Shown: in pieces, positions 1 through 64,000 of the stretch
Position numbering within the stretch: position 1 is the first letter of the stretch
How the letters are laid out: every line of letters begins with the position of its first letter
Translations under genes and position numbers: made by a program
Assembly (NCBI GenBank): GCA_963662285.2
Contig: CAXXMV010000002.1
Location: forward strand, 1,216,001-1,280,000
Direction: 5' to 3'
From: a bacterium
GTDB taxonomy: Bacteria > Hinthialibacterota > Hinthialibacteria > Hinthialibacterales > Hinthialibacteraceae
Length of the DNA stretch: 64,000 bases
The notes under the pieces: generated by a model
Seen by the model: only the letters and a program-made list of their open reading frames with translations
Databases searched by the model: none
What the model was told of the DNA's origin: nothing

Positions 1-964
1 TACCTACTATTTCCGGTTCTGAATCCAGGGAAACAATGCCTGATGTGGTCCAAGGACCGGTTCGTTCGGGGTATGTCGGACCAAAAAGGGCAATATTGGG
101 CATCTTAAGCGCTCCTGCAATCTGGATTGGCCCGGTATCTCCTCCAATGCATATTCCCGCCGATCTGATAAGTTCAACTAATTCAGGGATATCCGTTTGG
201 GGGCCGATGATAATTTTATTTCCTGCATTTGCTGGAATCATCTGCTTAAGTTGTTCATCTTTCCCCGGAGTCCATGAGAATACAACGCGATAGCCTGTTT
301 GAGACAGTTCTTGGGCTAATCGGGTGAAATGCTGTTGCGGCCACTCTTTTTCCCGGCGTCCGCAGAATGGAAATAACAGGCAATAACCTTTCTCTGATAG
401 ATCATGAACTCGAAGCCATTCAAGTATAGGGCGTTGGGCGAATGGGTCAGGATTAAGTGGAAAGCGTGGCTCGCTTATTTCGATGCCTAGAGCAGTGAGC
501 AGGTTCAGGTTGCGTATGATGATATGCTTCATGTCGGCTGGATGGTTAACCGGATGATTGTTGAGCCACTGGCTGATCTCTTTTGCTTCACCCTGACCAT
601 GTCCGATGCGGTGAGGCGCCCGGGTTAAAAAAGATAGAGTTGCGCTTTTGGTATTACTCTGCGCATCAACCACCAGATCGAAGCGCCGCATGCGCAACCG
701 GCGCGCTAAGCGTAATGCTTCAGTGGTTTTATTCCAGTTTGATCTCATCTCTTTCCATCTGTGACGGGGGAAAACGATAATTTCATCAATACCGGGAATA
801 TTGCGTATCAATGGCGCATAATTGTCCTGAATAGCCCATGCGATATGTTTATCAGGGAATCTCTGACGTAAAGCGGTGAAAACCGGGATCGAAGCGACGC
901 AGTCTCCCAACGCTGAAAGTCTTACTATTAATATACGCTCTATTTTATCAAGGTCTATTTTCAT
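1..964 (-). CDS. Glycosyltransferase family 9 (LPS heptosyltransferase, WaaC/WaaF-like), 3' end outside the window
   Basis: Absent from the ORF track. Manual translation from the ATG at 964 gives MKIDLDKIERILIVRLSALGDCVASIPVFTALRQRFPDKHIAW. GGDTGPIQIAGALKMPNIALFGPTYPERTGPW lies in the same frame. Both are GT9 motifs. Confidence 0.9.
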   Translation of the reverse strand, partial: MKIDLDKIERILIVRLSALGDCVASIPVFTALRQRFPDKHIAWAIQDNYAPLIRNIPGIDEIIVFPRHRWKEMRSNWNKTTEALRLARRLRMRRFDLVVDAQSNTKSATLSFLTRAPHRIGHGQGEAKEISQWLNNHPVNHPADMKHIIIRNLNLLTALGIEISEPRFPLNPDPFAQRPILEWLRVHDLSEKGYCLLFPFCGRREKEWPQQHFTRLAQELSQTGYRVVFSWTPGKDEQLKQMIPANAGNKIIIGPQTDIPELVELIRSAGICIGGDTGPIQIAGALKMPNIALFGPTYPERTGPWTTSGIVSLDSEPEIVG

Positions 965-1260
965 AGAAGAAAGATGCTCAAGGCCATCGTCGGTTCGGAT
1001 TTGAGTAAATTATATGTAAGATAAAATCTCTTGGAATAAAATACTCATTATTTTTATGCTATTCTATTAGAAATAGAATAGGAAGAAGCATCTACCGGAA
1101 AAAAAGATAATATCATTCGGCATGCTTCTATAACGAAGGATAAGCATGAAAAGGTTCATTCTTTTCCACATATATCTGTAAGAACACTTGCCAAGGCGGT
1201 GTTTTTTGCGTAAAAAGTTAAATTGAACGTGATTTTATTTCTTAAAAGGTGCCGTAATAG

Positions 1261-1884
1261 ATGGAATTAAAACTGGATAACCAACTGATTGATGTTTGTG
1301 AAAGCGATGATGTTTCTGTGCAGCAGGTCATTGAGCGCGTATCTAATGACCTGAAGGACAGTAAACGCGTGATTAGTGAGATATCTGTAAATGGCCGCGT
1401 CATGGGGGGGATGGATGATCCACTTTGCGCAGAATTAACGGTTGGTACATGCCAGAGCGTGGTTTTAATTTCAGAAGAGCCGCGCCGCCTGGCTCATAAA
1501 GTGCTCTACGATATCGCAGGGTATATGCCCAAAATTCAGGAAGCGCTGGTTGAGACCTCCAATTTGATTCAATCCCGCAAAGAAGAACAAGGTCTTAGAA
1601 TGCTGGAGCAGGTCACTTCAACCTGGTCGGAGTTATACCAGGGATTCGGCAATGCACTGATCGTAACCGGGCTTGATCTTGATTCTGTGTCTGTTAAAGG
1701 AAAAACTTTTACAAGCGTCAACGATGATATTCAACAACTATTAGAAAGCATCTCAGACCTGGTTGAAGAACAAAGGTTTCTGGAATTATCCGATATGCTG
1801 GAATACGAACTGGCGCCCAAAATGCCCCTGGTCGAAGAAGGCATCTACCAACTAGTCAAGGAACTGGAAAAGGGCGTTAATTGA
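1261..1884 (+). CDS. Hypothetical protein, helical, 207 aa
   Basis: Clean ORF divergent from the GT9 gene. No family recognised. Confidence 0.75.
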   Translation: MELKLDNQLIDVCESDDVSVQQVIERVSNDLKDSKRVISEISVNGRVMGGMDDPLCAELTVGTCQSVVLISEEPRRLAHKVLYDIAGYMPKIQEALVETSNLIQSRKEEQGLRMLEQVTSTWSELYQGFGNALIVTGLDLDSVSVKGKTFTSVNDDIQQLLESISDLVEEQRFLELSDMLEYELAPKMPLVEEGIYQLVKELEKGVN

Positions 1885-1894
1885 TTTGTCGAAG

Positions 1895-2206
1895 TTAATC
1901 TGCTTTTGTTTCAGGAACAATAGAAAGACGCAATCCTGTAGCCCGCAAAACCTTGGTCAATGTTTAAAGTTTTGGATTTCCTGTTTTTGAAAGTGATTTA
2001 TATAGACTTTCCCGCCCTAAACTGGTTTTTTCGGCCAGGACGGATATACCGCCCAGACGCGCGTCAGCCACATTTTTCAAAGCAAGTTTGAACAATTCCA
2101 TATCCCCATCTGCAAGGCATTCTTCCAGATACAACGCCGCACATTCCGGGTCTTTTAATAATTCGTTGCTTAATTCCTTAAAAGGTCTACTCGCTTTTCT
2201 AGCCAT
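1895..2206 (-). pseudogene. Addiction-module antidote (HI1420-like HTH antitoxin) interrupted by an in-frame TAA at 1964-1966
   Basis: MARKASRPF...LAEKTSLGRESLYKSLSKTGNPKL*TLTKVLRATGLRLSIVPETKAD*. The family-typical C-terminus continues in frame after the stop. Confidence 0.8.
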
Positions 2207-2268
2207 GATTTTCTGTTCTTTCAATTGTCCTTGGCTCTTGGTGCGCAATACTATTAAATTCAACAATC

Positions 2269-2325
2269 ACCCAATCATATCAAATCCAGTTCATCCTTCC
2301 ATCCTGAGTATCCAGATTCAGACAA
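2269..2325. repeat. 57-bp direct repeat, copy 1
   Basis: acccaatcatatcaaatccagttcatccttccatcctgagtatccagattcagacaa, 53/57 identical to 2937-2993. Confidence 0.9.
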
Positions 2326-2445
2326 GTAATAATCTTGTTAATATTATATCATGAGGGATATCCGTTTCTGGATATAGTGGGTGGTTCTTTAGTGAGTCGG
2401 AAAGGCTTAGTTACCCTAAGCGCTGTCAGCCGGAAATAAAAATGC

Positions 2446-2474
2446 TTGACGAATGATGACAAAAATGTCATCAT
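2446..2474 (+). promoter_or_regulatory. Putative promoter with palindromic operator of the TA locus
   Basis: TTGACG at 2446, then the inverted repeat ATGATGACA-aaaa-TGTCATCAT (2453-2474) just upstream of the toxin remnant and XRE gene. Confidence 0.6.
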
Positions 2475-2477
2475 CTC

Positions 2478-2525
2478 ATGTCAATACGGAATAGGATTAA
2501 CAAGTTGAAAGAGGCGCTCTTATGA
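2478..2525 (+). pseudogene. Probable internally deleted HigB/RelE-type toxin remnant (15-aa mini-ORF)
   Basis: MSIRNRINKLKEALL* overlaps the antitoxin start (ATGA) and resembles the C-terminal helix of Gp49/HigB-type toxins. Confidence 0.5.
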
Positions 2526-2836
2526 CTGAAAAAATCGAAATCGTCCGTGGTAGTGGAAACCTCTACAAAGACCTTGGATATCCAGATGCGGATGTACGTC
2601 AGGCGAAAGTTTTACTTGCTTCGAAAATCATTGGCATTTTAGAGGAACGGGAACTTTCCACTCGTCAAGCGGCAGGATTAACAGGCGTTGATCAAAGCGA
2701 ATTTGTAAGGCTTCGCAAACCTGAACTGAAACGTTTCACCATTGACCGGTTGATTACGATCCTGAATAAATTGGATCAAACTGTTGATGTGTCTTTCAAC
2801 GTAGAATTAAATCCTATGCTTGAACGTCAGGGATAA
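2522..2836 (+). CDS. XRE-family HTH protein (HigA-like antitoxin)
   Basis: GSGNLYKDLGYPDA N-terminus and HTH LSTRQAAGLTGVDQSEF...FTIDRL. Confidence 0.85.
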   Translation: MTEKIEIVRGSGNLYKDLGYPDADVRQAKVLLASKIIGILEERELSTRQAAGLTGVDQSEFVRLRKPELKRFTIDRLITILNKLDQTVDVSFNVELNPMLERQG

Positions 2837-2876
2837 AGTGAAGACTTTGAGGCGTATACTTAATCGTGGGTGGTTT

Positions 2877-2917
2877 ATCAAGGGCTGACCGCATTGCGGT
2901 CTTGCCCTTGGCGCCCG
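2877..2917 (+). repeat. REP-like palindrome, family A, copy 1
   Basis: atcaagggctgaccgcattgcggtcttgcccttggcgcccg. Related copies at 26117 (reverse) and 50381. Confidence 0.85.
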
Positions 2918-2936
2918 GCTATTAATTATTACAACT

Positions 2937-2993
2937 ACCCAATCATATAAAATCCAAGTCATCCTTCCATCCAGAGTATCCAGATTCAGACAA
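2937..2993. repeat. 57-bp direct repeat, copy 2
   Basis: Matches 2269-2325 with 4 mismatches. Confidence 0.9.
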
Positions 2994-3128
2994 ATAACCA
3001 CCCAGACCAAAATAAAGTTCAGTATTTGTCGCTTGGTATTCCGTAAATAATCGGATGTGTTTACTATATTGATGCCGTTATCTTATCTCGAAAATAGCTA
3101 ATCAAATTTTATCCACCGGGGGAAACCA

Positions 3129-4751
3129 ATGAATCTACGATACTATTCGATACTCATCCTTCTTTTTATTGTCATTCCGATATGGTCAGAAGAACGTCCA
3201 GACTCAGAAATCTGTATGGTGCAGATGCGGGATGGCTTAAAATTGGCTACTAAAATTTATTTTCCAGAGGAAGGAGACGGTCCCTGGCCGATTCTATTGT
3301 CTCGAACTCCTTATGGAAAAGGCACACGTGAAGAGCATGAAAAGTTCTTATCGAAAGGAATTATAGTCATAATTCAAGAAGTACGTGGGACAGGAGATTC
3401 TGAAGGTACGTTCGACTTACTTGCTTCGAGTGGTTGGGGAGAAAAGCAAGATGGTTTTGATACCGTCGAATGGATTATGGCTCAACCGTGGTGTAATGGT
3501 AAGATCGCAACATTCGGTGGTTCAGCTGTAGGACATACACAAATTTTATTAGCCGGTACTGGTCCTGGAGGGCTAGTTGGGCAACATATTATCGTCGCAT
3601 CCATTGGAAGTTACCGCACCTATTATAAGGGAGGAGTGTTCCGTAAATTGTTCGTTGAGACCATTACTGGCTGGTATCGAGGTCAAGATCAAGTATTGAA
3701 TACTGTAAGGTCGCACTATACATACGATGATTATTGGAAAACACAAAACTTGGCCGAGCGCGCCGACCGGGTCAATTGGCCTGTTTTATTGAAAACGGGC
3801 TGGTTTGATTTAGGTCTGCAAGGAGCCATTGATACCTATAACACGATTCGAAGTAGGGGCGGTTCAAAAGCGCGGAATCAAGTTTGCTTGACCATATGTC
3901 CATGTGGGCATGGAATAGAGGCCGGACAGTTTAAATTTCCCGAAGAGATCATATCGTTATTGGACGAGGTTCCTTATGAGGACTATTTCCATTGGTTATT
4001 GGATAGCCCCGCACCGGACAAGATTCCGGCTATCAAATACTTTACGATGGGTGAGAATCCTATCGGAAATTCGCCGGGAAACGAATGGAAGACGTCGCAA
4101 ACCTGGCCGCCGGAAAATTCCCGATTAATTCCGTTTTATCTCGCAGCCAATGATAATCTTAAGCAAAAAAAGTCAGAACCATCTAAAGTTAACTTCGTGT
4201 ATGATCCCAAAAATCCTGTACCTACAAACGGAGGGCAGGTTGCTTTTAACTTATTAGGTGCTTTTGACCAAAGCGAGTCTGAAAAGCGTGAGGATGTAAT
4301 CGTCTTCAGCACTCCGATTCTCAAGGAGCCAGTCGAGGTTACCGGACGAATGACCGCTGTACTCTATGTATCGACCAGCGCGGTCGATACGGATTTCACC
4401 ACCAAGATATGCGATGTTTATCCCGATGGCCGTAGTATGATGCTGACTCGCAGTATACGTCGTCTCAGTTTCCGTAACTCGTATGAGAAACACGAACTCG
4501 CAACACCGGGAAAAATCTATAAACTGGAAATTGATCTGCTATCCACTAGCATGGTCTTCAATACTGGCCACCGTATTCGAGTTGATATATCCAGCAGCAA
4601 CAGTCCCTGGTTAGAACCCAATCCCAATACAGGCGTTCCCAATGATAGCATCGAACATTCAATCAAAGCGAATCAGACCATTTATCTGGGAGGCGACCAT
4701 GCCTCCTATATTAATTTGCCCATTGTGGGATCGTTAGATGGTTTGAATTGA
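3129..4751 (+). CDS. Secreted CocE/NonD-family hydrolase (peptidase S15 fold)
   Basis: Signal peptide, MRDGLKL, RTPYGK, RGTGDSEG, nucleophile elbow GGSAVG, and C-terminal YDPxNPVPTxGG and GHRIRVDISSS motifs. Confidence 0.9.
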   Translation: MNLRYYSILILLFIVIPIWSEERPDSEICMVQMRDGLKLATKIYFPEEGDGPWPILLSRTPYGKGTREEHEKFLSKGIIVIIQEVRGTGDSEGTFDLLASSGWGEKQDGFDTVEWIMAQPWCNGKIATFGGSAVGHTQILLAGTGPGGLVGQHIIVASIGSYRTYYKGGVFRKLFVETITGWYRGQDQVLNTVRSHYTYDDYWKTQNLAERADRVNWPVLLKTGWFDLGLQGAIDTYNTIRSRGGSKARNQVCLTICPCGHGIEAGQFKFPEEIISLLDEVPYEDYFHWLLDSPAPDKIPAIKYFTMGENPIGNSPGNEWKTSQTWPPENSRLIPFYLAANDNLKQKKSEPSKVNFVYDPKNPVPTNGGQVAFNLLGAFDQSESEKREDVIVFSTPILKEPVEVTGRMTAVLYVSTSAVDTDFTTKICDVYPDGRSMMLTRSIRRLSFRNSYEKHELATPGKIYKLEIDLLSTSMVFNTGHRIRVDISSSNSPWLEPNPNTGVPNDSIEHSIKANQTIYLGGDHASYINLPIVGSLDGLN

Positions 4752-4839
4752 TTGGTTAATCCAAGGCGGCGGAATTTGTATTGTTTCAAGCCTTCGCCCG
4801 AAGGCTTGATTTTACTGATTCTCCAGATTTACTTCATCT

Positions 4840-6222
4840 ATGAAAGTTCTACTGCTTAATCCCTGGATTCATGATTTTGCTGCTTTTGATCATTGGACCC
4901 GTCCGCTTAATCTGCTGCGTCTGGCCTCGCTGCTGCTCAAGTGTGGTTGTGAGGTGGACTTCTATGATTGCCTGAATCGACGATCCCCTGATCTCAATGG
5001 ATTTTCCGCTCCTCAACGGCATCGGTTGAATCCCTGGGGATGCGGGCATTATTATCGTGAATCTATTCCATTGCCGGAAATTCTCGAATTCGTACCGCGT
5101 CAATATAAACGTTACGGCGTTCCACCTGAGCGGGTCAAGCAGAGTTTGCAGCAATTGGATCAACCGGACGTGGTAGTGATTTCCACTATGATGACCTATT
5201 GGTATCCGGGCGTATTTGAAGCGGTGAAAATGATGCGCCAGGTGTTTCCCAAAGCCAAGGTTATCATCGGGGGGATATATGCTGTTCTGTGCAAGGAACA
5301 TGCTGAGCAATATTCCGGCGCCGATGCGGTAGTCAGTGGGCCTCATTGGCCTTCAATCGTGAATCAGATACTGGAAATTGCTGGTGACTCCAGTAATCCA
5401 TGCGCAGGCGACCAAAGCACATGGATTGAACCTTGCTACGATTATATTAAAGGCGATCCGTGTTTGCCGCTGCTTACTTCTACTGGATGCCCGTGTCATT
5501 GCGTGTATTGCGCGACCCATGAATTATGGCCTAAGTGCGTGCAATACGGCCATGATGATATTATCAATTCTATTGAGCGCATGGAGTATGAATTCGGCGC
5601 TACCGATGCGGCTTTCTATGATGATGCTCTACTTATAAATAAAGAGACTCATATGATTCCTCTGATGGAAACCATAATCCAAAGAGAATGCCATATTCGT
5701 TTTCATACTCCAAACGCCCTGCATGTGCGGCAGATCAACCGTGAGACGGCCCATCTCATGAAGCGGGCCGGATTCGTTACGGTTCGCCTGGGTCTCGAAG
5801 TGGTTGAAAAAGATTTGCAGAAAGAGACCGGCGGAAAAGTATATACTGAGGAATACATCCAGGCAGTGCGATACCTGCGCCAAGCAGGTTTCAGCGGGCG
5901 GGAAATCGGGACGTATATATTGTATGGCATGCCGGGGCAGACAATTGAATCGGTTTGGGAAGCTTGCCAATTGGTAGTAGAGCAGGGAAGCGAAGTCAAA
6001 CTTGCCATGTATTCTCCCATTCCCAAAACGCCGGTTTTTGAAAAATCAGTGGATGATTTTATCTTTGATCCAGGCAGTGATCCCTTGCTTCATAACAGTT
6101 CTCTGGCGCCTTGGCGTTCACGATCTATCCCCTATGAACGCTATCAGGAGATGAAAAAACAAGTTGCTTTTCTCAATCAAAATGTAAGAAAAACCCCTTC
6201 TGAAGGGGCTAAAACGAGATAA
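4840..6222 (+). CDS. Cobalamin-binding radical SAM protein
   Basis: N-terminal B12-binding-like domain (IIGGIYA), CxxxCxxC motif GCPCHCVYC, FYDD. Confidence 0.9.
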   Translation: MKVLLLNPWIHDFAAFDHWTRPLNLLRLASLLLKCGCEVDFYDCLNRRSPDLNGFSAPQRHRLNPWGCGHYYRESIPLPEILEFVPRQYKRYGVPPERVKQSLQQLDQPDVVVISTMMTYWYPGVFEAVKMMRQVFPKAKVIIGGIYAVLCKEHAEQYSGADAVVSGPHWPSIVNQILEIAGDSSNPCAGDQSTWIEPCYDYIKGDPCLPLLTSTGCPCHCVYCATHELWPKCVQYGHDDIINSIERMEYEFGATDAAFYDDALLINKETHMIPLMETIIQRECHIRFHTPNALHVRQINRETAHLMKRAGFVTVRLGLEVVEKDLQKETGGKVYTEEYIQAVRYLRQAGFSGREIGTYILYGMPGQTIESVWEACQLVVEQGSEVKLAMYSPIPKTPVFEKSVDDFIFDPGSDPLLHNSSLAPWRSRSIPYERYQEMKKQVAFLNQNVRKTPSEGAKTR

Positions 6223-6352
6223 TTTCGCAAAAATAACGGAAAAACGAGGATTTTTCAGGATTTTTTAATATTTTTGCTTGACGGATATTTAAAAATATGT
6301 AAATTACATTAGGTAAAATATAATTCGTACAATCATACAAAGGAGAATAGTT

Positions 6353-6682
6353 ATGGTAAGGAAAGCCGCAGCCAAAAAAACCACCGAAAAAACCACTACT
6401 GCCAAGAAACCAATTACAAAAGCGCAGTTGGTGACTCAACTGGCCGAATCATGTGAATTAACCAAAAAGCAGGTTGGTGATCTGCTGGCTGAACTGGCTG
6501 CCGTGGGATACAAAGAAGCCAAGAAAGGCTTCACTCTCCCCGGTTTTGGCAAATTGATTGTTGTTAAGCGCAAGGCGCGTATGGGTCGTAATCCTGCGAC
6601 AGGCGAAACAATCAAGATACCGGCCAAGACAGTGCTCAAATTCCGTATTGCCAAAGCTTGTAAAGACGCAGTTTTAGGATAA
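6353..6682 (+). CDS. hup: HU-family DNA-binding protein with a Lys/Thr-rich N-terminal extension
   Basis: LPGFGK...RKARMGRNPATGETIKIPAK. Strong RBS AAGGAG. Confidence 0.95.
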   Translation: MVRKAAAKKTTEKTTTAKKPITKAQLVTQLAESCELTKKQVGDLLAELAAVGYKEAKKGFTLPGFGKLIVVKRKARMGRNPATGETIKIPAKTVLKFRIAKACKDAVLG

Positions 6683-6780
6683 CGCAATTTACTAGTTAAT
6701 TGTTAAATCTGGGTTGAGGGACCTTCTTTTTCAGTTAACCTAGGTGCGGCCTACGGATAAAGACTAGGATTTTCGTTACT

Positions 6781-6825
6781 CCCCCCTCTTCTTCCAATAT
6801 AGATATGGAAGGAGGGGGTTTTTTT
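6781..6825 (+). terminator. Probable intrinsic terminator after hup
   Basis: ccccctcttcttcca...tggaaggaggggg hairpin followed by a T-run. Confidence 0.65.
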
Positions 6826-6915
6826 ATTTTAATGCATTTTGGATTTTTGTAATGTTTTGGATATTGGTGGTGTTATATAGAGAGAGTCATTTTATTCCAA
6901 GGAGGCATCCCATCA

Positions 6916-8007
6916 ATGAAGAATCGCGCAAGAATAATATTCATGGCAGTTTTAATTTTCTTATTATGCGGCATGGGTTTATTATCGATTCTTTTTCCAA
7001 ATGAAGAATTGCCGCCTCTACCAACTCGACAGCCGGATTTTGAAATTAAACTTATGAATCCTTCATGCGTCGCTTTCTCTCCTGATGGGAAGCAGATTGC
7101 TATCGGGCATATGGATGGTTGGGATCTGTTTGATTTTAATACTAGAGAGATGGTTGATAAGCATAGATGGAAAGAATCTTATGTTTCTCAAATATCCTTC
7201 TCGCCGGATGGAAGGAGATTGCTAACTTCCAGGGACGACGAAAATATAATTCTGTGGGATATCGAAACAAAGAAAGAACTATTCAGATTAGATAAAATAG
7301 GCTTTTGCACTTCAATAGGTTTTTCTTTGGATGGAAGCAAAATAGTTGCGGCGGTTGGCCAGCGTGTACCTACCCCTGGATATGCTGCGATTTGGGATAT
7401 CAAGACCGGGAAATCGGAAAGTGTTTTCCGTACATCATGTAACCGGGCAGTTTACGCCCCGGATCAAAAATCGGTGGTTTTAACCCATGTTAACCAGGTC
7501 GAAAGGTGGGGTATTGACATAGAAGATAAAGTTAAAGATATCGCCGTATTCAAACAGGGTATAGTTGCGTCCGGTTTTTCTGTTGATGGCAAGCAGATGT
7601 TGGCAGCATTATTTAATGCTCCGGCAAAACTGATTGATATTGAATCCGGAAGTATCTTAAAGGAATTCAAGAATACCAAGGGTTGGTTGAAATTCGCTGG
7701 TTTATCCCAAAATAGCTCCTTTGCCCTGGTAGGTGATTCAGGCGGGATTCCTATGAAGGCTTCAAAAGCCGATATCTTGGACAAGATACCTTTTTCCGAG
7801 GTAGTATACCCAAGAAGATGTAAAGGCGGCCTCTATGTTTATTCGACTGCTTCTGGAGAAGGAATAGTAAGATTGGCGGGATATGATATGTGGTATAGTT
7901 TTGCTCTCTCCGCTGATCGATCAATGGCGGCTGGGGTCACGCAAGGCTCCGTCTGCTTTTGGGATATCAGCAATATTGTTGACGATACGGTTGCTGATTC
8001 GGAATAG
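6916..8007 (+). CDS. Membrane-anchored WD40-repeat protein, paralog 1
   Basis: N-terminal TM helix and repeated FSPDG...LWD motifs. Confidence 0.9.
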   Translation: MKNRARIIFMAVLIFLLCGMGLLSILFPNEELPPLPTRQPDFEIKLMNPSCVAFSPDGKQIAIGHMDGWDLFDFNTREMVDKHRWKESYVSQISFSPDGRRLLTSRDDENIILWDIETKKELFRLDKIGFCTSIGFSLDGSKIVAAVGQRVPTPGYAAIWDIKTGKSESVFRTSCNRAVYAPDQKSVVLTHVNQVERWGIDIEDKVKDIAVFKQGIVASGFSVDGKQMLAALFNAPAKLIDIESGSILKEFKNTKGWLKFAGLSQNSSFALVGDSGGIPMKASKADILDKIPFSEVVYPRRCKGGLYVYSTASGEGIVRLAGYDMWYSFALSADRSMAAGVTQGSVCFWDISNIVDDTVADSE

Positions 8008-8072
8008 CGATTTGCACTATATATATACGTATGATTGGAATGTTTGGTTCATCATAGGAAGGAAGCGCATCC

Positions 8073-9338
8073 ATGAGAAAACGCATATTATTTACATTTC
8101 TGGCAGTGATAGTATTTCAAGGCTGTTTTGTATTAGTATTAATAATTCTTATCCCAGATAAAATAATCGCGCCTTGGCCCTCTCTGTCGCCGGATTTCGA
8201 GATAAAGCAATTGAATGCTTCGTGCTTGGTATTTTCTCCTAAAGGGAAACACATTGCTATAGCGCACATGGATGGTTGGCATCTGGTTGATTATCAAACG
8301 AGAGAGATTGTTTTTAAGCATAAATGGAAGAAGAAGATTTATATTTATCAAATTTGTTTCTCTCCCGATGGAAAACAAATTGCTATCGGGCATTCCGATG
8401 GTTGGGATGTGGTTGATTGTCAAACGCGGGAGATAGTTGTTAAGTATAGAGGGAAGGAAGATTATATTTCTCAAATGTGTTTCTCGCCGGATGGAAAGAA
8501 ACTACTGACGACTAACAAATACAATAATATCATCGTGTGGGATATTGAATCAAAGCAAGAACTATTCAGGATGGATGATATCGAATTCTGTTGTTCAAGC
8601 GGCTTTTCTTCAGATGGAACAAAAATAATTGCAGCGGTTGGAGGCTATTTTTCAAAAACTGGATATGGCGGGATTTGGGATATAGAGACAGGCGAACCGG
8701 AAAGAATTTTTGATACGAGATGCACCCAGGTAGATTACGCCCCGGATGAGAAAACGGTGATTTTAGCGAATTATAAGCAGATAGAAAGATGGGATGTTGA
8801 AATGGGAAAGAAGATAAACAATATAGCGGAGCTTAGGGGGGCGCTGCATGATATTAACTTTACTATTGATGGCAAGCAGATGATGGTTGGATTCTCGCAA
8901 CTTGGTAATGCAATACTAATTGATATTGAATCAGGGAGAATCTTGAAGGAATTTGAGATTCCCAGAGGAGATATAGTATTCTTAGGTTTATTAGAAAATG
9001 GCGCCTTTGCCCTGATAGGTAATACAGGTGTATCTCCGAAGAAGGATTCAGTTAAAAATCTATTAGATAAACTGCCTTTTTCTGATGTATTCACTCCAGC
9101 ATTTGATAAAGGTGGTCTCTCTGTTTATTCGACTTCTACAGGAGAAATAGTGGTTAGAATGGGTGGATACAATCATTGGCGTAGTTTCGCGCTTTCCCCG
9201 GATCGCTCAATTGCGGCTGGGATTGCTAAAGATTCCGTCTGCTTTTGGGATATCAGCAATATTTCCGGCGATGAGGTTTTTGATTTAGACTATATATATG
9301 TAGCCTGTTATAACTTTTTGAATGGCTGCCTTCATTAG
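8073..9338 (+). CDS. Membrane-anchored WD40-repeat protein, paralog 2
   Basis: Colinear paralog of 6916-8007 with one extra duplicated blade. Confidence 0.9.
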   Translation: MRKRILFTFLAVIVFQGCFVLVLIILIPDKIIAPWPSLSPDFEIKQLNASCLVFSPKGKHIAIAHMDGWHLVDYQTREIVFKHKWKKKIYIYQICFSPDGKQIAIGHSDGWDVVDCQTREIVVKYRGKEDYISQMCFSPDGKKLLTTNKYNNIIVWDIESKQELFRMDDIEFCCSSGFSSDGTKIIAAVGGYFSKTGYGGIWDIETGEPERIFDTRCTQVDYAPDEKTVILANYKQIERWDVEMGKKINNIAELRGALHDINFTIDGKQMMVGFSQLGNAILIDIESGRILKEFEIPRGDIVFLGLLENGAFALIGNTGVSPKKDSVKNLLDKLPFSDVFTPAFDKGGLSVYSTSTGEIVVRMGGYNHWRSFALSPDRSIAAGIAKDSVCFWDISNISGDEVFDLDYIYVACYNFLNGCLH

Positions 9339-9921
9339 TATTTTTAAGCCATTAATACTACTTACTTATATTTAGAAGGATTTTTGGAACCTTTCGGGTT
9401 ATTCAACAACCGATTTATAGGTTTCAGACATATATATAAGGTGAAATTAGCCGGAAACTGATTATGCAAACGCTTTTTATGGGGGTAGCCCATTAAATTA
9501 GGGCTTTTTGGAGTACTGTTATTGGGGTGAATCAGCTAATTCAGGGGGCAAAATCGGGATTATGGCAAACAAAGCAGGTCAGTAGCAGGTTATATGGAGG
9601 TAAATCAATCAAAAATGGCGAAAAAATGGATGGATTGGAGGGCGTTATCTAATAAAACATAAATAAATTCAAAATAAATACAATTTTTATCTCTTGTATT
9701 ATCAACACATTATGTGCCTTTTAGAAAATATTTGCAAATTATATGTTCACGGGGCTTCATCGGCGCCCCCATATCGCTATTATATGCTCCGCTTGGTAAA
9801 CAAAACGAAGCGAAGGGCGGACAGCGAAGAGCGCTCTTAACCTAGTAAACACAAAGGTTTAAGAAAATTCTTCGAAATCAAAACCAGGAAATAAAAACTT
9901 GAAGAAAGTTGATTGACTGGG

Positions 9922-9949
9922 TTGACAGAGTTCGCGGGGCTGCTAGAAT
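9922..9949 (+). promoter_or_regulatory. rrn promoter P1 (sigma70-type)
   Basis: TTGACA-16 nt-TAGAAT with an extended -10 TG. Confidence 0.7.
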
Positions 9950-10084
9950 CTTAACTCGCTGGCCAACAAACAGTGACGCACTGTTGTGAGGAAAGCGGAC
10001 TTAGGCAGACAGCAACCAGATAAGCATCACGCAGCAAGTTGGAAAAAAAGAGAATAAAAAAAAATACGATACACGCAGTAAGCC

Positions 10085-10113
10085 TTGACGAGTAAAGCAC
10101 TTAGCAGTAAACT
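10085..10113 (+). promoter_or_regulatory. rrn promoter P2 (sigma70-type)
   Basis: TTGACG-17 nt-TAAACT, preceded by an A-rich UP-like tract. Confidence 0.65.
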
Positions 10114-10171
10114 CTAACAGGCAGGCAACGAGCCTTGAACGGTTCGCGGCGCGAAAAGGAAGGGATTCCTT

Positions 10172-10198
10172 CCTTGCTCTTTGACAATCGAACAGGTT
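10172..10198 (+). promoter_or_regulatory. boxA-like antitermination site and 5' arm of the 16S processing stem
   Basis: tgctctttgacaatcgaacaggt is complementary to acctgttcgattgttatagatcaagg in the ITS (about 12071-12097). Confidence 0.7.
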
Positions 10199-10368
10199 AG
10201 ACAGTTAACATACCCGTCAACTGTATAAGTAATCTTTTGTTGTTTTGATCCTCTAGGGGGTCAGGATGACACCAAATAAGTATATTCGAACATTGTCACG
10301 TAAGTACGTGGCGTTTGTGAGATTATCAGGTATAAATCACCATTCGGTTAAACGGATGGTTTTCAAAT

Positions 10369-11936
<1,568 letters not shown>

Positions 11937-12162
11937 AGTATTATGCCTCGATGGGGCGTTTAGCACCCTGAGATGGAAAAGCGTCGCTTCCTAGATGAAG
12001 CGGCCGAAGCTCAGATGCTTGACACTTAGTCTCATTCTTGGTAACTCCAAGGTAGAACTTATACAGTAACACCTGTTCGATTGTTATAGATCAAGGAAGA
12101 GCTCCTGCGCGCACTAGCAAATGTGAGTGCGCGTAAGTTTTGTCCGGATAATCAGTTCCGAG

Positions 12163-12238
12163 GGGCCTGTAGCTCAGCTGCGGTTAGAGCGTTCGCCTGA
12201 TAAGCGAAAGGTCACAGGTTCAACTCCTGTCAGGCCCA
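12163..12238 (+). tRNA. tRNA-Ile(GAT), CCA not encoded
   Basis: GGGCCTG/CAGGCCC acceptor stem, anticodon loop CTGATAA, T-loop GTTCAA. Confidence 0.97.
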
Positions 12239-12258
12239 ATCTGACAGTAGACTGAAAA

Positions 12259-12334
12259 GGGGCTGTAGTTCAGCTGGGAGAACGACGGCTTTGCAAGCCG
12301 TAGGTCACCGGTTCGATCCCGGTCAGCTCCACCA
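12259..12334 (+). tRNA. tRNA-Ala(TGC)
   Basis: GGGGCTG acceptor stem with a G3:U70 pair, loop TTTGCAA, GTTCGATC, terminal ACCA. Confidence 0.98.
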
Positions 12335-12498
12335 TCATACGTTATATTTGCATTCGCCATATATTACCATGACGAACGCAAATATGCCTCGAATTAACAT
12401 TCGAGCTAAGTATTCAAATTATAGAATACTGTTCTTTGAAAATTGGTTTATAAAGTGTTGTATCTTGTTGTCGGGTGTTGTTGCTAACACAAAGATAC

Positions 12499-15459
<2,961 letters not shown>

Positions 15460-15546
15460 TATGTGTCTTTGATGCGGCAACATCCGACAACCGATACAAC
15501 ACTTGATATATAAACCAATTTAATCAACTCGAAACTACTTTTTAGT

Positions 15547-15664
15547 TTCCGGTGACAATAGCAGAGAGGTCACACCCGTTCCCTTTCCGAACACGGAAGT
15601 TAAGCTCTCTTGCGCCGATGGTACTGCCGCGGACACGTGGTGGGAGAGTAGGACATCGCCGGAT
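15547..15664 (+). rRNA. rrf: 5S rRNA
   Basis: CCGAACACGGAAGTTAAG...GCCGATGGTACTG...GGGAGAGTAGG with terminal pairing tccggtg/cgccgga. Confidence 0.97.
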
Positions 15665-15673
15665 CTATTTTTC

Positions 15674-15707
15674 AAAAAGCCCCTGGCAATCCCAGGGGCT
15701 TTTTCTT
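15674..15707 (+). terminator. rrn intrinsic terminator
   Basis: aaaaagcccctgg-caatc-ccaggggcttttt. Confidence 0.9.
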
Positions 15708-15943
15708 GTTTATACTACCAAAACCCCCTCTATTTCTACCATCCGAAAACAAAATATTTGTAATCATCTTATGTAAAACGGTAGTTAGATTATCATTCTA
15801 AAGTCAATTGCCATAAAATCTATAGTTTTAGAAAACAACCCCCTCTTGTATACTCAGAGTCCCCAAGTTTGGGGGAGAAGGATTTTGTATATAAACATAT
15901 AGATCGTTTAGACTTAGTTATTGAAAACACTTTGATCATACAT

Positions 15944-15977
15944 CCCTCTCCCAAGATTGGGAGAGGTTAGGTGAGGG
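15944..15977. repeat. REP-like palindrome, family B (CCCTCTCCC/GGGAGAGG type)
   Basis: ccctctcccaagattgggagaggttaggtgaggg. Degenerate relatives near 50325-50363 and 55158-55185. Confidence 0.6.
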
Positions 15978-16162
15978 TTGATAATAATCACCCTCGCAAA
16001 CAAATTTCTACTACAGTTATTTCACCTTCTGGGAGATTCGAAAAAATTGGTAATTTTATCTTATCAAACTGATTGAAAATAACTTTGTTCTATATTGTCA
16101 AATTTAACCGACGTTTTTAGGATAATACGCATACTTTTTTTGAAACTCTATACAATCAACAA

Positions 16163-18973
16163 TTACAACCTGTCGCCTTCAGATATAATTGTCACTCGAA
16201 CTCGTGGTTTTATCTTGTCTTTTCCTTCATGGGTAAAGACAATTTCATTATCGCCTTTATTGAGCATGGGTATTTCACCAATCGGTTTGATCTCTCCAAT
16301 TAAATCACCGTCCGCTCCAAAATGCATACAATTCGTTAGAGAATAAAATTCAAGATACTGGCCGCTTTCAAGGGCTATGGGGAAAACTATCTTTTTCCCA
16401 TCTATCATGATGGCTGGATTATTGATTGTATTACTTATTGTTGGCAGGGCTTTGATGGCGCCGATTTTTACTTGCGCTTCTGTATTGATAGCAATGTTGT
16501 TTACCCAAATATTCAAATTGGATACATGGTCAAATTTAAGTTTTTCCCTATAAATTGAATACGTCGAACCGTAGGGCCATTTATAATTATTGTAACGCTC
16601 CGATTCCATTTCAAGCAACTCGCAATATTTCCAGCCAGTGAAATCAATAACGATATATCTTTCTCCATATCCACCGATCAGGTGCTCTGGACTGCGTAAT
16701 TGAATATTTAACACCTCTCCCTTGCCATCGCCATATACCCACAAACCTAATGCTTGATGTTTGCTAAGATCCAAATTCGGCTCAAAAGGTACTTCAATTT
16801 TAGCCCAGGCGCCTTTTCCATCCTTTTGACCTATGTTCTTTACTGTTATTTCATTGATAAATGGACCAAACTTACCTGATTCCTTTTTACATTGGAAATC
16901 GAGTTGAACTCCCTCCGCTGTTGCATGACTCATCTGATCTTTATTAGGGGAAAAGTCGACCAGAATCTTATTCTCTTCCGAATCGTACAATTCCGCCGAC
17001 ATCAGCGCTTCGATTCTTAATTTAACAGGTTGAGATTCAAATGGATTATTTGATATCCAAAGCGCTTCATTATCTACTACCTCTTCAATTTTATGCTTAT
17101 CGTATTGACGTGGATAAAAACTCCAGTCATCTTTTGAATCCTTTTTAAGAGTGTATTCGCTTCCCGGAATCCGCAGTTTCTCCTTGATAGACTCATCAAA
17201 ATAATTGGCATGGCGTAAATCTTCATACTGTTTCATGATTCCGGCCAGGCGTTTAAATACAGGTTTATTACAGTTCGAGGGATTAATCCCCATGATCGAA
17301 AAGCCCACATCCGTGCCTATACATTTACCGCAGAGATATTCAATATCGTCGGAAAATGTCGGTTCTCCCTGGATTCCAGTCCAGGTCTTAGTGGCCCACC
17401 ATCCTAAATGACCTGGCAGGAACATGCGTTTCAAACCTTCATTGGCCTGGCAATGGATATCAATAAAGCGTTTGTGCCCCCTTGTTGGATGATCCCAGGC
17501 GCCCATTCTGGAACGGACATACCAAAGATGGTGATGAAAGGTACTCATTTCCATCAAGGCGGATTTCTTTAAGCGGGAAAACAATTCGAAGACATATTTG
17601 GAACCATAATGCCATGAGTTTTCTGATCCGCCCAGAATATCTTCTCCATCCAAGGCATCAAGATAGATCATGTCGAATCCACACTCATTAAAAGCCTGCG
17701 CAGATTTACTGGCCACTTCCGCTAAAAGCGTTGAGTCGCCATCAGGAACAAATAAGCCAAAACATTCTTTCAGATGATGTACTTTGGCGCCCTTGGGATG
17801 CTGCGATACTTTGGTTCCATACGCGCCTCTTTTGCACTGCAAAAACGCATAGGGAGGCTGTTTGTCTATATCACTGTATGTAATGAGTTCATCTTCGATT
17901 TGCAGGGTTACGCTATTTCGCACGAAAAATCCCGTCAAATTAGACATATTTTCGGTCGATTCGATGACGGGTACTTTGGTTTCATCCTCGGAAAGGTCGG
18001 AAGCCAGTGTCAACGTAGCGTCTTTCGCCAAACGTGGATCGGGTATTGGCGTTACCCAGGGACATTTTTTATCAATAAAGAATGCATAAGTATGCAGACC
18101 AGCTGATATCCCGGCGGCATGCAGGCGGTCAATCACGCGCTTAAGGCTCTTGCGCCCTTCTGGATACGTCTTGGGATTGGGCAAACAATCACCAAAGCGA
18201 AATGATGTGCCTCCATGAAAATCAATTTGATTAATGCCCAACTGATTCGCTAGAGATATCCATTGATCTACTGCGTCTTCGGATAGATCTCCGAAATTAA
18301 ACAGGTATGATCCTTTGTTAATCGGACCATCCAATGCCCATGGTCCACCGATGGTTGAATGGGGCAAGTCCTTCGATTGACTGACAACTTCTTGTATTAC
18401 TTCACGCAAATCACTTTGCAAACAGCCGATCAAAGCCATTTCGGCGCCCACCATACCAAACCGTGGATAACACATTGCATGTATTTTGCTATTAGCTTGA
18501 GGCAATTCCGGGACATTGGTTTGTAAATTCAGAGCCAAGGCGCATCCCGCTATAGGATCACCAGGAGATTTAAGAGATAAATCAATGAAGGTCAGCGACT
18601 CAACATCATCACCCGCAACCTCGATAACTTCAAATAAAAAGTAGCGCTTGTTGATCGTTGCCTTGACTAATGCATGGACGCCGGATTCACCGAACTTATA
18701 CTGTATCTGTGTCCCATCGTACGAGACTTCGCTAACCGGCCAATCCCGACCACCTGATTTGACCGATGCGCAGTAAGGAGTCGCCGCCTGATCGCAGTAA
18801 TCCTGGCCGGATTTTTTATCGGTAAAATGTAGATTCCTACCATCTGATCCGATTTCATAGATAACACAATCATTCTCCAGTGAGATATTGGCGGATTCGA
18901 CGATTAATGCTGAAAAAAAACAATAAAATAGCGTAAATACCAAGACGTTTCTCATATTTGGGTTCCTTCTCAC
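16163..18973 (-). CDS. Large secreted hypothetical protein, possible glycoside-hydrolase-like barrel plus CBM-like domain
   Basis: Signal peptide, GISAGLHT and FDMIYLDALDG barrel-like motifs, and a C-terminal LGLWVYGDGKGE...IDFTGWKY motif resembling CBM11/CIA30. Confidence 0.6.
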   Translation of the reverse strand: MRRNPNMRNVLVFTLFYCFFSALIVESANISLENDCVIYEIGSDGRNLHFTDKKSGQDYCDQAATPYCASVKSGGRDWPVSEVSYDGTQIQYKFGESGVHALVKATINKRYFLFEVIEVAGDDVESLTFIDLSLKSPGDPIAGCALALNLQTNVPELPQANSKIHAMCYPRFGMVGAEMALIGCLQSDLREVIQEVVSQSKDLPHSTIGGPWALDGPINKGSYLFNFGDLSEDAVDQWISLANQLGINQIDFHGGTSFRFGDCLPNPKTYPEGRKSLKRVIDRLHAAGISAGLHTYAFFIDKKCPWVTPIPDPRLAKDATLTLASDLSEDETKVPVIESTENMSNLTGFFVRNSVTLQIEDELITYSDIDKQPPYAFLQCKRGAYGTKVSQHPKGAKVHHLKECFGLFVPDGDSTLLAEVASKSAQAFNECGFDMIYLDALDGEDILGGSENSWHYGSKYVFELFSRLKKSALMEMSTFHHHLWYVRSRMGAWDHPTRGHKRFIDIHCQANEGLKRMFLPGHLGWWATKTWTGIQGEPTFSDDIEYLCGKCIGTDVGFSIMGINPSNCNKPVFKRLAGIMKQYEDLRHANYFDESIKEKLRIPGSEYTLKKDSKDDWSFYPRQYDKHKIEEVVDNEALWISNNPFESQPVKLRIEALMSAELYDSEENKILVDFSPNKDQMSHATAEGVQLDFQCKKESGKFGPFINEITVKNIGQKDGKGAWAKIEVPFEPNLDLSKHQALGLWVYGDGKGEVLNIQLRSPEHLIGGYGERYIVIDFTGWKYCELLEMESERYNNYKWPYGSTYSIYREKLKFDHVSNLNIWVNNIAINTEAQVKIGAIKALPTISNTINNPAIMIDGKKIVFPIALESGQYLEFYSLTNCMHFGADGDLIGEIKPIGEIPMLNKGDNEIVFTHEGKDKIKPRVRVTIISEGDRL

Positions 18974-19174
18974 ACGGTATTATGAAACCTGTTTAGTTAA
19001 ATTTGAAAATTCTACTTTCTCATTAATTCTTACTTTCGTCTAGAGTCATTTTCCTAATAACTTTCTAATCTGTGATTCTAAAAAGCCGAAAAAGATTGAC
19101 CTTATTTGGCAATTTGGCTAAAATGCCAAATAAGGTTATGCGTCAAGAAATCCTGAAAATGGAGGAAGAATATC

Positions 19175-19864
19175 ATGTCAAAGACAATCGGGAGAAGAGA
19201 GTTAATTGGCGTTGCAGGAGCGGCGGCAGTGGTGAGCGTTGTTGGCAACGATGCTACGGGACAGGAGAACAAAACCAAACGCAAAATTATTGGCGTCTGT
19301 TGTAGTCCGCGTAAAGGAATGACAACCTCATCGGCGCTTACCGCATGTTTGAACGCAGTTAAAGAAAAAGACCCTAATTTAGAAACCGAACTAATTGAAC
19401 TGGCCGAACTCAGCATCCCGGCGCAGTTGGCCGCTGGTCAGCCTTTACGCAAAGGTGAGACGGATGATTTTCCCATCATCGTCGAGAAACTTGGTGATCC
19501 AGCCGTGGTCGGAATCATTGTCGGTTCACCGGTATATTTCGGGAATATGAGCGCCTTATGCAAGGCTTTTCTAGACCGTTGCATTGCATTCCGGAAAGAT
19601 GGATTCAAACTCCGCAACAAGGTCGCGGGAGTCTTGGCAGTCGGTGGAGCACGCAATGGTGGCCAGGAACTGACTATTCGTTCCATTCAAACATCGTTGA
19701 TGTGTCAGGACATGATAATCGTTGGTGACGGTCAACCTTCGGCGCGGATCGGAGCGACGCTCTGGAGTCAGAGCAACTCTATTGATGATGATTCATTTGG
19801 GCAGGGTACTGTGAAAAATCTTGGAAACCGTGTTGCTGAAATGGCGTCGCTAATTAGAAGATGA
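19175..19864 (+). CDS. Flavodoxin-fold NAD(P)H-dependent FMN reductase-like protein with a twin-arginine-like leader
   Basis: GRRELIG plus hydrophobic stretch, SPRKGMT, GSPVYFG, GGARNGGQE. Confidence 0.85.
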   Translation: MSKTIGRRELIGVAGAAAVVSVVGNDATGQENKTKRKIIGVCCSPRKGMTTSSALTACLNAVKEKDPNLETELIELAELSIPAQLAAGQPLRKGETDDFPIIVEKLGDPAVVGIIVGSPVYFGNMSALCKAFLDRCIAFRKDGFKLRNKVAGVLAVGGARNGGQELTIRSIQTSLMCQDMIIVGDGQPSARIGATLWSQSNSIDDDSFGQGTVKNLGNRVAEMASLIRR

Positions 19865-19921
19865 TGCAACTCCAGTTTAAGGTTAACAATGATATAACAA
19901 TTGGGGAAAAGTCTATCTAGT

Positions 19922-20239
19922 ATGGATCAAAAAACCAGACAACAACTCGAATTGAGAGCAAGAATAATTAAGTCTCTTGCTCATCCATCCCGTTTGCTCG
20001 TAGTGCAAACTTTGAGCGATGGAGAGCAGTGCGTATGCTGCCTGACCGCATTGATCGGTTCTGATATGTCGACTGTTTCAAAGCATCTTGCTCTCTTAAA
20101 GAATGCTGGAATTATTCAAGATGAAAAACGGGGCAATCAGGTTTTCTATAGATTGAAAACTCCCTGCGTCTTGAATTTTCTGAAATGCGTGGAACGGGTA
20201 ATAGAGGAATCACATCAATCACATATAGATATGGCCTGA
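19922..20239 (+). CDS. ArsR/SmtB-family transcriptional regulator
   Basis: KSLAHPSRL, CVCCL, STVSKHLALLKNAG, GNQVFYRL. ATG chosen at 19922. Confidence 0.92.
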   Translation: MDQKTRQQLELRARIIKSLAHPSRLLVVQTLSDGEQCVCCLTALIGSDMSTVSKHLALLKNAGIIQDEKRGNQVFYRLKTPCVLNFLKCVERVIEESHQSHIDMA

Positions 20240-20330
20240 TCTGCTTAGGCGGAAAAATATGGTTTTCGAATCCTAATGGCCGCATTGAGTAATGTGATTT
20301 CCAGAATGATCTAAAAAGGATAACAAACTT

Positions 20331-21563
20331 ATGAACAATCAAAAAAGCGTCTCAAAAAAATATGCTGGTCTATATTACACTCTGTTGGCGCTGCTCTTGT
20401 TTGTACCCATCATTCTATCTCTATCTACGAAAATGTGGGTTCTGACAGCAATCAGTATTGGCGTTCTATTTGGATTCTTTTTACAAAAAGGCGACCTATG
20501 CGGAGCATCGGCGTTCAGCGAAATCCTTCTTTTACGTAGTTGGAGAAAAGTTTTTGGAATATGGGTGGCAATCGTTGTCTCAATGATCGGTTTTGCGGTA
20601 TTGAACTCATTGGGATTGATTGCGCTAAATCCGAAACCTTTCATCTGGCTGAATTACATTGTCGGAGGGGTGATTTTTGGCGTAGGCATGGTATTGGCTG
20701 GTGGATGCGTCAGCGGCTGTTTGTATAAAGCAGGCGCCGGAAACCTCAATTCAATGGCAGGTCTGGTTGGCATCCCTATCGGAGTAGCCATGGTTGAATT
20801 CGGACCATTTTCTTCATTTCATAAATATATGAAGCAATTCATTATCCGGGCGGATGATGGATCATCAATCACATTATCTTCATTAACCGGGTTGCCATAT
20901 TGGCTGCTGGCGTTAGGCTTCGCAATCATAACGATATTGTTGGTGTTCTTTTTATCAAAACAAAAAACAAATTCTGCTAACAATAAAAGGTTGGAAGAGA
21001 GAATCTTTTTCCAGTCTTGGAAACCTTGGATGGCTGGGCTTGCTATCGGTCTTTTATCCATTCCCGCCTATTTATCGTCTGCTGAAAGCGGCAGAAATTA
21101 TCCCTTAGGCGTCACTCATGGCGTGCTGCATGCAGAATTACTTTTAACCGATCAACAGTTTAACCATGTCTTTCAAAAGAAGACCACAACACCCCAGCCT
21201 GCTATCAATGCGCAAAATAAATCCACCGTTCCGGCTCAAAACAATTCAAATCCTCCCAAAAAAATTGTATGGTGGCTTGTAGCATTAATTATCAGTATGG
21301 TGGCCGGTTCATTTATCTCTGGGAAATTATCCGGTCAAACGCGCTTGTTACCCAAGCCTCCGGAACAAACATTTATTGCATTTTTTGGGGGAATATTAGT
21401 TGGAACAGGAGCGGCTTTTGCCACTGGATGCGTCATCGGAAACATCTTTTCCGGATTTGCATTGATGAGCGTAGGTAATTATCTATTTGCAGTCGTGGCC
21501 ATTTTAGCCAATTGGTTCACAACATATTTCTATCTGATGGGCGCCTCACTGAAAAAATCTTAA
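20331..21563 (+). CDS. YeeE/YedE (thiosulfate/sulfur transporter) family membrane protein
   Basis: Multi-TM protein with DLCGAS, FGVGMVLAGGCVSG and GAAFATGCVIG conserved Cys motifs. Confidence 0.9.
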   Translation: MNNQKSVSKKYAGLYYTLLALLLFVPIILSLSTKMWVLTAISIGVLFGFFLQKGDLCGASAFSEILLLRSWRKVFGIWVAIVVSMIGFAVLNSLGLIALNPKPFIWLNYIVGGVIFGVGMVLAGGCVSGCLYKAGAGNLNSMAGLVGIPIGVAMVEFGPFSSFHKYMKQFIIRADDGSSITLSSLTGLPYWLLALGFAIITILLVFFLSKQKTNSANNKRLEERIFFQSWKPWMAGLAIGLLSIPAYLSSAESGRNYPLGVTHGVLHAELLLTDQQFNHVFQKKTTTPQPAINAQNKSTVPAQNNSNPPKKIVWWLVALIISMVAGSFISGKLSGQTRLLPKPPEQTFIAFFGGILVGTGAAFATGCVIGNIFSGFALMSVGNYLFAVVAILANWFTTYFYLMGASLKKS

Positions 21564-21810
21564 ATCTTAACTCATGATTTTCGAGTGCATTCCATAATAA
21601 CATTAGTGGAACAATTAATTCATCTCGGTTACAATTCTATTGAATGACGATTTGGGTTAAGATGGATCATATCTAGAGCGATTCTAAAAATAACATGCGT
21701 CAATTCGGTTGTTATAAGTCCCCTCTTTTGGGGACTTTTAACAAATTCAACGTTTTCAATACGCATATATTTTGGTTAACCGCTATATCTGAATAAAGAG
21801 GTTAAAACCA

Positions 21811-23103
21811 TTGAAAAAACGGATTCTGACTATCTATTTTATCGTCGTAATGTCTGCATTGATTAGCTGGAGTGATTGGCCGCAATTCCGTGGACCCAAC
21901 AATGATGGGCATGCCGTCCTGCAGGCTGGAGAACAGGCCAAACCGCTGCCCGTTGAGTTTAATGAGTCTACCAATGTCAAGTGGAAAATTCCCATACATG
22001 ATCTGGGGTGGTGCACTCCGGTTATTATGGGTAAGCAGGTCTGGTTGACAACGGCGTCGCTTGATGGACGCAAAATGTATGTTCTTTGCATTGACAGGGA
22101 ATCTGGCGAAATTCTATTGGATCGTCAACAATTTAATATTGAATCACCCCGGCCATTAGGCAATGATGTCAATACCTACGCTTCGCCTTCCTGCGTCATT
22201 GAAGAGGGAAGAGTTTATGTTCATTTTGGCAGTTACGGCACTGCGTGTATTGATACGAAGACCTTCAAGACGCTGTGGCAACGGCAGGACCTTCCCTGCA
22301 ACCATTTCCGGGGCCCGGCCTCATCGCCCATTCTGTTTGAAGACAAATTAATCTTGACCTTTGATGGCTCCGATTACCAATATCAGGCGGCGTTAAATAA
22401 AATCACTGGCGAAACAATCTGGAAAACCGACCGCGATTCAAATTTCAAAGATTTGGATAATGAGGGAAAGCCCAAGCGTGATGGTGATTTACGCAAAGCT
22501 TATTGCACTCCCTATATCGCCATGATTGATAATCAACCGCAAATGTTGGTTGCGGCTTCACATACCTCATTCTGCTATGATCCACGATCCGGCGAAGAAA
22601 TATGGCGCATTGACCACGAGGGTTACTCCATCGCTTCAATGTCGTTATATGGTCATGGTTTGATTTATATCTTTACCGGACGCAGCCGCCCTGATTTACT
22701 AGCGGTGCAACCGGGCGGTAAGGGAGATATTACCAAGACGCACATCAAGTGGAAATACAACAAAGGAGTTCCATCCATGTGCTCGCCCATTATGGTTGGT
22801 GATCTTATTTACTTTGTGAATAACGGCGGCGTTATTACCTGTCTGGATGCAAAAACGGGAGAAGAGGTTTGGAAGGATCGCTTGAAAGGTCAATACTATG
22901 CATCTCCCATCTTTGCGGATAATAAACTCTATTTTTGTAATGTTACTGGAGATGTGACTATTATTAAACCAGGAAGAAAAATGAATATTTTAAAGATCAA
23001 TACTTTATCTGATGGTTTCATGTCTTCACCGGCAGCCATCAATGGTGAATTATACTTGAGGACCAAATCTCATCTGTATCGCATCGAACAAATTGGTTCG
23101 TAA
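21811..23103 (+). CDS. PQQ-like (BamB-like) beta-propeller protein 1, secreted
   Basis: Signal peptide, DWPQFRGP, repeated DxxTGxxxW blades, SSPA. Confidence 0.9.
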   Translation: MKKRILTIYFIVVMSALISWSDWPQFRGPNNDGHAVLQAGEQAKPLPVEFNESTNVKWKIPIHDLGWCTPVIMGKQVWLTTASLDGRKMYVLCIDRESGEILLDRQQFNIESPRPLGNDVNTYASPSCVIEEGRVYVHFGSYGTACIDTKTFKTLWQRQDLPCNHFRGPASSPILFEDKLILTFDGSDYQYQAALNKITGETIWKTDRDSNFKDLDNEGKPKRDGDLRKAYCTPYIAMIDNQPQMLVAASHTSFCYDPRSGEEIWRIDHEGYSIASMSLYGHGLIYIFTGRSRPDLLAVQPGGKGDITKTHIKWKYNKGVPSMCSPIMVGDLIYFVNNGGVITCLDAKTGEEVWKDRLKGQYYASPIFADNKLYFCNVTGDVTIIKPGRKMNILKINTLSDGFMSSPAAINGELYLRTKSHLYRIEQIGS

Positions 23104-23151
23104 TTAGTGGAGCCCTTGATGATTCAAGGGTAAAAAAAGGAGATTGTTAAT

Positions 23152-24372
23152 ATGTATTCTGGTTATAACAAAAAAATTATATATGTTTTTTCGGCAGTTC
23201 TAATGGTTGCTTTAATGGCGCCATGTGGAGTGATTGCGGATGATTGGCATCAATTTCATGGACCCAATCGTGACCGGATTTCCAACGAAACAGGTTGGCG
23301 CACCAATTGGAGCGATGACGATCCCAAGGTTCTCTGGAAAAAGTCAATCGGCATAGGTTTTTCGTCAATGTCCATTGTCGGAGACCGTGTGTTTACTATG
23401 GGTAACACAAACAATCAGGAGACGGTCTGGTGTTTTGATGTGAAAACCGGGGAAAAAGTGTGGTCTCATACCTACGACTGCGAACTATTTCCAAAGAATC
23501 ACGAAGGTGGTCCTGGTGGAACGCCGACTATCGATAACGAGTCTGTCTACACCGTGAGCAAAGAAGGATATATGTATTGCCTGGATGTTAAGACAGGCAA
23601 AGTTAAATGGGAAAAAGACCTGAAAAAAGAATTTGACGCCAAGATGCCAACCTGGCGTTTCGCCCTCTCTCCATTGCTTGAAGGTGATCGTCTTGTTCTT
23701 GATGTGGGCCTGGCAGTCGTCTTGAATAAAAAGACCGGCGATCTTATTTGGAAATCAGCCAACTACGGTTCCGCCTATTCATCGCCCATCGCTTTTGATT
23801 TTAATGGAAAACGTTGCTTTGCGATTGTACCCGCTTTCGGTCTGGTTGTGCTTGATGCATCTAGTGGTAAAGAAATCGGAAAATTTAAATGGGAAACTCG
23901 TTACGATGTTAATGCAGCTACTCCATTAGTTATGGGGAACAAATTCTTCCTCTCCTCGGGTTACAAAAAGGGTGGGTCAATGGTCGAAATGAGCGCTGAT
24001 GGTGAAATTAAAGAACTATGGCATAACCCCCTGATGCGTAACCACATGAATGCCACGATATTCTGGAAAGACTATTTGTATGGATTTGATGAAGGCAAAC
24101 TTAAATGCATCAATGCCAAAACAGGTGCTGATGTCTGGGAGCAACGTGGTCTTGGAAAAGGATCACTTATGCTGGCTGATGGAAAATTGATCATCCTTAG
24201 TGAAAAAGGTGAACTCGTGGTTGCAGAAGCCAATGGAGCAGCATTTAAACCTCTGTGTCGTAAGCAGGTTCTCTCAGGCCGATGCTGGACCGTTCCCGTT
24301 CTGGCGAATGGTAATATCTATTGCCGCAATGCCGCCGGAGATTTCATATGCCTGGATGTCAGTAAAAAATAG
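23152..24372 (+). CDS. PQQ-like beta-propeller protein 2, secreted
   Basis: Signal peptide, DWHQFHGP, repeated DxKTGxxxW, CWTVPVLANG. Confidence 0.9.
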   Translation: MYSGYNKKIIYVFSAVLMVALMAPCGVIADDWHQFHGPNRDRISNETGWRTNWSDDDPKVLWKKSIGIGFSSMSIVGDRVFTMGNTNNQETVWCFDVKTGEKVWSHTYDCELFPKNHEGGPGGTPTIDNESVYTVSKEGYMYCLDVKTGKVKWEKDLKKEFDAKMPTWRFALSPLLEGDRLVLDVGLAVVLNKKTGDLIWKSANYGSAYSSPIAFDFNGKRCFAIVPAFGLVVLDASSGKEIGKFKWETRYDVNAATPLVMGNKFFLSSGYKKGGSMVEMSADGEIKELWHNPLMRNHMNATIFWKDYLYGFDEGKLKCINAKTGADVWEQRGLGKGSLMLADGKLIILSEKGELVVAEANGAAFKPLCRKQVLSGRCWTVPVLANGNIYCRNAAGDFICLDVSKK

Positions 24373-24408
24373 ATGGGAAATCGGTTATCAAATAACCTGA
24401 TAGTATAA

Positions 24409-24452
24409 AAAATCCCTTTCAATAGATGCATCTGTTAATTGAAAGGGATTTT
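24409..24452. terminator. Hairpin or terminator between propellers 2 and 3
   Basis: aaaatccctttcaat ... attgaaagggatttt inverted repeat. Confidence 0.7.
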
Positions 24453-24569
24453 ACTTTAGACAAAAACCACTCTACTTCTGATCCACGATTCGACTCCCGT
24501 TATTACATGCAATCGGCTAAGCTGTTGCGATAACGACAACTTGTTGGAAAAGTGAGGCAAGCATTAACC

Positions 24570-26090
24570 ATGAGATGCAACAACATCAAACTTCTATTAT
24601 TGATATCAATTACATTATCAGGATTAACCGTTCAGGGAGATGATTGGCCTCAGTGGGGGCGTGATGCTACTCGAAATATGATCTCTTCAGAAAAAGCAAT
24701 CTCCCATGATTTCAATGTGGGGAAGTTCAAAGATCAATCCAATGATGTAGATTTATCAACGACGAAAAATGTCAAATGGGTCGCCCCCCTTGGTTCTGAG
24801 GCTTATGGCAACGTAACCGTAGCCCAGGGCAAAGTCTTTGTCGGTACGAATAATGATACGCCTCGCGATCCAAAACATGTTGGAGATCGTGGTGTGCTGC
24901 TTTGTCTTGATGAAAAGACGGGTGAACTGCTCTGGCAATTGGTGGTTCCCAAACTCAAGTCTGATGATGATCTCGATATGGATTATCTTGGTATATGCTC
25001 ATCGCCGACGGTTGATGGCGACAAGGTATATGTTGTGACCAATCGCTGTGAAGTTGTTTGCCTGGATATTAATGGACAAAAGAACGGTAACGATGGACCC
25101 TTCAAAGATGAAGGCGTTTATATGGCAGACCAAGGACAGCCTCCATTAACAATAGGTCAAACAGACGCTGACATTCTTTGGCGTTATGATATGCGCGCTG
25201 AACTGCAAGTTTATCCACATAATATCACCAGTAGTGCTGTCCTGGTTTTTGATGACCGGATTTATGCAACCACATCGAATGGCAAGGATGGAATGCATAA
25301 AACAATTCCTTCTCCTCATGCTCCATGCTTGATTGTATTGGATAAAAATACCGGGAAGTTGCTTGGCGTCGAGTCATCAGGAATCAGCCAACGGATGATG
25401 CACTGTAATTGGTCGTCACCCGCTTTCGCTGTGATTGATGTGACGCCGATGATTGTCTTTGGCGCCGGTGATGGCTTTTGTTATGGTTTTGATCCCATAC
25501 CTGTGAAGAGCGCGAACAACCATTATGTTCTTAAGGAACGTTGGCGCTTCGATTGCGTCCCCGAAGAGTACAAAGCCAAAGATTATAATTCTCCTGATGG
25601 TCCTAGCGAAATAATTTCAACGCCGGTAGTAGCCAACAATTATGTTTACGCAGCCATCGGGCAAGACCCGGAAAAAGGTGATGGAGTTGGCCGGTTGTCA
25701 TGTATTGACCTGTCCAAGACCGGGGATATTTCCAAAACAGGCGTGGTTTGGTCGTATAAAGAAATCACGCGCTCGCTTTCAACTCCCTCGATTACTGATG
25801 GATTGTTATTCATGGCCGATTATGCAGGCTTTGTTCATTGCCTTAATGCAAAAACAGGTGATGTGCATTGGGTGCATGATACGGCAAGTCATATCTGGGG
25901 ATCAACCATTGTAGTGGATGGTAAAGTATATGTCGGCAATGAAGATGGATACCTGACGGTGCTTAAAGCGGATAAAGAGAAATCCGTGATTAATGAAATC
26001 GATATGGGCGCGCCGGTTTATTCGTCTCCAGTAGTAGCGAATGGTGTGTTGTACATATCAACCCAGACGCATCTATACGCTATCCAGTAG
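24570..26090 (+). CDS. PQQ-like beta-propeller protein 3, secreted
   Basis: DWPQWGR, DEKTGELLW, SSPVVANG. ATG at 24570 (the ORF track starts at GTG 24552). Confidence 0.9.
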   Translation: MRCNNIKLLLLISITLSGLTVQGDDWPQWGRDATRNMISSEKAISHDFNVGKFKDQSNDVDLSTTKNVKWVAPLGSEAYGNVTVAQGKVFVGTNNDTPRDPKHVGDRGVLLCLDEKTGELLWQLVVPKLKSDDDLDMDYLGICSSPTVDGDKVYVVTNRCEVVCLDINGQKNGNDGPFKDEGVYMADQGQPPLTIGQTDADILWRYDMRAELQVYPHNITSSAVLVFDDRIYATTSNGKDGMHKTIPSPHAPCLIVLDKNTGKLLGVESSGISQRMMHCNWSSPAFAVIDVTPMIVFGAGDGFCYGFDPIPVKSANNHYVLKERWRFDCVPEEYKAKDYNSPDGPSEIISTPVVANNYVYAAIGQDPEKGDGVGRLSCIDLSKTGDISKTGVVWSYKEITRSLSTPSITDGLLFMADYAGFVHCLNAKTGDVHWVHDTASHIWGSTIVVDGKVYVGNEDGYLTVLKADKEKSVINEIDMGAPVYSSPVVANGVLYISTQTHLYAIQ

Positions 26091-26116
26091 GATTATATTA
26101 TGTTTGGATGGGTGAT

Positions 26117-26156
26117 GGGTGGCAAGGGCAAGACCGCATTGTGTCCAGCCCTTGAT
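26117..26156 (-). repeat. REP-like palindrome, family A, copy 2 (reverse orientation)
   Basis: gggtggcaagggcaagaccgcattgtgtccagcccttgat, near-exact reverse complement of 50381-50420. Confidence 0.85.
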
Positions 26157-26283
26157 CAAGCCACCTGATATTGTCGGGTATTTAACATAGTTTTTAGTAA
26201 AAGCGAATTGTAATGGTAAAGATAAATTTTTTGTCTATAATTTTTCAACTTGGTTTTGTTTGTAAGAAAAAGGAGATTTTTGA

Positions 26284-27636
26284 ATGAAACGATTGCATTT
26301 TTTCGTCATCGCTTTTTTTATGACCTTGCCTTTATGTTCGAGCGAATTTGATGACCAGAAAGATTTAAATTGGCATCAATGGCGTGGACCGAATGCTACT
26401 GGCGTGGCGCCGCATGGAGATCCTCCTATCGAATGGAGTGATTCAAAAAATATAAAATGGAAAGCGCCCATTCCAGGTGATGGAGATTCCACCCCTATCA
26501 TTTGGGGTGATCAGGTTTTTTTATTGACGGCCATCAAGACGGATAAAACTGATCCCCAAGCGAAAGCGGCGGAACCAGCGGCCAGTGATGCGCCGCCTCC
26601 CCGTCGTCGCGGAGGTATGGGCGCTTCAAAGCCAACTAATATATATCAGTTTGTCGTACTCTGTTATGAACGCAATACTGGAAAAATCCAATGGCAAAAA
26701 ACTGCGGTTGAGTGCGTCCCCCATGAAGGACATCATGGTACTGGTACCTTTGCATCAGCCTCTCCAAGCACCGATGGTAAATACCTCTATGCCTTCTTCG
26801 GTTCGCGCGGGATTTATTGTTATGATCTGGCTGGTGAACTGCAATGGTCGCGGGATTTAGGTGATATGCAGATTACCAACAGTTTCGGAGAAGGGGCGTC
26901 TCCAGCCTTGTATAAGGATTCGTTGATCGTCAATTGGGATCACGAGGGACAATCGTTTATCACCAATCTCGACGCCAAGACAGGTGAACCGAAATGGACC
27001 ATGGATCGGGATGAACCGACTTCCTGGTCGACTCCATTGATCGTGGAATATAATGGCAACCCCCAAATCATTATCAATGCCACTAATAAAAGCCGGGGTT
27101 ACGATCTGAATACTGGAAAAGTGCTCTGGGAATCAGGTGGACAGACCAGAAATGTAATTCCCGCATCGCTTGCTTTGGATAAATCAGTTATTTGTATGAG
27201 CGGTTTTCGCGGCAGCGCAATGCAATCCATTTCATTGGATTCCACAGGTGATGTCACCGGTACAGACAAAGTTCTCTGGTCATACAACAAAGATACACCC
27301 TACACGCCTTCAGCGCTGCTCTATGGAACCTCTTTGTATTTTACCAAGACGAATGGTACTACATTAACATGCTTGAACGCGGAAACTGGCCAACCGATTA
27401 TTGAAGGCGTCCGCTTACCTGATATGATGGGAACCATTTACTCTTCACCAGTCGGCGCGGCGAATCGCATATATCTCATGACCCGTGACGGTAAATTTCT
27501 CGTAATCAAACATGGACCTCAACTTGAAATTCTGGCCAACAACAAACTGAACGATGAATTCAGCGCTTCTCCTGCGGTTGCCGGTAAGCAGCTGTTTTTG
27601 CGAGGCAGGGAATTTCTGTATTGTATTGAGGAATAG
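26284..27636 (+). CDS. PQQ-like beta-propeller protein 4, secreted
   Basis: NWHQWRGP, STPIIWG, SWSTP, SASPA, plus an Arg/Pro-rich insertion. Confidence 0.9.
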   Translation: MKRLHFFVIAFFMTLPLCSSEFDDQKDLNWHQWRGPNATGVAPHGDPPIEWSDSKNIKWKAPIPGDGDSTPIIWGDQVFLLTAIKTDKTDPQAKAAEPAASDAPPPRRRGGMGASKPTNIYQFVVLCYERNTGKIQWQKTAVECVPHEGHHGTGTFASASPSTDGKYLYAFFGSRGIYCYDLAGELQWSRDLGDMQITNSFGEGASPALYKDSLIVNWDHEGQSFITNLDAKTGEPKWTMDRDEPTSWSTPLIVEYNGNPQIIINATNKSRGYDLNTGKVLWESGGQTRNVIPASLALDKSVICMSGFRGSAMQSISLDSTGDVTGTDKVLWSYNKDTPYTPSALLYGTSLYFTKTNGTTLTCLNAETGQPIIEGVRLPDMMGTIYSSPVGAANRIYLMTRDGKFLVIKHGPQLEILANNKLNDEFSASPAVAGKQLFLRGREFLYCIEE

Positions 27637-27939
27637 AGTGGTTTATAGAATATTTGTCTTATTCGCCTTCAAAAAGCCTCTTATAATGGGCATTTTGAAG
27701 GCGATCACTTTATATGTATCGGGCACGGCGAGCAATGTAGAACCGGCGTCATCAATAGATGCGAAATTGATAATGTACTCCTATCTAAAGTGTTTTCGAG
27801 TATGATAAATGTGATATAGAGTACGCTTTTTTCCTTTTGTGATTGTTAGATAAATCGCATTAGGTAATCTCTCAGTTCACCTGTTTCGACAATCTTGCCA
27901 TAGCCTCCGTACGGTTATGGATTTAACGGTAATAAATAG

Positions 27940-29082
27940 ATGAATTACACGCGACAAATGATTCCACTAGGTCTTTTTCTACTTGCATTCTTTCCCTTAA
28001 TCGGTGTTCACGCGGATGCCAACCCGGACGAGTGGCGTATGTTTCGCGGGGGGCAGGGACAGATGGGCGTCTACCAGGGCGCCTTGCCAGAAGAACTTGA
28101 TCTTCTTTGGACATACAAAACCGATGGCCCGATCATTTCATCCGCCGTCATCAGCGACGGAACAGTGTATATCGGTTCAGGCGACGGATCGTTATACGCG
28201 ATATCACTCATGTCGGGCGAAAAAATCTGGGCGTATCCAACTGGGTCTCCTATCGAAGCTCCTCCTATGGTTTTGGATGATTCGATTTATATCGGTTCAT
28301 CGGATGGTTTTCTCTATTCAGTCGATATTGAAGATGGAACATTAAACTGGAAATTCGAGACTTATGATAAAATTATCGGCTCAGCCAACTGGAGTTATGA
28401 AGCAGGAGCGCCGAACAAGACCATTATTCTAGGAAGCTATGATGGCTTTCTATACGCTCTGGATGCTAAAACCGGGCAAGAACGATGGCGCTATGAATCG
28501 GAAAGTTACATTAACGGCTCACCAGCGGTGTATGATGGTATGGCGATTTTCGGTGGCTGTGATGCAATGATCCATTGCGTTTCACTAAAAGATGGCGCCG
28601 CAAAATCTGTGTTTGAGGTCGATGCCTATATCGCGGCGTCTATCGCCTTTGATGGAACAATGGCTTATGTGGGACATTATTCAAATAAGTTTATTTGTGT
28701 TGATATAGAAAAACAGGAATTAGTATGGGAATACGAGGATCGTGAGTTCCCGTTTTTTTCCTCGGCAGCCATAGCGGAAGACCGCATCGTTTTCGGTTCA
28801 CGGGATCGCCGGGTGCATTGCGTCAATCGTACGACGGGAAAGCCGGTTTGGACCTTTCTTACAAAAGGTGAAGTTGATTCTTCTCCGGTGGTTTGTGGGA
28901 ATGATATCGTCATCGGTTCAGAGGATGGACGTTTGTACCGCCTGCGACTTTTGGATGGAACTGTTGTCTGGTCCTATGAAATCGGCGCCTCAATTCTGGC
29001 TTCGCCCGCCCTCTCTCGCGGGATCGTTGTTATCGGAGCGGATGATGGGGTATTATATGCTTTTGGCAAAAAAAATAGTTAA
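27940..29082 (+). CDS. PQQ-like beta-propeller protein 5 (regular BamB-type repeats), secreted
   Basis: WRMFRG and regular SSP-x-V-x-x-G-S-x-DG-x-LYA blades. Confidence 0.9.
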   Translation: MNYTRQMIPLGLFLLAFFPLIGVHADANPDEWRMFRGGQGQMGVYQGALPEELDLLWTYKTDGPIISSAVISDGTVYIGSGDGSLYAISLMSGEKIWAYPTGSPIEAPPMVLDDSIYIGSSDGFLYSVDIEDGTLNWKFETYDKIIGSANWSYEAGAPNKTIILGSYDGFLYALDAKTGQERWRYESESYINGSPAVYDGMAIFGGCDAMIHCVSLKDGAAKSVFEVDAYIAASIAFDGTMAYVGHYSNKFICVDIEKQELVWEYEDREFPFFSSAAIAEDRIVFGSRDRRVHCVNRTTGKPVWTFLTKGEVDSSPVVCGNDIVIGSEDGRLYRLRLLDGTVVWSYEIGASILASPALSRGIVVIGADDGVLYAFGKKNS

Positions 29083-29112
29083 AGTACAGTTATTCGAATT
29101 AATGGTTTAGTA

Positions 29113-30399
29113 ATGAAAATACTACAGATTATTCCCGGAACTTCCAATTTTTACTGCGGCGGCTGCATCCGTGATATGGCGTTGTTCAAGGCTTTCAAGA
29201 AACTTGGGCATGACGTCATTCTTCAGCCGTTATACCTGCCTATATTCGCCGATGAGTCGAATGTTGATGAACATAAAGCAATTTTATTCGGAGGGATTAA
29301 CCTCTACCTTCAGCAAAATTCCAGTTTTTTCAAAAACACTCCTCGCTGGATAGATCAGATTTTCGATTCTCAATGGCTCTTGAATCTCTCCGCCAAGCAG
29401 GCCGGGATGACCAAAGCGTCAACCCTGGGCGAGATGATGATCTCCATGCTGCAAGGGGATCAGGGATGTCTGGTTAAAGAATTCGACCGTTTTGCTGTCT
29501 GGTTGAAAGAACAAGAAAAAGCGGATGTGATTATATTACCGAACGGTATGTTGTTGTCTCTGGCCCGTACTATCAAAAAAGAATGGGGCATCCCGGTCAT
29601 TTGCACGCTGCAGGGCGAAGACAGTTTTATCGACGCATTGCCCGAACCGTATCTTTCAGAAGCATGGCGGCTTTTTGAGGAATTGACGGAATACGCCGAT
29701 GCGTTGATTCCAGTCAGCTATTATTATGCGGATGTAATGAAAAAAAGATTAAACTTAAACGATGATAAATGTTTTCCCGTGCAAAATGGCATCTCTCTGG
29801 ACGGTTATGGAGAAATGAATGGGATACCAAACGAGTTGACTTTAGGTTATCTGGCGCACATGCGTCAGGAAAAGGGCTTGGATCTTCTGGTTGACGCGTT
29901 TATACACTTAAAACAGAAACCGGAGTTTTCGCATTTGAAACTGAAAATTGCCGGCACGATCACCAGAGCCGAACATTCCTTTGTCGAACAATTGAAAGAA
30001 CGGCTAAACCAAAAAGGTTTCTTAAATGACGCCGGATTTCATGTCAACTTGTCGCGTGATGAAAAGATTAAAGTTTTGAAATCACTATCCGTCTTTTCGG
30101 TTCCAGCGGTTTATGGAGAATCGTTTGGTTTATACATTGTTGAAGCGATGGCGGCGGGCATACCAGTCGTCCAGCCCCGGCATGGTGGTTTTCAAGAGAT
30201 CATTGAGCGAACCCAAGGCGGTCTGCTATTCGAGCCGAATGATTTCGATTCCTATGTTGCGGCTTTAGCGGATTTATTATCGAATGCGGATAAGGCATAT
30301 AATATGGGAAAACAGGGTCGACAGGGCGTACATGAACATTTTTCCGTCGAACGAATGGCCCAAGATGTTCTAGAAGTTATCAAGCGCGTACAAAATTAA
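29113..30399 (+). CDS. Glycosyltransferase family 4 with an N-terminal CxxC
   Basis: EKGLDLL, ESFGLYIVEAMAAGIPVV (ExFG-x4-E), N-terminal FYCGGCIRD. Confidence 0.92.
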   Translation: MKILQIIPGTSNFYCGGCIRDMALFKAFKKLGHDVILQPLYLPIFADESNVDEHKAILFGGINLYLQQNSSFFKNTPRWIDQIFDSQWLLNLSAKQAGMTKASTLGEMMISMLQGDQGCLVKEFDRFAVWLKEQEKADVIILPNGMLLSLARTIKKEWGIPVICTLQGEDSFIDALPEPYLSEAWRLFEELTEYADALIPVSYYYADVMKKRLNLNDDKCFPVQNGISLDGYGEMNGIPNELTLGYLAHMRQEKGLDLLVDAFIHLKQKPEFSHLKLKIAGTITRAEHSFVEQLKERLNQKGFLNDAGFHVNLSRDEKIKVLKSLSVFSVPAVYGESFGLYIVEAMAAGIPVVQPRHGGFQEIIERTQGGLLFEPNDFDSYVAALADLLSNADKAYNMGKQGRQGVHEHFSVERMAQDVLEVIKRVQN

Positions 30400-30470
30400 A
30401 AATCGATCTACGTGAAATCAATTCAATTTCACGTTATATTAAAGAAGAAACCGTAGGTAAAGGTCTTAAA

Positions 30471-31178
30471 ATGAACCAGACATTTCCCCTACTACACATC
30501 GAATCACTCAAAGCCGTTTATAGCAATGGTGAAGGCGGATTTTCTCTCCAGGTCTTGCAGGATGTTCAATTGGATGTTCAGCAGGGAGAAACCGTTGCCA
30601 TTGTCGGCCCTTCCGGCTCCGGTAAAAGTACTTTGCTCAATATGATCGGCGCCTTGGATTCTCCTGCATCCGGGAAAATCTATCTTGATAATCAAGACCT
30701 GTCCCAGTTAAACGAACAGGAACTTGCGCTGGTTCGCAATCAGAAAATAGGATTTATTTTTCAGGATCACCATTTGCTGCCGCAATGTTCGGTGTTAGAA
30801 AACGTCCTGCTTCCAACACTGGTTCGCGCTGCTTCAGCTGGCTCTGAAAGCGTAGATGAAGCCAGGCGGTTGCTCGGTCGAGTTGGTCTTTCTGAACGCC
30901 TGGAGCATAAACCGGCTCAACTATCCGGCGGCGAACGGCAGCGCGTCGCGTATGTCCGGTCGCTTATCAATCAACCGGTATTGCTGTTAGCCGATGAGCC
31001 AACCGGATCACTGGATCATGAAAACGCCAATCAATTGATGAGTTTACTGCTGGAAATCAACCATGATCGTGGATTGACGTCAATAGTCGTTACTCATGCG
31101 CTGGAACTCGTAAAAAACATGGATCGCGTCTTCGAACTGAGAGACGGCCATTTGCGCGAAATCGGGGAAATGCCGTGA
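30471..31178 (+). CDS. ABC transporter ATP-binding protein (LolD/MacB type)
   Basis: Walker A GPSGSGKS, LSGGERQR, LLADEPTGSLD, VTH. Confidence 0.95.
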   Translation: MNQTFPLLHIESLKAVYSNGEGGFSLQVLQDVQLDVQQGETVAIVGPSGSGKSTLLNMIGALDSPASGKIYLDNQDLSQLNEQELALVRNQKIGFIFQDHHLLPQCSVLENVLLPTLVRAASAGSESVDEARRLLGRVGLSERLEHKPAQLSGGERQRVAYVRSLINQPVLLLADEPTGSLDHENANQLMSLLLEINHDRGLTSIVVTHALELVKNMDRVFELRDGHLREIGEMP

Positions 31179-34100
31179 ATCGTTTTCGCTTAATGCTTAA
31201 TGGACTCAAATATTTTTGGCGCTCGCATGTCGGCGTTACGCTTGGGGTGGTTGTATCAACTATCGTCCTGACTGGCGCGTTGATGGTGGGCGATTGCGTG
31301 GATTTCACCCTCCGCTCCATTGCGCTGAAGCGATTGGGAACCATTCAATTTGCGTTATCCCATCCTTCCCGTTTCTTTCGCGGGCAGCTGGCCGACGATT
31401 TAGAGCAATCTCTTGCTGCGCAAGTAGCGCCGGTTTTTCAGGTAAAAGGCGTGCTTCGCAAAGGGGGAGAATCCTTTAGCGCCAATAATGTTTTTGTATA
31501 TGGGGTTGATTCCCGGTTCTGGAACTTTGGGAACAAGGCTTTCGCGGGTTTTGACGATGGCGACGAGAGCGTCATTATCAATCGATATCTCGCTGATCGT
31601 TTTTCTATCCGGGAAGGTGATGACATTGTCCTACGAATAGAAAATCCATCGACGCTTTCCAAAGAAGTTCCGTTATCCACCCTGGATGATTTTTCTATGG
31701 CATTTCGCCTGCCGGTAAAAAAGATTGTTGATAATGATCAAATGGGGCGATTCGATTTCCGGTCAAATCAAGTGGCTCCCTACAACGTGTTCGTTCCCAT
31801 TAAGTTGATTCAGGAAAAAACCGCCAAGACAAATCTATGCAATGGGCTTCTGGTCAGCGCAAAGCATGATCATGATGTTTTGTTGGAACAAATCAATGCC
31901 GCATTGCAAAATTCATGGAATCTGCAAGACGCCCAAATTGAGATCAAAAACTTAAATTCCAATGGATGGCATGAAATCCGCACGGATCGGGTATTTCTGG
32001 AATCTACTGTATCGGATGGATTGACTCGCGGGATATCTTCCGGTGCTGCACCAGGCCGGGCATTTGGCGTTCTGACTTATTTTGTTCAGGAAATTCAGTT
32101 TAAGGATCGCGCCGCTCCCTATTCGATGGTTGCGGCGATAGACGCCAGTAAAGCGGGTAATACACTGTTCCCAAGTTTACAAGGCTTGCAGGATAATGAA
32201 ATTATTCTCAATGACTGGTTAGCGCAGGATTTACAAGTCCAAAAGGGCGATGAACTGACATTGGTCTACAACGTATTAGGTCCCATGCGCAAATTGATAG
32301 AGCGAAAACGTTCTTTTATGGTTCGCGACATTGTTGCAATGTCCGATCCGCTTAATGATCCATCCCTGATGCCTGATTTTCCCGGTATCACAAAAAGCGA
32401 ACACTGCCGGGAATGGGACCCCGGTTTTACTATCGATCTGGATAAAATCCGCGACAAAGACGAAGACTATTGGGATCAATACAAAGGAACTCCCAAGGCG
32501 TTTATTTCCCTGCAAACCGGACAAGAGATGTGGGCGAACCGTTTTGGAAATTTAACGGCCATCCGTTTTCAACACTCTGTCGCCCCGGATGCTCTAATAG
32601 AAAAAGATATTGCCGCATTTCTGCAACCTTCCACAATGGGATTCGATTTTATCCCGGTGCGGGAATTAGCCCTTCGGGCGGTTAACCAGGCGATGAGTTT
32701 CGGCCCGTTGTTTATCTCGCTCAGTTTCTTTTTGATCGTATCGGCTTTGATTCTAACCTCGCTGCTCTTTCTCTTCGGTCTGGAACAGCGCGCCAGCCAC
32801 ACCGGTTTATTGTTCGCTTTGGGATACTCCAAAGCATTGATTCGAAAATTATATTTCTATGAAGTTATAGTACTCACGGTACTCGGAGGCGCCATCGGCG
32901 TCTGGTTGGCGGCTCTCTACTCTCAGGGCATGATCTGGGCTTTATCGACAATCTGGAAAGACGCCGTTGCGGGGATCGAATTTGAAACGACGATTTCTCC
33001 GGCTACTATGATTTACGGCTTTTTAGCCAGCGTTATTACAACCATTCTGGTTATTTGGATTGGCATACGCCGTCAATCGAGGCTGCCGATTCCTTCTTTG
33101 CTCACCGCCAAAGCTGGCAGCATTATCGTAAATCAACAACCGTCGAATCGAGGTATATGGATTGCGTCGGCATCGTTTACCGGCGCGATCCTTTTATATT
33201 TTTTTTCATCACAAAACAGCGTTGCCGCCGCGACGGGGACATTCTTCGGAATTGGCGCTTTGCTGCTTATCACAGGCTTAGGTCTTAGCCACGCCTGCTT
33301 CTTCCGTTTCATGATGCAACAGGATGGCGCGAATCTTTCTCTTAAAAGTCTAGGCATCAGAAACACCGGAAGGAGACGCGGGCGCAGTTTGGCGGTTGTC
33401 GGATTACTGGCCAGCGGCGCCTTTCTCGTCATAGCGGTTGGCGCCAATCGTCAGGACGCATGGTTGGATGCGGAATTGGTCAATTCTGGAACGGGAGGAT
33501 TCGCCTATTACAGCGAAACCACCCTTCCGCTGATTCATGACTTGAATACCGAAGCGGGCTGTAATGAATTTGGATTATCCCTTTCCGATCTTCCCGGATT
33601 ACGGGTTTATCCGCTGCGTTTTCGTGAAGGAGACGATGCCAGTTGCTTGAACATGAACCGCGCCCAAAATCCCAAACTGCTTGGCGTTGATCCCCGGCTG
33701 TTCTCTTCACGCAAAGCGTTTTCTTTCGTGAGTACGGTTGATGGAGATACGAGTCCACAGCAAGCGTGGAAACTGCTTGACCGGAAATTCGATGATGGAT
33801 CGATCCCTGCGATTGTCGATCAATCGACCGCAATGTGGGCGCTAGGCAAATCGATTGGTGATACGCTTACTTATAAAGACGAGAGCGGCGCATCATTTCA
33901 GATTCGTCTGGTTGGATTTTTAGCCAATTCTATTTTCCAAGGCGCAGTGCTGATCTCTGATCAAAACTGCGTACAGAAATATCCCTCTGTCAGCGGATAC
34001 CGTGTTCTGCTGATGGATATCCCCAAACCGTTTCGAAGCGAATACCGTGGTATTTTGATGAATTCTCTGCAAGACCTGGGTATCGAGATGACGCCTTGCG

Positions 34101-34516
34101 GGGAACGTCTGGCTGCGTTTTTCGCCATTCAAAATGCGTATTTGTCGATCTTTCAGATACTAGGCGGCTTGGGGCTTATACTGGGAAGCATTGGCGTGGG
34201 AGTCGTGGTTATGCGGAATATCCTTGATCGGCGTTCTGAGTTCGCCTTGATGCGGGCGCTAGGTTTTTCTCATTCTTCCATCCGTTGGATGATTGTAACC
34301 GAGCACGCTTTTCTTTTGATTCTCGGTTTGGGGTGCGCAACGTTATCGGGTATTACGGCTTCTTTGCCTGCTTTACGTTTTCACTTGTCCACTTTTCCCT
34401 TTTTGTCGCTTACGTTAACCCTTATATTAATACTACTTAGCGGCTTGTTCTGGATTTACCTGTCAACGTTAATTGCTCTGCGGGAAAATCTCCTTACTTC
34501 ACTTCGCAGTGAGTAA
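31175..34516 (+). CDS. ABC transporter permease, fused double FtsX/MacB-type, with large periplasmic domains
   Basis: Two TM bundles, RRSEFALMRALGF and GLLFALGY motifs. GTGA overlap with the ATPase gene. Confidence 0.92.
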   Translation: MNRFRLMLNGLKYFWRSHVGVTLGVVVSTIVLTGALMVGDCVDFTLRSIALKRLGTIQFALSHPSRFFRGQLADDLEQSLAAQVAPVFQVKGVLRKGGESFSANNVFVYGVDSRFWNFGNKAFAGFDDGDESVIINRYLADRFSIREGDDIVLRIENPSTLSKEVPLSTLDDFSMAFRLPVKKIVDNDQMGRFDFRSNQVAPYNVFVPIKLIQEKTAKTNLCNGLLVSAKHDHDVLLEQINAALQNSWNLQDAQIEIKNLNSNGWHEIRTDRVFLESTVSDGLTRGISSGAAPGRAFGVLTYFVQEIQFKDRAAPYSMVAAIDASKAGNTLFPSLQGLQDNEIILNDWLAQDLQVQKGDELTLVYNVLGPMRKLIERKRSFMVRDIVAMSDPLNDPSLMPDFPGITKSEHCREWDPGFTIDLDKIRDKDEDYWDQYKGTPKAFISLQTGQEMWANRFGNLTAIRFQHSVAPDALIEKDIAAFLQPSTMGFDFIPVRELALRAVNQAMSFGPLFISLSFFLIVSALILTSLLFLFGLEQRASHTGLLFALGYSKALIRKLYFYEVIVLTVLGGAIGVWLAALYSQGMIWALSTIWKDAVAGIEFETTISPATMIYGFLASVITTILVIWIGIRRQSRLPIPSLLTAKAGSIIVNQQPSNRGIWIASASFTGAILLYFFSSQNSVAAATGTFFGIGALLLITGLGLSHACFFRFMMQQDGANLSLKSLGIRNTGRRRGRSLAVVGLLASGAFLVIAVGANRQDAWLDAELVNSGTGGFAYYSETTLPLIHDLNTEAGCNEFGLSLSDLPGLRVYPLRFREGDDASCLNMNRAQNPKLLGVDPRLFSSRKAFSFVSTVDGDTSPQQAWKLLDRKFDDGSIPAIVDQSTAMWALGKSIGDTLTYKDESGASFQIRLVGFLANSIFQGAVLISDQNCVQKYPSVSGYRVLLMDIPKPFRSEYRGILMNSLQDLGIEMTPCGERLAAFFAIQNAYLSIFQILGGLGLILGSIGVGVVVMRNILDRRSEFALMRALGFSHSSIRWMIVTEHAFLLILGLGCATLSGITASLPALRFHLSTFPFLSLTLTLILILLSGLFWIYLSTLIALRENLLTSLRSE

Positions 34517-34539
34517 TTTGATCCTGATCTACAAAAGAA

Positions 34540-34565
34540 TTTTTCAGGAACAATATTCCTGAAAA
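34540..34565. terminator. Hairpin after the permease gene
   Basis: tttttcaggaa-caata-ttcctgaaaaa. Confidence 0.5.
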
Positions 34566-34681
34566 AAACGACCTATTAAACAATTGTTGAATGGATAACT
34601 ATTTTTAATTCATTGGATAGAATAATAGTATTCAGTAAAATCATTATAGAAATACACAAACCACTAGGAGGATTTCAGTAG

Positions 34682-36007
34682 ATGAAGAGAAATTGTATAG
34701 CCTTACTTGTTATGCTAACCGTTTGGTCTGTTAGTGTATGCGGCGCCGATTGGCCGCAGTTTTTAGGTCCGGATAGAAACGCCGTATCACCGGAAACCGG
34801 ATTAGCCCGCAGTTGGCCTGAAAGCGGTCCACAAGTGAATTGGACTTTTCCTTTAGGCAGCGGATATGGCGCCCCGGCGGTTTTTAACGGTAAGGTCTAT
34901 GTTTTGGATAGAGTTGACAGCAGCCAGGATGTGTTGCGCTGCCTCGATCTGGGCACGGGTAAAGAAGAATGGTCTTTTGCTTATGATGCTCCGGGACGCG
35001 TCAGCCACTCTGGTTCACGATCCGTACCCTCAGTAGATGAACAGCGGATTTACACCTGTGGACCTCATGGGGACGTTTATTGCATTGACAAGACAACGCA
35101 TAAATCGCTTTGGAACAAGAATTTTAAAACCGATTTCGGAGAAGGCGCGAGATTAGGCTGGGGTTTCGGTCAGAATCCTTTACTTTATAAAGACATGCTG
35201 ATTGTGGCGCCGATGGCTTCAGAAGCAGGTGTGGTGGCGCTGGATAAGGTGACTGGCGAGATTCGCTGGAAGACGCCGCCGATGCCGGGAGGCGCAAGCT
35301 ACGTTTCTCCCACTATAATTAGTGTCGACGGGGTCGAACAGGTTGTCATGATAAGCGCTGCTGAACGATCCAGAAGACGTGGACGGGATCGTGATAGTGC
35401 GCCAAGTAGTGGAGACAATCCGGCGCCGGGCGCAAATAAAGGAAGCATTATAGGGTATGATCCCGCTACTGGACGGCAATTATGGATTTATAATGGCGGT
35501 TGGCAGTGTCAAATCCCTATCCCGAATTTAGTTTCTATCGGAGATGGCCGCTTTTTTATCACGGGCGGCTACGAAGCCGGTTCGGCTATGATTAAGATCA
35601 CAAAAACCGACCAGACTTACGCTGTTGAAGAATTATATACAACCCAAAATTTCGGCGCTCACATCCATCCACCTTTGCTGATTAAAGATAACCTTTACGG
35701 CCATTGCACCACCAATTCACGCCGTGATGGAATGGTGTGCATGAATGTGGATGGTAAACTTCAGTGGAAAACTGAACGATCACCTGTTTTCGATAAAGGT
35801 GGATTCATTTTAGCTGATGGGCTGATCTTCAGCGTTGACGGACGTGATGGATTTTTGTACTTGATCGATCCATCACCGGAAGGCTTCAAGCCTCTTGCCA
35901 AAGCGAAACTGCTCGAACCAGGCGAAGTCTGGTCACCCCTGGCGCTGGTCGATGGCAAATTATTGATCCGCGATCAGACCCAGATGAAATGCGTTACCGT
36001 CCGCTAA
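34682..36007 (+). CDS. PQQ-like beta-propeller protein 6, secreted
   Basis: RBS AGGAGG, DWPQFLGP, WSPLALVDG, plus an Arg-rich insertion. Confidence 0.9.
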   Translation: MKRNCIALLVMLTVWSVSVCGADWPQFLGPDRNAVSPETGLARSWPESGPQVNWTFPLGSGYGAPAVFNGKVYVLDRVDSSQDVLRCLDLGTGKEEWSFAYDAPGRVSHSGSRSVPSVDEQRIYTCGPHGDVYCIDKTTHKSLWNKNFKTDFGEGARLGWGFGQNPLLYKDMLIVAPMASEAGVVALDKVTGEIRWKTPPMPGGASYVSPTIISVDGVEQVVMISAAERSRRRGRDRDSAPSSGDNPAPGANKGSIIGYDPATGRQLWIYNGGWQCQIPIPNLVSIGDGRFFITGGYEAGSAMIKITKTDQTYAVEELYTTQNFGAHIHPPLLIKDNLYGHCTTNSRRDGMVCMNVDGKLQWKTERSPVFDKGGFILADGLIFSVDGRDGFLYLIDPSPEGFKPLAKAKLLEPGEVWSPLALVDGKLLIRDQTQMKCVTVR

Positions 36008-36068
36008 TTGGCATGGATAATAATATGCCATAGCTAATAAATATATTTGGCTGGATTGTAATAATAAT

Positions 36069-36115
36069 CGGAATTGATCCTGGAACGGTTATATCCAGTG
36101 ATCAATTCCGTTTTT
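36069..36115 (+). terminator. Probable intrinsic terminator after propeller 6
   Basis: cggaattgatc...gatcaattccg followed by TTTTT. Confidence 0.7.
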
Positions 36116-36203
36116 ATCATTACAATTATCATATAAGTTTTATGTTTATGATGGATCTGAATAAATCCTGTGCTGTGCTTTTGTCTAAGGATATTCTAGT
36201 AAT

Positions 36204-37427
36204 ATGGGTAAATGGTTGAAAATTGCGATTGCCACGGTTTTATTGCTTCTTCTTATCGGTCTCCTCGCGGGTCTGTTGATGATGAAAAGAGGTAATCAAT
36301 CCGGAGCAGTCCAGCAGGATATTCTCCAAAAAGAGAACAATGTCATAGGATCGTCGCAACAGCCTGCAAAAAAGTATGCGCCATGGCCGATGTTCCACGG
36401 TGATCCTCGCTTAACCGGGATTACCAATTGCGCTTTACCGGATGAACCTGTTTTTTACTGGAAATTTAAGACCGATGCGGCAATCATATCTTCAGCAGTT
36501 ATTAGCGATGGCCGCGTCTATATAGGATCGAAGGACTCAAACCTATATGCTTTAGACCTGTATAACGGAGAAGAAATCTGGCGCTTTACTACAGGGAAAT
36601 CGATTGAAGGTTCACCATGCCTGTTGGATGATACGGTTTATGTCGGCTCATCCGATTCGTTGGTTTATGCTGTCGACGCCTCGACTGGAGTCTTAAAATG
36701 GAAATACGATACCAGAGGCCGGATTTTAGGAGGCGTGAATTGGACTCGTGTTGCTGGTGAAGAGAACGCACGGATATTGGTAGGCAGTTATGACGCCAAA
36801 CTCCACTGCCTGAACTCAGAAACTGGAAAGCCGGTCTGGGTTTATAAATCAAATCACTACATACACGGTACGCCTGCTGTAGTGGATGGTCAGGTGGTTT
36901 TTGGCGGGTGCGACGCTCATGTCCATTTTGTTTCCGTTGATAACGGCGGGTTGAATGCCAAGGTAGATGTCGGTTCCTATATTGCCGCTTCGGCGGCGCT
37001 AGCAGACCAAAAGGTTTTTATCGGGCACTATGAAGGAAAGTTTCTATGCGTCGACGCTGAACAGAAGAAGGTCATCTGGGAGTACGAATTATCGAAACCC
37101 ATTTGTTCCACCGCCGCCTTGTCAGGCGACCGGATTGTCTTCGGCAGCCGAGACAATCGTCTGCATTGTATTGACCGGAATGCGGGAACCATGATATGGA
37201 CCTTCCGTACCCGCGACGACGTGGATTCAAGCCCGGTAATAGCTATCGACAAGGTCATTGTCGGTTCCGATGATGGCTATTTGTATATAGTAAGACTTGA
37301 TGATGGCAAGGAAATTTGGAAATACCAGATCGGCGCCTCTATAAAAGCATCTCCCGCTGTGGCCTATGATCGGATTGTCATTGGTGCGGAGGATGGTTAT
37401 ATCTATGCCTTCGGGCCGGAAATTTAA
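36204..37427 (+). CDS. PQQ-like beta-propeller protein 7, membrane-anchored, paralog of protein 5
   Basis: N-terminal TM helix, WPMFHG, blades colinear with 27940-29082. Confidence 0.9.
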   Translation: MGKWLKIAIATVLLLLLIGLLAGLLMMKRGNQSGAVQQDILQKENNVIGSSQQPAKKYAPWPMFHGDPRLTGITNCALPDEPVFYWKFKTDAAIISSAVISDGRVYIGSKDSNLYALDLYNGEEIWRFTTGKSIEGSPCLLDDTVYVGSSDSLVYAVDASTGVLKWKYDTRGRILGGVNWTRVAGEENARILVGSYDAKLHCLNSETGKPVWVYKSNHYIHGTPAVVDGQVVFGGCDAHVHFVSVDNGGLNAKVDVGSYIAASAALADQKVFIGHYEGKFLCVDAEQKKVIWEYELSKPICSTAALSGDRIVFGSRDNRLHCIDRNAGTMIWTFRTRDDVDSSPVIAIDKVIVGSDDGYLYIVRLDDGKEIWKYQIGASIKASPAVAYDRIVIGAEDGYIYAFGPEI

Positions 37428-37471
37428 CAATATTAAAAAGAACTGAATGTTTTCAGTGGCAGGAACAAGTA

Positions 37472-38893
37472 ATGGCGGATTCAGGATTGAAAAGAGTATA
37501 CGAGAAAGACTTTGTAATCGATAAGATAATTATCGGCAGTTTCGCCATAGCTGCGATTCTGTCTTTATGGCTTTGGCTCAGCGCCGGTCTGCCAATGCTT
37601 CTTAAGGAACGCGTTCCGGGAATGGATAATGCTGGCCAGAATTCTGCAACGGGCGGCAGCCGCACCGGGCCGGTTGGAGTCCTGACTACAGCGACGGGAA
37701 TCCCCGCTGATCTGAAGGGCGCATGGCCATGCTTTCGCGGTGAAAACTTAGACAATATCAGTAAGGATGTTTTTACGCCCCTCCCGGTCGGCGCAGGTTT
37801 TCCTGAACTTTGGGCTATTGATGTCGGCGAGGGACATGCCGGGGCGACAATCTGGGATGGCCGTGTTTATCTGATGGATTATGATCGAGAGAATAGCTCA
37901 GATGCTTTGCGTTGTCTTTCTCTGGCGGATGGTCAGGAAATCTGGCGTTATGCTTATCCGGTAAGGGTAAAACGCAATCATGGCATGAGCCGGACCACGC
38001 CTTATGTAACAGAAAATTTCGTGGTTTCACTGGGTCCCAAATGTCATGTCACTTGCCTGAATTCCATAAGCGGAGAGAAAAAATGGAGTTTGGATCTGGT
38101 GCAAGCATACGGCGCCAAAGTTCCACCCTGGTATGCCGGACAGTGTCCCCTGGTTGATCAGAATCGGGTTATCCTTGCGCCGGGCGGCTCTTCGCTTATG
38201 ATTGCTGTTGATCCTGAAACGGGGGAAACAATCTGGGAAACGCCCAATCCCAATGACTGGAAAATGACTCATACCTCCATCATGCCGATGGATTTCAAGG
38301 GAAAACGTATATACGTATACTGCGCCAGCGGCGGGATTACCGGCGTCTCCGCTGAAGATGGAAGCATCTTGTGGGAAAGTTCTGAATGGAAAATCCGCAT
38401 TGCCAATGTGCCTTCTCCAGTTGTGGTGGGAGAAGGATTGATCTTTCTCTGCGGAGGTTATGAGGCTGGCAGTATGATGATGCAACTGGAAGAGAAAGAT
38501 GGGCGCATCATTCCTAAATCTCTTTTCCGTATGCCTCCGGAGCGTTTCGGCTCAGCCCAGCAGACGCCGATTTTCTATAAAGGTTATATCTACGGAGTAA
38601 GGCCGGATGGCCAATTGGTTTGTTTTGATCTGGAAGGTAATGAAAAATGGACCAGCACCAGCGCTTACAAATTTGGTATGGGGCCTTACGCCATCGTCGG
38701 TTCACAGATTTACGTTATGAACGACTCTGGACTCTTAAGCCGGGTGGCGGCTGATTCAAAGGAGTTTCGTCTGCTCGATCAAACTCAGGTGTTGCACGGT
38801 CATGATTCATGGGGGCCGATAGCCTATGCCTCAGGCCGGATGATTCTTCGCGACCTTACTAAAATGGTCTGCCTGGATACGGTTGCTAGATGA
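37472..38893 (+). CDS. PQQ-like beta-propeller protein 8, membrane-anchored
   Basis: TM helix, WPCFRG, VKRNHGMSRTTP, SWGPIA. Confidence 0.9.
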   Translation: MADSGLKRVYEKDFVIDKIIIGSFAIAAILSLWLWLSAGLPMLLKERVPGMDNAGQNSATGGSRTGPVGVLTTATGIPADLKGAWPCFRGENLDNISKDVFTPLPVGAGFPELWAIDVGEGHAGATIWDGRVYLMDYDRENSSDALRCLSLADGQEIWRYAYPVRVKRNHGMSRTTPYVTENFVVSLGPKCHVTCLNSISGEKKWSLDLVQAYGAKVPPWYAGQCPLVDQNRVILAPGGSSLMIAVDPETGETIWETPNPNDWKMTHTSIMPMDFKGKRIYVYCASGGITGVSAEDGSILWESSEWKIRIANVPSPVVVGEGLIFLCGGYEAGSMMMQLEEKDGRIIPKSLFRMPPERFGSAQQTPIFYKGYIYGVRPDGQLVCFDLEGNEKWTSTSAYKFGMGPYAIVGSQIYVMNDSGLLSRVAADSKEFRLLDQTQVLHGHDSWGPIAYASGRMILRDLTKMVCLDTVAR

Positions 38894-39932
38894 AGCATCG
38901 AATAGCAAGGAGCATGTGATAATGAATACGCAACGGTCTTTTCATGCACAGAAACTGATCGTCCCCGTCATCGCATTGGCTGTTATATGCGCTCTCCTGT
39001 CGCTTTTCTTTTCGGATATCTTCGGTGAAAAGGGCAGCGGTTTAAGTGAGGAATTCACCTATGATTTAACGGAATTTCAAAAAACCGATCCGGCGCTGAT
39101 CCTATACGAAGAAACCGGGTCCAGGATTAAGGCTGGATTTGAACGGGCGCGCGCCATAGCGGTGAATTCCAAGGATCAGATTTATGTCGCCGGAGGCAAG
39201 GCCGTACATGCTTTCACTTCGAGTGGTAAACCATTACCTCTCGAGATCGAGTGTGAGCAGGAAATAACAGCCATAACAGTCGCGGATGACGATTCTATAT
39301 ATATTGGCGCCGGGGATCACATTGAAATCTTTGACCCGTCCGGCGCCTTGAAAAAACGATGGGAGCCTATTGATCCTAAAGCCCTGCTAACCTCAATCGC
39401 AATTTATAAAGAAGATGTATTTATCGCAGATGCCGGAAATCGGGTGGTGCACCATTTCAACATCTCAGGCGGCAAGAAAGAATCGTTTGGAGATTTCGTG
39501 ATTCCCAGCGCATATTTTGATCTGGCTATTTCTGCTGATGGTCTAATCCATCTGACTCACACCGGGGAACACCGTATTGAAACTTATGGCTTTGATGGCA
39601 ATTTGATATCCTGGTGGGGCGGGTTTTCCAATGATGATTACAAAGATTTTTGTGGATGCTGCAACCCTGTCAATTTCGCCATTCTTCCTGACGGCGGCGG
39701 TTACGTAACGTGTGAAAAGGGTCTTACCCGGATCAAACTTTATGATAATAAAGGCGTCTTCAAGGGATTCGTGGCTGGCCCCGAACAGTTTGAGCAGCAC
39801 GACGCTCTATGCGTTACTCCAGCGTATTGCTATGACCGGGTTGGGCTGGATACGGCGGTTGATTCAAAAGGCCGGGTATTAGCGCTAGACCCGATCTTGG
39901 CGGAAATACGTATATTCGAACTAAAAAAGTAA
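38883..39932 (+). CDS. Membrane-anchored NHL-like beta-propeller with an FCGCCNP motif
   Basis: TM helix, AIAVNSKDQIYVA, FIADAGNRVV, AVDSKGRVL. Alternative ATG at 38922. Confidence 0.8.
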   Translation: MLDEASNSKEHVIMNTQRSFHAQKLIVPVIALAVICALLSLFFSDIFGEKGSGLSEEFTYDLTEFQKTDPALILYEETGSRIKAGFERARAIAVNSKDQIYVAGGKAVHAFTSSGKPLPLEIECEQEITAITVADDDSIYIGAGDHIEIFDPSGALKKRWEPIDPKALLTSIAIYKEDVFIADAGNRVVHHFNISGGKKESFGDFVIPSAYFDLAISADGLIHLTHTGEHRIETYGFDGNLISWWGGFSNDDYKDFCGCCNPVNFAILPDGGGYVTCEKGLTRIKLYDNKGVFKGFVAGPEQFEQHDALCVTPAYCYDRVGLDTAVDSKGRVLALDPILAEIRIFELKK

Positions 39933-39955
39933 TGAAGTAATACCGGAGATTTAAT

Positions 39956-40186
39956 ATGAGTCGACTAACAGAAGAAATCAAAAGCCGGCGTGATCTGCTG
40001 CGGGCTATAGGCCGCGCCATCTCCCTGGGTTGTCTGGCGATTATAGGAGGCGTGGTTATGTTAAGGAAAAGCAATTCTCAACAAGGGCAGGCCTGCCGGA
40101 ATCTCGATCTCTGCCAGGGATGCAAGGTTTTCGAGCGCTGCGCATTACCTCAGCGCTTAACTCTGGGAAAAAATGACAAGGAATAG
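39956..40186 (+). CDS. Small Tat-like membrane protein with a four-Cys C-terminal motif
   Basis: RBS GGAG, SRRDLL plus hydrophobic helix, C-x5-C-x2-C-x5-C. Overlaps the start of the next gene. Confidence 0.75.
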   Translation: MSRLTEEIKSRRDLLRAIGRAISLGCLAIIGGVVMLRKSNSQQGQACRNLDLCQGCKVFERCALPQRLTLGKNDKE

Positions 40187-40787
40187 AAGCATGGATAAGC
40201 CCGATAAAGATATAACGAAGAAAGATATAACGAAGAAAGATATAACCAGGCGCAGCCTCTTGAACGGCGGCATTCGAGGCGCCTGTTTTTTAGGCGTAAG
40301 CGGTGTGGTTGGTATGCTGATGAAGGGTGGTCAGGCGCAGTCGACCTGCTGGCAGATTGACCCCGCCAAGTGCGTCGCTTGCGGCAATTGCGCCACCTAT
40401 TGCGTGCTCGAAGAATCTGCGGTCAAGTGTGTTCACACTTATTCCATGTGTGGATACTGCGAACTTTGCACCGGATTTTTCGATCCAGCTCCCAAGGCGC
40501 TCAATACCGGCGCCGAAAACCAACTCTGTCCCACTGGCGCTATCATTCGTACATTTATAGAAGACCCCTACTACGAGTATACCATTGACGAAAGTCTGTG
40601 CATCGGCTGCGGCAAATGCGTCAAAGGCTGCAAGGCTTTTGGCAACGGCTCTCTTTATCTTCAGGTGCGGCATGACCGGTGCGTGAACTGCAACGTGTGC
40701 GCCATTGCGCTGGCCTGTCCATCCGATGCTTTCAAACGTGTGCCGTTGGATCAGCCCTACTTACTGAAAGGAACCAACCACAGCTGA
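40173..40787 (+). CDS. Tat-type polyferredoxin (NapG/MauM-like role inferred)
   Basis: TRRSLL leader, CVACGNCATYC, CGYCELC...CP, CIGCGKCVKGC, CVNCNVC-x5-CP. Confidence 0.88.
   Translation: MTRNRSMDKPDKDITKKDITKKDITRRSLLNGGIRGACFLGVSGVVGMLMKGGQAQSTCWQIDPAKCVACGNCATYCVLEESAVKCVHTYSMCGYCELCTGFFDPAPKALNTGAENQLCPTGAIIRTFIEDPYYEYTIDESLCIGCGKCVKGCKAFGNGSLYLQVRHDRCVNCNVCAIALACPSDAFKRVPLDQPYLLKGTNHS
40206..40246 (+). repeat. 15-bp in-frame tandem repeat, about 2.7 copies (KDITK)
   Basis: aaagatataacgaag aaagatataacgaag aaagatataac. Confidence 0.95.
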
Positions 40788-42097
40788 TGATTGCTCATAC
40801 CATGCCGTTCCTTATGTCGCTCATAGGTCTGGCCGCTCCAGCCGGGGATGTAGAGCGGTTTCCACCGCCGGATTTTGATGGTGGACATATTCTGCCCTCT
40901 ACTCAAATCCCTCTGCCCAGGGCTGAACTGTGGAACTACCTGGATGTGGCAGTGCTGTTTCTCGCGCTTTCTTTGGCCTCTTATTTAGTCATTAAAAAGC
41001 GCAGCCGCCGCGGCATCTTTATGCTCACTATTTTCTCCTTGGTCTATTTCGGATTCATCAGACAAGGATGCATCTGTTCCATTGGCGCCATTCAGAATAT
41101 TACGCTGGCTCTTTTTGATCAAACCTACGCCATCCCTTTTGCTGCGGCTGCTTTTTTTCTATTGCCGCTGCTCTTCAGCCTTTTCTTCGGGCGGGTATTT
41201 TGTTCGGGGGTCTGTCCATTGGGAGCGATTCAAGACCTGGTGTTAATCAAACCTGTTAAAATTCCCCGGTGGCTCCAGCATTCTCTTGGTTTACTGCCCT
41301 ACCTTTATCTTGGCGCGGCGGTGCTGTTCGCCGCAATGGGTAGTGTGTTCATTATCTGTAAATACGATCCCTTTGTGGCCTTTTTTCGCCTGTCGGGTAA
41401 TGCAAACATTATTGTATTGAGTATATCCATGCTTGTGATTAGCATGTTTGTCGGGCGGCCATACTGCCTTTTCCTCTGTCCTTATAGCGTACTGCTGCGG
41501 TTTCTTTCCCGTTTTTCCCAATGGCGGGTGACGGTTGCTCCGGATGAGTGCTTAAAGTGCCGGTTGTGCGAGGCGGCGTGTCCCTTCGGCGCCATTACCG
41601 ATCCCACGCCGGAAGATATGCGCCCTCCTGATACCACAGACCGGAGACGTCTGGCCGGGTTGCTGCTCTCTGCGCCGTTGATCATCATTCTCTGTGGATG
41701 GATTTTCTCGTATGCCGGAGATCCTTTTTCCCGCATGCATTTCACGGTCCGCTTAGCCGAGAGGATTGTTCTCGAAGACAGTGGTAAAGTAGACCTGATA
41801 TCCGATGCCAGCAAAGCGTTTCGGGATACCGGAAAATCCAAAGAAATCCTTTTTGAAGAAGCCAAAATTTTACGGCGCCAATTTTCGTTTGCCGGATGGC
41901 TTCTGGGATGTTTTATGGGATTGGTGATTATCGGCAAATTAATCGGGCTGTCAGTGTTTAGAAAACGAATCGATTACGAAGCTGATCGCGCCGGATGTCT
42001 GGCTTGTGGCCGTTGTTTTGTTTACTGCCCCCTTGAACCTGAGCGGCTGCACGAGTGCCAATATGCGCAGGTGGATCGAGTATTAGAAGAAAAATGA
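40787..42097 (+). CDS. NapH/MauN/NosR-like integral membrane Fe-S protein
   Basis: Multi-TM, GRVFCSGVCPLG and RPYCLFLCPY (CxxxCP), CLKCRLCEAACP, CLACGRCFVYCP. ATG at 40787 overlaps the upstream TGA. Confidence 0.9.
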   Translation: MIAHTMPFLMSLIGLAAPAGDVERFPPPDFDGGHILPSTQIPLPRAELWNYLDVAVLFLALSLASYLVIKKRSRRGIFMLTIFSLVYFGFIRQGCICSIGAIQNITLALFDQTYAIPFAAAAFFLLPLLFSLFFGRVFCSGVCPLGAIQDLVLIKPVKIPRWLQHSLGLLPYLYLGAAVLFAAMGSVFIICKYDPFVAFFRLSGNANIIVLSISMLVISMFVGRPYCLFLCPYSVLLRFLSRFSQWRVTVAPDECLKCRLCEAACPFGAITDPTPEDMRPPDTTDRRRLAGLLLSAPLIIILCGWIFSYAGDPFSRMHFTVRLAERIVLEDSGKVDLISDASKAFRDTGKSKEILFEEAKILRRQFSFAGWLLGCFMGLVIIGKLIGLSVFRKRIDYEADRAGCLACGRCFVYCPLEPERLHECQYAQVDRVLEEK

Positions 42098-43857
42098 ATC
42101 AGACAATGAATGACAATAATAAACATGACATGCGTTGGTATTCCACTGTCAGGGGAATCGCCGTTGTTTCAGGCGTCTTCTCTCTGATTGTAGCTGGTTT
42201 GCTTATGCAAAACTACATAGCCGATCAGCGGGGGCTTCCAGAGAAAGAAGCCCTCTATTCAGCAAAACTGGTGCAGCAGAAAGAACTGCTCAGCCAAAAT
42301 CCGCGTAGTGAAGAGATAAAAAATGAGCTGCGGGGCCTGGACCTTGAACTAAGACAGGGATATTTCCAGCGCAAGGCTTTCGCCCGGCGGGGAAAGTATC
42401 TTCTTCTGGTAAGCATCGCGGTTTTCTTGCTGGCCATGAAAAAAGCAATATCCCTGAAGCAGGCGCTGGCGATGCTCGAACCTGAATTCCGGGATCAGGA
42501 TATCGAAGCGAAAAGCAGGATGCAGGCGCGATGGGCGGTGGGTATGCTTGGAATTATCATAGTCGGCGGCATCCTGGCTTTGGCTTTCACGCCCGGAATT
42601 GAACTGGTCTCTACTCCTATAGATTCAGGTGAAGATTCTACTCCTCCTCAACCGGAATATCCCACTGATGAAGAGTATCAAAATAACTGGCCTATATTCC
42701 GTGGTCATGGTGGGATGGGGATTTCCACTCATAGCGATGCGCCTACATCCTGGAATGGAGAGAACGGTGAAGGCATCCTGTGGAAAACCAAGACGCTGCT
42801 GCCGGGTAACAACTCTCCCATCGTCTGGGGTGACCGGATATTCATTTCTGGAGCCAATGAGACGGAAAAAGTGGTTTATTGCTATTCAACCGATTCCGGC
42901 GAACTGCTGTGGCAAGAACGGGTTGAAACGCCCCAAAGCACTGCTGCCAAAGATGATCTACAGATTTTTGAAGATACTGGTTATGCGGCTTCCACCATGG
43001 CTTGTGATGGCTCGCGGGTCTATGCGGTGTTCATTGATGGCGATATCGCCTGTTTCGATTTAGAAGGGCGTAGAGTCTGGGTAAAAAACCTGGGAATACC
43101 GGATAGTATTTACGGGTATGCAACCTCTCTTGTGGTGTATAATACTCTTGTGTTGGTGCAATACGACCAGGGCGAAGCCGATGACGACAAATCGGCGCTC
43201 TTTGCCCTGGAAGGAAAAACCGGGCAGATCGTATGGCGCAAGCAACGGCCTGTCGCCAATACATGGACCTCTCCGATTCTTATCGATACCGGCGCAGGAA
43301 AGCAATTTGTTACATGCTCAGAACCGTGGGTGATCGCCTATGATCCCGACACGGGAGATGAACTCTGGAAAGCCCAGCTGATGGGCGTGGATCTCGCCCC
43401 TTCTCCTATCTATGCCAATGGTTTGGTCTTCGTGATTCAGCCCAACGAAACATTGTTCGCAATCCGCCCTGATGGCCGGGGGGATGTGACGGAAACTCAT
43501 GTGGCTTGGACCGTCGATTGCATTGCGCCTGACATTTGCAGCCCGGTAAGCAACGGGAAACTGATCTTCCTGCTTACCACGCCAGGCGTTCTCACATGCT
43601 ACGACGCGACCAGCGGCGATATGATCTGGGAGCATGAAATGGATGACGCATTTCAGTCGTCTCCCAGTATTGCGGGGGAGTGGATTTATCTGTTAAGCGA
43701 AGAAGGCGTGACATACCGGATCAAAGCCTCTGACAAGTACGAGGAAGCCGAAAGCAAATCCTATTTGGACGAATGGCTGAAAGCCTCACCCGCCTTCATG
43801 GATGGCCGGATATTTATTCGAGGCGATATGCATTTGTACGGCATCGGGGAAAAATGA
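42094..43857 (+). CDS. PQQ-like beta-propeller protein 9 with three N-terminal TM helices
   Basis: ATGA coupling at 42094, three hydrophobic helices, then NWPIFRG, NSPIVWGD, ASPAF. Confidence 0.9.
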   Translation: MNQTMNDNNKHDMRWYSTVRGIAVVSGVFSLIVAGLLMQNYIADQRGLPEKEALYSAKLVQQKELLSQNPRSEEIKNELRGLDLELRQGYFQRKAFARRGKYLLLVSIAVFLLAMKKAISLKQALAMLEPEFRDQDIEAKSRMQARWAVGMLGIIIVGGILALAFTPGIELVSTPIDSGEDSTPPQPEYPTDEEYQNNWPIFRGHGGMGISTHSDAPTSWNGENGEGILWKTKTLLPGNNSPIVWGDRIFISGANETEKVVYCYSTDSGELLWQERVETPQSTAAKDDLQIFEDTGYAASTMACDGSRVYAVFIDGDIACFDLEGRRVWVKNLGIPDSIYGYATSLVVYNTLVLVQYDQGEADDDKSALFALEGKTGQIVWRKQRPVANTWTSPILIDTGAGKQFVTCSEPWVIAYDPDTGDELWKAQLMGVDLAPSPIYANGLVFVIQPNETLFAIRPDGRGDVTETHVAWTVDCIAPDICSPVSNGKLIFLLTTPGVLTCYDATSGDMIWEHEMDDAFQSSPSIAGEWIYLLSEEGVTYRIKASDKYEEAESKSYLDEWLKASPAFMDGRIFIRGDMHLYGIGEK

Positions 43858-43895
43858 TTTCCGGTTAAGCGCGATTCTATAAATAAGCGAACTTA

Positions 43896-46307
43896 ATGAC
43901 TCAACAATCCTCTATTAGGAACACGTTATTGCCAATGGATAGTATGATAGATCAAAATACCATAAATCTGAATCAGGCGGTTGATCAAGCAGTCGCGCAT
44001 CATGGCCGCGATTCGGAAGCGGTTATACCGATTCTGCAAGAGTTGCAGAAGCAATTCCGCTATCTGCCTGAAGACGCCTTGCGCAGAGTGTGCGAGATTA
44101 CAGATATCACCCCTGCTGACTTGACCGGAGTGTCTACGTTTTTTGATCAGTTTCGCCATCGTCCGGTAGGGCGTCATATGATTAGCGTCTGTCATGGAAC
44201 CGCGTGTCACGTAAAAGGCGCAGACCGGATCACCGAAGCGATACAACGCCATTTGGGGCTTGATGACGATAATGACACTGACGTCGATGCATGTTTCACC
44301 CTTCAAAAAGTGGCTTGCCTGGGATGCTGCACGCTGGCGCCAGCCGTTCAGATTGATGATGTGACCTATGGGCACATGCTCCCTGAGCGGACGCCCCGTA
44401 TGCTGATGGATTTTCTCGAACTCAAAAAACAAAATCCATCAACGCCAGTCAATAAATCTTCGCTCCATAATGGCGGTAGCGCCGGTGAACTCAGGATCAG
44501 CCTGGGGTCTTGCTGCGTCGCCAGAGGCAGCGGCAAGATACTTGAGGCGCTTGAGGAAGTCATGCTGCGATACGGCATTCAAGCCAACGTCAAACCGGTC
44601 GGGTGCGTCGGTATGTGTCATCAGACGCCGCTTCTGGAAGTGATCCCCCCGGAAGGCGACGCCCACTTTTACGCCCGTGTTCTTCCCGAAGACGCGGAAG
44701 CCATTCTGCTAAACCATTTCAAGCCGCAGAGTTATTTCAAAAAACTACAGGGATCGATTTCAAGAACCTTGAACTTTCTTTTGACTGGAGAATCACAACA
44801 TCCTATTAGTCAGCGAATGATTCATCTTCAGGATGAGCCGGTCGCTGCTTTTCTTCATAAACAACAACATATTGCCACGGCCTACAGTGGACAACTCGAT
44901 CCCACCGATCTTGATGAATACAGAAGCCATGACGGCTTCACCGCTCTCGAACAGGCCATACAAAGTTCTACGCCGGAAGAGATAATCGCCCGTATCACGG
45001 CCAGTGGTCTGAGAGGCCGGGGCGGCGCCGGTTATCTGACCGGCCTTAAATGGTCCAAAGTTCAACAGACCGCTGAGCAAACACGGTATGTGATATGCAA
45101 TGGCGATGAAGGCGACCCTGGAGCATTTATGGATCGCATGCTGATGGAGTCATACCCTTATCGCGTTATTGAGGGGATGATCATCGCCGCTTATGCAGTT
45201 GGCGCTCAACAAGGCTATTTCTATATACGTGCCGAGTATCCCCTGGCGGTGAGCAGAATCAAGCAAGCCTTGAAGCAATGTCGGGAGCATGGACTGCTGG
45301 GTGAGCGGATATTGGGCAGCGCGTTTAACTTTGATCTAGAGATCAAGGAGGGGGCGGGCGCTTTTGTCTGTGGAGAAGAATCTGCATTGATTGCTTCAAT
45401 CGAAGGTCAGCGGGGAATGCCCCGGCTTCGACCCCCATATCCTGCTGAATGTGGTCTTCGGGAAAAACCGACTTTAGTGAATAACGTTGAAACCTGCACG
45501 CTTATCCCGGCTATCTTGCGTGACGGCCAGGAGACATTTCTCTCGCTGGGCACAAAATCGAGCGCGGGAACCAAAGTCTTTTCATTAGCAGGAAAAGTGG
45601 TTCGGGGTGGATTGATTGAAGTGCCGATGGGCATCAGTTTAAGAGAATTAGTGGAAGAGATCGGCGGGGGAGTGCGGGAAGGAAGGCGTTTCAAAGCTAT
45701 CCAGGTGGGCGGCCCTTCAGGCGGCTGCATCCCGGCGGAACAGACCGATGTCCCCATTGATTACGAATCGCTCTCCAGTCATGGAGCGATCATGGGATCA
45801 GGCGGTCTGGTCGTACTCGACGATGAAGATTGCATGGTGGATATGGCGCGGTATTTTCTGGAATTCACCCGGGAACAGTCATGCGGCAAATGCACATTCT
45901 GCCGGGTCGGTTCATTGCGGATGTTGGACATTCTCGAAAAACTTTGTGAGGGAAAAGCATCCCGTGGCGATTTGGAAAAACTGGAATCCTTGGCTGGTTT
46001 GGTTCAGCAGGGCAGCCTCTGCGGGCTGGGCAAGACGGCGCCTAATCCAGTGTTAACTACTCTCAGGCATTTTCGCAGTGAATACGAAGCTCATCTTGAG
46101 GGACGGTGTCCGGCTGGCAGGTGCCGTTCCTTGATTACATATTCCATAACCAGTGAATGCGTGGGCTGTACGCTTTGCGCTCAGAATTGTCCGACGCAGG
46201 CCATTGCCGTGAAGCCTTATGAACGGCAGGTGATTGATGTAGACCGTTGCGTCCGGTGCGGCGCGTGTCTCAATGTGTGCCCGGTTCAGGCAGTCAGGAA
46301 GGAATAG
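43896..46307 (+). CDS. Fused NuoE/NuoF-like (HydC-HydB/BfuC-BfuB) NADH-binding flavo-Fe-S protein
   Basis: CHGTAC...CLGCC (2Fe-2S), second thioredoxin-like Fe-S domain (GCVGMC), GLRGRGGAG, EGDPGAFMDR, GAFVCGEE, GGPSGG, SCGKCTFCR...LCGLG, CPAGRC, C-terminal 2x[4Fe-4S]. Confidence 0.93.
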   Translation: MTQQSSIRNTLLPMDSMIDQNTINLNQAVDQAVAHHGRDSEAVIPILQELQKQFRYLPEDALRRVCEITDITPADLTGVSTFFDQFRHRPVGRHMISVCHGTACHVKGADRITEAIQRHLGLDDDNDTDVDACFTLQKVACLGCCTLAPAVQIDDVTYGHMLPERTPRMLMDFLELKKQNPSTPVNKSSLHNGGSAGELRISLGSCCVARGSGKILEALEEVMLRYGIQANVKPVGCVGMCHQTPLLEVIPPEGDAHFYARVLPEDAEAILLNHFKPQSYFKKLQGSISRTLNFLLTGESQHPISQRMIHLQDEPVAAFLHKQQHIATAYSGQLDPTDLDEYRSHDGFTALEQAIQSSTPEEIIARITASGLRGRGGAGYLTGLKWSKVQQTAEQTRYVICNGDEGDPGAFMDRMLMESYPYRVIEGMIIAAYAVGAQQGYFYIRAEYPLAVSRIKQALKQCREHGLLGERILGSAFNFDLEIKEGAGAFVCGEESALIASIEGQRGMPRLRPPYPAECGLREKPTLVNNVETCTLIPAILRDGQETFLSLGTKSSAGTKVFSLAGKVVRGGLIEVPMGISLRELVEEIGGGVREGRRFKAIQVGGPSGGCIPAEQTDVPIDYESLSSHGAIMGSGGLVVLDDEDCMVDMARYFLEFTREQSCGKCTFCRVGSLRMLDILEKLCEGKASRGDLEKLESLAGLVQQGSLCGLGKTAPNPVLTTLRHFRSEYEAHLEGRCPAGRCRSLITYSITSECVGCTLCAQNCPTQAIAVKPYERQVIDVDRCVRCGACLNVCPVQAVRKE

Positions 46308-46309
46308 GG

Positions 46310-47890
46310 ATGGTTCGAGTAATCATAGATAGACAGGAAATCGATATGCCGGATGGCGCCACGATTCTCGATGCGGCATGCAAATTGGGAATTTCCATCC
46401 CCACCATGTGCTTTCTCGAAGGGAGGAAGCCACAGACGTCCTGTATGGTTTGCCTGGTGAAGACCCGGAATCCAGACCGGCTGGTTCCCGCCTGCGGCAC
46501 TCCGGTGCATGATGGTTTGGAAGTAGAAAGCGAAACGGAAGAAGTCCATCAAGCCAGAAAGGCCGCGCTGGAACTCTTGTTGAGCGAACACGTCGGAGAA
46601 TGTCTGGCGCCTTGTCATACCATCTGTCCTGCCGGGATGAATGTCCCCCGTATGATTCGACAGATAGAAGCAGGAGAAATGGCGCAAGCCATCTGTACGG
46701 TCAAAGCGGATCTGGCGCTGCCTGCCGTGTTAGGCCGGATTTGCGAGGCGCCGTGTGAGAACGGTTGTCGTCGAAAGGCTCATGATGACGCCGTGTCGAT
46801 CTGTTTGCTTGAACGTCATGTCGCAGACTGGGACCTGGCGCAAGATGAATCCTACTTGCCCCCATGCAAGCCGGATCAGAACAAGCGGGTAGCCATAGTG
46901 GGCGCCGGTCCAGCCGGATTGGCGGCGGCGTATCAGCTCCAGCAGGAAGGCTATGGATGCACGGTATTCGATGATCATGACCAGCCGGGAGGCAGCCTGC
47001 GGTATGAGGTTTCAGAGAGTGTTCTTTCCCGTGATGTTCTTCAGGCTGAAATCGGATTGATCGGGAAAATCGGCGTACGGTTTCTTATGGAGACGCGGAT
47101 TGGCGACCAGCTTTCTTTCGAGGATTTGCAGAGAGATTATGATGCCGTGCTTGTAACGGCAGGGGCGGTTCAACCAGATGCTGCTGAGGAATGGACGCGG
47201 ATTTTTGGACCGGGTGGAATCGAAGCGGATAGGAAAACATTCGAAACCCGCTTGCCGGGAGTCTTTGCCGCAGGCAGCGTACTTCGTCCTGAAAAGTATG
47301 CTGTGCGAGCGCTTGCCCAGGGCAAGAAGGCTGCTTTTTCCATAGCGCAGTATCTTAGCGGTGAACCTGTCACTGGTTATGCCAAAGAATTCACCACCAG
47401 CATCGGTAAGTTGACTGAAAGAGAGATGGATTGCTTCCTCTCGCTTGCCAGCCCGGTCGGACAGGTTGTTCCTGCCAATGGAATCGAAGAGGGCTTGCAA
47501 GAAAACGAGGCCCGCGAGGAAGCCATGCGCTGCTGCAAGTGCGGTTGCGACAGTCCATCTGACTGTAAATTAAGACTATACTCCGCCGCTTATGATGCGC
47601 GGCCGGGTCGGTTCAAAGGAGAGCGTAAGGAATTCTTGACGCTGCTTCAGCACCCAAACGTAATACACAACCCGGGTAAATGCATCCTATGCGGATTATG
47701 CATACAAATCACGAAGGATGCTGCTGAAGAACTTGGTCTGGCTTTCGCGGGTCGTGGATTTGAGGTAAAGGTTGTCGTGCCGTTTGGCGGTTCGATGAAA
47801 GACGGGTTAGCCCGTGTTGCATCGGAATGCGTCGAGGCATGTCCAACTGGAGCATTAGTTTTCAAAGAAGAAGATGATTGCCGCGAATAG
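46310..47890 (+). CDS. NuoG/HydA-head plus GltD-like FAD/Fe-S subunit (BfuA/NfnA-like), no catalytic H-cluster or Mo domain
   Basis: IPTMC...SCMVC...PAC, APCHTICP, GRICEAPCENGC, IVGAGPAG, EAMRCCKCGC, KCILCGLC, CVEACPTGAL. ATG at 46310. Confidence 0.88.
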   Translation: MVRVIIDRQEIDMPDGATILDAACKLGISIPTMCFLEGRKPQTSCMVCLVKTRNPDRLVPACGTPVHDGLEVESETEEVHQARKAALELLLSEHVGECLAPCHTICPAGMNVPRMIRQIEAGEMAQAICTVKADLALPAVLGRICEAPCENGCRRKAHDDAVSICLLERHVADWDLAQDESYLPPCKPDQNKRVAIVGAGPAGLAAAYQLQQEGYGCTVFDDHDQPGGSLRYEVSESVLSRDVLQAEIGLIGKIGVRFLMETRIGDQLSFEDLQRDYDAVLVTAGAVQPDAAEEWTRIFGPGGIEADRKTFETRLPGVFAAGSVLRPEKYAVRALAQGKKAAFSIAQYLSGEPVTGYAKEFTTSIGKLTEREMDCFLSLASPVGQVVPANGIEEGLQENEAREEAMRCCKCGCDSPSDCKLRLYSAAYDARPGRFKGERKEFLTLLQHPNVIHNPGKCILCGLCIQITKDAAEELGLAFAGRGFEVKVVVPFGGSMKDGLARVASECVEACPTGALVFKEEDDCRE

Positions 47891-47921
47891 AAATTCAAAG
47901 ATGAAATTCATCACAAATAGG

Positions 47922-49466
47922 TTATTTTGTTTGATACCAATGGCGGTTGTCTTGCGCCAGGAGAGCGGCTGATTCTGCTGGGCCGCTGCTGTCTTTTTCG
48001 TAGGATGATATTGGTAAAGACTTATCGTTTTCTATTGAATCAAGAATCGGGTCGATGAATTCCCAGGCCTTTTCGATAGAATCCTTGCGGGCGAATAGAG
48101 TCTGCTCTCTCCGGACGCAATCCAATAATAATTTTTCATAGGCTTCGGCTGATCGTTTTTGGAATCCGGCGGTGTATTGGAAATTCATATTGACATTGCC
48201 GATGCTGAGTGAGTCGCCCGGTTCTTTACATACAAACCGCATGGAAATTCCTTCGTCGGGCTGAATGCGAATCAACAAAACATTGGGATCGATCATCTGG
48301 CAAACTTCTTCGCGTCCAAACAGGCAAAAAGGAATGGTTTTGTAATGAATGGCGATTTCGGTCGAACGGGGATGCAAGGCTTTACCCGCCCGAAGGTAAA
48401 AAGGCGTTCCCTGCCAACGCCAATTGTCGATCATCACTTTCATGGCGGCGAAAGTCGGCGTGCGCGATTCTGCGGGGATGCCTTCTTCATTCAGGTAGCC
48501 GGAATATTGCCCGCAAACCACGTTGGTTTTAATATTGGCGCCGGAGAGAGGACGAATACTCCGTAATAAATGGTGTTTTTGATCGCGGATATCATCGGCC
48601 TTGAATGTAACCGGCGCCTCCATAGCGCATAATGATAATAATTCCAGCAAGTGATTTTGAACGACGTCGCGGAAGACTCCAGTGTTGTCGTAAAAATTGC
48701 CCCGTCCCTCGATACCAATATCTTCTAATGCCGTGATTTGAACGTGATCAATATATTTCCGGTTCCATAGCGGTTCAAAGATCGAATTGCCAAAGCGGAA
48801 GACCAGAATATTCTGAACCGTCTCTTTGCCCAGATAATGATCGATGCGGAAAACCTGGTCTTCGTTCATTATTTCCGTAATGGTTTGGTTGAGTTGTTGG
48901 GCTGAAGACAAATTCCGGCCAAATGGTTTTTCAACGATAATACGAGACCACGGTTGTTTTGAGTGTGGATTATGTTTTTGGATTAAACCTGCTTGCGACA
49001 GATTGGTGATAATAGTCGAGAAGACATTGGAGGGCGTGGAAAAATAGAATATGCGGTTGCCTTTGGTTCCAAGTTCGAGGTCAATTTTGTCTAGTTGTTT
49101 TTTTAGGTTGATATAGGTTTCTTCTTTATGTACATCACCACTCATGCAAAACAGTGATTGCGAGAGACGATCCAAGGTAGCATTATCAATCGGTTGAGAG
49201 CGGGAAAATTTGGTTACGGATTCCCGGTGCAAAGCGCGGAAATCGTCGATCGATGACATGCTGCGGCTGACTCCCATGATTGCGAAAGGGGCTTGCAGGC
49301 AATTATCGTGTAGCAGGTTGTAGATAGCCGGGACCAATTTCCGTTTGGCTAAATCACCGGAGCCGCCGAAAATAATCATGATGAATGGTTCATCGTTTTG
49401 TTGGTTCATTACCAGGTCTATTTGGGTTGATTGGTTATTTAAATTCTGGTCTGACATTTTTATCAC
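47922..49466 (-). CDS. zwf: Glucose-6-phosphate 1-dehydrogenase
   Basis: IFGGSGDLAKRKL, EKPFG, RIDHYLGKE, DVVQNH, WRWQGTPFYLRAGK. Alternative ATG at 49457. Confidence 0.97.
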   Translation of the reverse strand: MIKMSDQNLNNQSTQIDLVMNQQNDEPFIMIIFGGSGDLAKRKLVPAIYNLLHDNCLQAPFAIMGVSRSMSSIDDFRALHRESVTKFSRSQPIDNATLDRLSQSLFCMSGDVHKEETYINLKKQLDKIDLELGTKGNRIFYFSTPSNVFSTIITNLSQAGLIQKHNPHSKQPWSRIIVEKPFGRNLSSAQQLNQTITEIMNEDQVFRIDHYLGKETVQNILVFRFGNSIFEPLWNRKYIDHVQITALEDIGIEGRGNFYDNTGVFRDVVQNHLLELLSLCAMEAPVTFKADDIRDQKHHLLRSIRPLSGANIKTNVVCGQYSGYLNEEGIPAESRTPTFAAMKVMIDNWRWQGTPFYLRAGKALHPRSTEIAIHYKTIPFCLFGREEVCQMIDPNVLLIRIQPDEGISMRFVCKEPGDSLSIGNVNMNFQYTAGFQKRSAEAYEKLLLDCVRREQTLFARKDSIEKAWEFIDPILDSIENDKSLPISSYEKDSSGPAESAALLAQDNRHWYQTK

Positions 49467-49484
49467 CTATTGGTAATTCATCTT

Positions 49485-50300
49485 TCAGCGCCATATTGTT
49501 ATTCCCGAAGTGGTGGAGCGCAACTGATACAAACCAGTCCGGGCTGCAATAAACAAGGTTTTATAATCATATCCCCCAAAAGCCAGGTTGGCAGGTCGTT
49601 GAGGCAATTGGACGGTCTCTATTCGATTGCCAGCGGGATCAAAAATCACCACGCCTTCGGTTGATGCGACGTATAGGCAACCATTGATATCAACTTTCAT
49701 ACCATCAGGGCGACCGACAGGGGCGAATACCCGACCGTCGCTAATGTCACCATTGGGCGAAACACGGTAAATCATAACCAGTTCTTTTTCTGTATCAGCG
49801 ATGTAGATTTCCGTCTCATCCGGGTTCAGCGCCAAGCCATTGGGTTTATTGAAATCCTCTGATAACAGGACTGGCGTTTCACCGGGAGTTACTCGAAAAA
49901 CGCCATTGAATGATAGTTCTTTTTGGTGTTCTTCTATGCCATAGGGCGGATCGGTGAAATAGATAACGCCATCGGAGCGCACTATACAATCATTGGGGCT
50001 GTTAAGGCGTTTGCCATTATACTGTTCGACTACAGGGATTATGGCGCCTTTGGGATCAGTCATGCTGACGCGGCGGTTGGCGTGTTCGCAGGCCAGCAGG
50101 TTTCCCATACGGTCAAAGGCTAATCCATTGGATTGTCCGGTCTCTGAACGCCAGACGGATACGCCATCATTTTCATTGAACCGGTAAATCTTGCTTTCGG
50201 GGATATCACTGAATAGCAGGTAGCCATCCTTATGCCAGGTTGGACCTTCGGTGAAAGTGAATTGGTCTGTGATTAGTTTTAGTTCTGATAAGATAGTCAT
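49485..50300 (-). CDS. SMP-30/gluconolactonase family protein
   Basis: FTEGP, LNSPND, YFTDPPYG, PNGLAL, PDGMKVD. Confidence 0.93.
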   Translation of the reverse strand: MTILSELKLITDQFTFTEGPTWHKDGYLLFSDIPESKIYRFNENDGVSVWRSETGQSNGLAFDRMGNLLACEHANRRVSMTDPKGAIIPVVEQYNGKRLNSPNDCIVRSDGVIYFTDPPYGIEEHQKELSFNGVFRVTPGETPVLLSEDFNKPNGLALNPDETEIYIADTEKELVMIYRVSPNGDISDGRVFAPVGRPDGMKVDINGCLYVASTEGVVIFDPAGNRIETVQLPQRPANLAFGGYDYKTLFIAARTGLYQLRSTTSGITIWR

Positions 50301-50380
50301 GGTTAGTATATTGTGATTTATATATCACCCTCACTCTAGCCTTTCTCGCGGAAGGGGGGGTGAGATACGTAGGTGATCTC

Positions 50381-50440
50381 ATCAAGGGCTGACCGCAATG
50401 CGGTCTTGCCCTTGCCACCCGCCTTACCCTTGGCGCCCGC
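50381..50440 (+). repeat. REP-like palindrome, family A, copy 3, adjacent to a family-B palindrome at 50325-50363
   Basis: atcaagggctgaccgcaatgcggtcttgcccttgccaccc...cccttggcgcccg. Confidence 0.85.
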
Positions 50441-50476
50441 GTCTGACATTGATGTTTTATCTCTTTCATAACTGAA

Positions 50477-52114
50477 TTACTTTGGTGCGATTTCCTGGCG
50501 CGTTACTATGGGGACGTAGCCGACTTCCAGCCCCTGCGGCGGCGTTACGAGCAGGGCTGGATCTAGCGTGGCTAATGTTCCACTGGTGGGCGGCGCCATG
50601 TAATCTCTATCGATAGACCAGTTTTTATGGATTTTTTCTACGAAGGCTTGCAGTTTTGCTTTCTTATCCTTGCTCCAATTATATTGCTGAAAAGAAGGTT
50701 GATCAACGAAACGGTACCAGGAATATGTGACCATTGAACCATCGGTTAGATTGACGGTGAACGGCCCTTTTTGTGGGCCGGGTTTTGTCCAGGCGCCGCT
50801 GGTCGGTGAGGTATAAGGCTGGCCGGGATTGGCTAGTTTGAATTCCTGCGAGCGGAGCGGTCCCGGAACATCTGATGAGGATACTGCTACCTTCTCATCA
50901 CCGACATGCTTGTAGTATTGCGGGAAGAATCCCTTGGGGCTGATGTTGCTATCATACCATTCGAGTCCCCAGACATTGTCGCTATGTACTTTTACATCAA
51001 AGACCTTATTGATGCCGGTCATCTTTTTGCCATCCTGATCGAAACGGGGCGAGCGCGTGGTCAGTTTGGATTTCCAGGCGCCGTCTTGGTCGAATTCGCC
51101 TGAGCAGGTTGAACCACCGTCACGCCATGATTTGAATGAGTTATAGAGCGCCTTTTTGGAGTAATAGGTCACATCCTGCACTAGCAAAGTTCTGTTTTGT
51201 TGGTCTACTGGAAACTGTAACTTGGGTATCTTGGAATAAAGCACGCCTTGGTCGTCTTTGAAATCGAAGCGCGGCACGGTATTGATCTCCATAGCGCCGC
51301 CGCCCATTTTGCCGGGGCGGGCGTCGAGGCCGCGTCCGTAGATGAAGGGGTAACTGAAAATCTTGCCGATTTTGCTCCAGGTTTCGGGGATGTAGTAGGC
51401 GATGGGGCCTTTAAAATTAGCTGCGCTTATAAAGCAGGTCCAACTCTGGTCTCCAGTCGGTGGATCGCATGTGGTTGGATCGGTGAATGGCAGAGCCATG
51501 TAGGAGTATCCAAGGAACTTGCCATTGGGATTTCCCTGGAAAGGCAGAGCATCCGGCGGAATAAGCAGACGGTTGCTTAGTTGGGCGATTCCCAGGCGAT
51601 TATCGGGCAGAGCGGTAGTGCTGTAGAAAAACGACCAACCCGGCGAGCCGATTTCGTAGTCGTAGCATTGCGGAGTGGCGTTCATGCTGAACTTGGGAGG
51701 TCCATAACGGAAGCGGTTGCCCGCCCAATAGCCCAGGCCGCCTTCGAGAGTTTGAAAGACGCTGCTGTAAGTCGGGCCTCGTTCCGGCCAGTTGTCCCGT
51801 GCGAGAGTTCCGACTGGAGCTAGAGGTTTATCCTTGTTATCGGAGTTGTCGGGCGAGATCCATGAGCCAGCCAGGCCGATCTGGAAATTAGCCAGCGGCT
51901 TATCGATCAGCGGCCAGATGGCGGAATAGAAGCCCATGCCCGCGCTGTATTCAGAACGATCCTGCGGTCGGGTTGCATCGTAACTTATATAACCGTGTAG
52001 GCCGCTTGAATGCGAAGTGACAATACCTATGTCGTCTTGCTTTTGGCTCTCTTCACTTATGCATATTACAGGAGTGATGATTAGCGCTAATAGAATTAGT
52101 GGAATTCTTTTCAT
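50477..52114 (-). CDS. Secreted hypothetical protein, aromatic- and Pro-rich
   Basis: Signal peptide MKRIPLILLALII from the ATG at 52114. No family recognised. Confidence 0.8.
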   Translation of the reverse strand: MKRIPLILLALIITPVICISEESQKQDDIGIVTSHSSGLHGYISYDATRPQDRSEYSAGMGFYSAIWPLIDKPLANFQIGLAGSWISPDNSDNKDKPLAPVGTLARDNWPERGPTYSSVFQTLEGGLGYWAGNRFRYGPPKFSMNATPQCYDYEIGSPGWSFFYSTTALPDNRLGIAQLSNRLLIPPDALPFQGNPNGKFLGYSYMALPFTDPTTCDPPTGDQSWTCFISAANFKGPIAYYIPETWSKIGKIFSYPFIYGRGLDARPGKMGGGAMEINTVPRFDFKDDQGVLYSKIPKLQFPVDQQNRTLLVQDVTYYSKKALYNSFKSWRDGGSTCSGEFDQDGAWKSKLTTRSPRFDQDGKKMTGINKVFDVKVHSDNVWGLEWYDSNISPKGFFPQYYKHVGDEKVAVSSSDVPGPLRSQEFKLANPGQPYTSPTSGAWTKPGPQKGPFTVNLTDGSMVTYSWYRFVDQPSFQQYNWSKDKKAKLQAFVEKIHKNWSIDRDYMAPPTSGTLATLDPALLVTPPQGLEVGYVPIVTRQEIAPK

Positions 52115-53205
52115 GTTACTCTCCAATTGCTAACTTTGCTTAATTCATATTCAATCCAAGAAGCATTTGGCTTGGGTATTAATGATTTAATTTCTTTTAT
52201 AATATCGCGAAAGATACCAAACATGTGAAACAATGTATGAGTATTATTGCTTAATACATCAAATACATCATGATCTATATCATCTAGGAAATCATTTAGA
52301 AAGATACCCAATATATTACTTAGTTCTTGACGATAAATTGTATGTAAATTTTTACATCTATCGGATGGAGAGGGATGGGTATCCGATGAGTGATTGTTAA
52401 ATAAAGAACAAACAGCAAGAGCTAAAAAAGGTCCCAATAACATAAATTTAGTATGATATGTATCGCCCTTAATAGCTAAAGTTTTAACTAAGGAATGGCG
52501 AAGCATTATAGATAAGCCACATCGATCTGCATCATATTCCATCTTATGATTCTTTATTCTATCGGTACCGTATCCTCTGTGATCATGTAGAACATGACCA
52601 ATTTCATGTCCAATAATAAAAGAAATTGCAGACATAACGAGACATTGATCAAGATCCCATGAATCTTTTGTTTTAGGATAGATATCTGGAAGTTTATTAT
52701 TATATGGTAATCCTTGCCAAGAATGAATTATATAATTTAATGAATTGTATAAATTACTATCAGTAAAAAAATCCCAATTTTTTTCTTCCCAGGAACGAAC
52801 GTAGACATGTGTCCAAAATCCTAAAGTATGTACAAGCGCAAAATGTAATATTACAGTTCTATCGCCTTTAGGAGTAAATCCTGCATATGCATTAAATTGA
52901 TATGTAGGCATAATTCCAAAGAATGTTTTATCTGTGATTTCCTTTTCTATTGGATTTAAAATTGGTTTAATTTGTTTTAGATACGTATCGATCATTTCAT
53001 CGTGAATTATAGGAGAAATCTTATTACGTCTTTCTAGCCATATTTTTTTTGCTTTTTTTCTTTCAGTTGATGGTAATCGTTGTAAAAAATCTTCCAGCCA
53101 GTTATCGGGTAAATCATATTTATTATTCAAGCCATGCTTTTTTCGCATATAATCAAGCCATTCATTTGGAGCCATATCTTCAATTTTTTTTTGTACATTA
53201 TTCAT
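52111..53205 (-). CDS. HExxH zinc metallopeptidase, phage-exclusion Lit (U49)/M48-like
   Basis: FNAYA, FIIGHEIGHVLHDH, EYDAD, THPSPSDR. Markedly AT-rich gene. Confidence 0.65.
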   Translation of the reverse strand: MNNVQKKIEDMAPNEWLDYMRKKHGLNNKYDLPDNWLEDFLQRLPSTERKKAKKIWLERRNKISPIIHDEMIDTYLKQIKPILNPIEKEITDKTFFGIMPTYQFNAYAGFTPKGDRTVILHFALVHTLGFWTHVYVRSWEEKNWDFFTDSNLYNSLNYIIHSWQGLPYNNKLPDIYPKTKDSWDLDQCLVMSAISFIIGHEIGHVLHDHRGYGTDRIKNHKMEYDADRCGLSIMLRHSLVKTLAIKGDTYHTKFMLLGPFLALAVCSLFNNHSSDTHPSPSDRCKNLHTIYRQELSNILGIFLNDFLDDIDHDVFDVLSNNTHTLFHMFGIFRDIIKEIKSLIPKPNASWIEYELSKVSNWRVT

Positions 53206-53291
53206 AAAATCATTCTCCTCAGACTGGTATTATTTTCAAAATTGTACTTCAGATTTGAAACCGCCTGACATAATCTGCGCAAAAATATATT

Positions 53292-54500
53292 TTATGGATT
53301 GGTAGGCGCGGGGTGTTGTTGCGGCGCTGAGCCGTTAAACAAGTTATTGTTAATAGTCATATCTTGGACTCCTTCAGCCAGGAAAATCGCCGCTGTCTGG
53401 TGGGCTTTAGTATAAAAGATATTACCTGTGATGAGTATATCAGCTGGAATGGTCAGGAATCTCTCTTCGTCATCGATGCGGATTTCGCAATCTTTTTGGG
53501 CGTCATCTTTCTGTCCGTTTTCTTTGAAGATGTTGGATGTCACAATGACGCATTTCACGTCGGGCGCCCAGAGTCCCTCGCGACCGCTGTAGGCGATCAG
53601 GTTGTCATTGAGGGTGCAGAAACTGCTGTCTCTTTCGATGGTAACGCCGCGTGAGCCGTTGCGCAGGATGGTGTTTTCCGCGGCCAATACATGTCGGCAG
53701 CCCTCCAGGAAATAGCCTCCCATCTGGCTGTCGGCCACGACGCTGTTAACGAACTTGCCATTGTGGCTGTGGTAGAAGTGGGTTCCGTCTGATTGGGAGT
53801 GCTCGAAGCGGCATCCATCGACCAGCCAGCCGTCTACATAATAGAAGGCCACTGTTCCCTGGTCGCGGCGGTGGCTGTTTGGCGCAGGACCAGCCTTGGC
53901 GTCGAGGTAGTCTCCATAGTAATTGCAGCAGTTGATTCCGGTGACATTTATAATTGTCACATTGCGGATTGGTTGCTCGTCGCTTTCGCCGAACACGCCG
54001 ATAGCGTTGCTGGTCAGGTTTTCGAATCTTATATTAGATATGTGAATGTCATTGACCTGGCCATGAATCCTGATGCCTGCCAGGTTGGTTCCGGGGTCCC
54101 ATGCGTTGCGCTGGCCTATGATTTTTCCTCCACGAAAAGATACATGAGACGCGTTCTCGACGATGAAGCATTGGCCATCCTGCTGCATATCCTTGGATAA
54201 AACGAAGCAGGCGCCTTCCATAACCAGTTTGGCGCCGTTGGGTACGCGCAATCCCCGTGGATCGGTAATAGCGTATTCTCCAGGAGCGAATAGAAAGATG
54301 TGAGGAGAACCGGAAGCGGCATCCAGGGATTGCTGAATCCATTGTTGATGAGATGCGGCGTCTTGTTTGGCGTATGGACCGATGGCGGTGACGGACGAAT
54401 TGGCTGCGCTGCTATTGAATGAATTTGATGATGAGACGTCAACCGAAGAGCAACCCGATAAGAGACATGCGAAGATTAGAAGCAGAGGCGCCTTGTGCAT
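53292..54500 (-). CDS. Lipoprotein with right-handed parallel beta-helix repeats (pectin-lyase-like fold)
   Basis: Lipobox LSGC, FAPGEY, repeated N-x-I-x-x-N-G coils. Confidence 0.85.
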   Translation of the reverse strand: MHKAPLLLIFACLLSGCSSVDVSSSNSFNSSAANSSVTAIGPYAKQDAASHQQWIQQSLDAASGSPHIFLFAPGEYAITDPRGLRVPNGAKLVMEGACFVLSKDMQQDGQCFIVENASHVSFRGGKIIGQRNAWDPGTNLAGIRIHGQVNDIHISNIRFENLTSNAIGVFGESDEQPIRNVTIINVTGINCCNYYGDYLDAKAGPAPNSHRRDQGTVAFYYVDGWLVDGCRFEHSQSDGTHFYHSHNGKFVNSVVADSQMGGYFLEGCRHVLAAENTILRNGSRGVTIERDSSFCTLNDNLIAYSGREGLWAPDVKCVIVTSNIFKENGQKDDAQKDCEIRIDDEERFLTIPADILITGNIFYTKAHQTAAIFLAEGVQDMTINNNLFNGSAPQQHPAPTNP

Positions 54501-54697
54501 TGTGATTTCCCCGATTTGACTAAATTTGTTTTTTGCATCCTTTATATAATGACATAATAATCTGTTATTGTCCTATGTAGGGTATCAAATTTTTGATTTT
54601 TGATGATTCTGATTGATGCGCGGGCATAGATATACCTATGAGAACAGCGCGTTTGAACCCGTTCTAGTTTTTTTCCTGTTTTGTGATTATCTCAGGG

Positions 54698-55072
54698 CTA
54701 CTGTTTTATTAGCAAACCACTTTTCAGGTGCTCTGGACGTATGGGGTGTTCATAATCTTTACCAGTTTTTTTGGGAATCGGGAAAGAGAGCGCCTTATCA
54801 ACCGGAATTGAACCAAATTTTGGTTTGGCTGAGCCATTAGTTTTACTGACGGGGCTGTTTTGATTAGCCGATTTTTTGCCGTCGCCCTTAATCATGCTTT
54901 TGAGCCATAAGTTTCTGGTCTTGATGGATGAGCAGAACAAACGAAACAATGAAACGCATTTAGGTTTCAGCGGATCAAAGTCTTTGTTCAATACTCCAGC
55001 GATTTTTCTCAAGCAGTTTTCGAGAACCAATGAAACTTCTACTTCAAATTCACGCGTGGCTGTTGCATCCAT
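54698..55072 (-). CDS. Hypothetical basic protein, probably sigma54-transcribed
   Basis: RBS AGGAGG 5 nt before the ATG and a -24/-12 promoter upstream. Confidence 0.7.
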   Translation of the reverse strand: MDATATREFEVEVSLVLENCLRKIAGVLNKDFDPLKPKCVSLFRLFCSSIKTRNLWLKSMIKGDGKKSANQNSPVSKTNGSAKPKFGSIPVDKALSFPIPKKTGKDYEHPIRPEHLKSGLLIKQ

Positions 55073-55108
55073 GATAGCCTCCTGGAAAAAAGATTTGCAA
55101 CGTTAATA

Positions 55109-55125
55109 GGCAAGATGCGTGCCAA
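55109..55125 (-). promoter_or_regulatory. Sigma54 (-24/-12) promoter
   Basis: Minus strand reads TTGGCACGCATCTTGCC, fitting TGGCACG-N4-TTGC. Confidence 0.8.
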
Positions 55126-55259
55126 AAGTGAACTTTTGAGCAAGATGTGTTCTGTAATCCCTCTCCAACTAGCCCTCTCCCGGCGAGCTACTCTCCAGAC
55201 AGAAATAAGGAGAGGAGAATAAAACGGGGAGCATTATAGAGCGGACAGCATCATGAAGC

Positions 55260-55479
55260 GGGGAGCATCGGCTTCTAGCCGGTGTGTCAAATAGAATAGA
55301 ATGAACCCCATTATGCATAAAAAGTTATTCATCAATAGAAGCATACCGGTTGATGAATAGGCAGGGAGTATTTCGACCGGATAATCCGTTTGGAATCGTA
55401 TTTATTCTAAAATGGAATTATATTTGATCCAATCCGGCTAGAAAGGGATTAGTGCACCGGCTAGAAGCCGATGCTCCCC
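55260..55479. repeat. 25-bp perfect inverted repeats enclosing 170 bp (REP pair or MITE-like element)
   Basis: ggggagcatcggcttctagccggtg (55260-55284) and caccggctagaagccgatgctcccc (55455-55479). Confidence 0.85.
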
Positions 55480-55528
55480 TGTGTGATGGAATAGGCGAAT
55501 TTTTATTGATAACTTAAGATGAGCGCTA

Positions 55529-56377
55529 TTATTTAGGAGTGTAATTTGGCCCGATAATCAGAAGTGGATTTGGTAAATTTTCTTGAACAATCTCTAATTT
55601 ACTGCCAAAGATTTTTTCTTTAAGATTTTTATGTCCGACCGCTCCGATTACGGCTAATGAATCATAGGGGATATTAAATAAGTTATCTTCCAATGTTCCC
55701 TTTTCGAAGATATCCCATTTTATTTCACCCGATTGGATTTTATCATTAAAGGAACTATTTTTTAATTTCGCGTAATAAGAATTTTTATACCGGCTTTCGA
55801 CTTGAGTAAAGATAGATAATGGCAATCCACTTTTTTGAGACAAAGTATAAGCGAGATTGAGCGCTTTTAAGGAGAGTTTAGAACCTCCAAAAAAACATAC
55901 AATGCTCTTCCATTCCTTAAAGACAGGAGTTGTGATCAAGACGGGGTAATTGGCATTCATTATAATTTGGCGTACTCTTGCGCCTAAATAGCCAATACGT
56001 ATTCTGGCAACCGGCTCGATGATGCTTCGGGGACATGTCATAAAATCAAAATTGGTTGGAATATTAGGAAGGGTGCTTGCGGTGAATTCATCAGGTTTGT
56101 ATATATTATAATTAATTTTGAATTTATCCAGAATATCTGATAATCTTTGGGCTGTTAAACTTGGCTGCTCAACAATATAGGACGAATCTAAATCTACTGT
56201 TATTACGTTGAATTCATAATATAAAAGGAATTGTTTTTGCTGTGGGATATAAATATTTAATTGCGTGTCTGGGATAGTTTTGCAAAACAAGGCGGATTGT
56301 AATAGAGTTTCGCGTCCGAAAAGATTATCCCGGTAAATGTGAATCAAACTGTTCATGATAAATTCTCCTGTGATCAT
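55529..56377 (-). CDS. Universal-stress-protein-like (tandem USP fold)
   Basis: YPVLI, FFGGSKLSLKAL, VIGAVGHKNLKEKIFGSKLE, NPLLII. Confidence 0.75.
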   Translation of the reverse strand: MITGEFIMNSLIHIYRDNLFGRETLLQSALFCKTIPDTQLNIYIPQQKQFLLYYEFNVITVDLDSSYIVEQPSLTAQRLSDILDKFKINYNIYKPDEFTASTLPNIPTNFDFMTCPRSIIEPVARIRIGYLGARVRQIIMNANYPVLITTPVFKEWKSIVCFFGGSKLSLKALNLAYTLSQKSGLPLSIFTQVESRYKNSYYAKLKNSSFNDKIQSGEIKWDIFEKGTLEDNLFNIPYDSLAVIGAVGHKNLKEKIFGSKLEIVQENLPNPLLIIGPNYTPK

Positions 56378-56414
56378 ATATTGGTTAAGAATTGTAATTG
56401 GAAAATAAATAAGG

Positions 56415-58154
56415 TTAATAACGATTACTTGTTTGTAGAATCAATTCTTTACGGTATTGTGAAAAAATATCATTTTTTCTAATAACGCCTATGTATATCT
56501 CATTTTCAGTGATAGGAACAATATCAACAAATTCATGCTCAAAATATTGGACAATATCAATGAGAGAATCGTTGGGAGAAAACTCATCAATTGAACCGCT
56601 CACAATTTCTTCAGCCAAAATTACATCATATAATTCTTTTTGTTGGATTAAATAGAATATCTTTTCTACATGAATAAAACCGATGAATTTTTTTGAGTGT
56701 TGGTCAACGACAGGATATACAGTTAAATTGTTTTTCTTGATTAAATCGATAATTTTTCGGAGTTTCATGTGAGGAGAGATAGTAACATGAGGATGAAATA
56801 ATATGTCTTTAACACGAGTATCAGCAAGGATGCGTTGATCAGTTCCGGGCCGTAAAAGCTGATTGTGTTTAACAAGTTCGTAATGATAGATTGATGCCTT
56901 TAAATAGAAGCGGGAAATTAATGAGGATAGAATGGAAACAAGTATCAAGGGTACCATTACTTCATACTCACCGGTTATTTCGACAATCAGGAAAACTCCT
57001 GTTAGAGGAGCCAAGAGAACGCCGCTGATTGTTCCTGCCATACCAATCAGTGCAAAGCAACCACCGCTGGCCCATATATTACCGGGGAATAAGATGTGAA
57101 GAATATGAGAAAACCCATGTCCTACAATACAACCTATTACAAGAGATGGCGCGAAAACGCCGCCGGCGCTTCCTGTTCCAAGAGTTAAAGATGTAGCTAG
57201 GATTTTTGCAGCGAGGAGCATTACCAGATAGTCGAGGGTGGAGTATGAGGAGTTTTCTATAAGATTATGGACGAATTCATATCCTTCACCAAAGATTTCA
57301 GGATATAGCATTCCAATAATGCCTACTCCCAATCCTCCCAGGATAGCTTTGAAAAAAGTATTGGGGATGTAACTGCATGCACGTTCGATTTTTCGCATGC
57401 TTATAGAGAAGATAATAGCGCTAATCGAACATAAAATTGCCAGTAAAATGCAGGCTAATACGTCCCAGGTATCAATAGAGAAGGTGATATGATCGAATGG
57501 AATCTGGTTGCCATTAAAAATATGACTGATTTGATTGGCGGTGATTGAGGCCATGGCGATGGGGACTATATTGATAGTCAGCCAGTCGCCCAGGACGATT
57601 TCTAATGCAAAAATTAATCCAGTGATTGGAGCATTAAAGATTGCTGATATGGCAGATGCGATTCCTCCTCCCAATAAAATGATGCGCTGACGTTCTTTCA
57701 ACTTAAAAAAACATGCAATGTTTGATCCGAATGATGCTCCGCTAACTACAATAGGACCTTCCGGGCCAGCCGAACCTCCAGATGCAATTGTTGCTATGCA
57801 GCTCAGCAAGTGAGAGATTGACGAGCGGAAGCGTAAAAGGCCTCCTTTGCGGAATACGCTGTATATAACGATGGGAACGGAGTGCCCGGAACCTTCGCGA
57901 AAAAAAACGCTGAGTATGAAAACCGATAAAAATGCTCCAATGGAAGGGAAAAAGATGTAGTAATAATATTCTTGAAAGTTGTTGAGATAAGATGAGAGGA
58001 ATACGATAGTGCGATTAAATAGAATGGTGACAAGACCCACGCAGAGACCAACCGGGATGCTTAGAAGAATTAAATAAAAGTGTTCATCAAAAAAAGGGAA
58101 TAAGGTTTCTCTGCTTAAAAGAGTCTTTTTTTTACTTGCGGGAGGATTTGACAT
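56415..58154 (-). CDS. ClC-family chloride channel/antiporter with C-terminal CBS domains
   Basis: GGSAGPEGP, FNAPITG, GGVFAPSL, SIY, CBS pair. Confidence 0.93.
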   Translation of the reverse strand: MSNPPASKKKTLLSRETLFPFFDEHFYLILLSIPVGLCVGLVTILFNRTIVFLSSYLNNFQEYYYYIFFPSIGAFLSVFILSVFFREGSGHSVPIVIYSVFRKGGLLRFRSSISHLLSCIATIASGGSAGPEGPIVVSGASFGSNIACFFKLKERQRIILLGGGIASAISAIFNAPITGLIFALEIVLGDWLTINIVPIAMASITANQISHIFNGNQIPFDHITFSIDTWDVLACILLAILCSISAIIFSISMRKIERACSYIPNTFFKAILGGLGVGIIGMLYPEIFGEGYEFVHNLIENSSYSTLDYLVMLLAAKILATSLTLGTGSAGGVFAPSLVIGCIVGHGFSHILHILFPGNIWASGGCFALIGMAGTISGVLLAPLTGVFLIVEITGEYEVMVPLILVSILSSLISRFYLKASIYHYELVKHNQLLRPGTDQRILADTRVKDILFHPHVTISPHMKLRKIIDLIKKNNLTVYPVVDQHSKKFIGFIHVEKIFYLIQQKELYDVILAEEIVSGSIDEFSPNDSLIDIVQYFEHEFVDIVPITENEIYIGVIRKNDIFSQYRKELILQTSNRY

Positions 58155-58182
58155 TGTTTAAATAAAACCTAAATTATACTGT

Positions 58183-58878
58183 TTATAGCCATTTTTCTTC
58201 TAATTTATCCACATAATCCACGATATCAGCAACTGTTCGTTTCTGATATATCATTTCGAGAATTTGTTTCTCTTGAATGATCATTCCTAATTTAGAAAGT
58301 AAATGCAGGTGGATTTTTGTATTTGAGGATAACAATAACATTATTATTGATACCGGTTTGTCATCTATCGCATTGAAAGGGATGGCGGTTTCAAAAGACC
58401 AAATACTGATGATAGGCGCAGGTAAAATATTTCCGATAGGTTTTCTGGGGTGAGGTATTGCGATGCCATTTCCAAGACCGGTAGACGCCACTTTTTCTCT
58501 TTCGAGAATTTTGTTTAGTAGTTTGTCGCGGTCGATTTCTTCGGGTATTTTTATGTTGTTCACAATGTGATTAAGAGCTGTTTGAGCATCGACGATCTTC
58601 GTGCAGTGATGTACTCCTCCGCGCTCTATGGCTTTGCTCAATAAATCAATGCCGGAATTTTGTGTATTAGGTTGCAGGGTTGGTTCGATCCATGAAAAAT
58701 TGTTTTTTTTAACCCATGTTTTCAAATCTTGTTTGTTGAATTGAAGGACGCCGTTGGTTTGCTTTCCCGGTAAAGAACCATTTCGATACCATCTTTCGAG
58801 AACATGTTTTGACACGCCTAAATATTGGGCCGCTTGATCGCAACTAAAGGTATTTTCAATTTTATTATCAGGATGCAT
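58183..58878 (-). CDS. HTH (excisionase-like) fused to a PTS EIIA (PtsN/Ntr-type) domain
   Basis: AAQYLGVS...W HTH, then REKVASTGLGNGIAIPHPR and HLHLLSKL. Confidence 0.92.
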   Translation of the reverse strand: MHPDNKIENTFSCDQAAQYLGVSKHVLERWYRNGSLPGKQTNGVLQFNKQDLKTWVKKNNFSWIEPTLQPNTQNSGIDLLSKAIERGGVHHCTKIVDAQTALNHIVNNIKIPEEIDRDKLLNKILEREKVASTGLGNGIAIPHPRKPIGNILPAPIISIWSFETAIPFNAIDDKPVSIIMLLLSSNTKIHLHLLSKLGMIIQEKQILEMIYQKRTVADIVDYVDKLEEKWL

Positions 58879-59234
58879 GGACTCTCCGTCCTTGAGTCTT
58901 TTAATTGTAAACGGCCAGTTATCTAAATTATAATTTTATAAAGCTTATTATAACCATGAGACTACGAGCAGCGTCAATTATTTTGTTGCTGGAAGCGTTA
59001 TCATCGTAAGGTATTGAATATAAGAGAGATAGACGTATTTCCGCTTTATCAGTATGACCGTTTAATATAAATTATACTTAGTAAAACCAAAAACAGGAGT
59101 CTTATGTAATAAATTTTATTTTAAGCTATGCGGAGTCGGCAAAAAGCGGAGTAATGACGAAATATAGCGTTGAGAATCAAGATTTTAAGCTATTTTTGAT
59201 GGATTAAATGAAAAATAGGCTACGCTGGCGCTTT

Positions 59235-59441
59235 TCAGCCGAGCCTGCTTTTCGTCTTGGCGTTTTTCCAGAAATCTTTACCAAGCAAAGGAGCGGCGTC
59301 GGGATCGTTCTTGACGGCTTGCTCGATATCTTCATCGGTCAGAGCCGCGATGCGCGCCCAGTCGGCGCCGGTGGGCACGCCTTTGATACGGCGTTCTTCC
59401 AGTTCTTGGGCTGTGTATTTAGTAATCTTCGATTCGCTCAT
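59235..59441 (-). pseudogene. BrnA-like antitoxin, C-terminally truncated (no RHH domain)
   Basis: DWARIAALTDEDIEQAVKNDPDAAP...DFWKNA, then an early stop. The expected IRLDxDV...GYQTRIN segment is absent. Confidence 0.65.
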
Positions 59442-59682
59442 TTTTCCGCGCCTTCCGTACTGAAATAATCCTGAATACATCGCCGCGGATAGTGAAAACT
59501 ACGGCTATCCAATGGTACCCGTATTGACCAACCGCAACCCATCGATCTTCATCATACCTTGGTGAGAACTTGGCGTATTCATATTCGCCAACACGAATCA
59601 ACTCGGCGCCATCTTCCAAGGAAAAACCGTGCTTCTCGATATTGATCCTGTTTTTGTTCTCGTCCCATTCGAATTCTATCAT
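59419..59682 (-). CDS. BrnT-family ribonuclease toxin
   Basis: FEWDENKNRINIEKHG, EDRWVAVG, RIISVRKARKNE. Overlaps the antitoxin start. Confidence 0.92.
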   Translation of the reverse strand: MIEFEWDENKNRINIEKHGFSLEDGAELIRVGEYEYAKFSPRYDEDRWVAVGQYGYHWIAVVFTIRGDVFRIISVRKARKNERIEDY

Positions 59683-59830
59683 ATTATACACATTTTCTGT
59701 TAATATGGCAATTCAAGATTAAAGATAAGGTTAAAAAGAGCATCATATAGCCGTTACCCAGGTCAAACAATTACATTGGTCTCTTTCTTATATACCTTGA
59801 TTTATGTTGAGCAGTTTTATGAGTAAAAAT

Positions 59831-60922
59831 TCAGGATAATTCTTTAAGATAACTAAGATAACTATCGGCTGTTTTGAAATAAAATAATTTATCTCTTCCT
59901 GTTAAATCAACGTACCTTTGAAATATTAATGGATTGGGATCAATAATACTAAACTCTTTTAAATTATTGTTTTTCCTGATAGTTCTTCTAAATAAATTAG
60001 CACTTTCAAAGTCATTTGAGGGGCAAGAGTAACCAAAGACTACGATTTTACTAGCAAATTTTAAGGCGGTTTCGGCTTCATTCCATAATGGCTTTAAATC
60101 ATTGTGTAGAATTCCTGCCTTGTGTGTAACTGGAGGTATGACAATAGGAAATGTTAACTTTCTTGAGCTTGATTTCATCTTCATATCAGTATCGATTATA
60201 GTTCTTGGTGTAATCAAAAAAGCACGATTTTGATCAAAAATAGATTCTTTTGATAATTCTCTTTCAGTGTGTAATGAATTCCAATTTAGAGAACCATGAA
60301 GTTTAAACAAACGAATTCCTTGATCATTTGAGTCTCCTGCCAGGAATTTTTTAAATCCTTCAGGTGGTTTACTGAGTTTACAATTGGAATCAGAAAGCCC
60401 ATAACAATAAGGGAAATTAAATATCTGCCCATATCGTTCTTTTCTTTTAGTTGATTGAATTTCATTAAGTATTTTCTCTATTTGAATATCTTGATTAAAC
60501 GTAATAATAGTGATTTCTTTTGGGAGTATACCACTATCAATAGCATTTGTAATAATCCTATAAAGTTTGAAATAGCAAGTTGGTTTGAGATTATTTGTTG
60601 TATCAGCAATTCTTTTATTGAGGATTCTGATTAAATCACGAAACGCGGGAAATGCCTGATCACTTAATCCTGAGTTAAATATATCTGCATAAATAATTGA
60701 CATTATTGATTCTAAACTATCTAGGTCGGGATTAGTAGGATCAAAACCGTAAGTCTTGTCAAGATATTTTTTAATATTATCGTAATATTTATAACGAGAT
60801 ACTCCTTTGAAAAAACCTTGATCAAGAGGTGGTTGAATTCGATTAGGTTTATTCGTTGCTTCACAGCGAGTGGCTCCTGCTCCCACTATTACTAATAATT
60901 TTGTTGTCCGAATTTTTCTCAT
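59831..60922 (-). CDS. SIR2-like domain protein (candidate anti-phage NADase)
   Basis: IVGAGA, ITFNQD, KLHGSLNW, IPP, VFGYS. Very AT-rich. Confidence 0.85.
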   Translation of the reverse strand: MRKIRTTKLLVIVGAGATRCEATNKPNRIQPPLDQGFFKGVSRYKYYDNIKKYLDKTYGFDPTNPDLDSLESIMSIIYADIFNSGLSDQAFPAFRDLIRILNKRIADTTNNLKPTCYFKLYRIITNAIDSGILPKEITIITFNQDIQIEKILNEIQSTKRKERYGQIFNFPYCYGLSDSNCKLSKPPEGFKKFLAGDSNDQGIRLFKLHGSLNWNSLHTERELSKESIFDQNRAFLITPRTIIDTDMKMKSSSRKLTFPIVIPPVTHKAGILHNDLKPLWNEAETALKFASKIVVFGYSCPSNDFESANLFRRTIRKNNNLKEFSIIDPNPLIFQRYVDLTGRDKLFYFKTADSYLSYLKELS

Positions 60923-60979
60923 TTTTCTATTATCTTATTTCTCCGTTGAACCTATTTTTACAAAAGAAATCTCATCAAA

Positions 60980-61018
60980 GGTGGGCTACGCCGCTTTGCG
61001 GCTTTTAGCCCACCCTAC
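60980..61018 (-). repeat. GTAG-type REP element
   Basis: Minus strand reads GTAG-GGTGGGCTA-aaa-GCCGC-AAA-GCGGC-g-TAGCCCACC. Confidence 0.8.
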
Positions 61019-61028
61019 GATATAATCA

Positions 61029-61655
61029 TCACTGGTTGCTCCATCCGGCGTGGTAGAATTGTTCGAAGTATTCGGTGCCGCTGCCTTTGCGGAATTCCCA
61101 GATGTACCAGATATCGCCGTTGCTGGCTACGCCGTTGCTTGAAGCGTAGGCTGCTGGTCCCTGGCTGCGGTGCCAGTCGCCGCTGTCGCTGTCGGGTCCG
61201 GCGGCGGATAGAAGACCCCAGCCGCCGTCTTTGTTGGAGCATCCATAATCTTCATAAGAATAGAAAAGACCTTTAGCGAAGGGATCGACCGGAATGGAAC
61301 TTAAATAGGAGATCGGCGTAGTCAGCGGCTGGTATATCCGGCCATCGAATCGCATGGTTCCCTGACCAGCCACCATTGTTATACCGCTGTCAGATGCCGT
61401 TTTGCCGAAATATTCTCCAGTGGGGCAGCATTCAGGCGTCCCATCGCAGTCGTTGCTATCAATCAACCAGCGGTTTCGATCCAGATGCATCATCTCGGTG
61501 GCGTTTAGGATGGTTCGCATATCGGCCATAGTGCGTGAAACCTTGGCGCGGACTTGGGCGTTCAAGAAATTGGGTACGGCAATGGCGGCCAGGATTCCGA
61601 TGATTGCCACAACAATTAACAGTTCGATCAGAGTAAAGGCTTTGGCTTTGGTCAT
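61029..61655 (-). CDS. Prepilin-type N-terminal cleavage/methylation domain protein
   Basis: KA|FTLIELLIVVAIIGILAAIAVPNFLNAQVRAK, LTTPISY, DPF, SAAGPD, YASSNG. Confidence 0.93.
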   Translation of the reverse strand: MTKAKAFTLIELLIVVAIIGILAAIAVPNFLNAQVRAKVSRTMADMRTILNATEMMHLDRNRWLIDSNDCDGTPECCPTGEYFGKTASDSGITMVAGQGTMRFDGRIYQPLTTPISYLSSIPVDPFAKGLFYSYEDYGCSNKDGGWGLLSAAGPDSDSGDWHRSQGPAAYASSNGVASNGDIWYIWEFRKGSGTEYFEQFYHAGWSNQ

Positions 61656-61906
61656 GATTTCAACTCTTTCGTCTTTAGATATCGATATTCAAAGACATAT
61701 TACGGACTAATTGTTTAGTAATCATTAACTTATCATATTCGGAAACGAAGAAAAAGGGCGCTTCTTTGTTATAGGATTTGATCATCTATATCGCAGTGAA
61801 TGCTGATCAATCGTTGTACAGAGGTTGATATTATGTTGTGAAATGTATTATCTTTGGTATGGTTGCAAAATACAACCATATTTATGGGAAGGATAAAAAT
61901 ACTGCT

Positions 61907-63163
61907 ATGGGTCAATTATACCGCCTGAGTTTTATGGTGCTTTATTTGTCTATCGGTTTTGTTGAGGTTAACGCTGTTGAGCAATGGGAGGCGGAAGTTC
62001 TGCCATCAGAACGCTTTATTACTCAGGATGAAACATCCGGGGCTAAATTGATTTTCGTCACCCGTTCTGAGGCCAGCGACGTCAACGCCTATTTCCATCA
62101 ACGCGCATGGCTCAAGGATGAATCGGTGCTCTTTTTCTATAGCGACCGGACGGGGCGCAATGAGGTCTTCGGTTATCTCGAAGAGACCGGCGAATTGATC
62201 CGTTTGCAGCGCGACGGCGACGAGCATATAGATAATTTCACCGCCGGATTATTCGATAATGTATTGTATTTCGCGCGCGGTAAGAAAGTTTATCAATGGC
62301 GCTTGAAGGTTACGGTCTCTCCCAATCCCGCAGAGCAGAGATCGAAAATTGAGGTAACCGAGCTTTTAGTGGCCCATTTCCCCCCGGATGCGGGAGACCG
62401 GATGCTGGGCATCAGCGAGAGTAGCTGCGGCGAGGGCATCGTGGTGGCATTCAACAGCATCGGGCCTCATGCAAACCGGATAGTTTGGATTGATAAAAAG
62501 ATCGCAGAGGCTCATGAGATAGCGGCGGTTGATTATCCCATCACCCATATTCAGTGCAGCTGGGAGACGCCGGATTTGGTCAGTTTTGCCAGGGAGTATC
62601 CCGGAGAGGGAAGCGACCGGGCCATGAATATCCCCACCAATGGCGAGATGCGCGCGCGGATTCATTTAGCCGATTTAAGCGACCGCTGTCCGTGGCCCGT
62701 TTATCCACAAGTCAAAGGCGAACTGGTGACTCACGAATCATGGTGGGTGCATGATCAGATAATCTTCTGTTCGGGAGAGAACAATAATGGCCACGCCGAA
62801 GAGGCGCATGTCAAAGTTTATGATCCACGCATTAACCGCACTTATATCATTGGTCCCGGTTCATGGTGGGAAGGATGCACTCCCGAAGAGGTTTCCAAGG
62901 TCAACTACTGGCATTCATCCGGTTCGCCTGATGGAAGATTCGCGGCGGGAGACAACTGGCATGGCGATATTGCCCTGTTCAGCGCAAAAACAGCGCGCAC
63001 CAGGATACTAACCCAGGGACACCGCACCTACGGCAAAGGCGCTCATCCCCACGTCGGTTGGAGCCCCTCAAGCAGCAAACTGCTATTCGCCTCAAACCGT
63101 TTCGGCAATGTAGACGTCTGCATCGCTGTTATGCCGGATGAGTGGCTTAATACGAATTGGTGA
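61907..63163 (+). CDS. Secreted oligogalacturonate-lyase-like beta-propeller
   Basis: DETSGAKL, AYFHQRAW, THESW, YWH, HPHVGWSP...LFASN. ATG at 61907 gives a signal peptide. Confidence 0.75.
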   Translation: MGQLYRLSFMVLYLSIGFVEVNAVEQWEAEVLPSERFITQDETSGAKLIFVTRSEASDVNAYFHQRAWLKDESVLFFYSDRTGRNEVFGYLEETGELIRLQRDGDEHIDNFTAGLFDNVLYFARGKKVYQWRLKVTVSPNPAEQRSKIEVTELLVAHFPPDAGDRMLGISESSCGEGIVVAFNSIGPHANRIVWIDKKIAEAHEIAAVDYPITHIQCSWETPDLVSFAREYPGEGSDRAMNIPTNGEMRARIHLADLSDRCPWPVYPQVKGELVTHESWWVHDQIIFCSGENNNGHAEEAHVKVYDPRINRTYIIGPGSWWEGCTPEEVSKVNYWHSSGSPDGRFAAGDNWHGDIALFSAKTARTRILTQGHRTYGKGAHPHVGWSPSSSKLLFASNRFGNVDVCIAVMPDEWLNTNW

Positions 63164-63306
63164 AAACCAAACAGGAATGAATGGAGCAAAGCGGAATTTC
63201 GTCTCATCTTTGGATAACAAAATTGAAAAAGGATTAATGGATATTAGAGAAGAGCCGGGGCGCAGAAAATATCCTGCGCCCCGGTTTATATTTTGCGCCC
63301 TATTTG

Positions 63307-64000
63307 CTATTGCCGTCCACCTCTAATTTTCATTAGTTTTTTCAATAGGCGTTTAGCGGTTATGGGGTGTTGCGCGATTACATCAGTCGTCTCGGATGGA
63401 TCGTTTTTTAGGTCGAACAGGGTATATGGTTTTTGGAATGGCTTGCCGCCGGGTTTTTCGCGTCCGCCGGAGCCGTTGCTGAATACCATTTTCCAGCGTC
63501 CCTCACGCAACGCGAATGTGCCGTTGACTGAATGATGAATGACTGGCGGTCTGTTGATATCCTTAGTTCTGCCTTCGATGATGGGCAGCAGGCTGAAACT
63601 GTCTTCGCCGACGTTGTGAGGCTTTGCGTATCCGGTTATCTCTGAGCAGGTGGCGAAGAAATCGGTCAGACATATCGTCGCGTCGCTTTTGGTATCGGCT
63701 TGGGCGACTCCCGGCCAGCGCACTATAAATGGTACGCGATGACCCGCTTCCCAGATGTCGGCTTTGGTGCCGCGTAAACGTCCATTGGGCTGGTGGTTGG
63801 ATGGCTTAAAGCCTTGAATGGCTGGCTGATCAACATGATCCGGCTCGTTCTCGTTTTTGCGGAACATATAGGAGCCGTTATCGCTGCTGTAGATCACCAG
63901 CGTTTCATCTGCCACGCCCATCTTATCCAGCGCCTTCATCACCTGACCGACTGACCAATCCACCTGATGTACGAAATCGCCATAAGGGCCTTGCGCGGTT
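63307..64000 (-). CDS. Sulfatase (arylsulfatase-like), C-terminal part, 5' end outside the window
   Basis: YSSDNG, RGTKADIWEAGHRVPFIVRWPG, LFDLKNDPSE. Confidence 0.93.
   Translation of the reverse strand, partial: TAQGPYGDFVHQVDWSVGQVMKALDKMGVADETLVIYSSDNGSYMFRKNENEPDHVDQPAIQGFKPSNHQPNGRLRGTKADIWEAGHRVPFIVRWPGVAQADTKSDATICLTDFFATCSEITGYAKPHNVGEDSFSLLPIIEGRTKDINRPPVIHHSVNGTFALREGRWKMVFSNGSGGREKPGGKPFQKPYTLFDLKNDPSETTDVIAQHPITAKRLLKKLMKIRGGRQ

What the first reader, a model, noticed from the sequence alone, without database searches (positions are those of the whole stretch)
21811..47890. Candidate undescribed trans-envelope redox system: nine PQQ-like propellers, GT4, ABC exporter, NapGH-like module and bifurcating-type NADH module
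Seen: 18 co-oriented genes over 26 kb, with the 37.5-47.9 kb part tightly packed (TGATG/ATGA overlaps at 40787 and 42094). The components could form a continuous wire: a cytoplasmic NADH/ferredoxin flavo-Fe-S complex, a NapH-like membrane Fe-S protein, Tat-type Fe-S proteins, and ten extracytoplasmic beta-propellers. I saw no molybdopterin subunit, H-cluster, NiFe subunit or CxxCH heme motif. Established: NapGH/MauMN/NosGH modules normally serve a defined periplasmic enzyme, and two of those (methylamine dehydrogenase, N2O reductase) are propeller-based. Inference: the propellers form the missing catalytic or scaffold partner, possibly binding a small cofactor modified by the GT4 and exported by the ABC system.
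Basis: partly seen in the sequence, partly recalled or inferred. Interest (0 to 1): 0.9.

Follow-up and report, generated by a model that had tools for sequence, protein, structure and literature searches.

The report
Conserved propeller and iron-sulfur electron-wire operon
This is a real, widely conserved but undescribed gene cluster that seems to link the cell's NADH and ferredoxin pools, through iron-sulfur proteins that cross the membrane, to a set of propeller-shaped proteins outside it; what it acts on is unknown.

Summary
There are 18 co-oriented genes at 21811-47890: nine BamB/PQQ_2-type propellers, an NHL propeller, GT4, a MacB-type ABC pair, a 76-aa four-Cys protein, a Tat polyferredoxin, a NapH-type membrane Fe-S protein and a Bfu-type NADH/ferredoxin flavoprotein pair. 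None has a CxxCH motif.

The cluster is not a chance neighbourhood. In the 80 metagenome loci kept, the order is p5/p10-type propeller, GT4, ABC, FtsX, p11, NHL, (small Cys protein), NapG-like, NapH-like, p15, NuoEF, GltD-like, p2. For example, p15 is followed by NuoEF in 26 of 26 loci and FtsX by p11 in 41 of 41. The core recurs in three phyla: the NHL marker was found in 21 of 35, 11 of 75 and 65 of 121 genomes searched.

The BfuA-like subunit has no catalytic domain, and in most lineages no NADPH-binding subdomain, so it has no recognisable third-substrate site of its own. My best reading (about 0.5) is a heme- and pterin-free Fe-S route joining a Bfu core to membrane-anchored periplasmic propellers. 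The flow is probably outward, as an electron sink. The NHL protein's invariant vicinal Cys-Cys is a candidate end point.

The propellers are not PQQ enzymes. Five relatives keep the core without the Bfu pair. The substrate and the roles of GT4 and ABC remain untested. Ten literature searches found no description of the operon.

The parts
21811..23103 (+). p1: secreted BamB/PQQ_2-type 8-bladed propeller (paralogue group of p4 and p15)
   Evidence: Pfam PQQ_2 6e-19. N-terminal hydrophobic signal. Paralogue grouping.
23152..24372 (+). p2: secreted propeller (group of p9 and p11). In the metagenome consensus this type sits after the GltD-like gene.
   Evidence: PQQ_2 1.3e-28. GltD followed by p2 in 15 of 17 metagenome loci.
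24552..26090 (+). p3: secreted propeller, an extra paralogue
   Evidence: PQQ_2 2e-21. An orthologue was seen only in G013.
26284..27636 (+). p4: secreted propeller, an extra paralogue
   Evidence: PQQ_2 2.3e-20. 29% identical to p1.
27940..29082 (+). p5: propeller of the p5/p10 type (strong Beta-prop_ACSF4 match). This type precedes GT4 in the consensus operon.
   Evidence: PF13570 205 bits and PQQ_2 4.6e-38. p5/10 followed by GT4 in 16 of 21 loci.
29113..30399 (+). GT4 glycosyltransferase with a conserved N-terminal Y-C-x-x-C motif
   Evidence: Glycos_transf_1 2.5e-30. All NCBIfam hits are below cut-off. C15 and C18 kept in at least 90% of 27 sequences. Linked to the core in all three phyla.
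30471..31178 (+). ABC ATPase of a MacB-type (FtsX) exporter
   Evidence: ABC_tran 4.7e-36. 4-nt overlap with the permease gene.
31175..34516 (+). Duplicated FtsX permease, 1113 aa, with nine hydrophobic segments and large extracytoplasmic inserts
   Evidence: FtsX in two stretches and MacB_PCD. Hydropathy. FtsX followed by p11 in 41 of 41 loci.
34682..36007 (+). p9: secreted propeller (group of p2 and p11). It precedes p11 in many genomes of another phylum.
   Evidence: PQQ_2 1.6e-17. Synteny.
36204..37427 (+). p10: membrane-anchored propeller, 50% identical to p5
   Evidence: PF13570 238 bits. TM-like segment at residues 7-25. Identity.
37472..38893 (+). p11: core propeller with one N-terminal TM anchor. 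It has many invariant polar residues (K167, H170, R174, H192, Q224, H267, R460, D461).
   Evidence: PQQ_2 3e-25. AF2 pLDDT 85.8. BamB-like fold, TM 0.77. Invariant columns. p11 followed by NHL in 64 of 64 loci.
38922..39932 (+). NHL six-bladed propeller with an N-terminal TM anchor. Invariant W..GCCNP..T.EKG, a vicinal Cys-Cys. The ORF opens at 38883; the likely start is the ATG at 38922.
   Evidence: No Pfam hit. AF2 pLDDT 92. NHL fold. Invariant columns (43 sequences; 100 sequences). Family size: 4081 cluster representatives at E<=1e-3.
39956..40186 (+). Small 76-aa protein: S-R-R-x-L (Tat-like) motif, one hydrophobic helix, then C-x5-C-x2-C-x5-C-x-LP
   Evidence: ORF. Conserved between NHL and NapG-like in 59 of 72 metagenome loci and in all 11 relatives of families f1/f3 for which loci L003-L013 were held. 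No Pfam or NCBIfam family.
40173..40787 (+). Tat-exported polyferredoxin (NapG-like by role) with 17 invariant Cys, enough for four [4Fe-4S] clusters
   Evidence: Fer4 domains. RR and Cys invariant. Closest solved relative is WorS, 9mqx_E, 1.2e-7. NapG model scores only 17 bits against a cut-off of 269.
40787..42097 (+). NapH-type polytopic Fe-S membrane protein: six hydrophobic segments, a GCxC motif, two CX3CP motifs, a lone conserved Cys, and two CxxCxxCxxxCP motifs separated by about 140 residues that hold two extra helices
   Evidence: Fer4_5 1.7e-12. TIGR02163 43.9 bits against cut-off 213. Conserved Cys. Hydropathy.
42094..43857 (+). p15: core propeller behind a three-helix membrane domain with invariant R93, D96 and R100 (numbering from the GTG at 42055). 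The ATG at 42094 overlaps the NapH-like stop codon.
   Evidence: PQQ_2 1.4e-25. Alignment A4. NapH followed by p15 in 30 of 31 loci. Overlap read.
43896..46307 (+). Fused BfuC-BfuB (NuoE-like 2Fe-2S, second thioredoxin-like 2Fe-2S, NuoF FMN/NADH domain, N3-type 4Fe-4S, C-terminal 2x[4Fe-4S])
   Evidence: Pfam. Best PDB chains 9bov_B 4.3e-210, 8oh5_B, 9n5u_B and HydB chains. p15 followed by NuoEF in 26 of 26 loci.
46310..47890 (+). BfuA/StnC-like subunit: 2Fe-2S, the two 4Fe-4S clusters and FAD domain of GltD, and NuoG-like clusters. It lacks the NADPH-binding subdomain and has no C-terminal catalytic domain.
   Evidence: Pfam. Alignment to 9bov_A and 8oh5_C skips reference residues about 290-444 and ends at about 675 of 1178. 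Cluster ligands and GxGxxG kept in 23-34 orthologues. NuoEF followed by GltD in 19 of 19 loci.

Best explanation
The cluster encodes one multi-subunit envelope system.

Cytoplasmic module. It is a Bfu-type flavoprotein pair. One subunit is a fused NuoE/NuoF-like protein with the FMN/NADH site and the C-terminal ferredoxin-type clusters typical of bifurcating HydB/StnB. The other is a BfuA/StnC-like Fe-S/FAD subunit. That second subunit has lost every known third-substrate site, so its cluster chain ends at a free surface.

Proposed route. I propose that this surface docks on the cytoplasmic [4Fe-4S] domain of the NapH-type membrane protein. Electrons would then pass through that protein's conserved Cys motifs to the Tat-exported four-cluster polyferredoxin, with or without the small four-Cys protein. 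They would end at a membrane-anchored periplasmic assembly of cofactor-less propellers (p11, p15, NHL).

Direction and end point. The most likely direction is outward. NADH and reduced ferredoxin would be confurcated, as in a confurcating hydrogenase, and the electrons disposed of on a periplasmic acceptor. The invariant vicinal Cys-Cys of the NHL propeller is the best candidate for the terminal redox-active or substrate-binding site, for example for a disulfide, sulfane sulfur or a soft metal.

Accessory genes. GT4, the p5/p10-type propeller and, in many lineages, a MacB-type ABC exporter belong to the same system. Their role is unknown.

Shown:
- gene content, domain losses and conserved ligands;
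- operon conservation;
- signals or membrane anchors on all propellers.

Inferred:
- every protein contact;
- the trans-membrane electron path;
- the direction of flow and the acceptor.
For: 1. One unit. Adjacency counts in the 80 metagenome loci kept:
- FtsX followed by p11: 41 of 41
- p11 followed by NHL: 64 of 64
- NHL followed by NapG-like: 66 of 71
- NapG-like followed by NapH-like: 42 of 42
- NapH-like followed by p15: 30 of 31
- p15 followed by NuoEF: 26 of 26
- NuoEF followed by GltD-like: 19 of 19
These loci are diverse. Their 79 NHL proteins fall into 73 clusters at 90% identity and 24 at 70%, and locus GC runs from 0.44 to 0.64. The genes overlap or abut in the window.

2. Same core in other phyla.
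- G389 and G232 carry p11, NHL, NapG-like, NapH-like, p15, NuoEF and GltD-like in that order.
- Of 18 further loci from those two phyla, NHL, NapG-like and NapH-like are together in 18 of 18, p15 is present in 16 of 18 and NuoEF sits next to p15 in 13 of 18. The others mostly end at a contig or locus edge.

3. Co-occurrence. NHL and NapH-like are found in the same genomes of the window's phylum: 13 of 19 in f1, 1 of 2 in f3, 0 of 4 in f2 and 6 of 7 in f5. G026 is the one exception, with NapH-like only.

4. Bfu identity. The best solved relatives of both cytoplasmic subunits are Stn, Nfn-Bfu and HydABC chains.

5. No third-substrate site of its own. Against 9bov_A and 8oh5_C the A-like subunit lacks about residues 290-444, the NADPH-binding subdomain, and everything after about residue 675. 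The Fe-S ligands and the FAD GxGxxG motif are kept in 23-34 orthologues.

6. Precedent. In WorABCSL a 247-aa domain-less BfuA acts as a 'plug' for the polyferredoxin WorS (PMC12318220: abstract and passages read). WorS (9mqx_E) is the closest solved relative of the Tat polyferredoxin here, at 1.2e-7.

7. Membrane protein. The NapH-type protein keeps two CX3CP motifs, two CxxCxxCxxxCP motifs and three further Cys in 63 orthologues.

8. Context in the window's genome (92.5% complete).
- PFOR is present.
- No Fe_hyd_lg_C domain, no RnfD/NqrB and no COX1 were found.
Ferredoxin is therefore made, while two common ferredoxin sinks were not found.
Against: - Five relatives of the same family (G007, G013, G016, G002, G009) keep NapG-like, NapH-like, p15, p11 and NHL. 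None has an orthologue of the GltD-like subunit anywhere in its genome, and p9 follows p15 instead. The periplasmic part can therefore work without the Bfu pair.
- The window's genome has MqnA-family genes. Quinol, the donor of canonical NapH, is probably available.
- No cofactor that could carry electrons through the bilayer is demonstrated for any NapH-family protein (recalled, not tested).
- No redox cofactor is recognisable in any propeller.
- In family f5 the GltD-like subunit is 662 aa with a complete Pyr_redox_2 domain. There the pair could be a self-sufficient Nfn-type transhydrogenase.
- The window's genome also has a Hox-like NiFe hydrogenase beside a second NuoF-like gene, so another electron sink exists.
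- No expression data are available.
Confidence: 0.5

Rival explanations
1. Quinol-linked periplasmic module plus an independent soluble enzyme. The NapH-type and NapG-like proteins work as in Nap, Nos and Mau systems: a quinol dehydrogenase that feeds, or is fed by, the periplasmic propeller assembly. The Bfu pair is a separate cytoplasmic Nfn/Stn-like enzyme that is only co-transcribed.
For: - Five relatives have the core without the GltD-like subunit.
- MqnA-family genes are present in the window's genome.
- The f5 form of the subunit keeps a full NAD(P)H domain.
- Quinol oxidation is the accepted role of NapH (recalled; also stated in PMC8238504, passages read).
Against: - In most lineages the A-like subunit has neither an NADPH site nor a catalytic domain. 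A free-standing enzyme would have NADH and ferredoxin but no third partner.
- Adjacency of p15 to NuoEF is 26 of 26 in metagenome loci, and the order is kept across phyla.
- The gaps are 38 nt and 2 nt.
Confidence: 0.2
2. Inward flow. One or more propellers, or the NHL protein, oxidise a low-potential periplasmic donor. The electrons travel inward through the NapG-like and NapH-like proteins to the Bfu core, which bifurcates them to NAD+ and ferredoxin, as WorABCSL and HydABC do.
For: - Bfu enzymes are reversible, and WorABCSL runs in this direction (PMC12318220).
- The PQQ_2 superfamily includes a cofactor-free enzyme, tetrathionate hydrolase. It ranks 8th among fold matches of p11 and scores 2e-10 against the p15 profile.
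- NapH-like proteins were found next to extracytosolic oxidases (ExaA) in 172 genomes (PMC8238504).
- p11 has many invariant polar residues.
Against: - Bifurcation to ferredoxin needs a donor near -400 mV. No metal or organic redox cofactor site is recognisable in the propellers.
- BamB outranks tetrathionate hydrolase by fold and by sequence.
- No PqqC was found, but that search is inconclusive because the control rang nowhere.
Confidence: 0.12
3. Envelope building or repair system. GT4, the MacB-type exporter and the BamB-like propellers make, export or assemble an envelope glycoconjugate or lipoprotein. The Fe-S chain only supplies reducing power for periplasmic thiol chemistry, through the NHL Cys-Cys and the GT4 CxxC. 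This would be analogous to DsbD/CcdA or to thiol export by CydDC (both recalled).
For: - GT4 and a p5/p10-type propeller travel with the core in all three phyla.
- BamB is the best fold match of p11.
- The vicinal Cys-Cys is invariant.
- GT4 keeps a CxxC motif.
- The weak GT4 matches include the thiol-biosynthesis enzymes MshA and BshA, all below cut-off.
Against: - The ABC/FtsX pair is absent next to the core in G389 and G232 and in many loci of those phyla.
- A ferredoxin-level Bfu module is far more reducing than disulfide exchange needs.
- No thioredoxin-fold or DsbD-like protein is in the cluster.
Confidence: 0.15

Closest known systems
WorABCSL (Bfu 'plug' with a polyferredoxin nanowire; PDB 9mqx; PMC12318220)
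   Same: Both have a BfuBC core with a BfuA subunit that lacks a catalytic domain and hands electrons to or from a separate four-cluster polyferredoxin. 9mqx_B, 9mqx_A and 9mqx_E match the NuoEF, GltD-like and Tat Fe-S proteins at 6e-174, 1e-13 and 1e-7.
   Different: - Here the polyferredoxin carries a Tat signal and must lie across the membrane from the Bfu core, with a NapH-type protein between them.
- There is no tungstopterin subunit.
- The BfuA-like subunit carries a GltD-type FAD insert.
StnABC / Nfn-Bfu transhydrogenases (PDB 8oh5, 9n5u, 9bov; PMC10482914)
   Same: These are the best sequence relatives of both cytoplasmic subunits. They share the domain order 2Fe-2S, GltD insert, NuoG-like clusters. 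StnC is described as GltD (residues 102-565) plus NuoG.
   Different: - The NADPH-binding subdomain and the C-terminal half, about 500 aa, are missing.
- NuoE and NuoF are fused.
- The genes are embedded in a membrane/periplasmic operon.
NapGH / NosGH / MauMN modules
   Same: Both pair a polytopic protein carrying two CX3CP motifs and two ferredoxin-type motifs with a Tat-exported four-cluster ferredoxin. Both sit next to periplasmic propeller proteins; that NosZ and the methylamine dehydrogenase heavy subunit are propellers is recalled.
   Different: - Scores are far below the curated NapH and NapG cut-offs (43.9 against 213; 17 against 269).
- Two extra helices are inserted between the ferredoxin motifs.
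- There is no Mo, Cu or heme enzyme.
- A cytoplasmic Bfu pair is attached.
NapH-like flavinylated extracytosolic electron-transfer systems (PMC8238504)
   Same: A NapH-like protein is used as a modular trans-membrane electron route for varied periplasmic partners, including PQQ propeller oxidases (ExaA, 172 genomes).
   Different: - No FMN-binding domain or ApbE is in the cluster.
- The propellers are not ExaA-type.
- A Tat polyferredoxin takes the place of the flavin domain.
Predicted membrane-bound Bfu enzymes (Mbh-Bfu, Nuo-Bfu; PMC9304861)
   Same: A Bfu core is proposed to be coupled to a membrane complex. That paper also leaves 17 BfuB clades without a function.
   Different: Those use Mrp/complex-I-type membrane arms and act on H+ or quinone. 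Here the arm is NapH-type and leads to the periplasm. The word 'periplasm' does not occur in that paper's main text. Its supplements could not be read.
BamB and tetrathionate hydrolase (BamB/PQQ_2 propeller superfamily)
   Same: Eight-bladed fold. BamB gives TM 0.77 and tetrathionate hydrolase ranks 8th and 24th. Both are free of cofactors.
   Different: - All BamB model scores are below cut-off (at most 154 against 285).
- p11 and p15 are anchored by helices, not lipid.
- Whether the catalytic residues of the hydrolase are present was not examined.

Membership tests
NapH/MauN/NosH (TIGR02163, PF12801) | Polytopic membrane protein with at least 4 TM helices | tested here: met
   Six hydrophobic segments by hydropathy.
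NapH/MauN/NosH (TIGR02163, PF12801) | Two CX3CP motifs | tested here: met
   C139-x3-C143-P144 and C227-x3-C231-P232 are kept in at least 90% of 63 orthologues.
NapH/MauN/NosH (TIGR02163, PF12801) | Two C-terminal CxxCxxCxxxCP [4Fe-4S] motifs | tested here: met
   C255/258/261/265-P and C404/407/410/414-P are conserved. They are separated by about 140 residues that hold two extra helices, unlike canonical NapH.
NapH/MauN/NosH (TIGR02163, PF12801) | Score above the curated family cut-off | tested here: not met
   TIGR02163 gives 43.9 bits against 213, and NF007013 gives 37 against 234. Only the Pfam domain Fer4_5 passes, at 47.5 bits against 22.
NapH/MauN/NosH (TIGR02163, PF12801) | Quinol dehydrogenase activity | not testable with these tools
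   This needs biochemistry.
NapG/MauM (NF007012) | Tat signal plus four [4Fe-4S] motifs | tested here: met
   R26, R27 and 17 Cys are invariant in 26 sequences.
NapG/MauM (NF007012) | Score above the curated family cut-off | tested here: not met
   17 bits against 269. The closest solved relative is instead WorS, 9mqx_E.
BfuBC core (HydBC/StnAB-like) | NuoE-like 2Fe-2S domain, NuoF FMN/NADH domain and N3 cluster | tested here: met
   PF01257, PF01512 and PF10589. Best PDB chains are Bfu B subunits, at 1e-174 to 4e-210.
BfuBC core (HydBC/StnAB-like) | Extra clusters typical of bifurcating B subunits (N-terminal thioredoxin-like 2Fe-2S, C-terminal 2x[4Fe-4S]) | tested here: met
   Two stretches of PF01257, and Fer4 twice at residues 752-801. 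Alignments to HydB/StnB cover residues 199-802.
BfuBC core (HydBC/StnAB-like) | Electron bifurcation or confurcation with NAD(H) and ferredoxin | not testable with these tools
   This needs an enzyme assay.
StnC / NfnA (GltD-NuoG fusion) | GltD-type FAD site with its two [4Fe-4S] clusters | tested here: met
   PF14691 and the GxGxxG motif are kept. The usual GD motif reads GS in the window protein.
StnC / NfnA (GltD-NuoG fusion) | NADPH-binding subdomain | tested here: not met
   Reference residues about 290-444 have no counterpart. The f5 homologues do have it.
StnC / NfnA (GltD-NuoG fusion) | C-terminal molybdopterin-like domain | tested here: not met
   The alignment ends at about residue 675 of 1178. 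The protein is 526 aa.
PQQ-dependent dehydrogenases (TIGR03075) | Score above cut-off and a full-length catalytic propeller of about 600 aa | tested here: not met
   The best score is 100.9 bits against 480. The proteins are 380-512 aa, and 587 aa for p15 including its membrane domain.
PQQ-dependent dehydrogenases (TIGR03075) | PQQ supply (pqqC) | tested here: inconclusive
   Not found in the window's genome, but the control rang in none of the 14 control genomes.
BamB (TIGR03300) | Eight-bladed propeller fold | tested here: met
   Foldseek best match is BamB 3q54, E 5e-17, TM 0.77.
BamB (TIGR03300) | Score above cut-off | tested here: not met
   49.9-154 bits against 285.
NHL repeat propellers (PF01436) | Six-bladed NHL fold | tested here: met
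   AF2 pLDDT 92. TRIM2/3, Thin and Brat NHL domains fill the top ranks. Pfam itself gives no hit at E<=0.01. Look-alike Atlas clusters carry NHL in 74-92% of members.
MacB-type ABC exporter | FtsX permease domains with a MacB-like periplasmic domain and a cognate ATPase | tested here: met
   PF02687 in two stretches, PF12704 and PF00005. No adaptor or outer-membrane partner is in the cluster.

The most novel reading that the evidence does not exclude
This would be the first flavin-based electron-confurcating (Bfu) complex whose third redox partner lies on the other side of the membrane. The route would be free of heme, quinone and pterin and built only from Fe-S clusters: BfuA-like plug, NapH-type protein, Tat polyferredoxin, with or without a mini four-Cys protein. 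It would let fermentative bacteria of at least three phyla discharge NADH and reduced ferredoxin onto a periplasmic acceptor. That acceptor would be handled by cofactor-less propellers, with the vicinal Cys-Cys of a new NHL family as the catalytic end, for example reducing sulfane sulfur or disulfides.
Probability: 0.3. Interest if true: 0.9.

Novelty: new variant of a known kind. Interest (0 to 1): 0.72.

Why it matters
- Bfu enzymes are known only with soluble third substrates or, by prediction, with complex-I-like arms. A Bfu core wired through a NapH-type protein to the periplasm would be a new way for anaerobes to balance NADH and ferredoxin. It would also be a new kind of heme-free trans-membrane electron path.
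- It would give a testable function to three large groups of 'hypothetical' proteins: a GCCNP NHL family with thousands of cluster representatives, the small four-Cys protein, and the abundant BamB-like 'PQQ-binding-like' propellers.
- It bears on an open question: what the cytoplasmic clusters of NapH-family proteins are for.
- The operon is common. The NHL marker was found in 65 of 121 genomes sampled in one phylum, so the process could matter for the electron budgets of the communities that carry it.

Tried and rejected
- Complex prediction with the p15 propeller, the NHL domain and the mature NapG-like protein (partner NapG-like): 'no answer', score 0.01 against a mark of 0.32. This is no evidence either way.
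- The look-up of sequencing runs listed no RNA holder. Read laying was therefore not used, and expression and co-transcription remain untested.
It was repeated with 13 sequences.
- The genome-contig scan with the NapH-like protein returned one locus only.
- Attempts to place the organism:
  - PF07596 rang nowhere, including the controls.
- Quinoprotein reading rejected. Scores are far below cut-off. pqqC was not found, but the control was silent.
- 'CGCC' as a four-residue metal motif rejected. Only the CC pair is invariant.
- The conserved Cys of p11 and p15 (C195, C384, C467; C276, C515) were considered as ligands. I rejected them by eye because they sit at the small-residue position of the blade motif (read). 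This is an inference.
- The tetrathionate-hydrolase lead from Foldseek is kept only as a lead, because BamB scores better by fold and by profile.
- Flanking genes are not part of the conserved unit. FMN_red, ArsR and Sulf_transp lie upstream, and G6PD and lactonase downstream on the other strand. The flanks of metagenome loci vary: radical SAM, TerB, integrase, GH120-like.
- Literature: ten searches found no description of this operon. The supplements of PMC9304861 and PMC8238504, which list gene clusters, could not be read and might include it.

Full report
OBSERVATION. ORF listing and Pfam scans confirm 18 co-oriented genes on the + strand between 21811 and 47890.

Nine proteins match PF13360 (PQQ_2) above the gathering score. 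I call them p1-p5, p9-p11 and p15. A tenth extracytoplasmic propeller (38883/38922-39932) has no Pfam hit. It is modelled with pLDDT 92 as a six-bladed NHL propeller.

The remaining genes are:
- a GT4 glycosyltransferase;
- an ABC ATPase with a 1113-aa duplicated FtsX permease;
- a 76-aa ORF (39956-40186);
- a Tat-signal polyferredoxin (40173-40787);
- a Fer4_5 NapH-type membrane protein (40787-42097);
- a fused NuoE-NuoF protein with extra clusters (43896-46307);
- a 2Fe-2S/GltD-like/NuoG-like protein (46310-47890).

The TGATG and ATGA overlaps are in the sequence. From p11 onward the gaps are 44, 28, 23, -14, -1, -4, 38 and 2 nt. No protein has a CxxCH motif. All propellers start with a signal-like or anchor-like hydrophobic segment; p15 has three.

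The nine PQQ_2-type propellers fall into paralogue groups {p1, p4, p15}, {p2, p9, p11}, {p5, p10} and p3.

IT IS ONE CONSERVED UNIT. The NapH-type protein and the NHL protein occur in the same genomes of the window's phylum. That phylum holds only 35 genomes in the collection. The counts are 13 of 19 in family f1, 1 of 2 in f3, 0 of 4 in f2 and 6 of 7 in f5. G026 has the NapH-type protein only.

I fetched the surrounding DNA from ten of these relatives.
- p11, NapG-like, NapH-like and p15 lie together in 10 of 10.
- NHL lies in the same stretch in 9 of 10.
- NuoEF and GltD-like follow p15 in 4 of 10: G014 and the three f5 genomes.

A metagenome scan anchored on the NHL motif confirmed 588 loci, of which the best 80 were kept. 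In those, the order is p5/p10-type propeller, GT4, ABC, FtsX, p11, NHL, NapG-like, NapH-like, p15, NuoEF, GltD-like, p2-type propeller. Each count below is over the loci that have enough sequence on that side:
- p5/10 followed by GT4: 16 of 21
- GT4 followed by ABC: 18 of 18
- ABC followed by FtsX: 25 of 26
- FtsX followed by p11: 41 of 41
- p11 followed by NHL: 64 of 64
- NHL followed by NapG-like: 66 of 71
- NapG-like followed by NapH-like: 42 of 42
- NapH-like followed by p15: 30 of 31
- p15 followed by NuoEF: 26 of 26
- NuoEF followed by GltD-like: 19 of 19
- GltD-like followed by p2: 15 of 17

The loci are not near-duplicates. Their 79 NHL proteins form 73 clusters at 90% identity and 24 at 70%, and GC runs from 0.44 to 0.64. 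They are, however, the 80 best-scoring relatives of one query and are kin, so the counts overstate independence. Flanking genes vary.

DISTRIBUTION. The NHL family is large: 4081 50%-identity cluster representatives at E<=1e-3, and 677 at E<=1e-30.

One search covered 401 genomes, of which 366 lie outside the window's phylum. Three of those 366 had strong matches: G232, G389 and G238.
- G389 and G232 carry p11, NHL, NapG-like, NapH-like, p15, NuoEF and GltD-like (505-545 aa) in that order. No GT4/ABC/FtsX lies within about 16 kb upstream.
- In G232's phylum the NHL marker was found in 11 of 75 genomes at E<=1e-40.
- In G389's phylum, which also holds G238, it was found in 65 of 121 sampled genomes.

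Eighteen further loci from those two phyla were examined.
- NHL, NapG-like and NapH-like are together in 18 of 18.
- p11 is present in 17 of 18 and p15 in 16 of 18.
- NuoEF sits beside p15 in 13 of 18. Most of the rest stop at a contig or locus end.
- In G389's phylum the usual order is p9, p11, NHL, NapG-like, NapH-like, p15, NuoEF, GltD-like, GT4, p10-type.

So GT4 and a p5/p10-type propeller stay linked, while the ABC pair is often not adjacent. Atlas look-alikes of the NHL and small proteins are commonest in Planctomycetota, Latescibacterota, Verrucomicrobiota and Bacteroidota. These are leads only.

THE SMALL GENE. The 76-aa ORF has an S-R-R-x-L motif, one hydrophobic helix, a basic stretch and C-x5-C-x2-C-x5-C-x-LP.
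- A matching ORF lies between NHL and NapG-like in 59 of 72 metagenome loci that hold both genes.
- It is present in all 11 f1/f3 relatives for which loci L003-L013 were held.
- It is present in G389 and G238, where the RR pair is not kept.
- By the strict motif it is present in 4 of the 18 further loci.
- It was not found in the f5 loci.
- It has no Pfam or NCBIfam family.

Four Cys plus a Tat-like signal suggest a small cofactor-bearing protein on the periplasmic face. This is an inference.

CYTOPLASMIC MODULE. The fused NuoE-NuoF protein is closest to the B subunits of Stn, Nfn-Bfu and bifurcating hydrogenases: 9bov_B 4e-210, 8oh5_B, 9n5u_B, 7t2r_B, 7q4v_B, 8a6t_B and 9mqx_B. It has the extra 2Fe-2S domain and C-terminal 2x[4Fe-4S] domain of that family.

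The second subunit is closest to 9bov_A, StnC (8oh5_C) and NfnA. StnC is described as a GltD-type NADPH/FAD domain (residues 102-565) inserted in a NuoG-like protein (PMC10482914, passages read). Residue-by-residue alignment shows two losses in the window protein. It skips reference residues about 290-444, the NADPH-binding subdomain. It ends at about residue 675 of 1178, so the whole C-terminal domain is absent.

The Fe-S ligands and the FAD GxGxxG motif are kept in 23-34 orthologues of similar length. Only family f5 has a 662-aa form with a complete Pyr_redox_2 domain. In most lineages this is therefore a Bfu core whose A subunit has cluster chains and a flavin but no recognisable third-substrate site.

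MEMBRANE AND PERIPLASMIC Fe-S PROTEINS. The NapH-type protein has six hydrophobic segments. In 63 orthologues it keeps a G-C-x-C motif, two CX3CP motifs, one further Cys and two CxxCxxCxxxCP motifs. The last two are separated by about 140 residues with two extra helices. It scores far below the curated NapH cut-off (43.9 against 213). It is NapH-like in architecture but is not a NapH orthologue.

The Tat protein keeps RR and 17 Cys, enough for four [4Fe-4S] clusters. It scores 17 bits against the NapG model, whose cut-off is 269. Its closest solved relative is WorS (9mqx_E, 1.2e-7). WorS is the polyferredoxin that links a domain-less BfuA 'plug' to the catalytic subunit in WorABCSL (PMC12318220, abstract and passages read).

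PROPELLERS. All NCBIfam matches to BamB and to PQQ dehydrogenases are below cut-off. The p11 model (pLDDT 85.8) matches BamB best, with TM 0.77. Tetrathionate hydrolase, a cofactor-free enzyme of the same superfamily, ranks 8th and 24th. By profile, BamB also outranks it.

p11 keeps an unusual number of polar residues, including three His, among its 75 invariant columns in 29 sequences. This hints at a specific site rather than a plain scaffold, but I could not map the residues in three dimensions.

The NHL protein keeps W245, G258-C259-C260-N261-P262, T276, E278 and G280 in all 43 sequences of A1. The CC pair is kept in at least 90% of 100 sequences. No His is conserved. Vicinal Cys pairs are known as strained redox-active disulfides in PQQ methanol dehydrogenase and as soft-metal ligands in MerA and ArsD. 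Both points are recalled, not tested.

CONTEXT IN THE WINDOW'S GENOME (92.5% complete).
- Found: PFOR, MqnA-family genes, and a NiFe hydrogenase next to a second NuoF-like gene.
- Not found: menA, the [FeFe]-hydrogenase catalytic domain, RnfD/NqrB and COX1.

This fits an anaerobe that makes reduced ferredoxin. Absence in an incomplete genome is not proof.

MECHANISM. The best-supported reading is a single system. In it the Bfu core exchanges electrons with the periplasm through the NapH-type protein and the Tat polyferredoxin, and the end point is the anchored propeller/NHL assembly. I favour outward flow, that is confurcation of NADH and reduced ferredoxin into a sink. The carriers look fermentative, and no low-potential catalytic cofactor is visible outside the membrane.

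The main counter-evidence is that five f1 genomes have the periplasmic and membrane core, with p9 after p15, but no GltD-like orthologue anywhere. Canonical NapH uses quinol. The Bfu link may therefore be optional or indirect.

The rival readings are a quinol-linked module with an independent soluble enzyme, inward flow from a propeller oxidase, and an envelope-building system with a thiol-reducing side chain. They are set out separately. The acceptor, the role of GT4 (which keeps a CxxC) and the role of the ABC exporter are unknown.

NOVELTY. Each part belongs to a known superfamily. The assembly was not found in print in ten searches.
- The Bfu survey (PMC9304861, passages read) predicts only Mbh- and Nuo-type membrane-bound Bfu enzymes. 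It leaves 17 BfuB clades unassigned and never mentions the periplasm in its main text.
- The NapH-like survey (PMC8238504, passages read) covers flavinylated systems only.
- The supplements of both papers were closed and may list such clusters.

LIMITS. There is no expression evidence. The one complex prediction gave no usable answer. Topologies come from hydropathy only. All protein contacts and the electron path are inferred.

Noticed in passing
window 39956-40186 (+): A 76-aa ORF with a Tat-like SRRxL motif, one helix and C-x5-C-x2-C-x5-C-x-LP. It has no family in Pfam or NCBIfam, yet it is conserved between the NHL and NapG-like genes in most related loci. It looks like a new small Cys-rich membrane or periplasmic protein family.
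   Followed up: partly
window 10369-15664 (+): A complete rRNA operon (16S, two tRNAs in the spacer, 23S, 5S) lies about 6 kb upstream of the cluster. This explains the high-GC, ORF-poor stretch.
   Followed up: no
window 19175-21563 (+): An FMN_red flavoprotein, an ArsR-type regulator and a Sulf_transp (YeeE/YedE-like) transporter sit directly upstream of p1. They are not part of the conserved operon elsewhere. They may still hint at sulfur-compound handling in this organism.
   Followed up: no
window 53292-54500 (-) and L113:1192-3036: NosD-like right-handed beta-helix proteins occur near the cluster in the window. In one metagenome locus such a protein, with a GH120 insertion domain, lies between the p5-type propeller and GT4.
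   Followed up: no
L027, L029 and L033 (family f5 genomes G029, G027, G030): In this family the GltD-like subunit is 662-663 aa with a full NAD(P)H-binding Pyr_redox_2 domain. The NapH-type protein is shorter (363-371 aa) and the small Cys protein was not found. This may be the ancestral or an alternative form of the system.
   Followed up: partly
G000:C2:520002-523904: The window's genome has a second NuoF-like gene (56% identical over residues 318-734). It lies next to a HoxU-like 2Fe-2S gene and a NiFe hydrogenase large subunit, which looks like a Hox-type bidirectional hydrogenase.
   Followed up: no
whole genome G000: The PQQ_2 search gave 49 matches spread over several contigs, many in frames of 1000-1400 aa. 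This organism has a large expansion of BamB-like propellers beyond the cluster.
   Followed up: no
window 29113-30399 (GT4): The GT4 of this operon keeps an N-terminal F-Y-C-x-x-C-x-R-D motif (C15, C18) in at least 90% of 27 orthologues. To my recollection this is unusual for GT4 enzymes.
   Followed up: no
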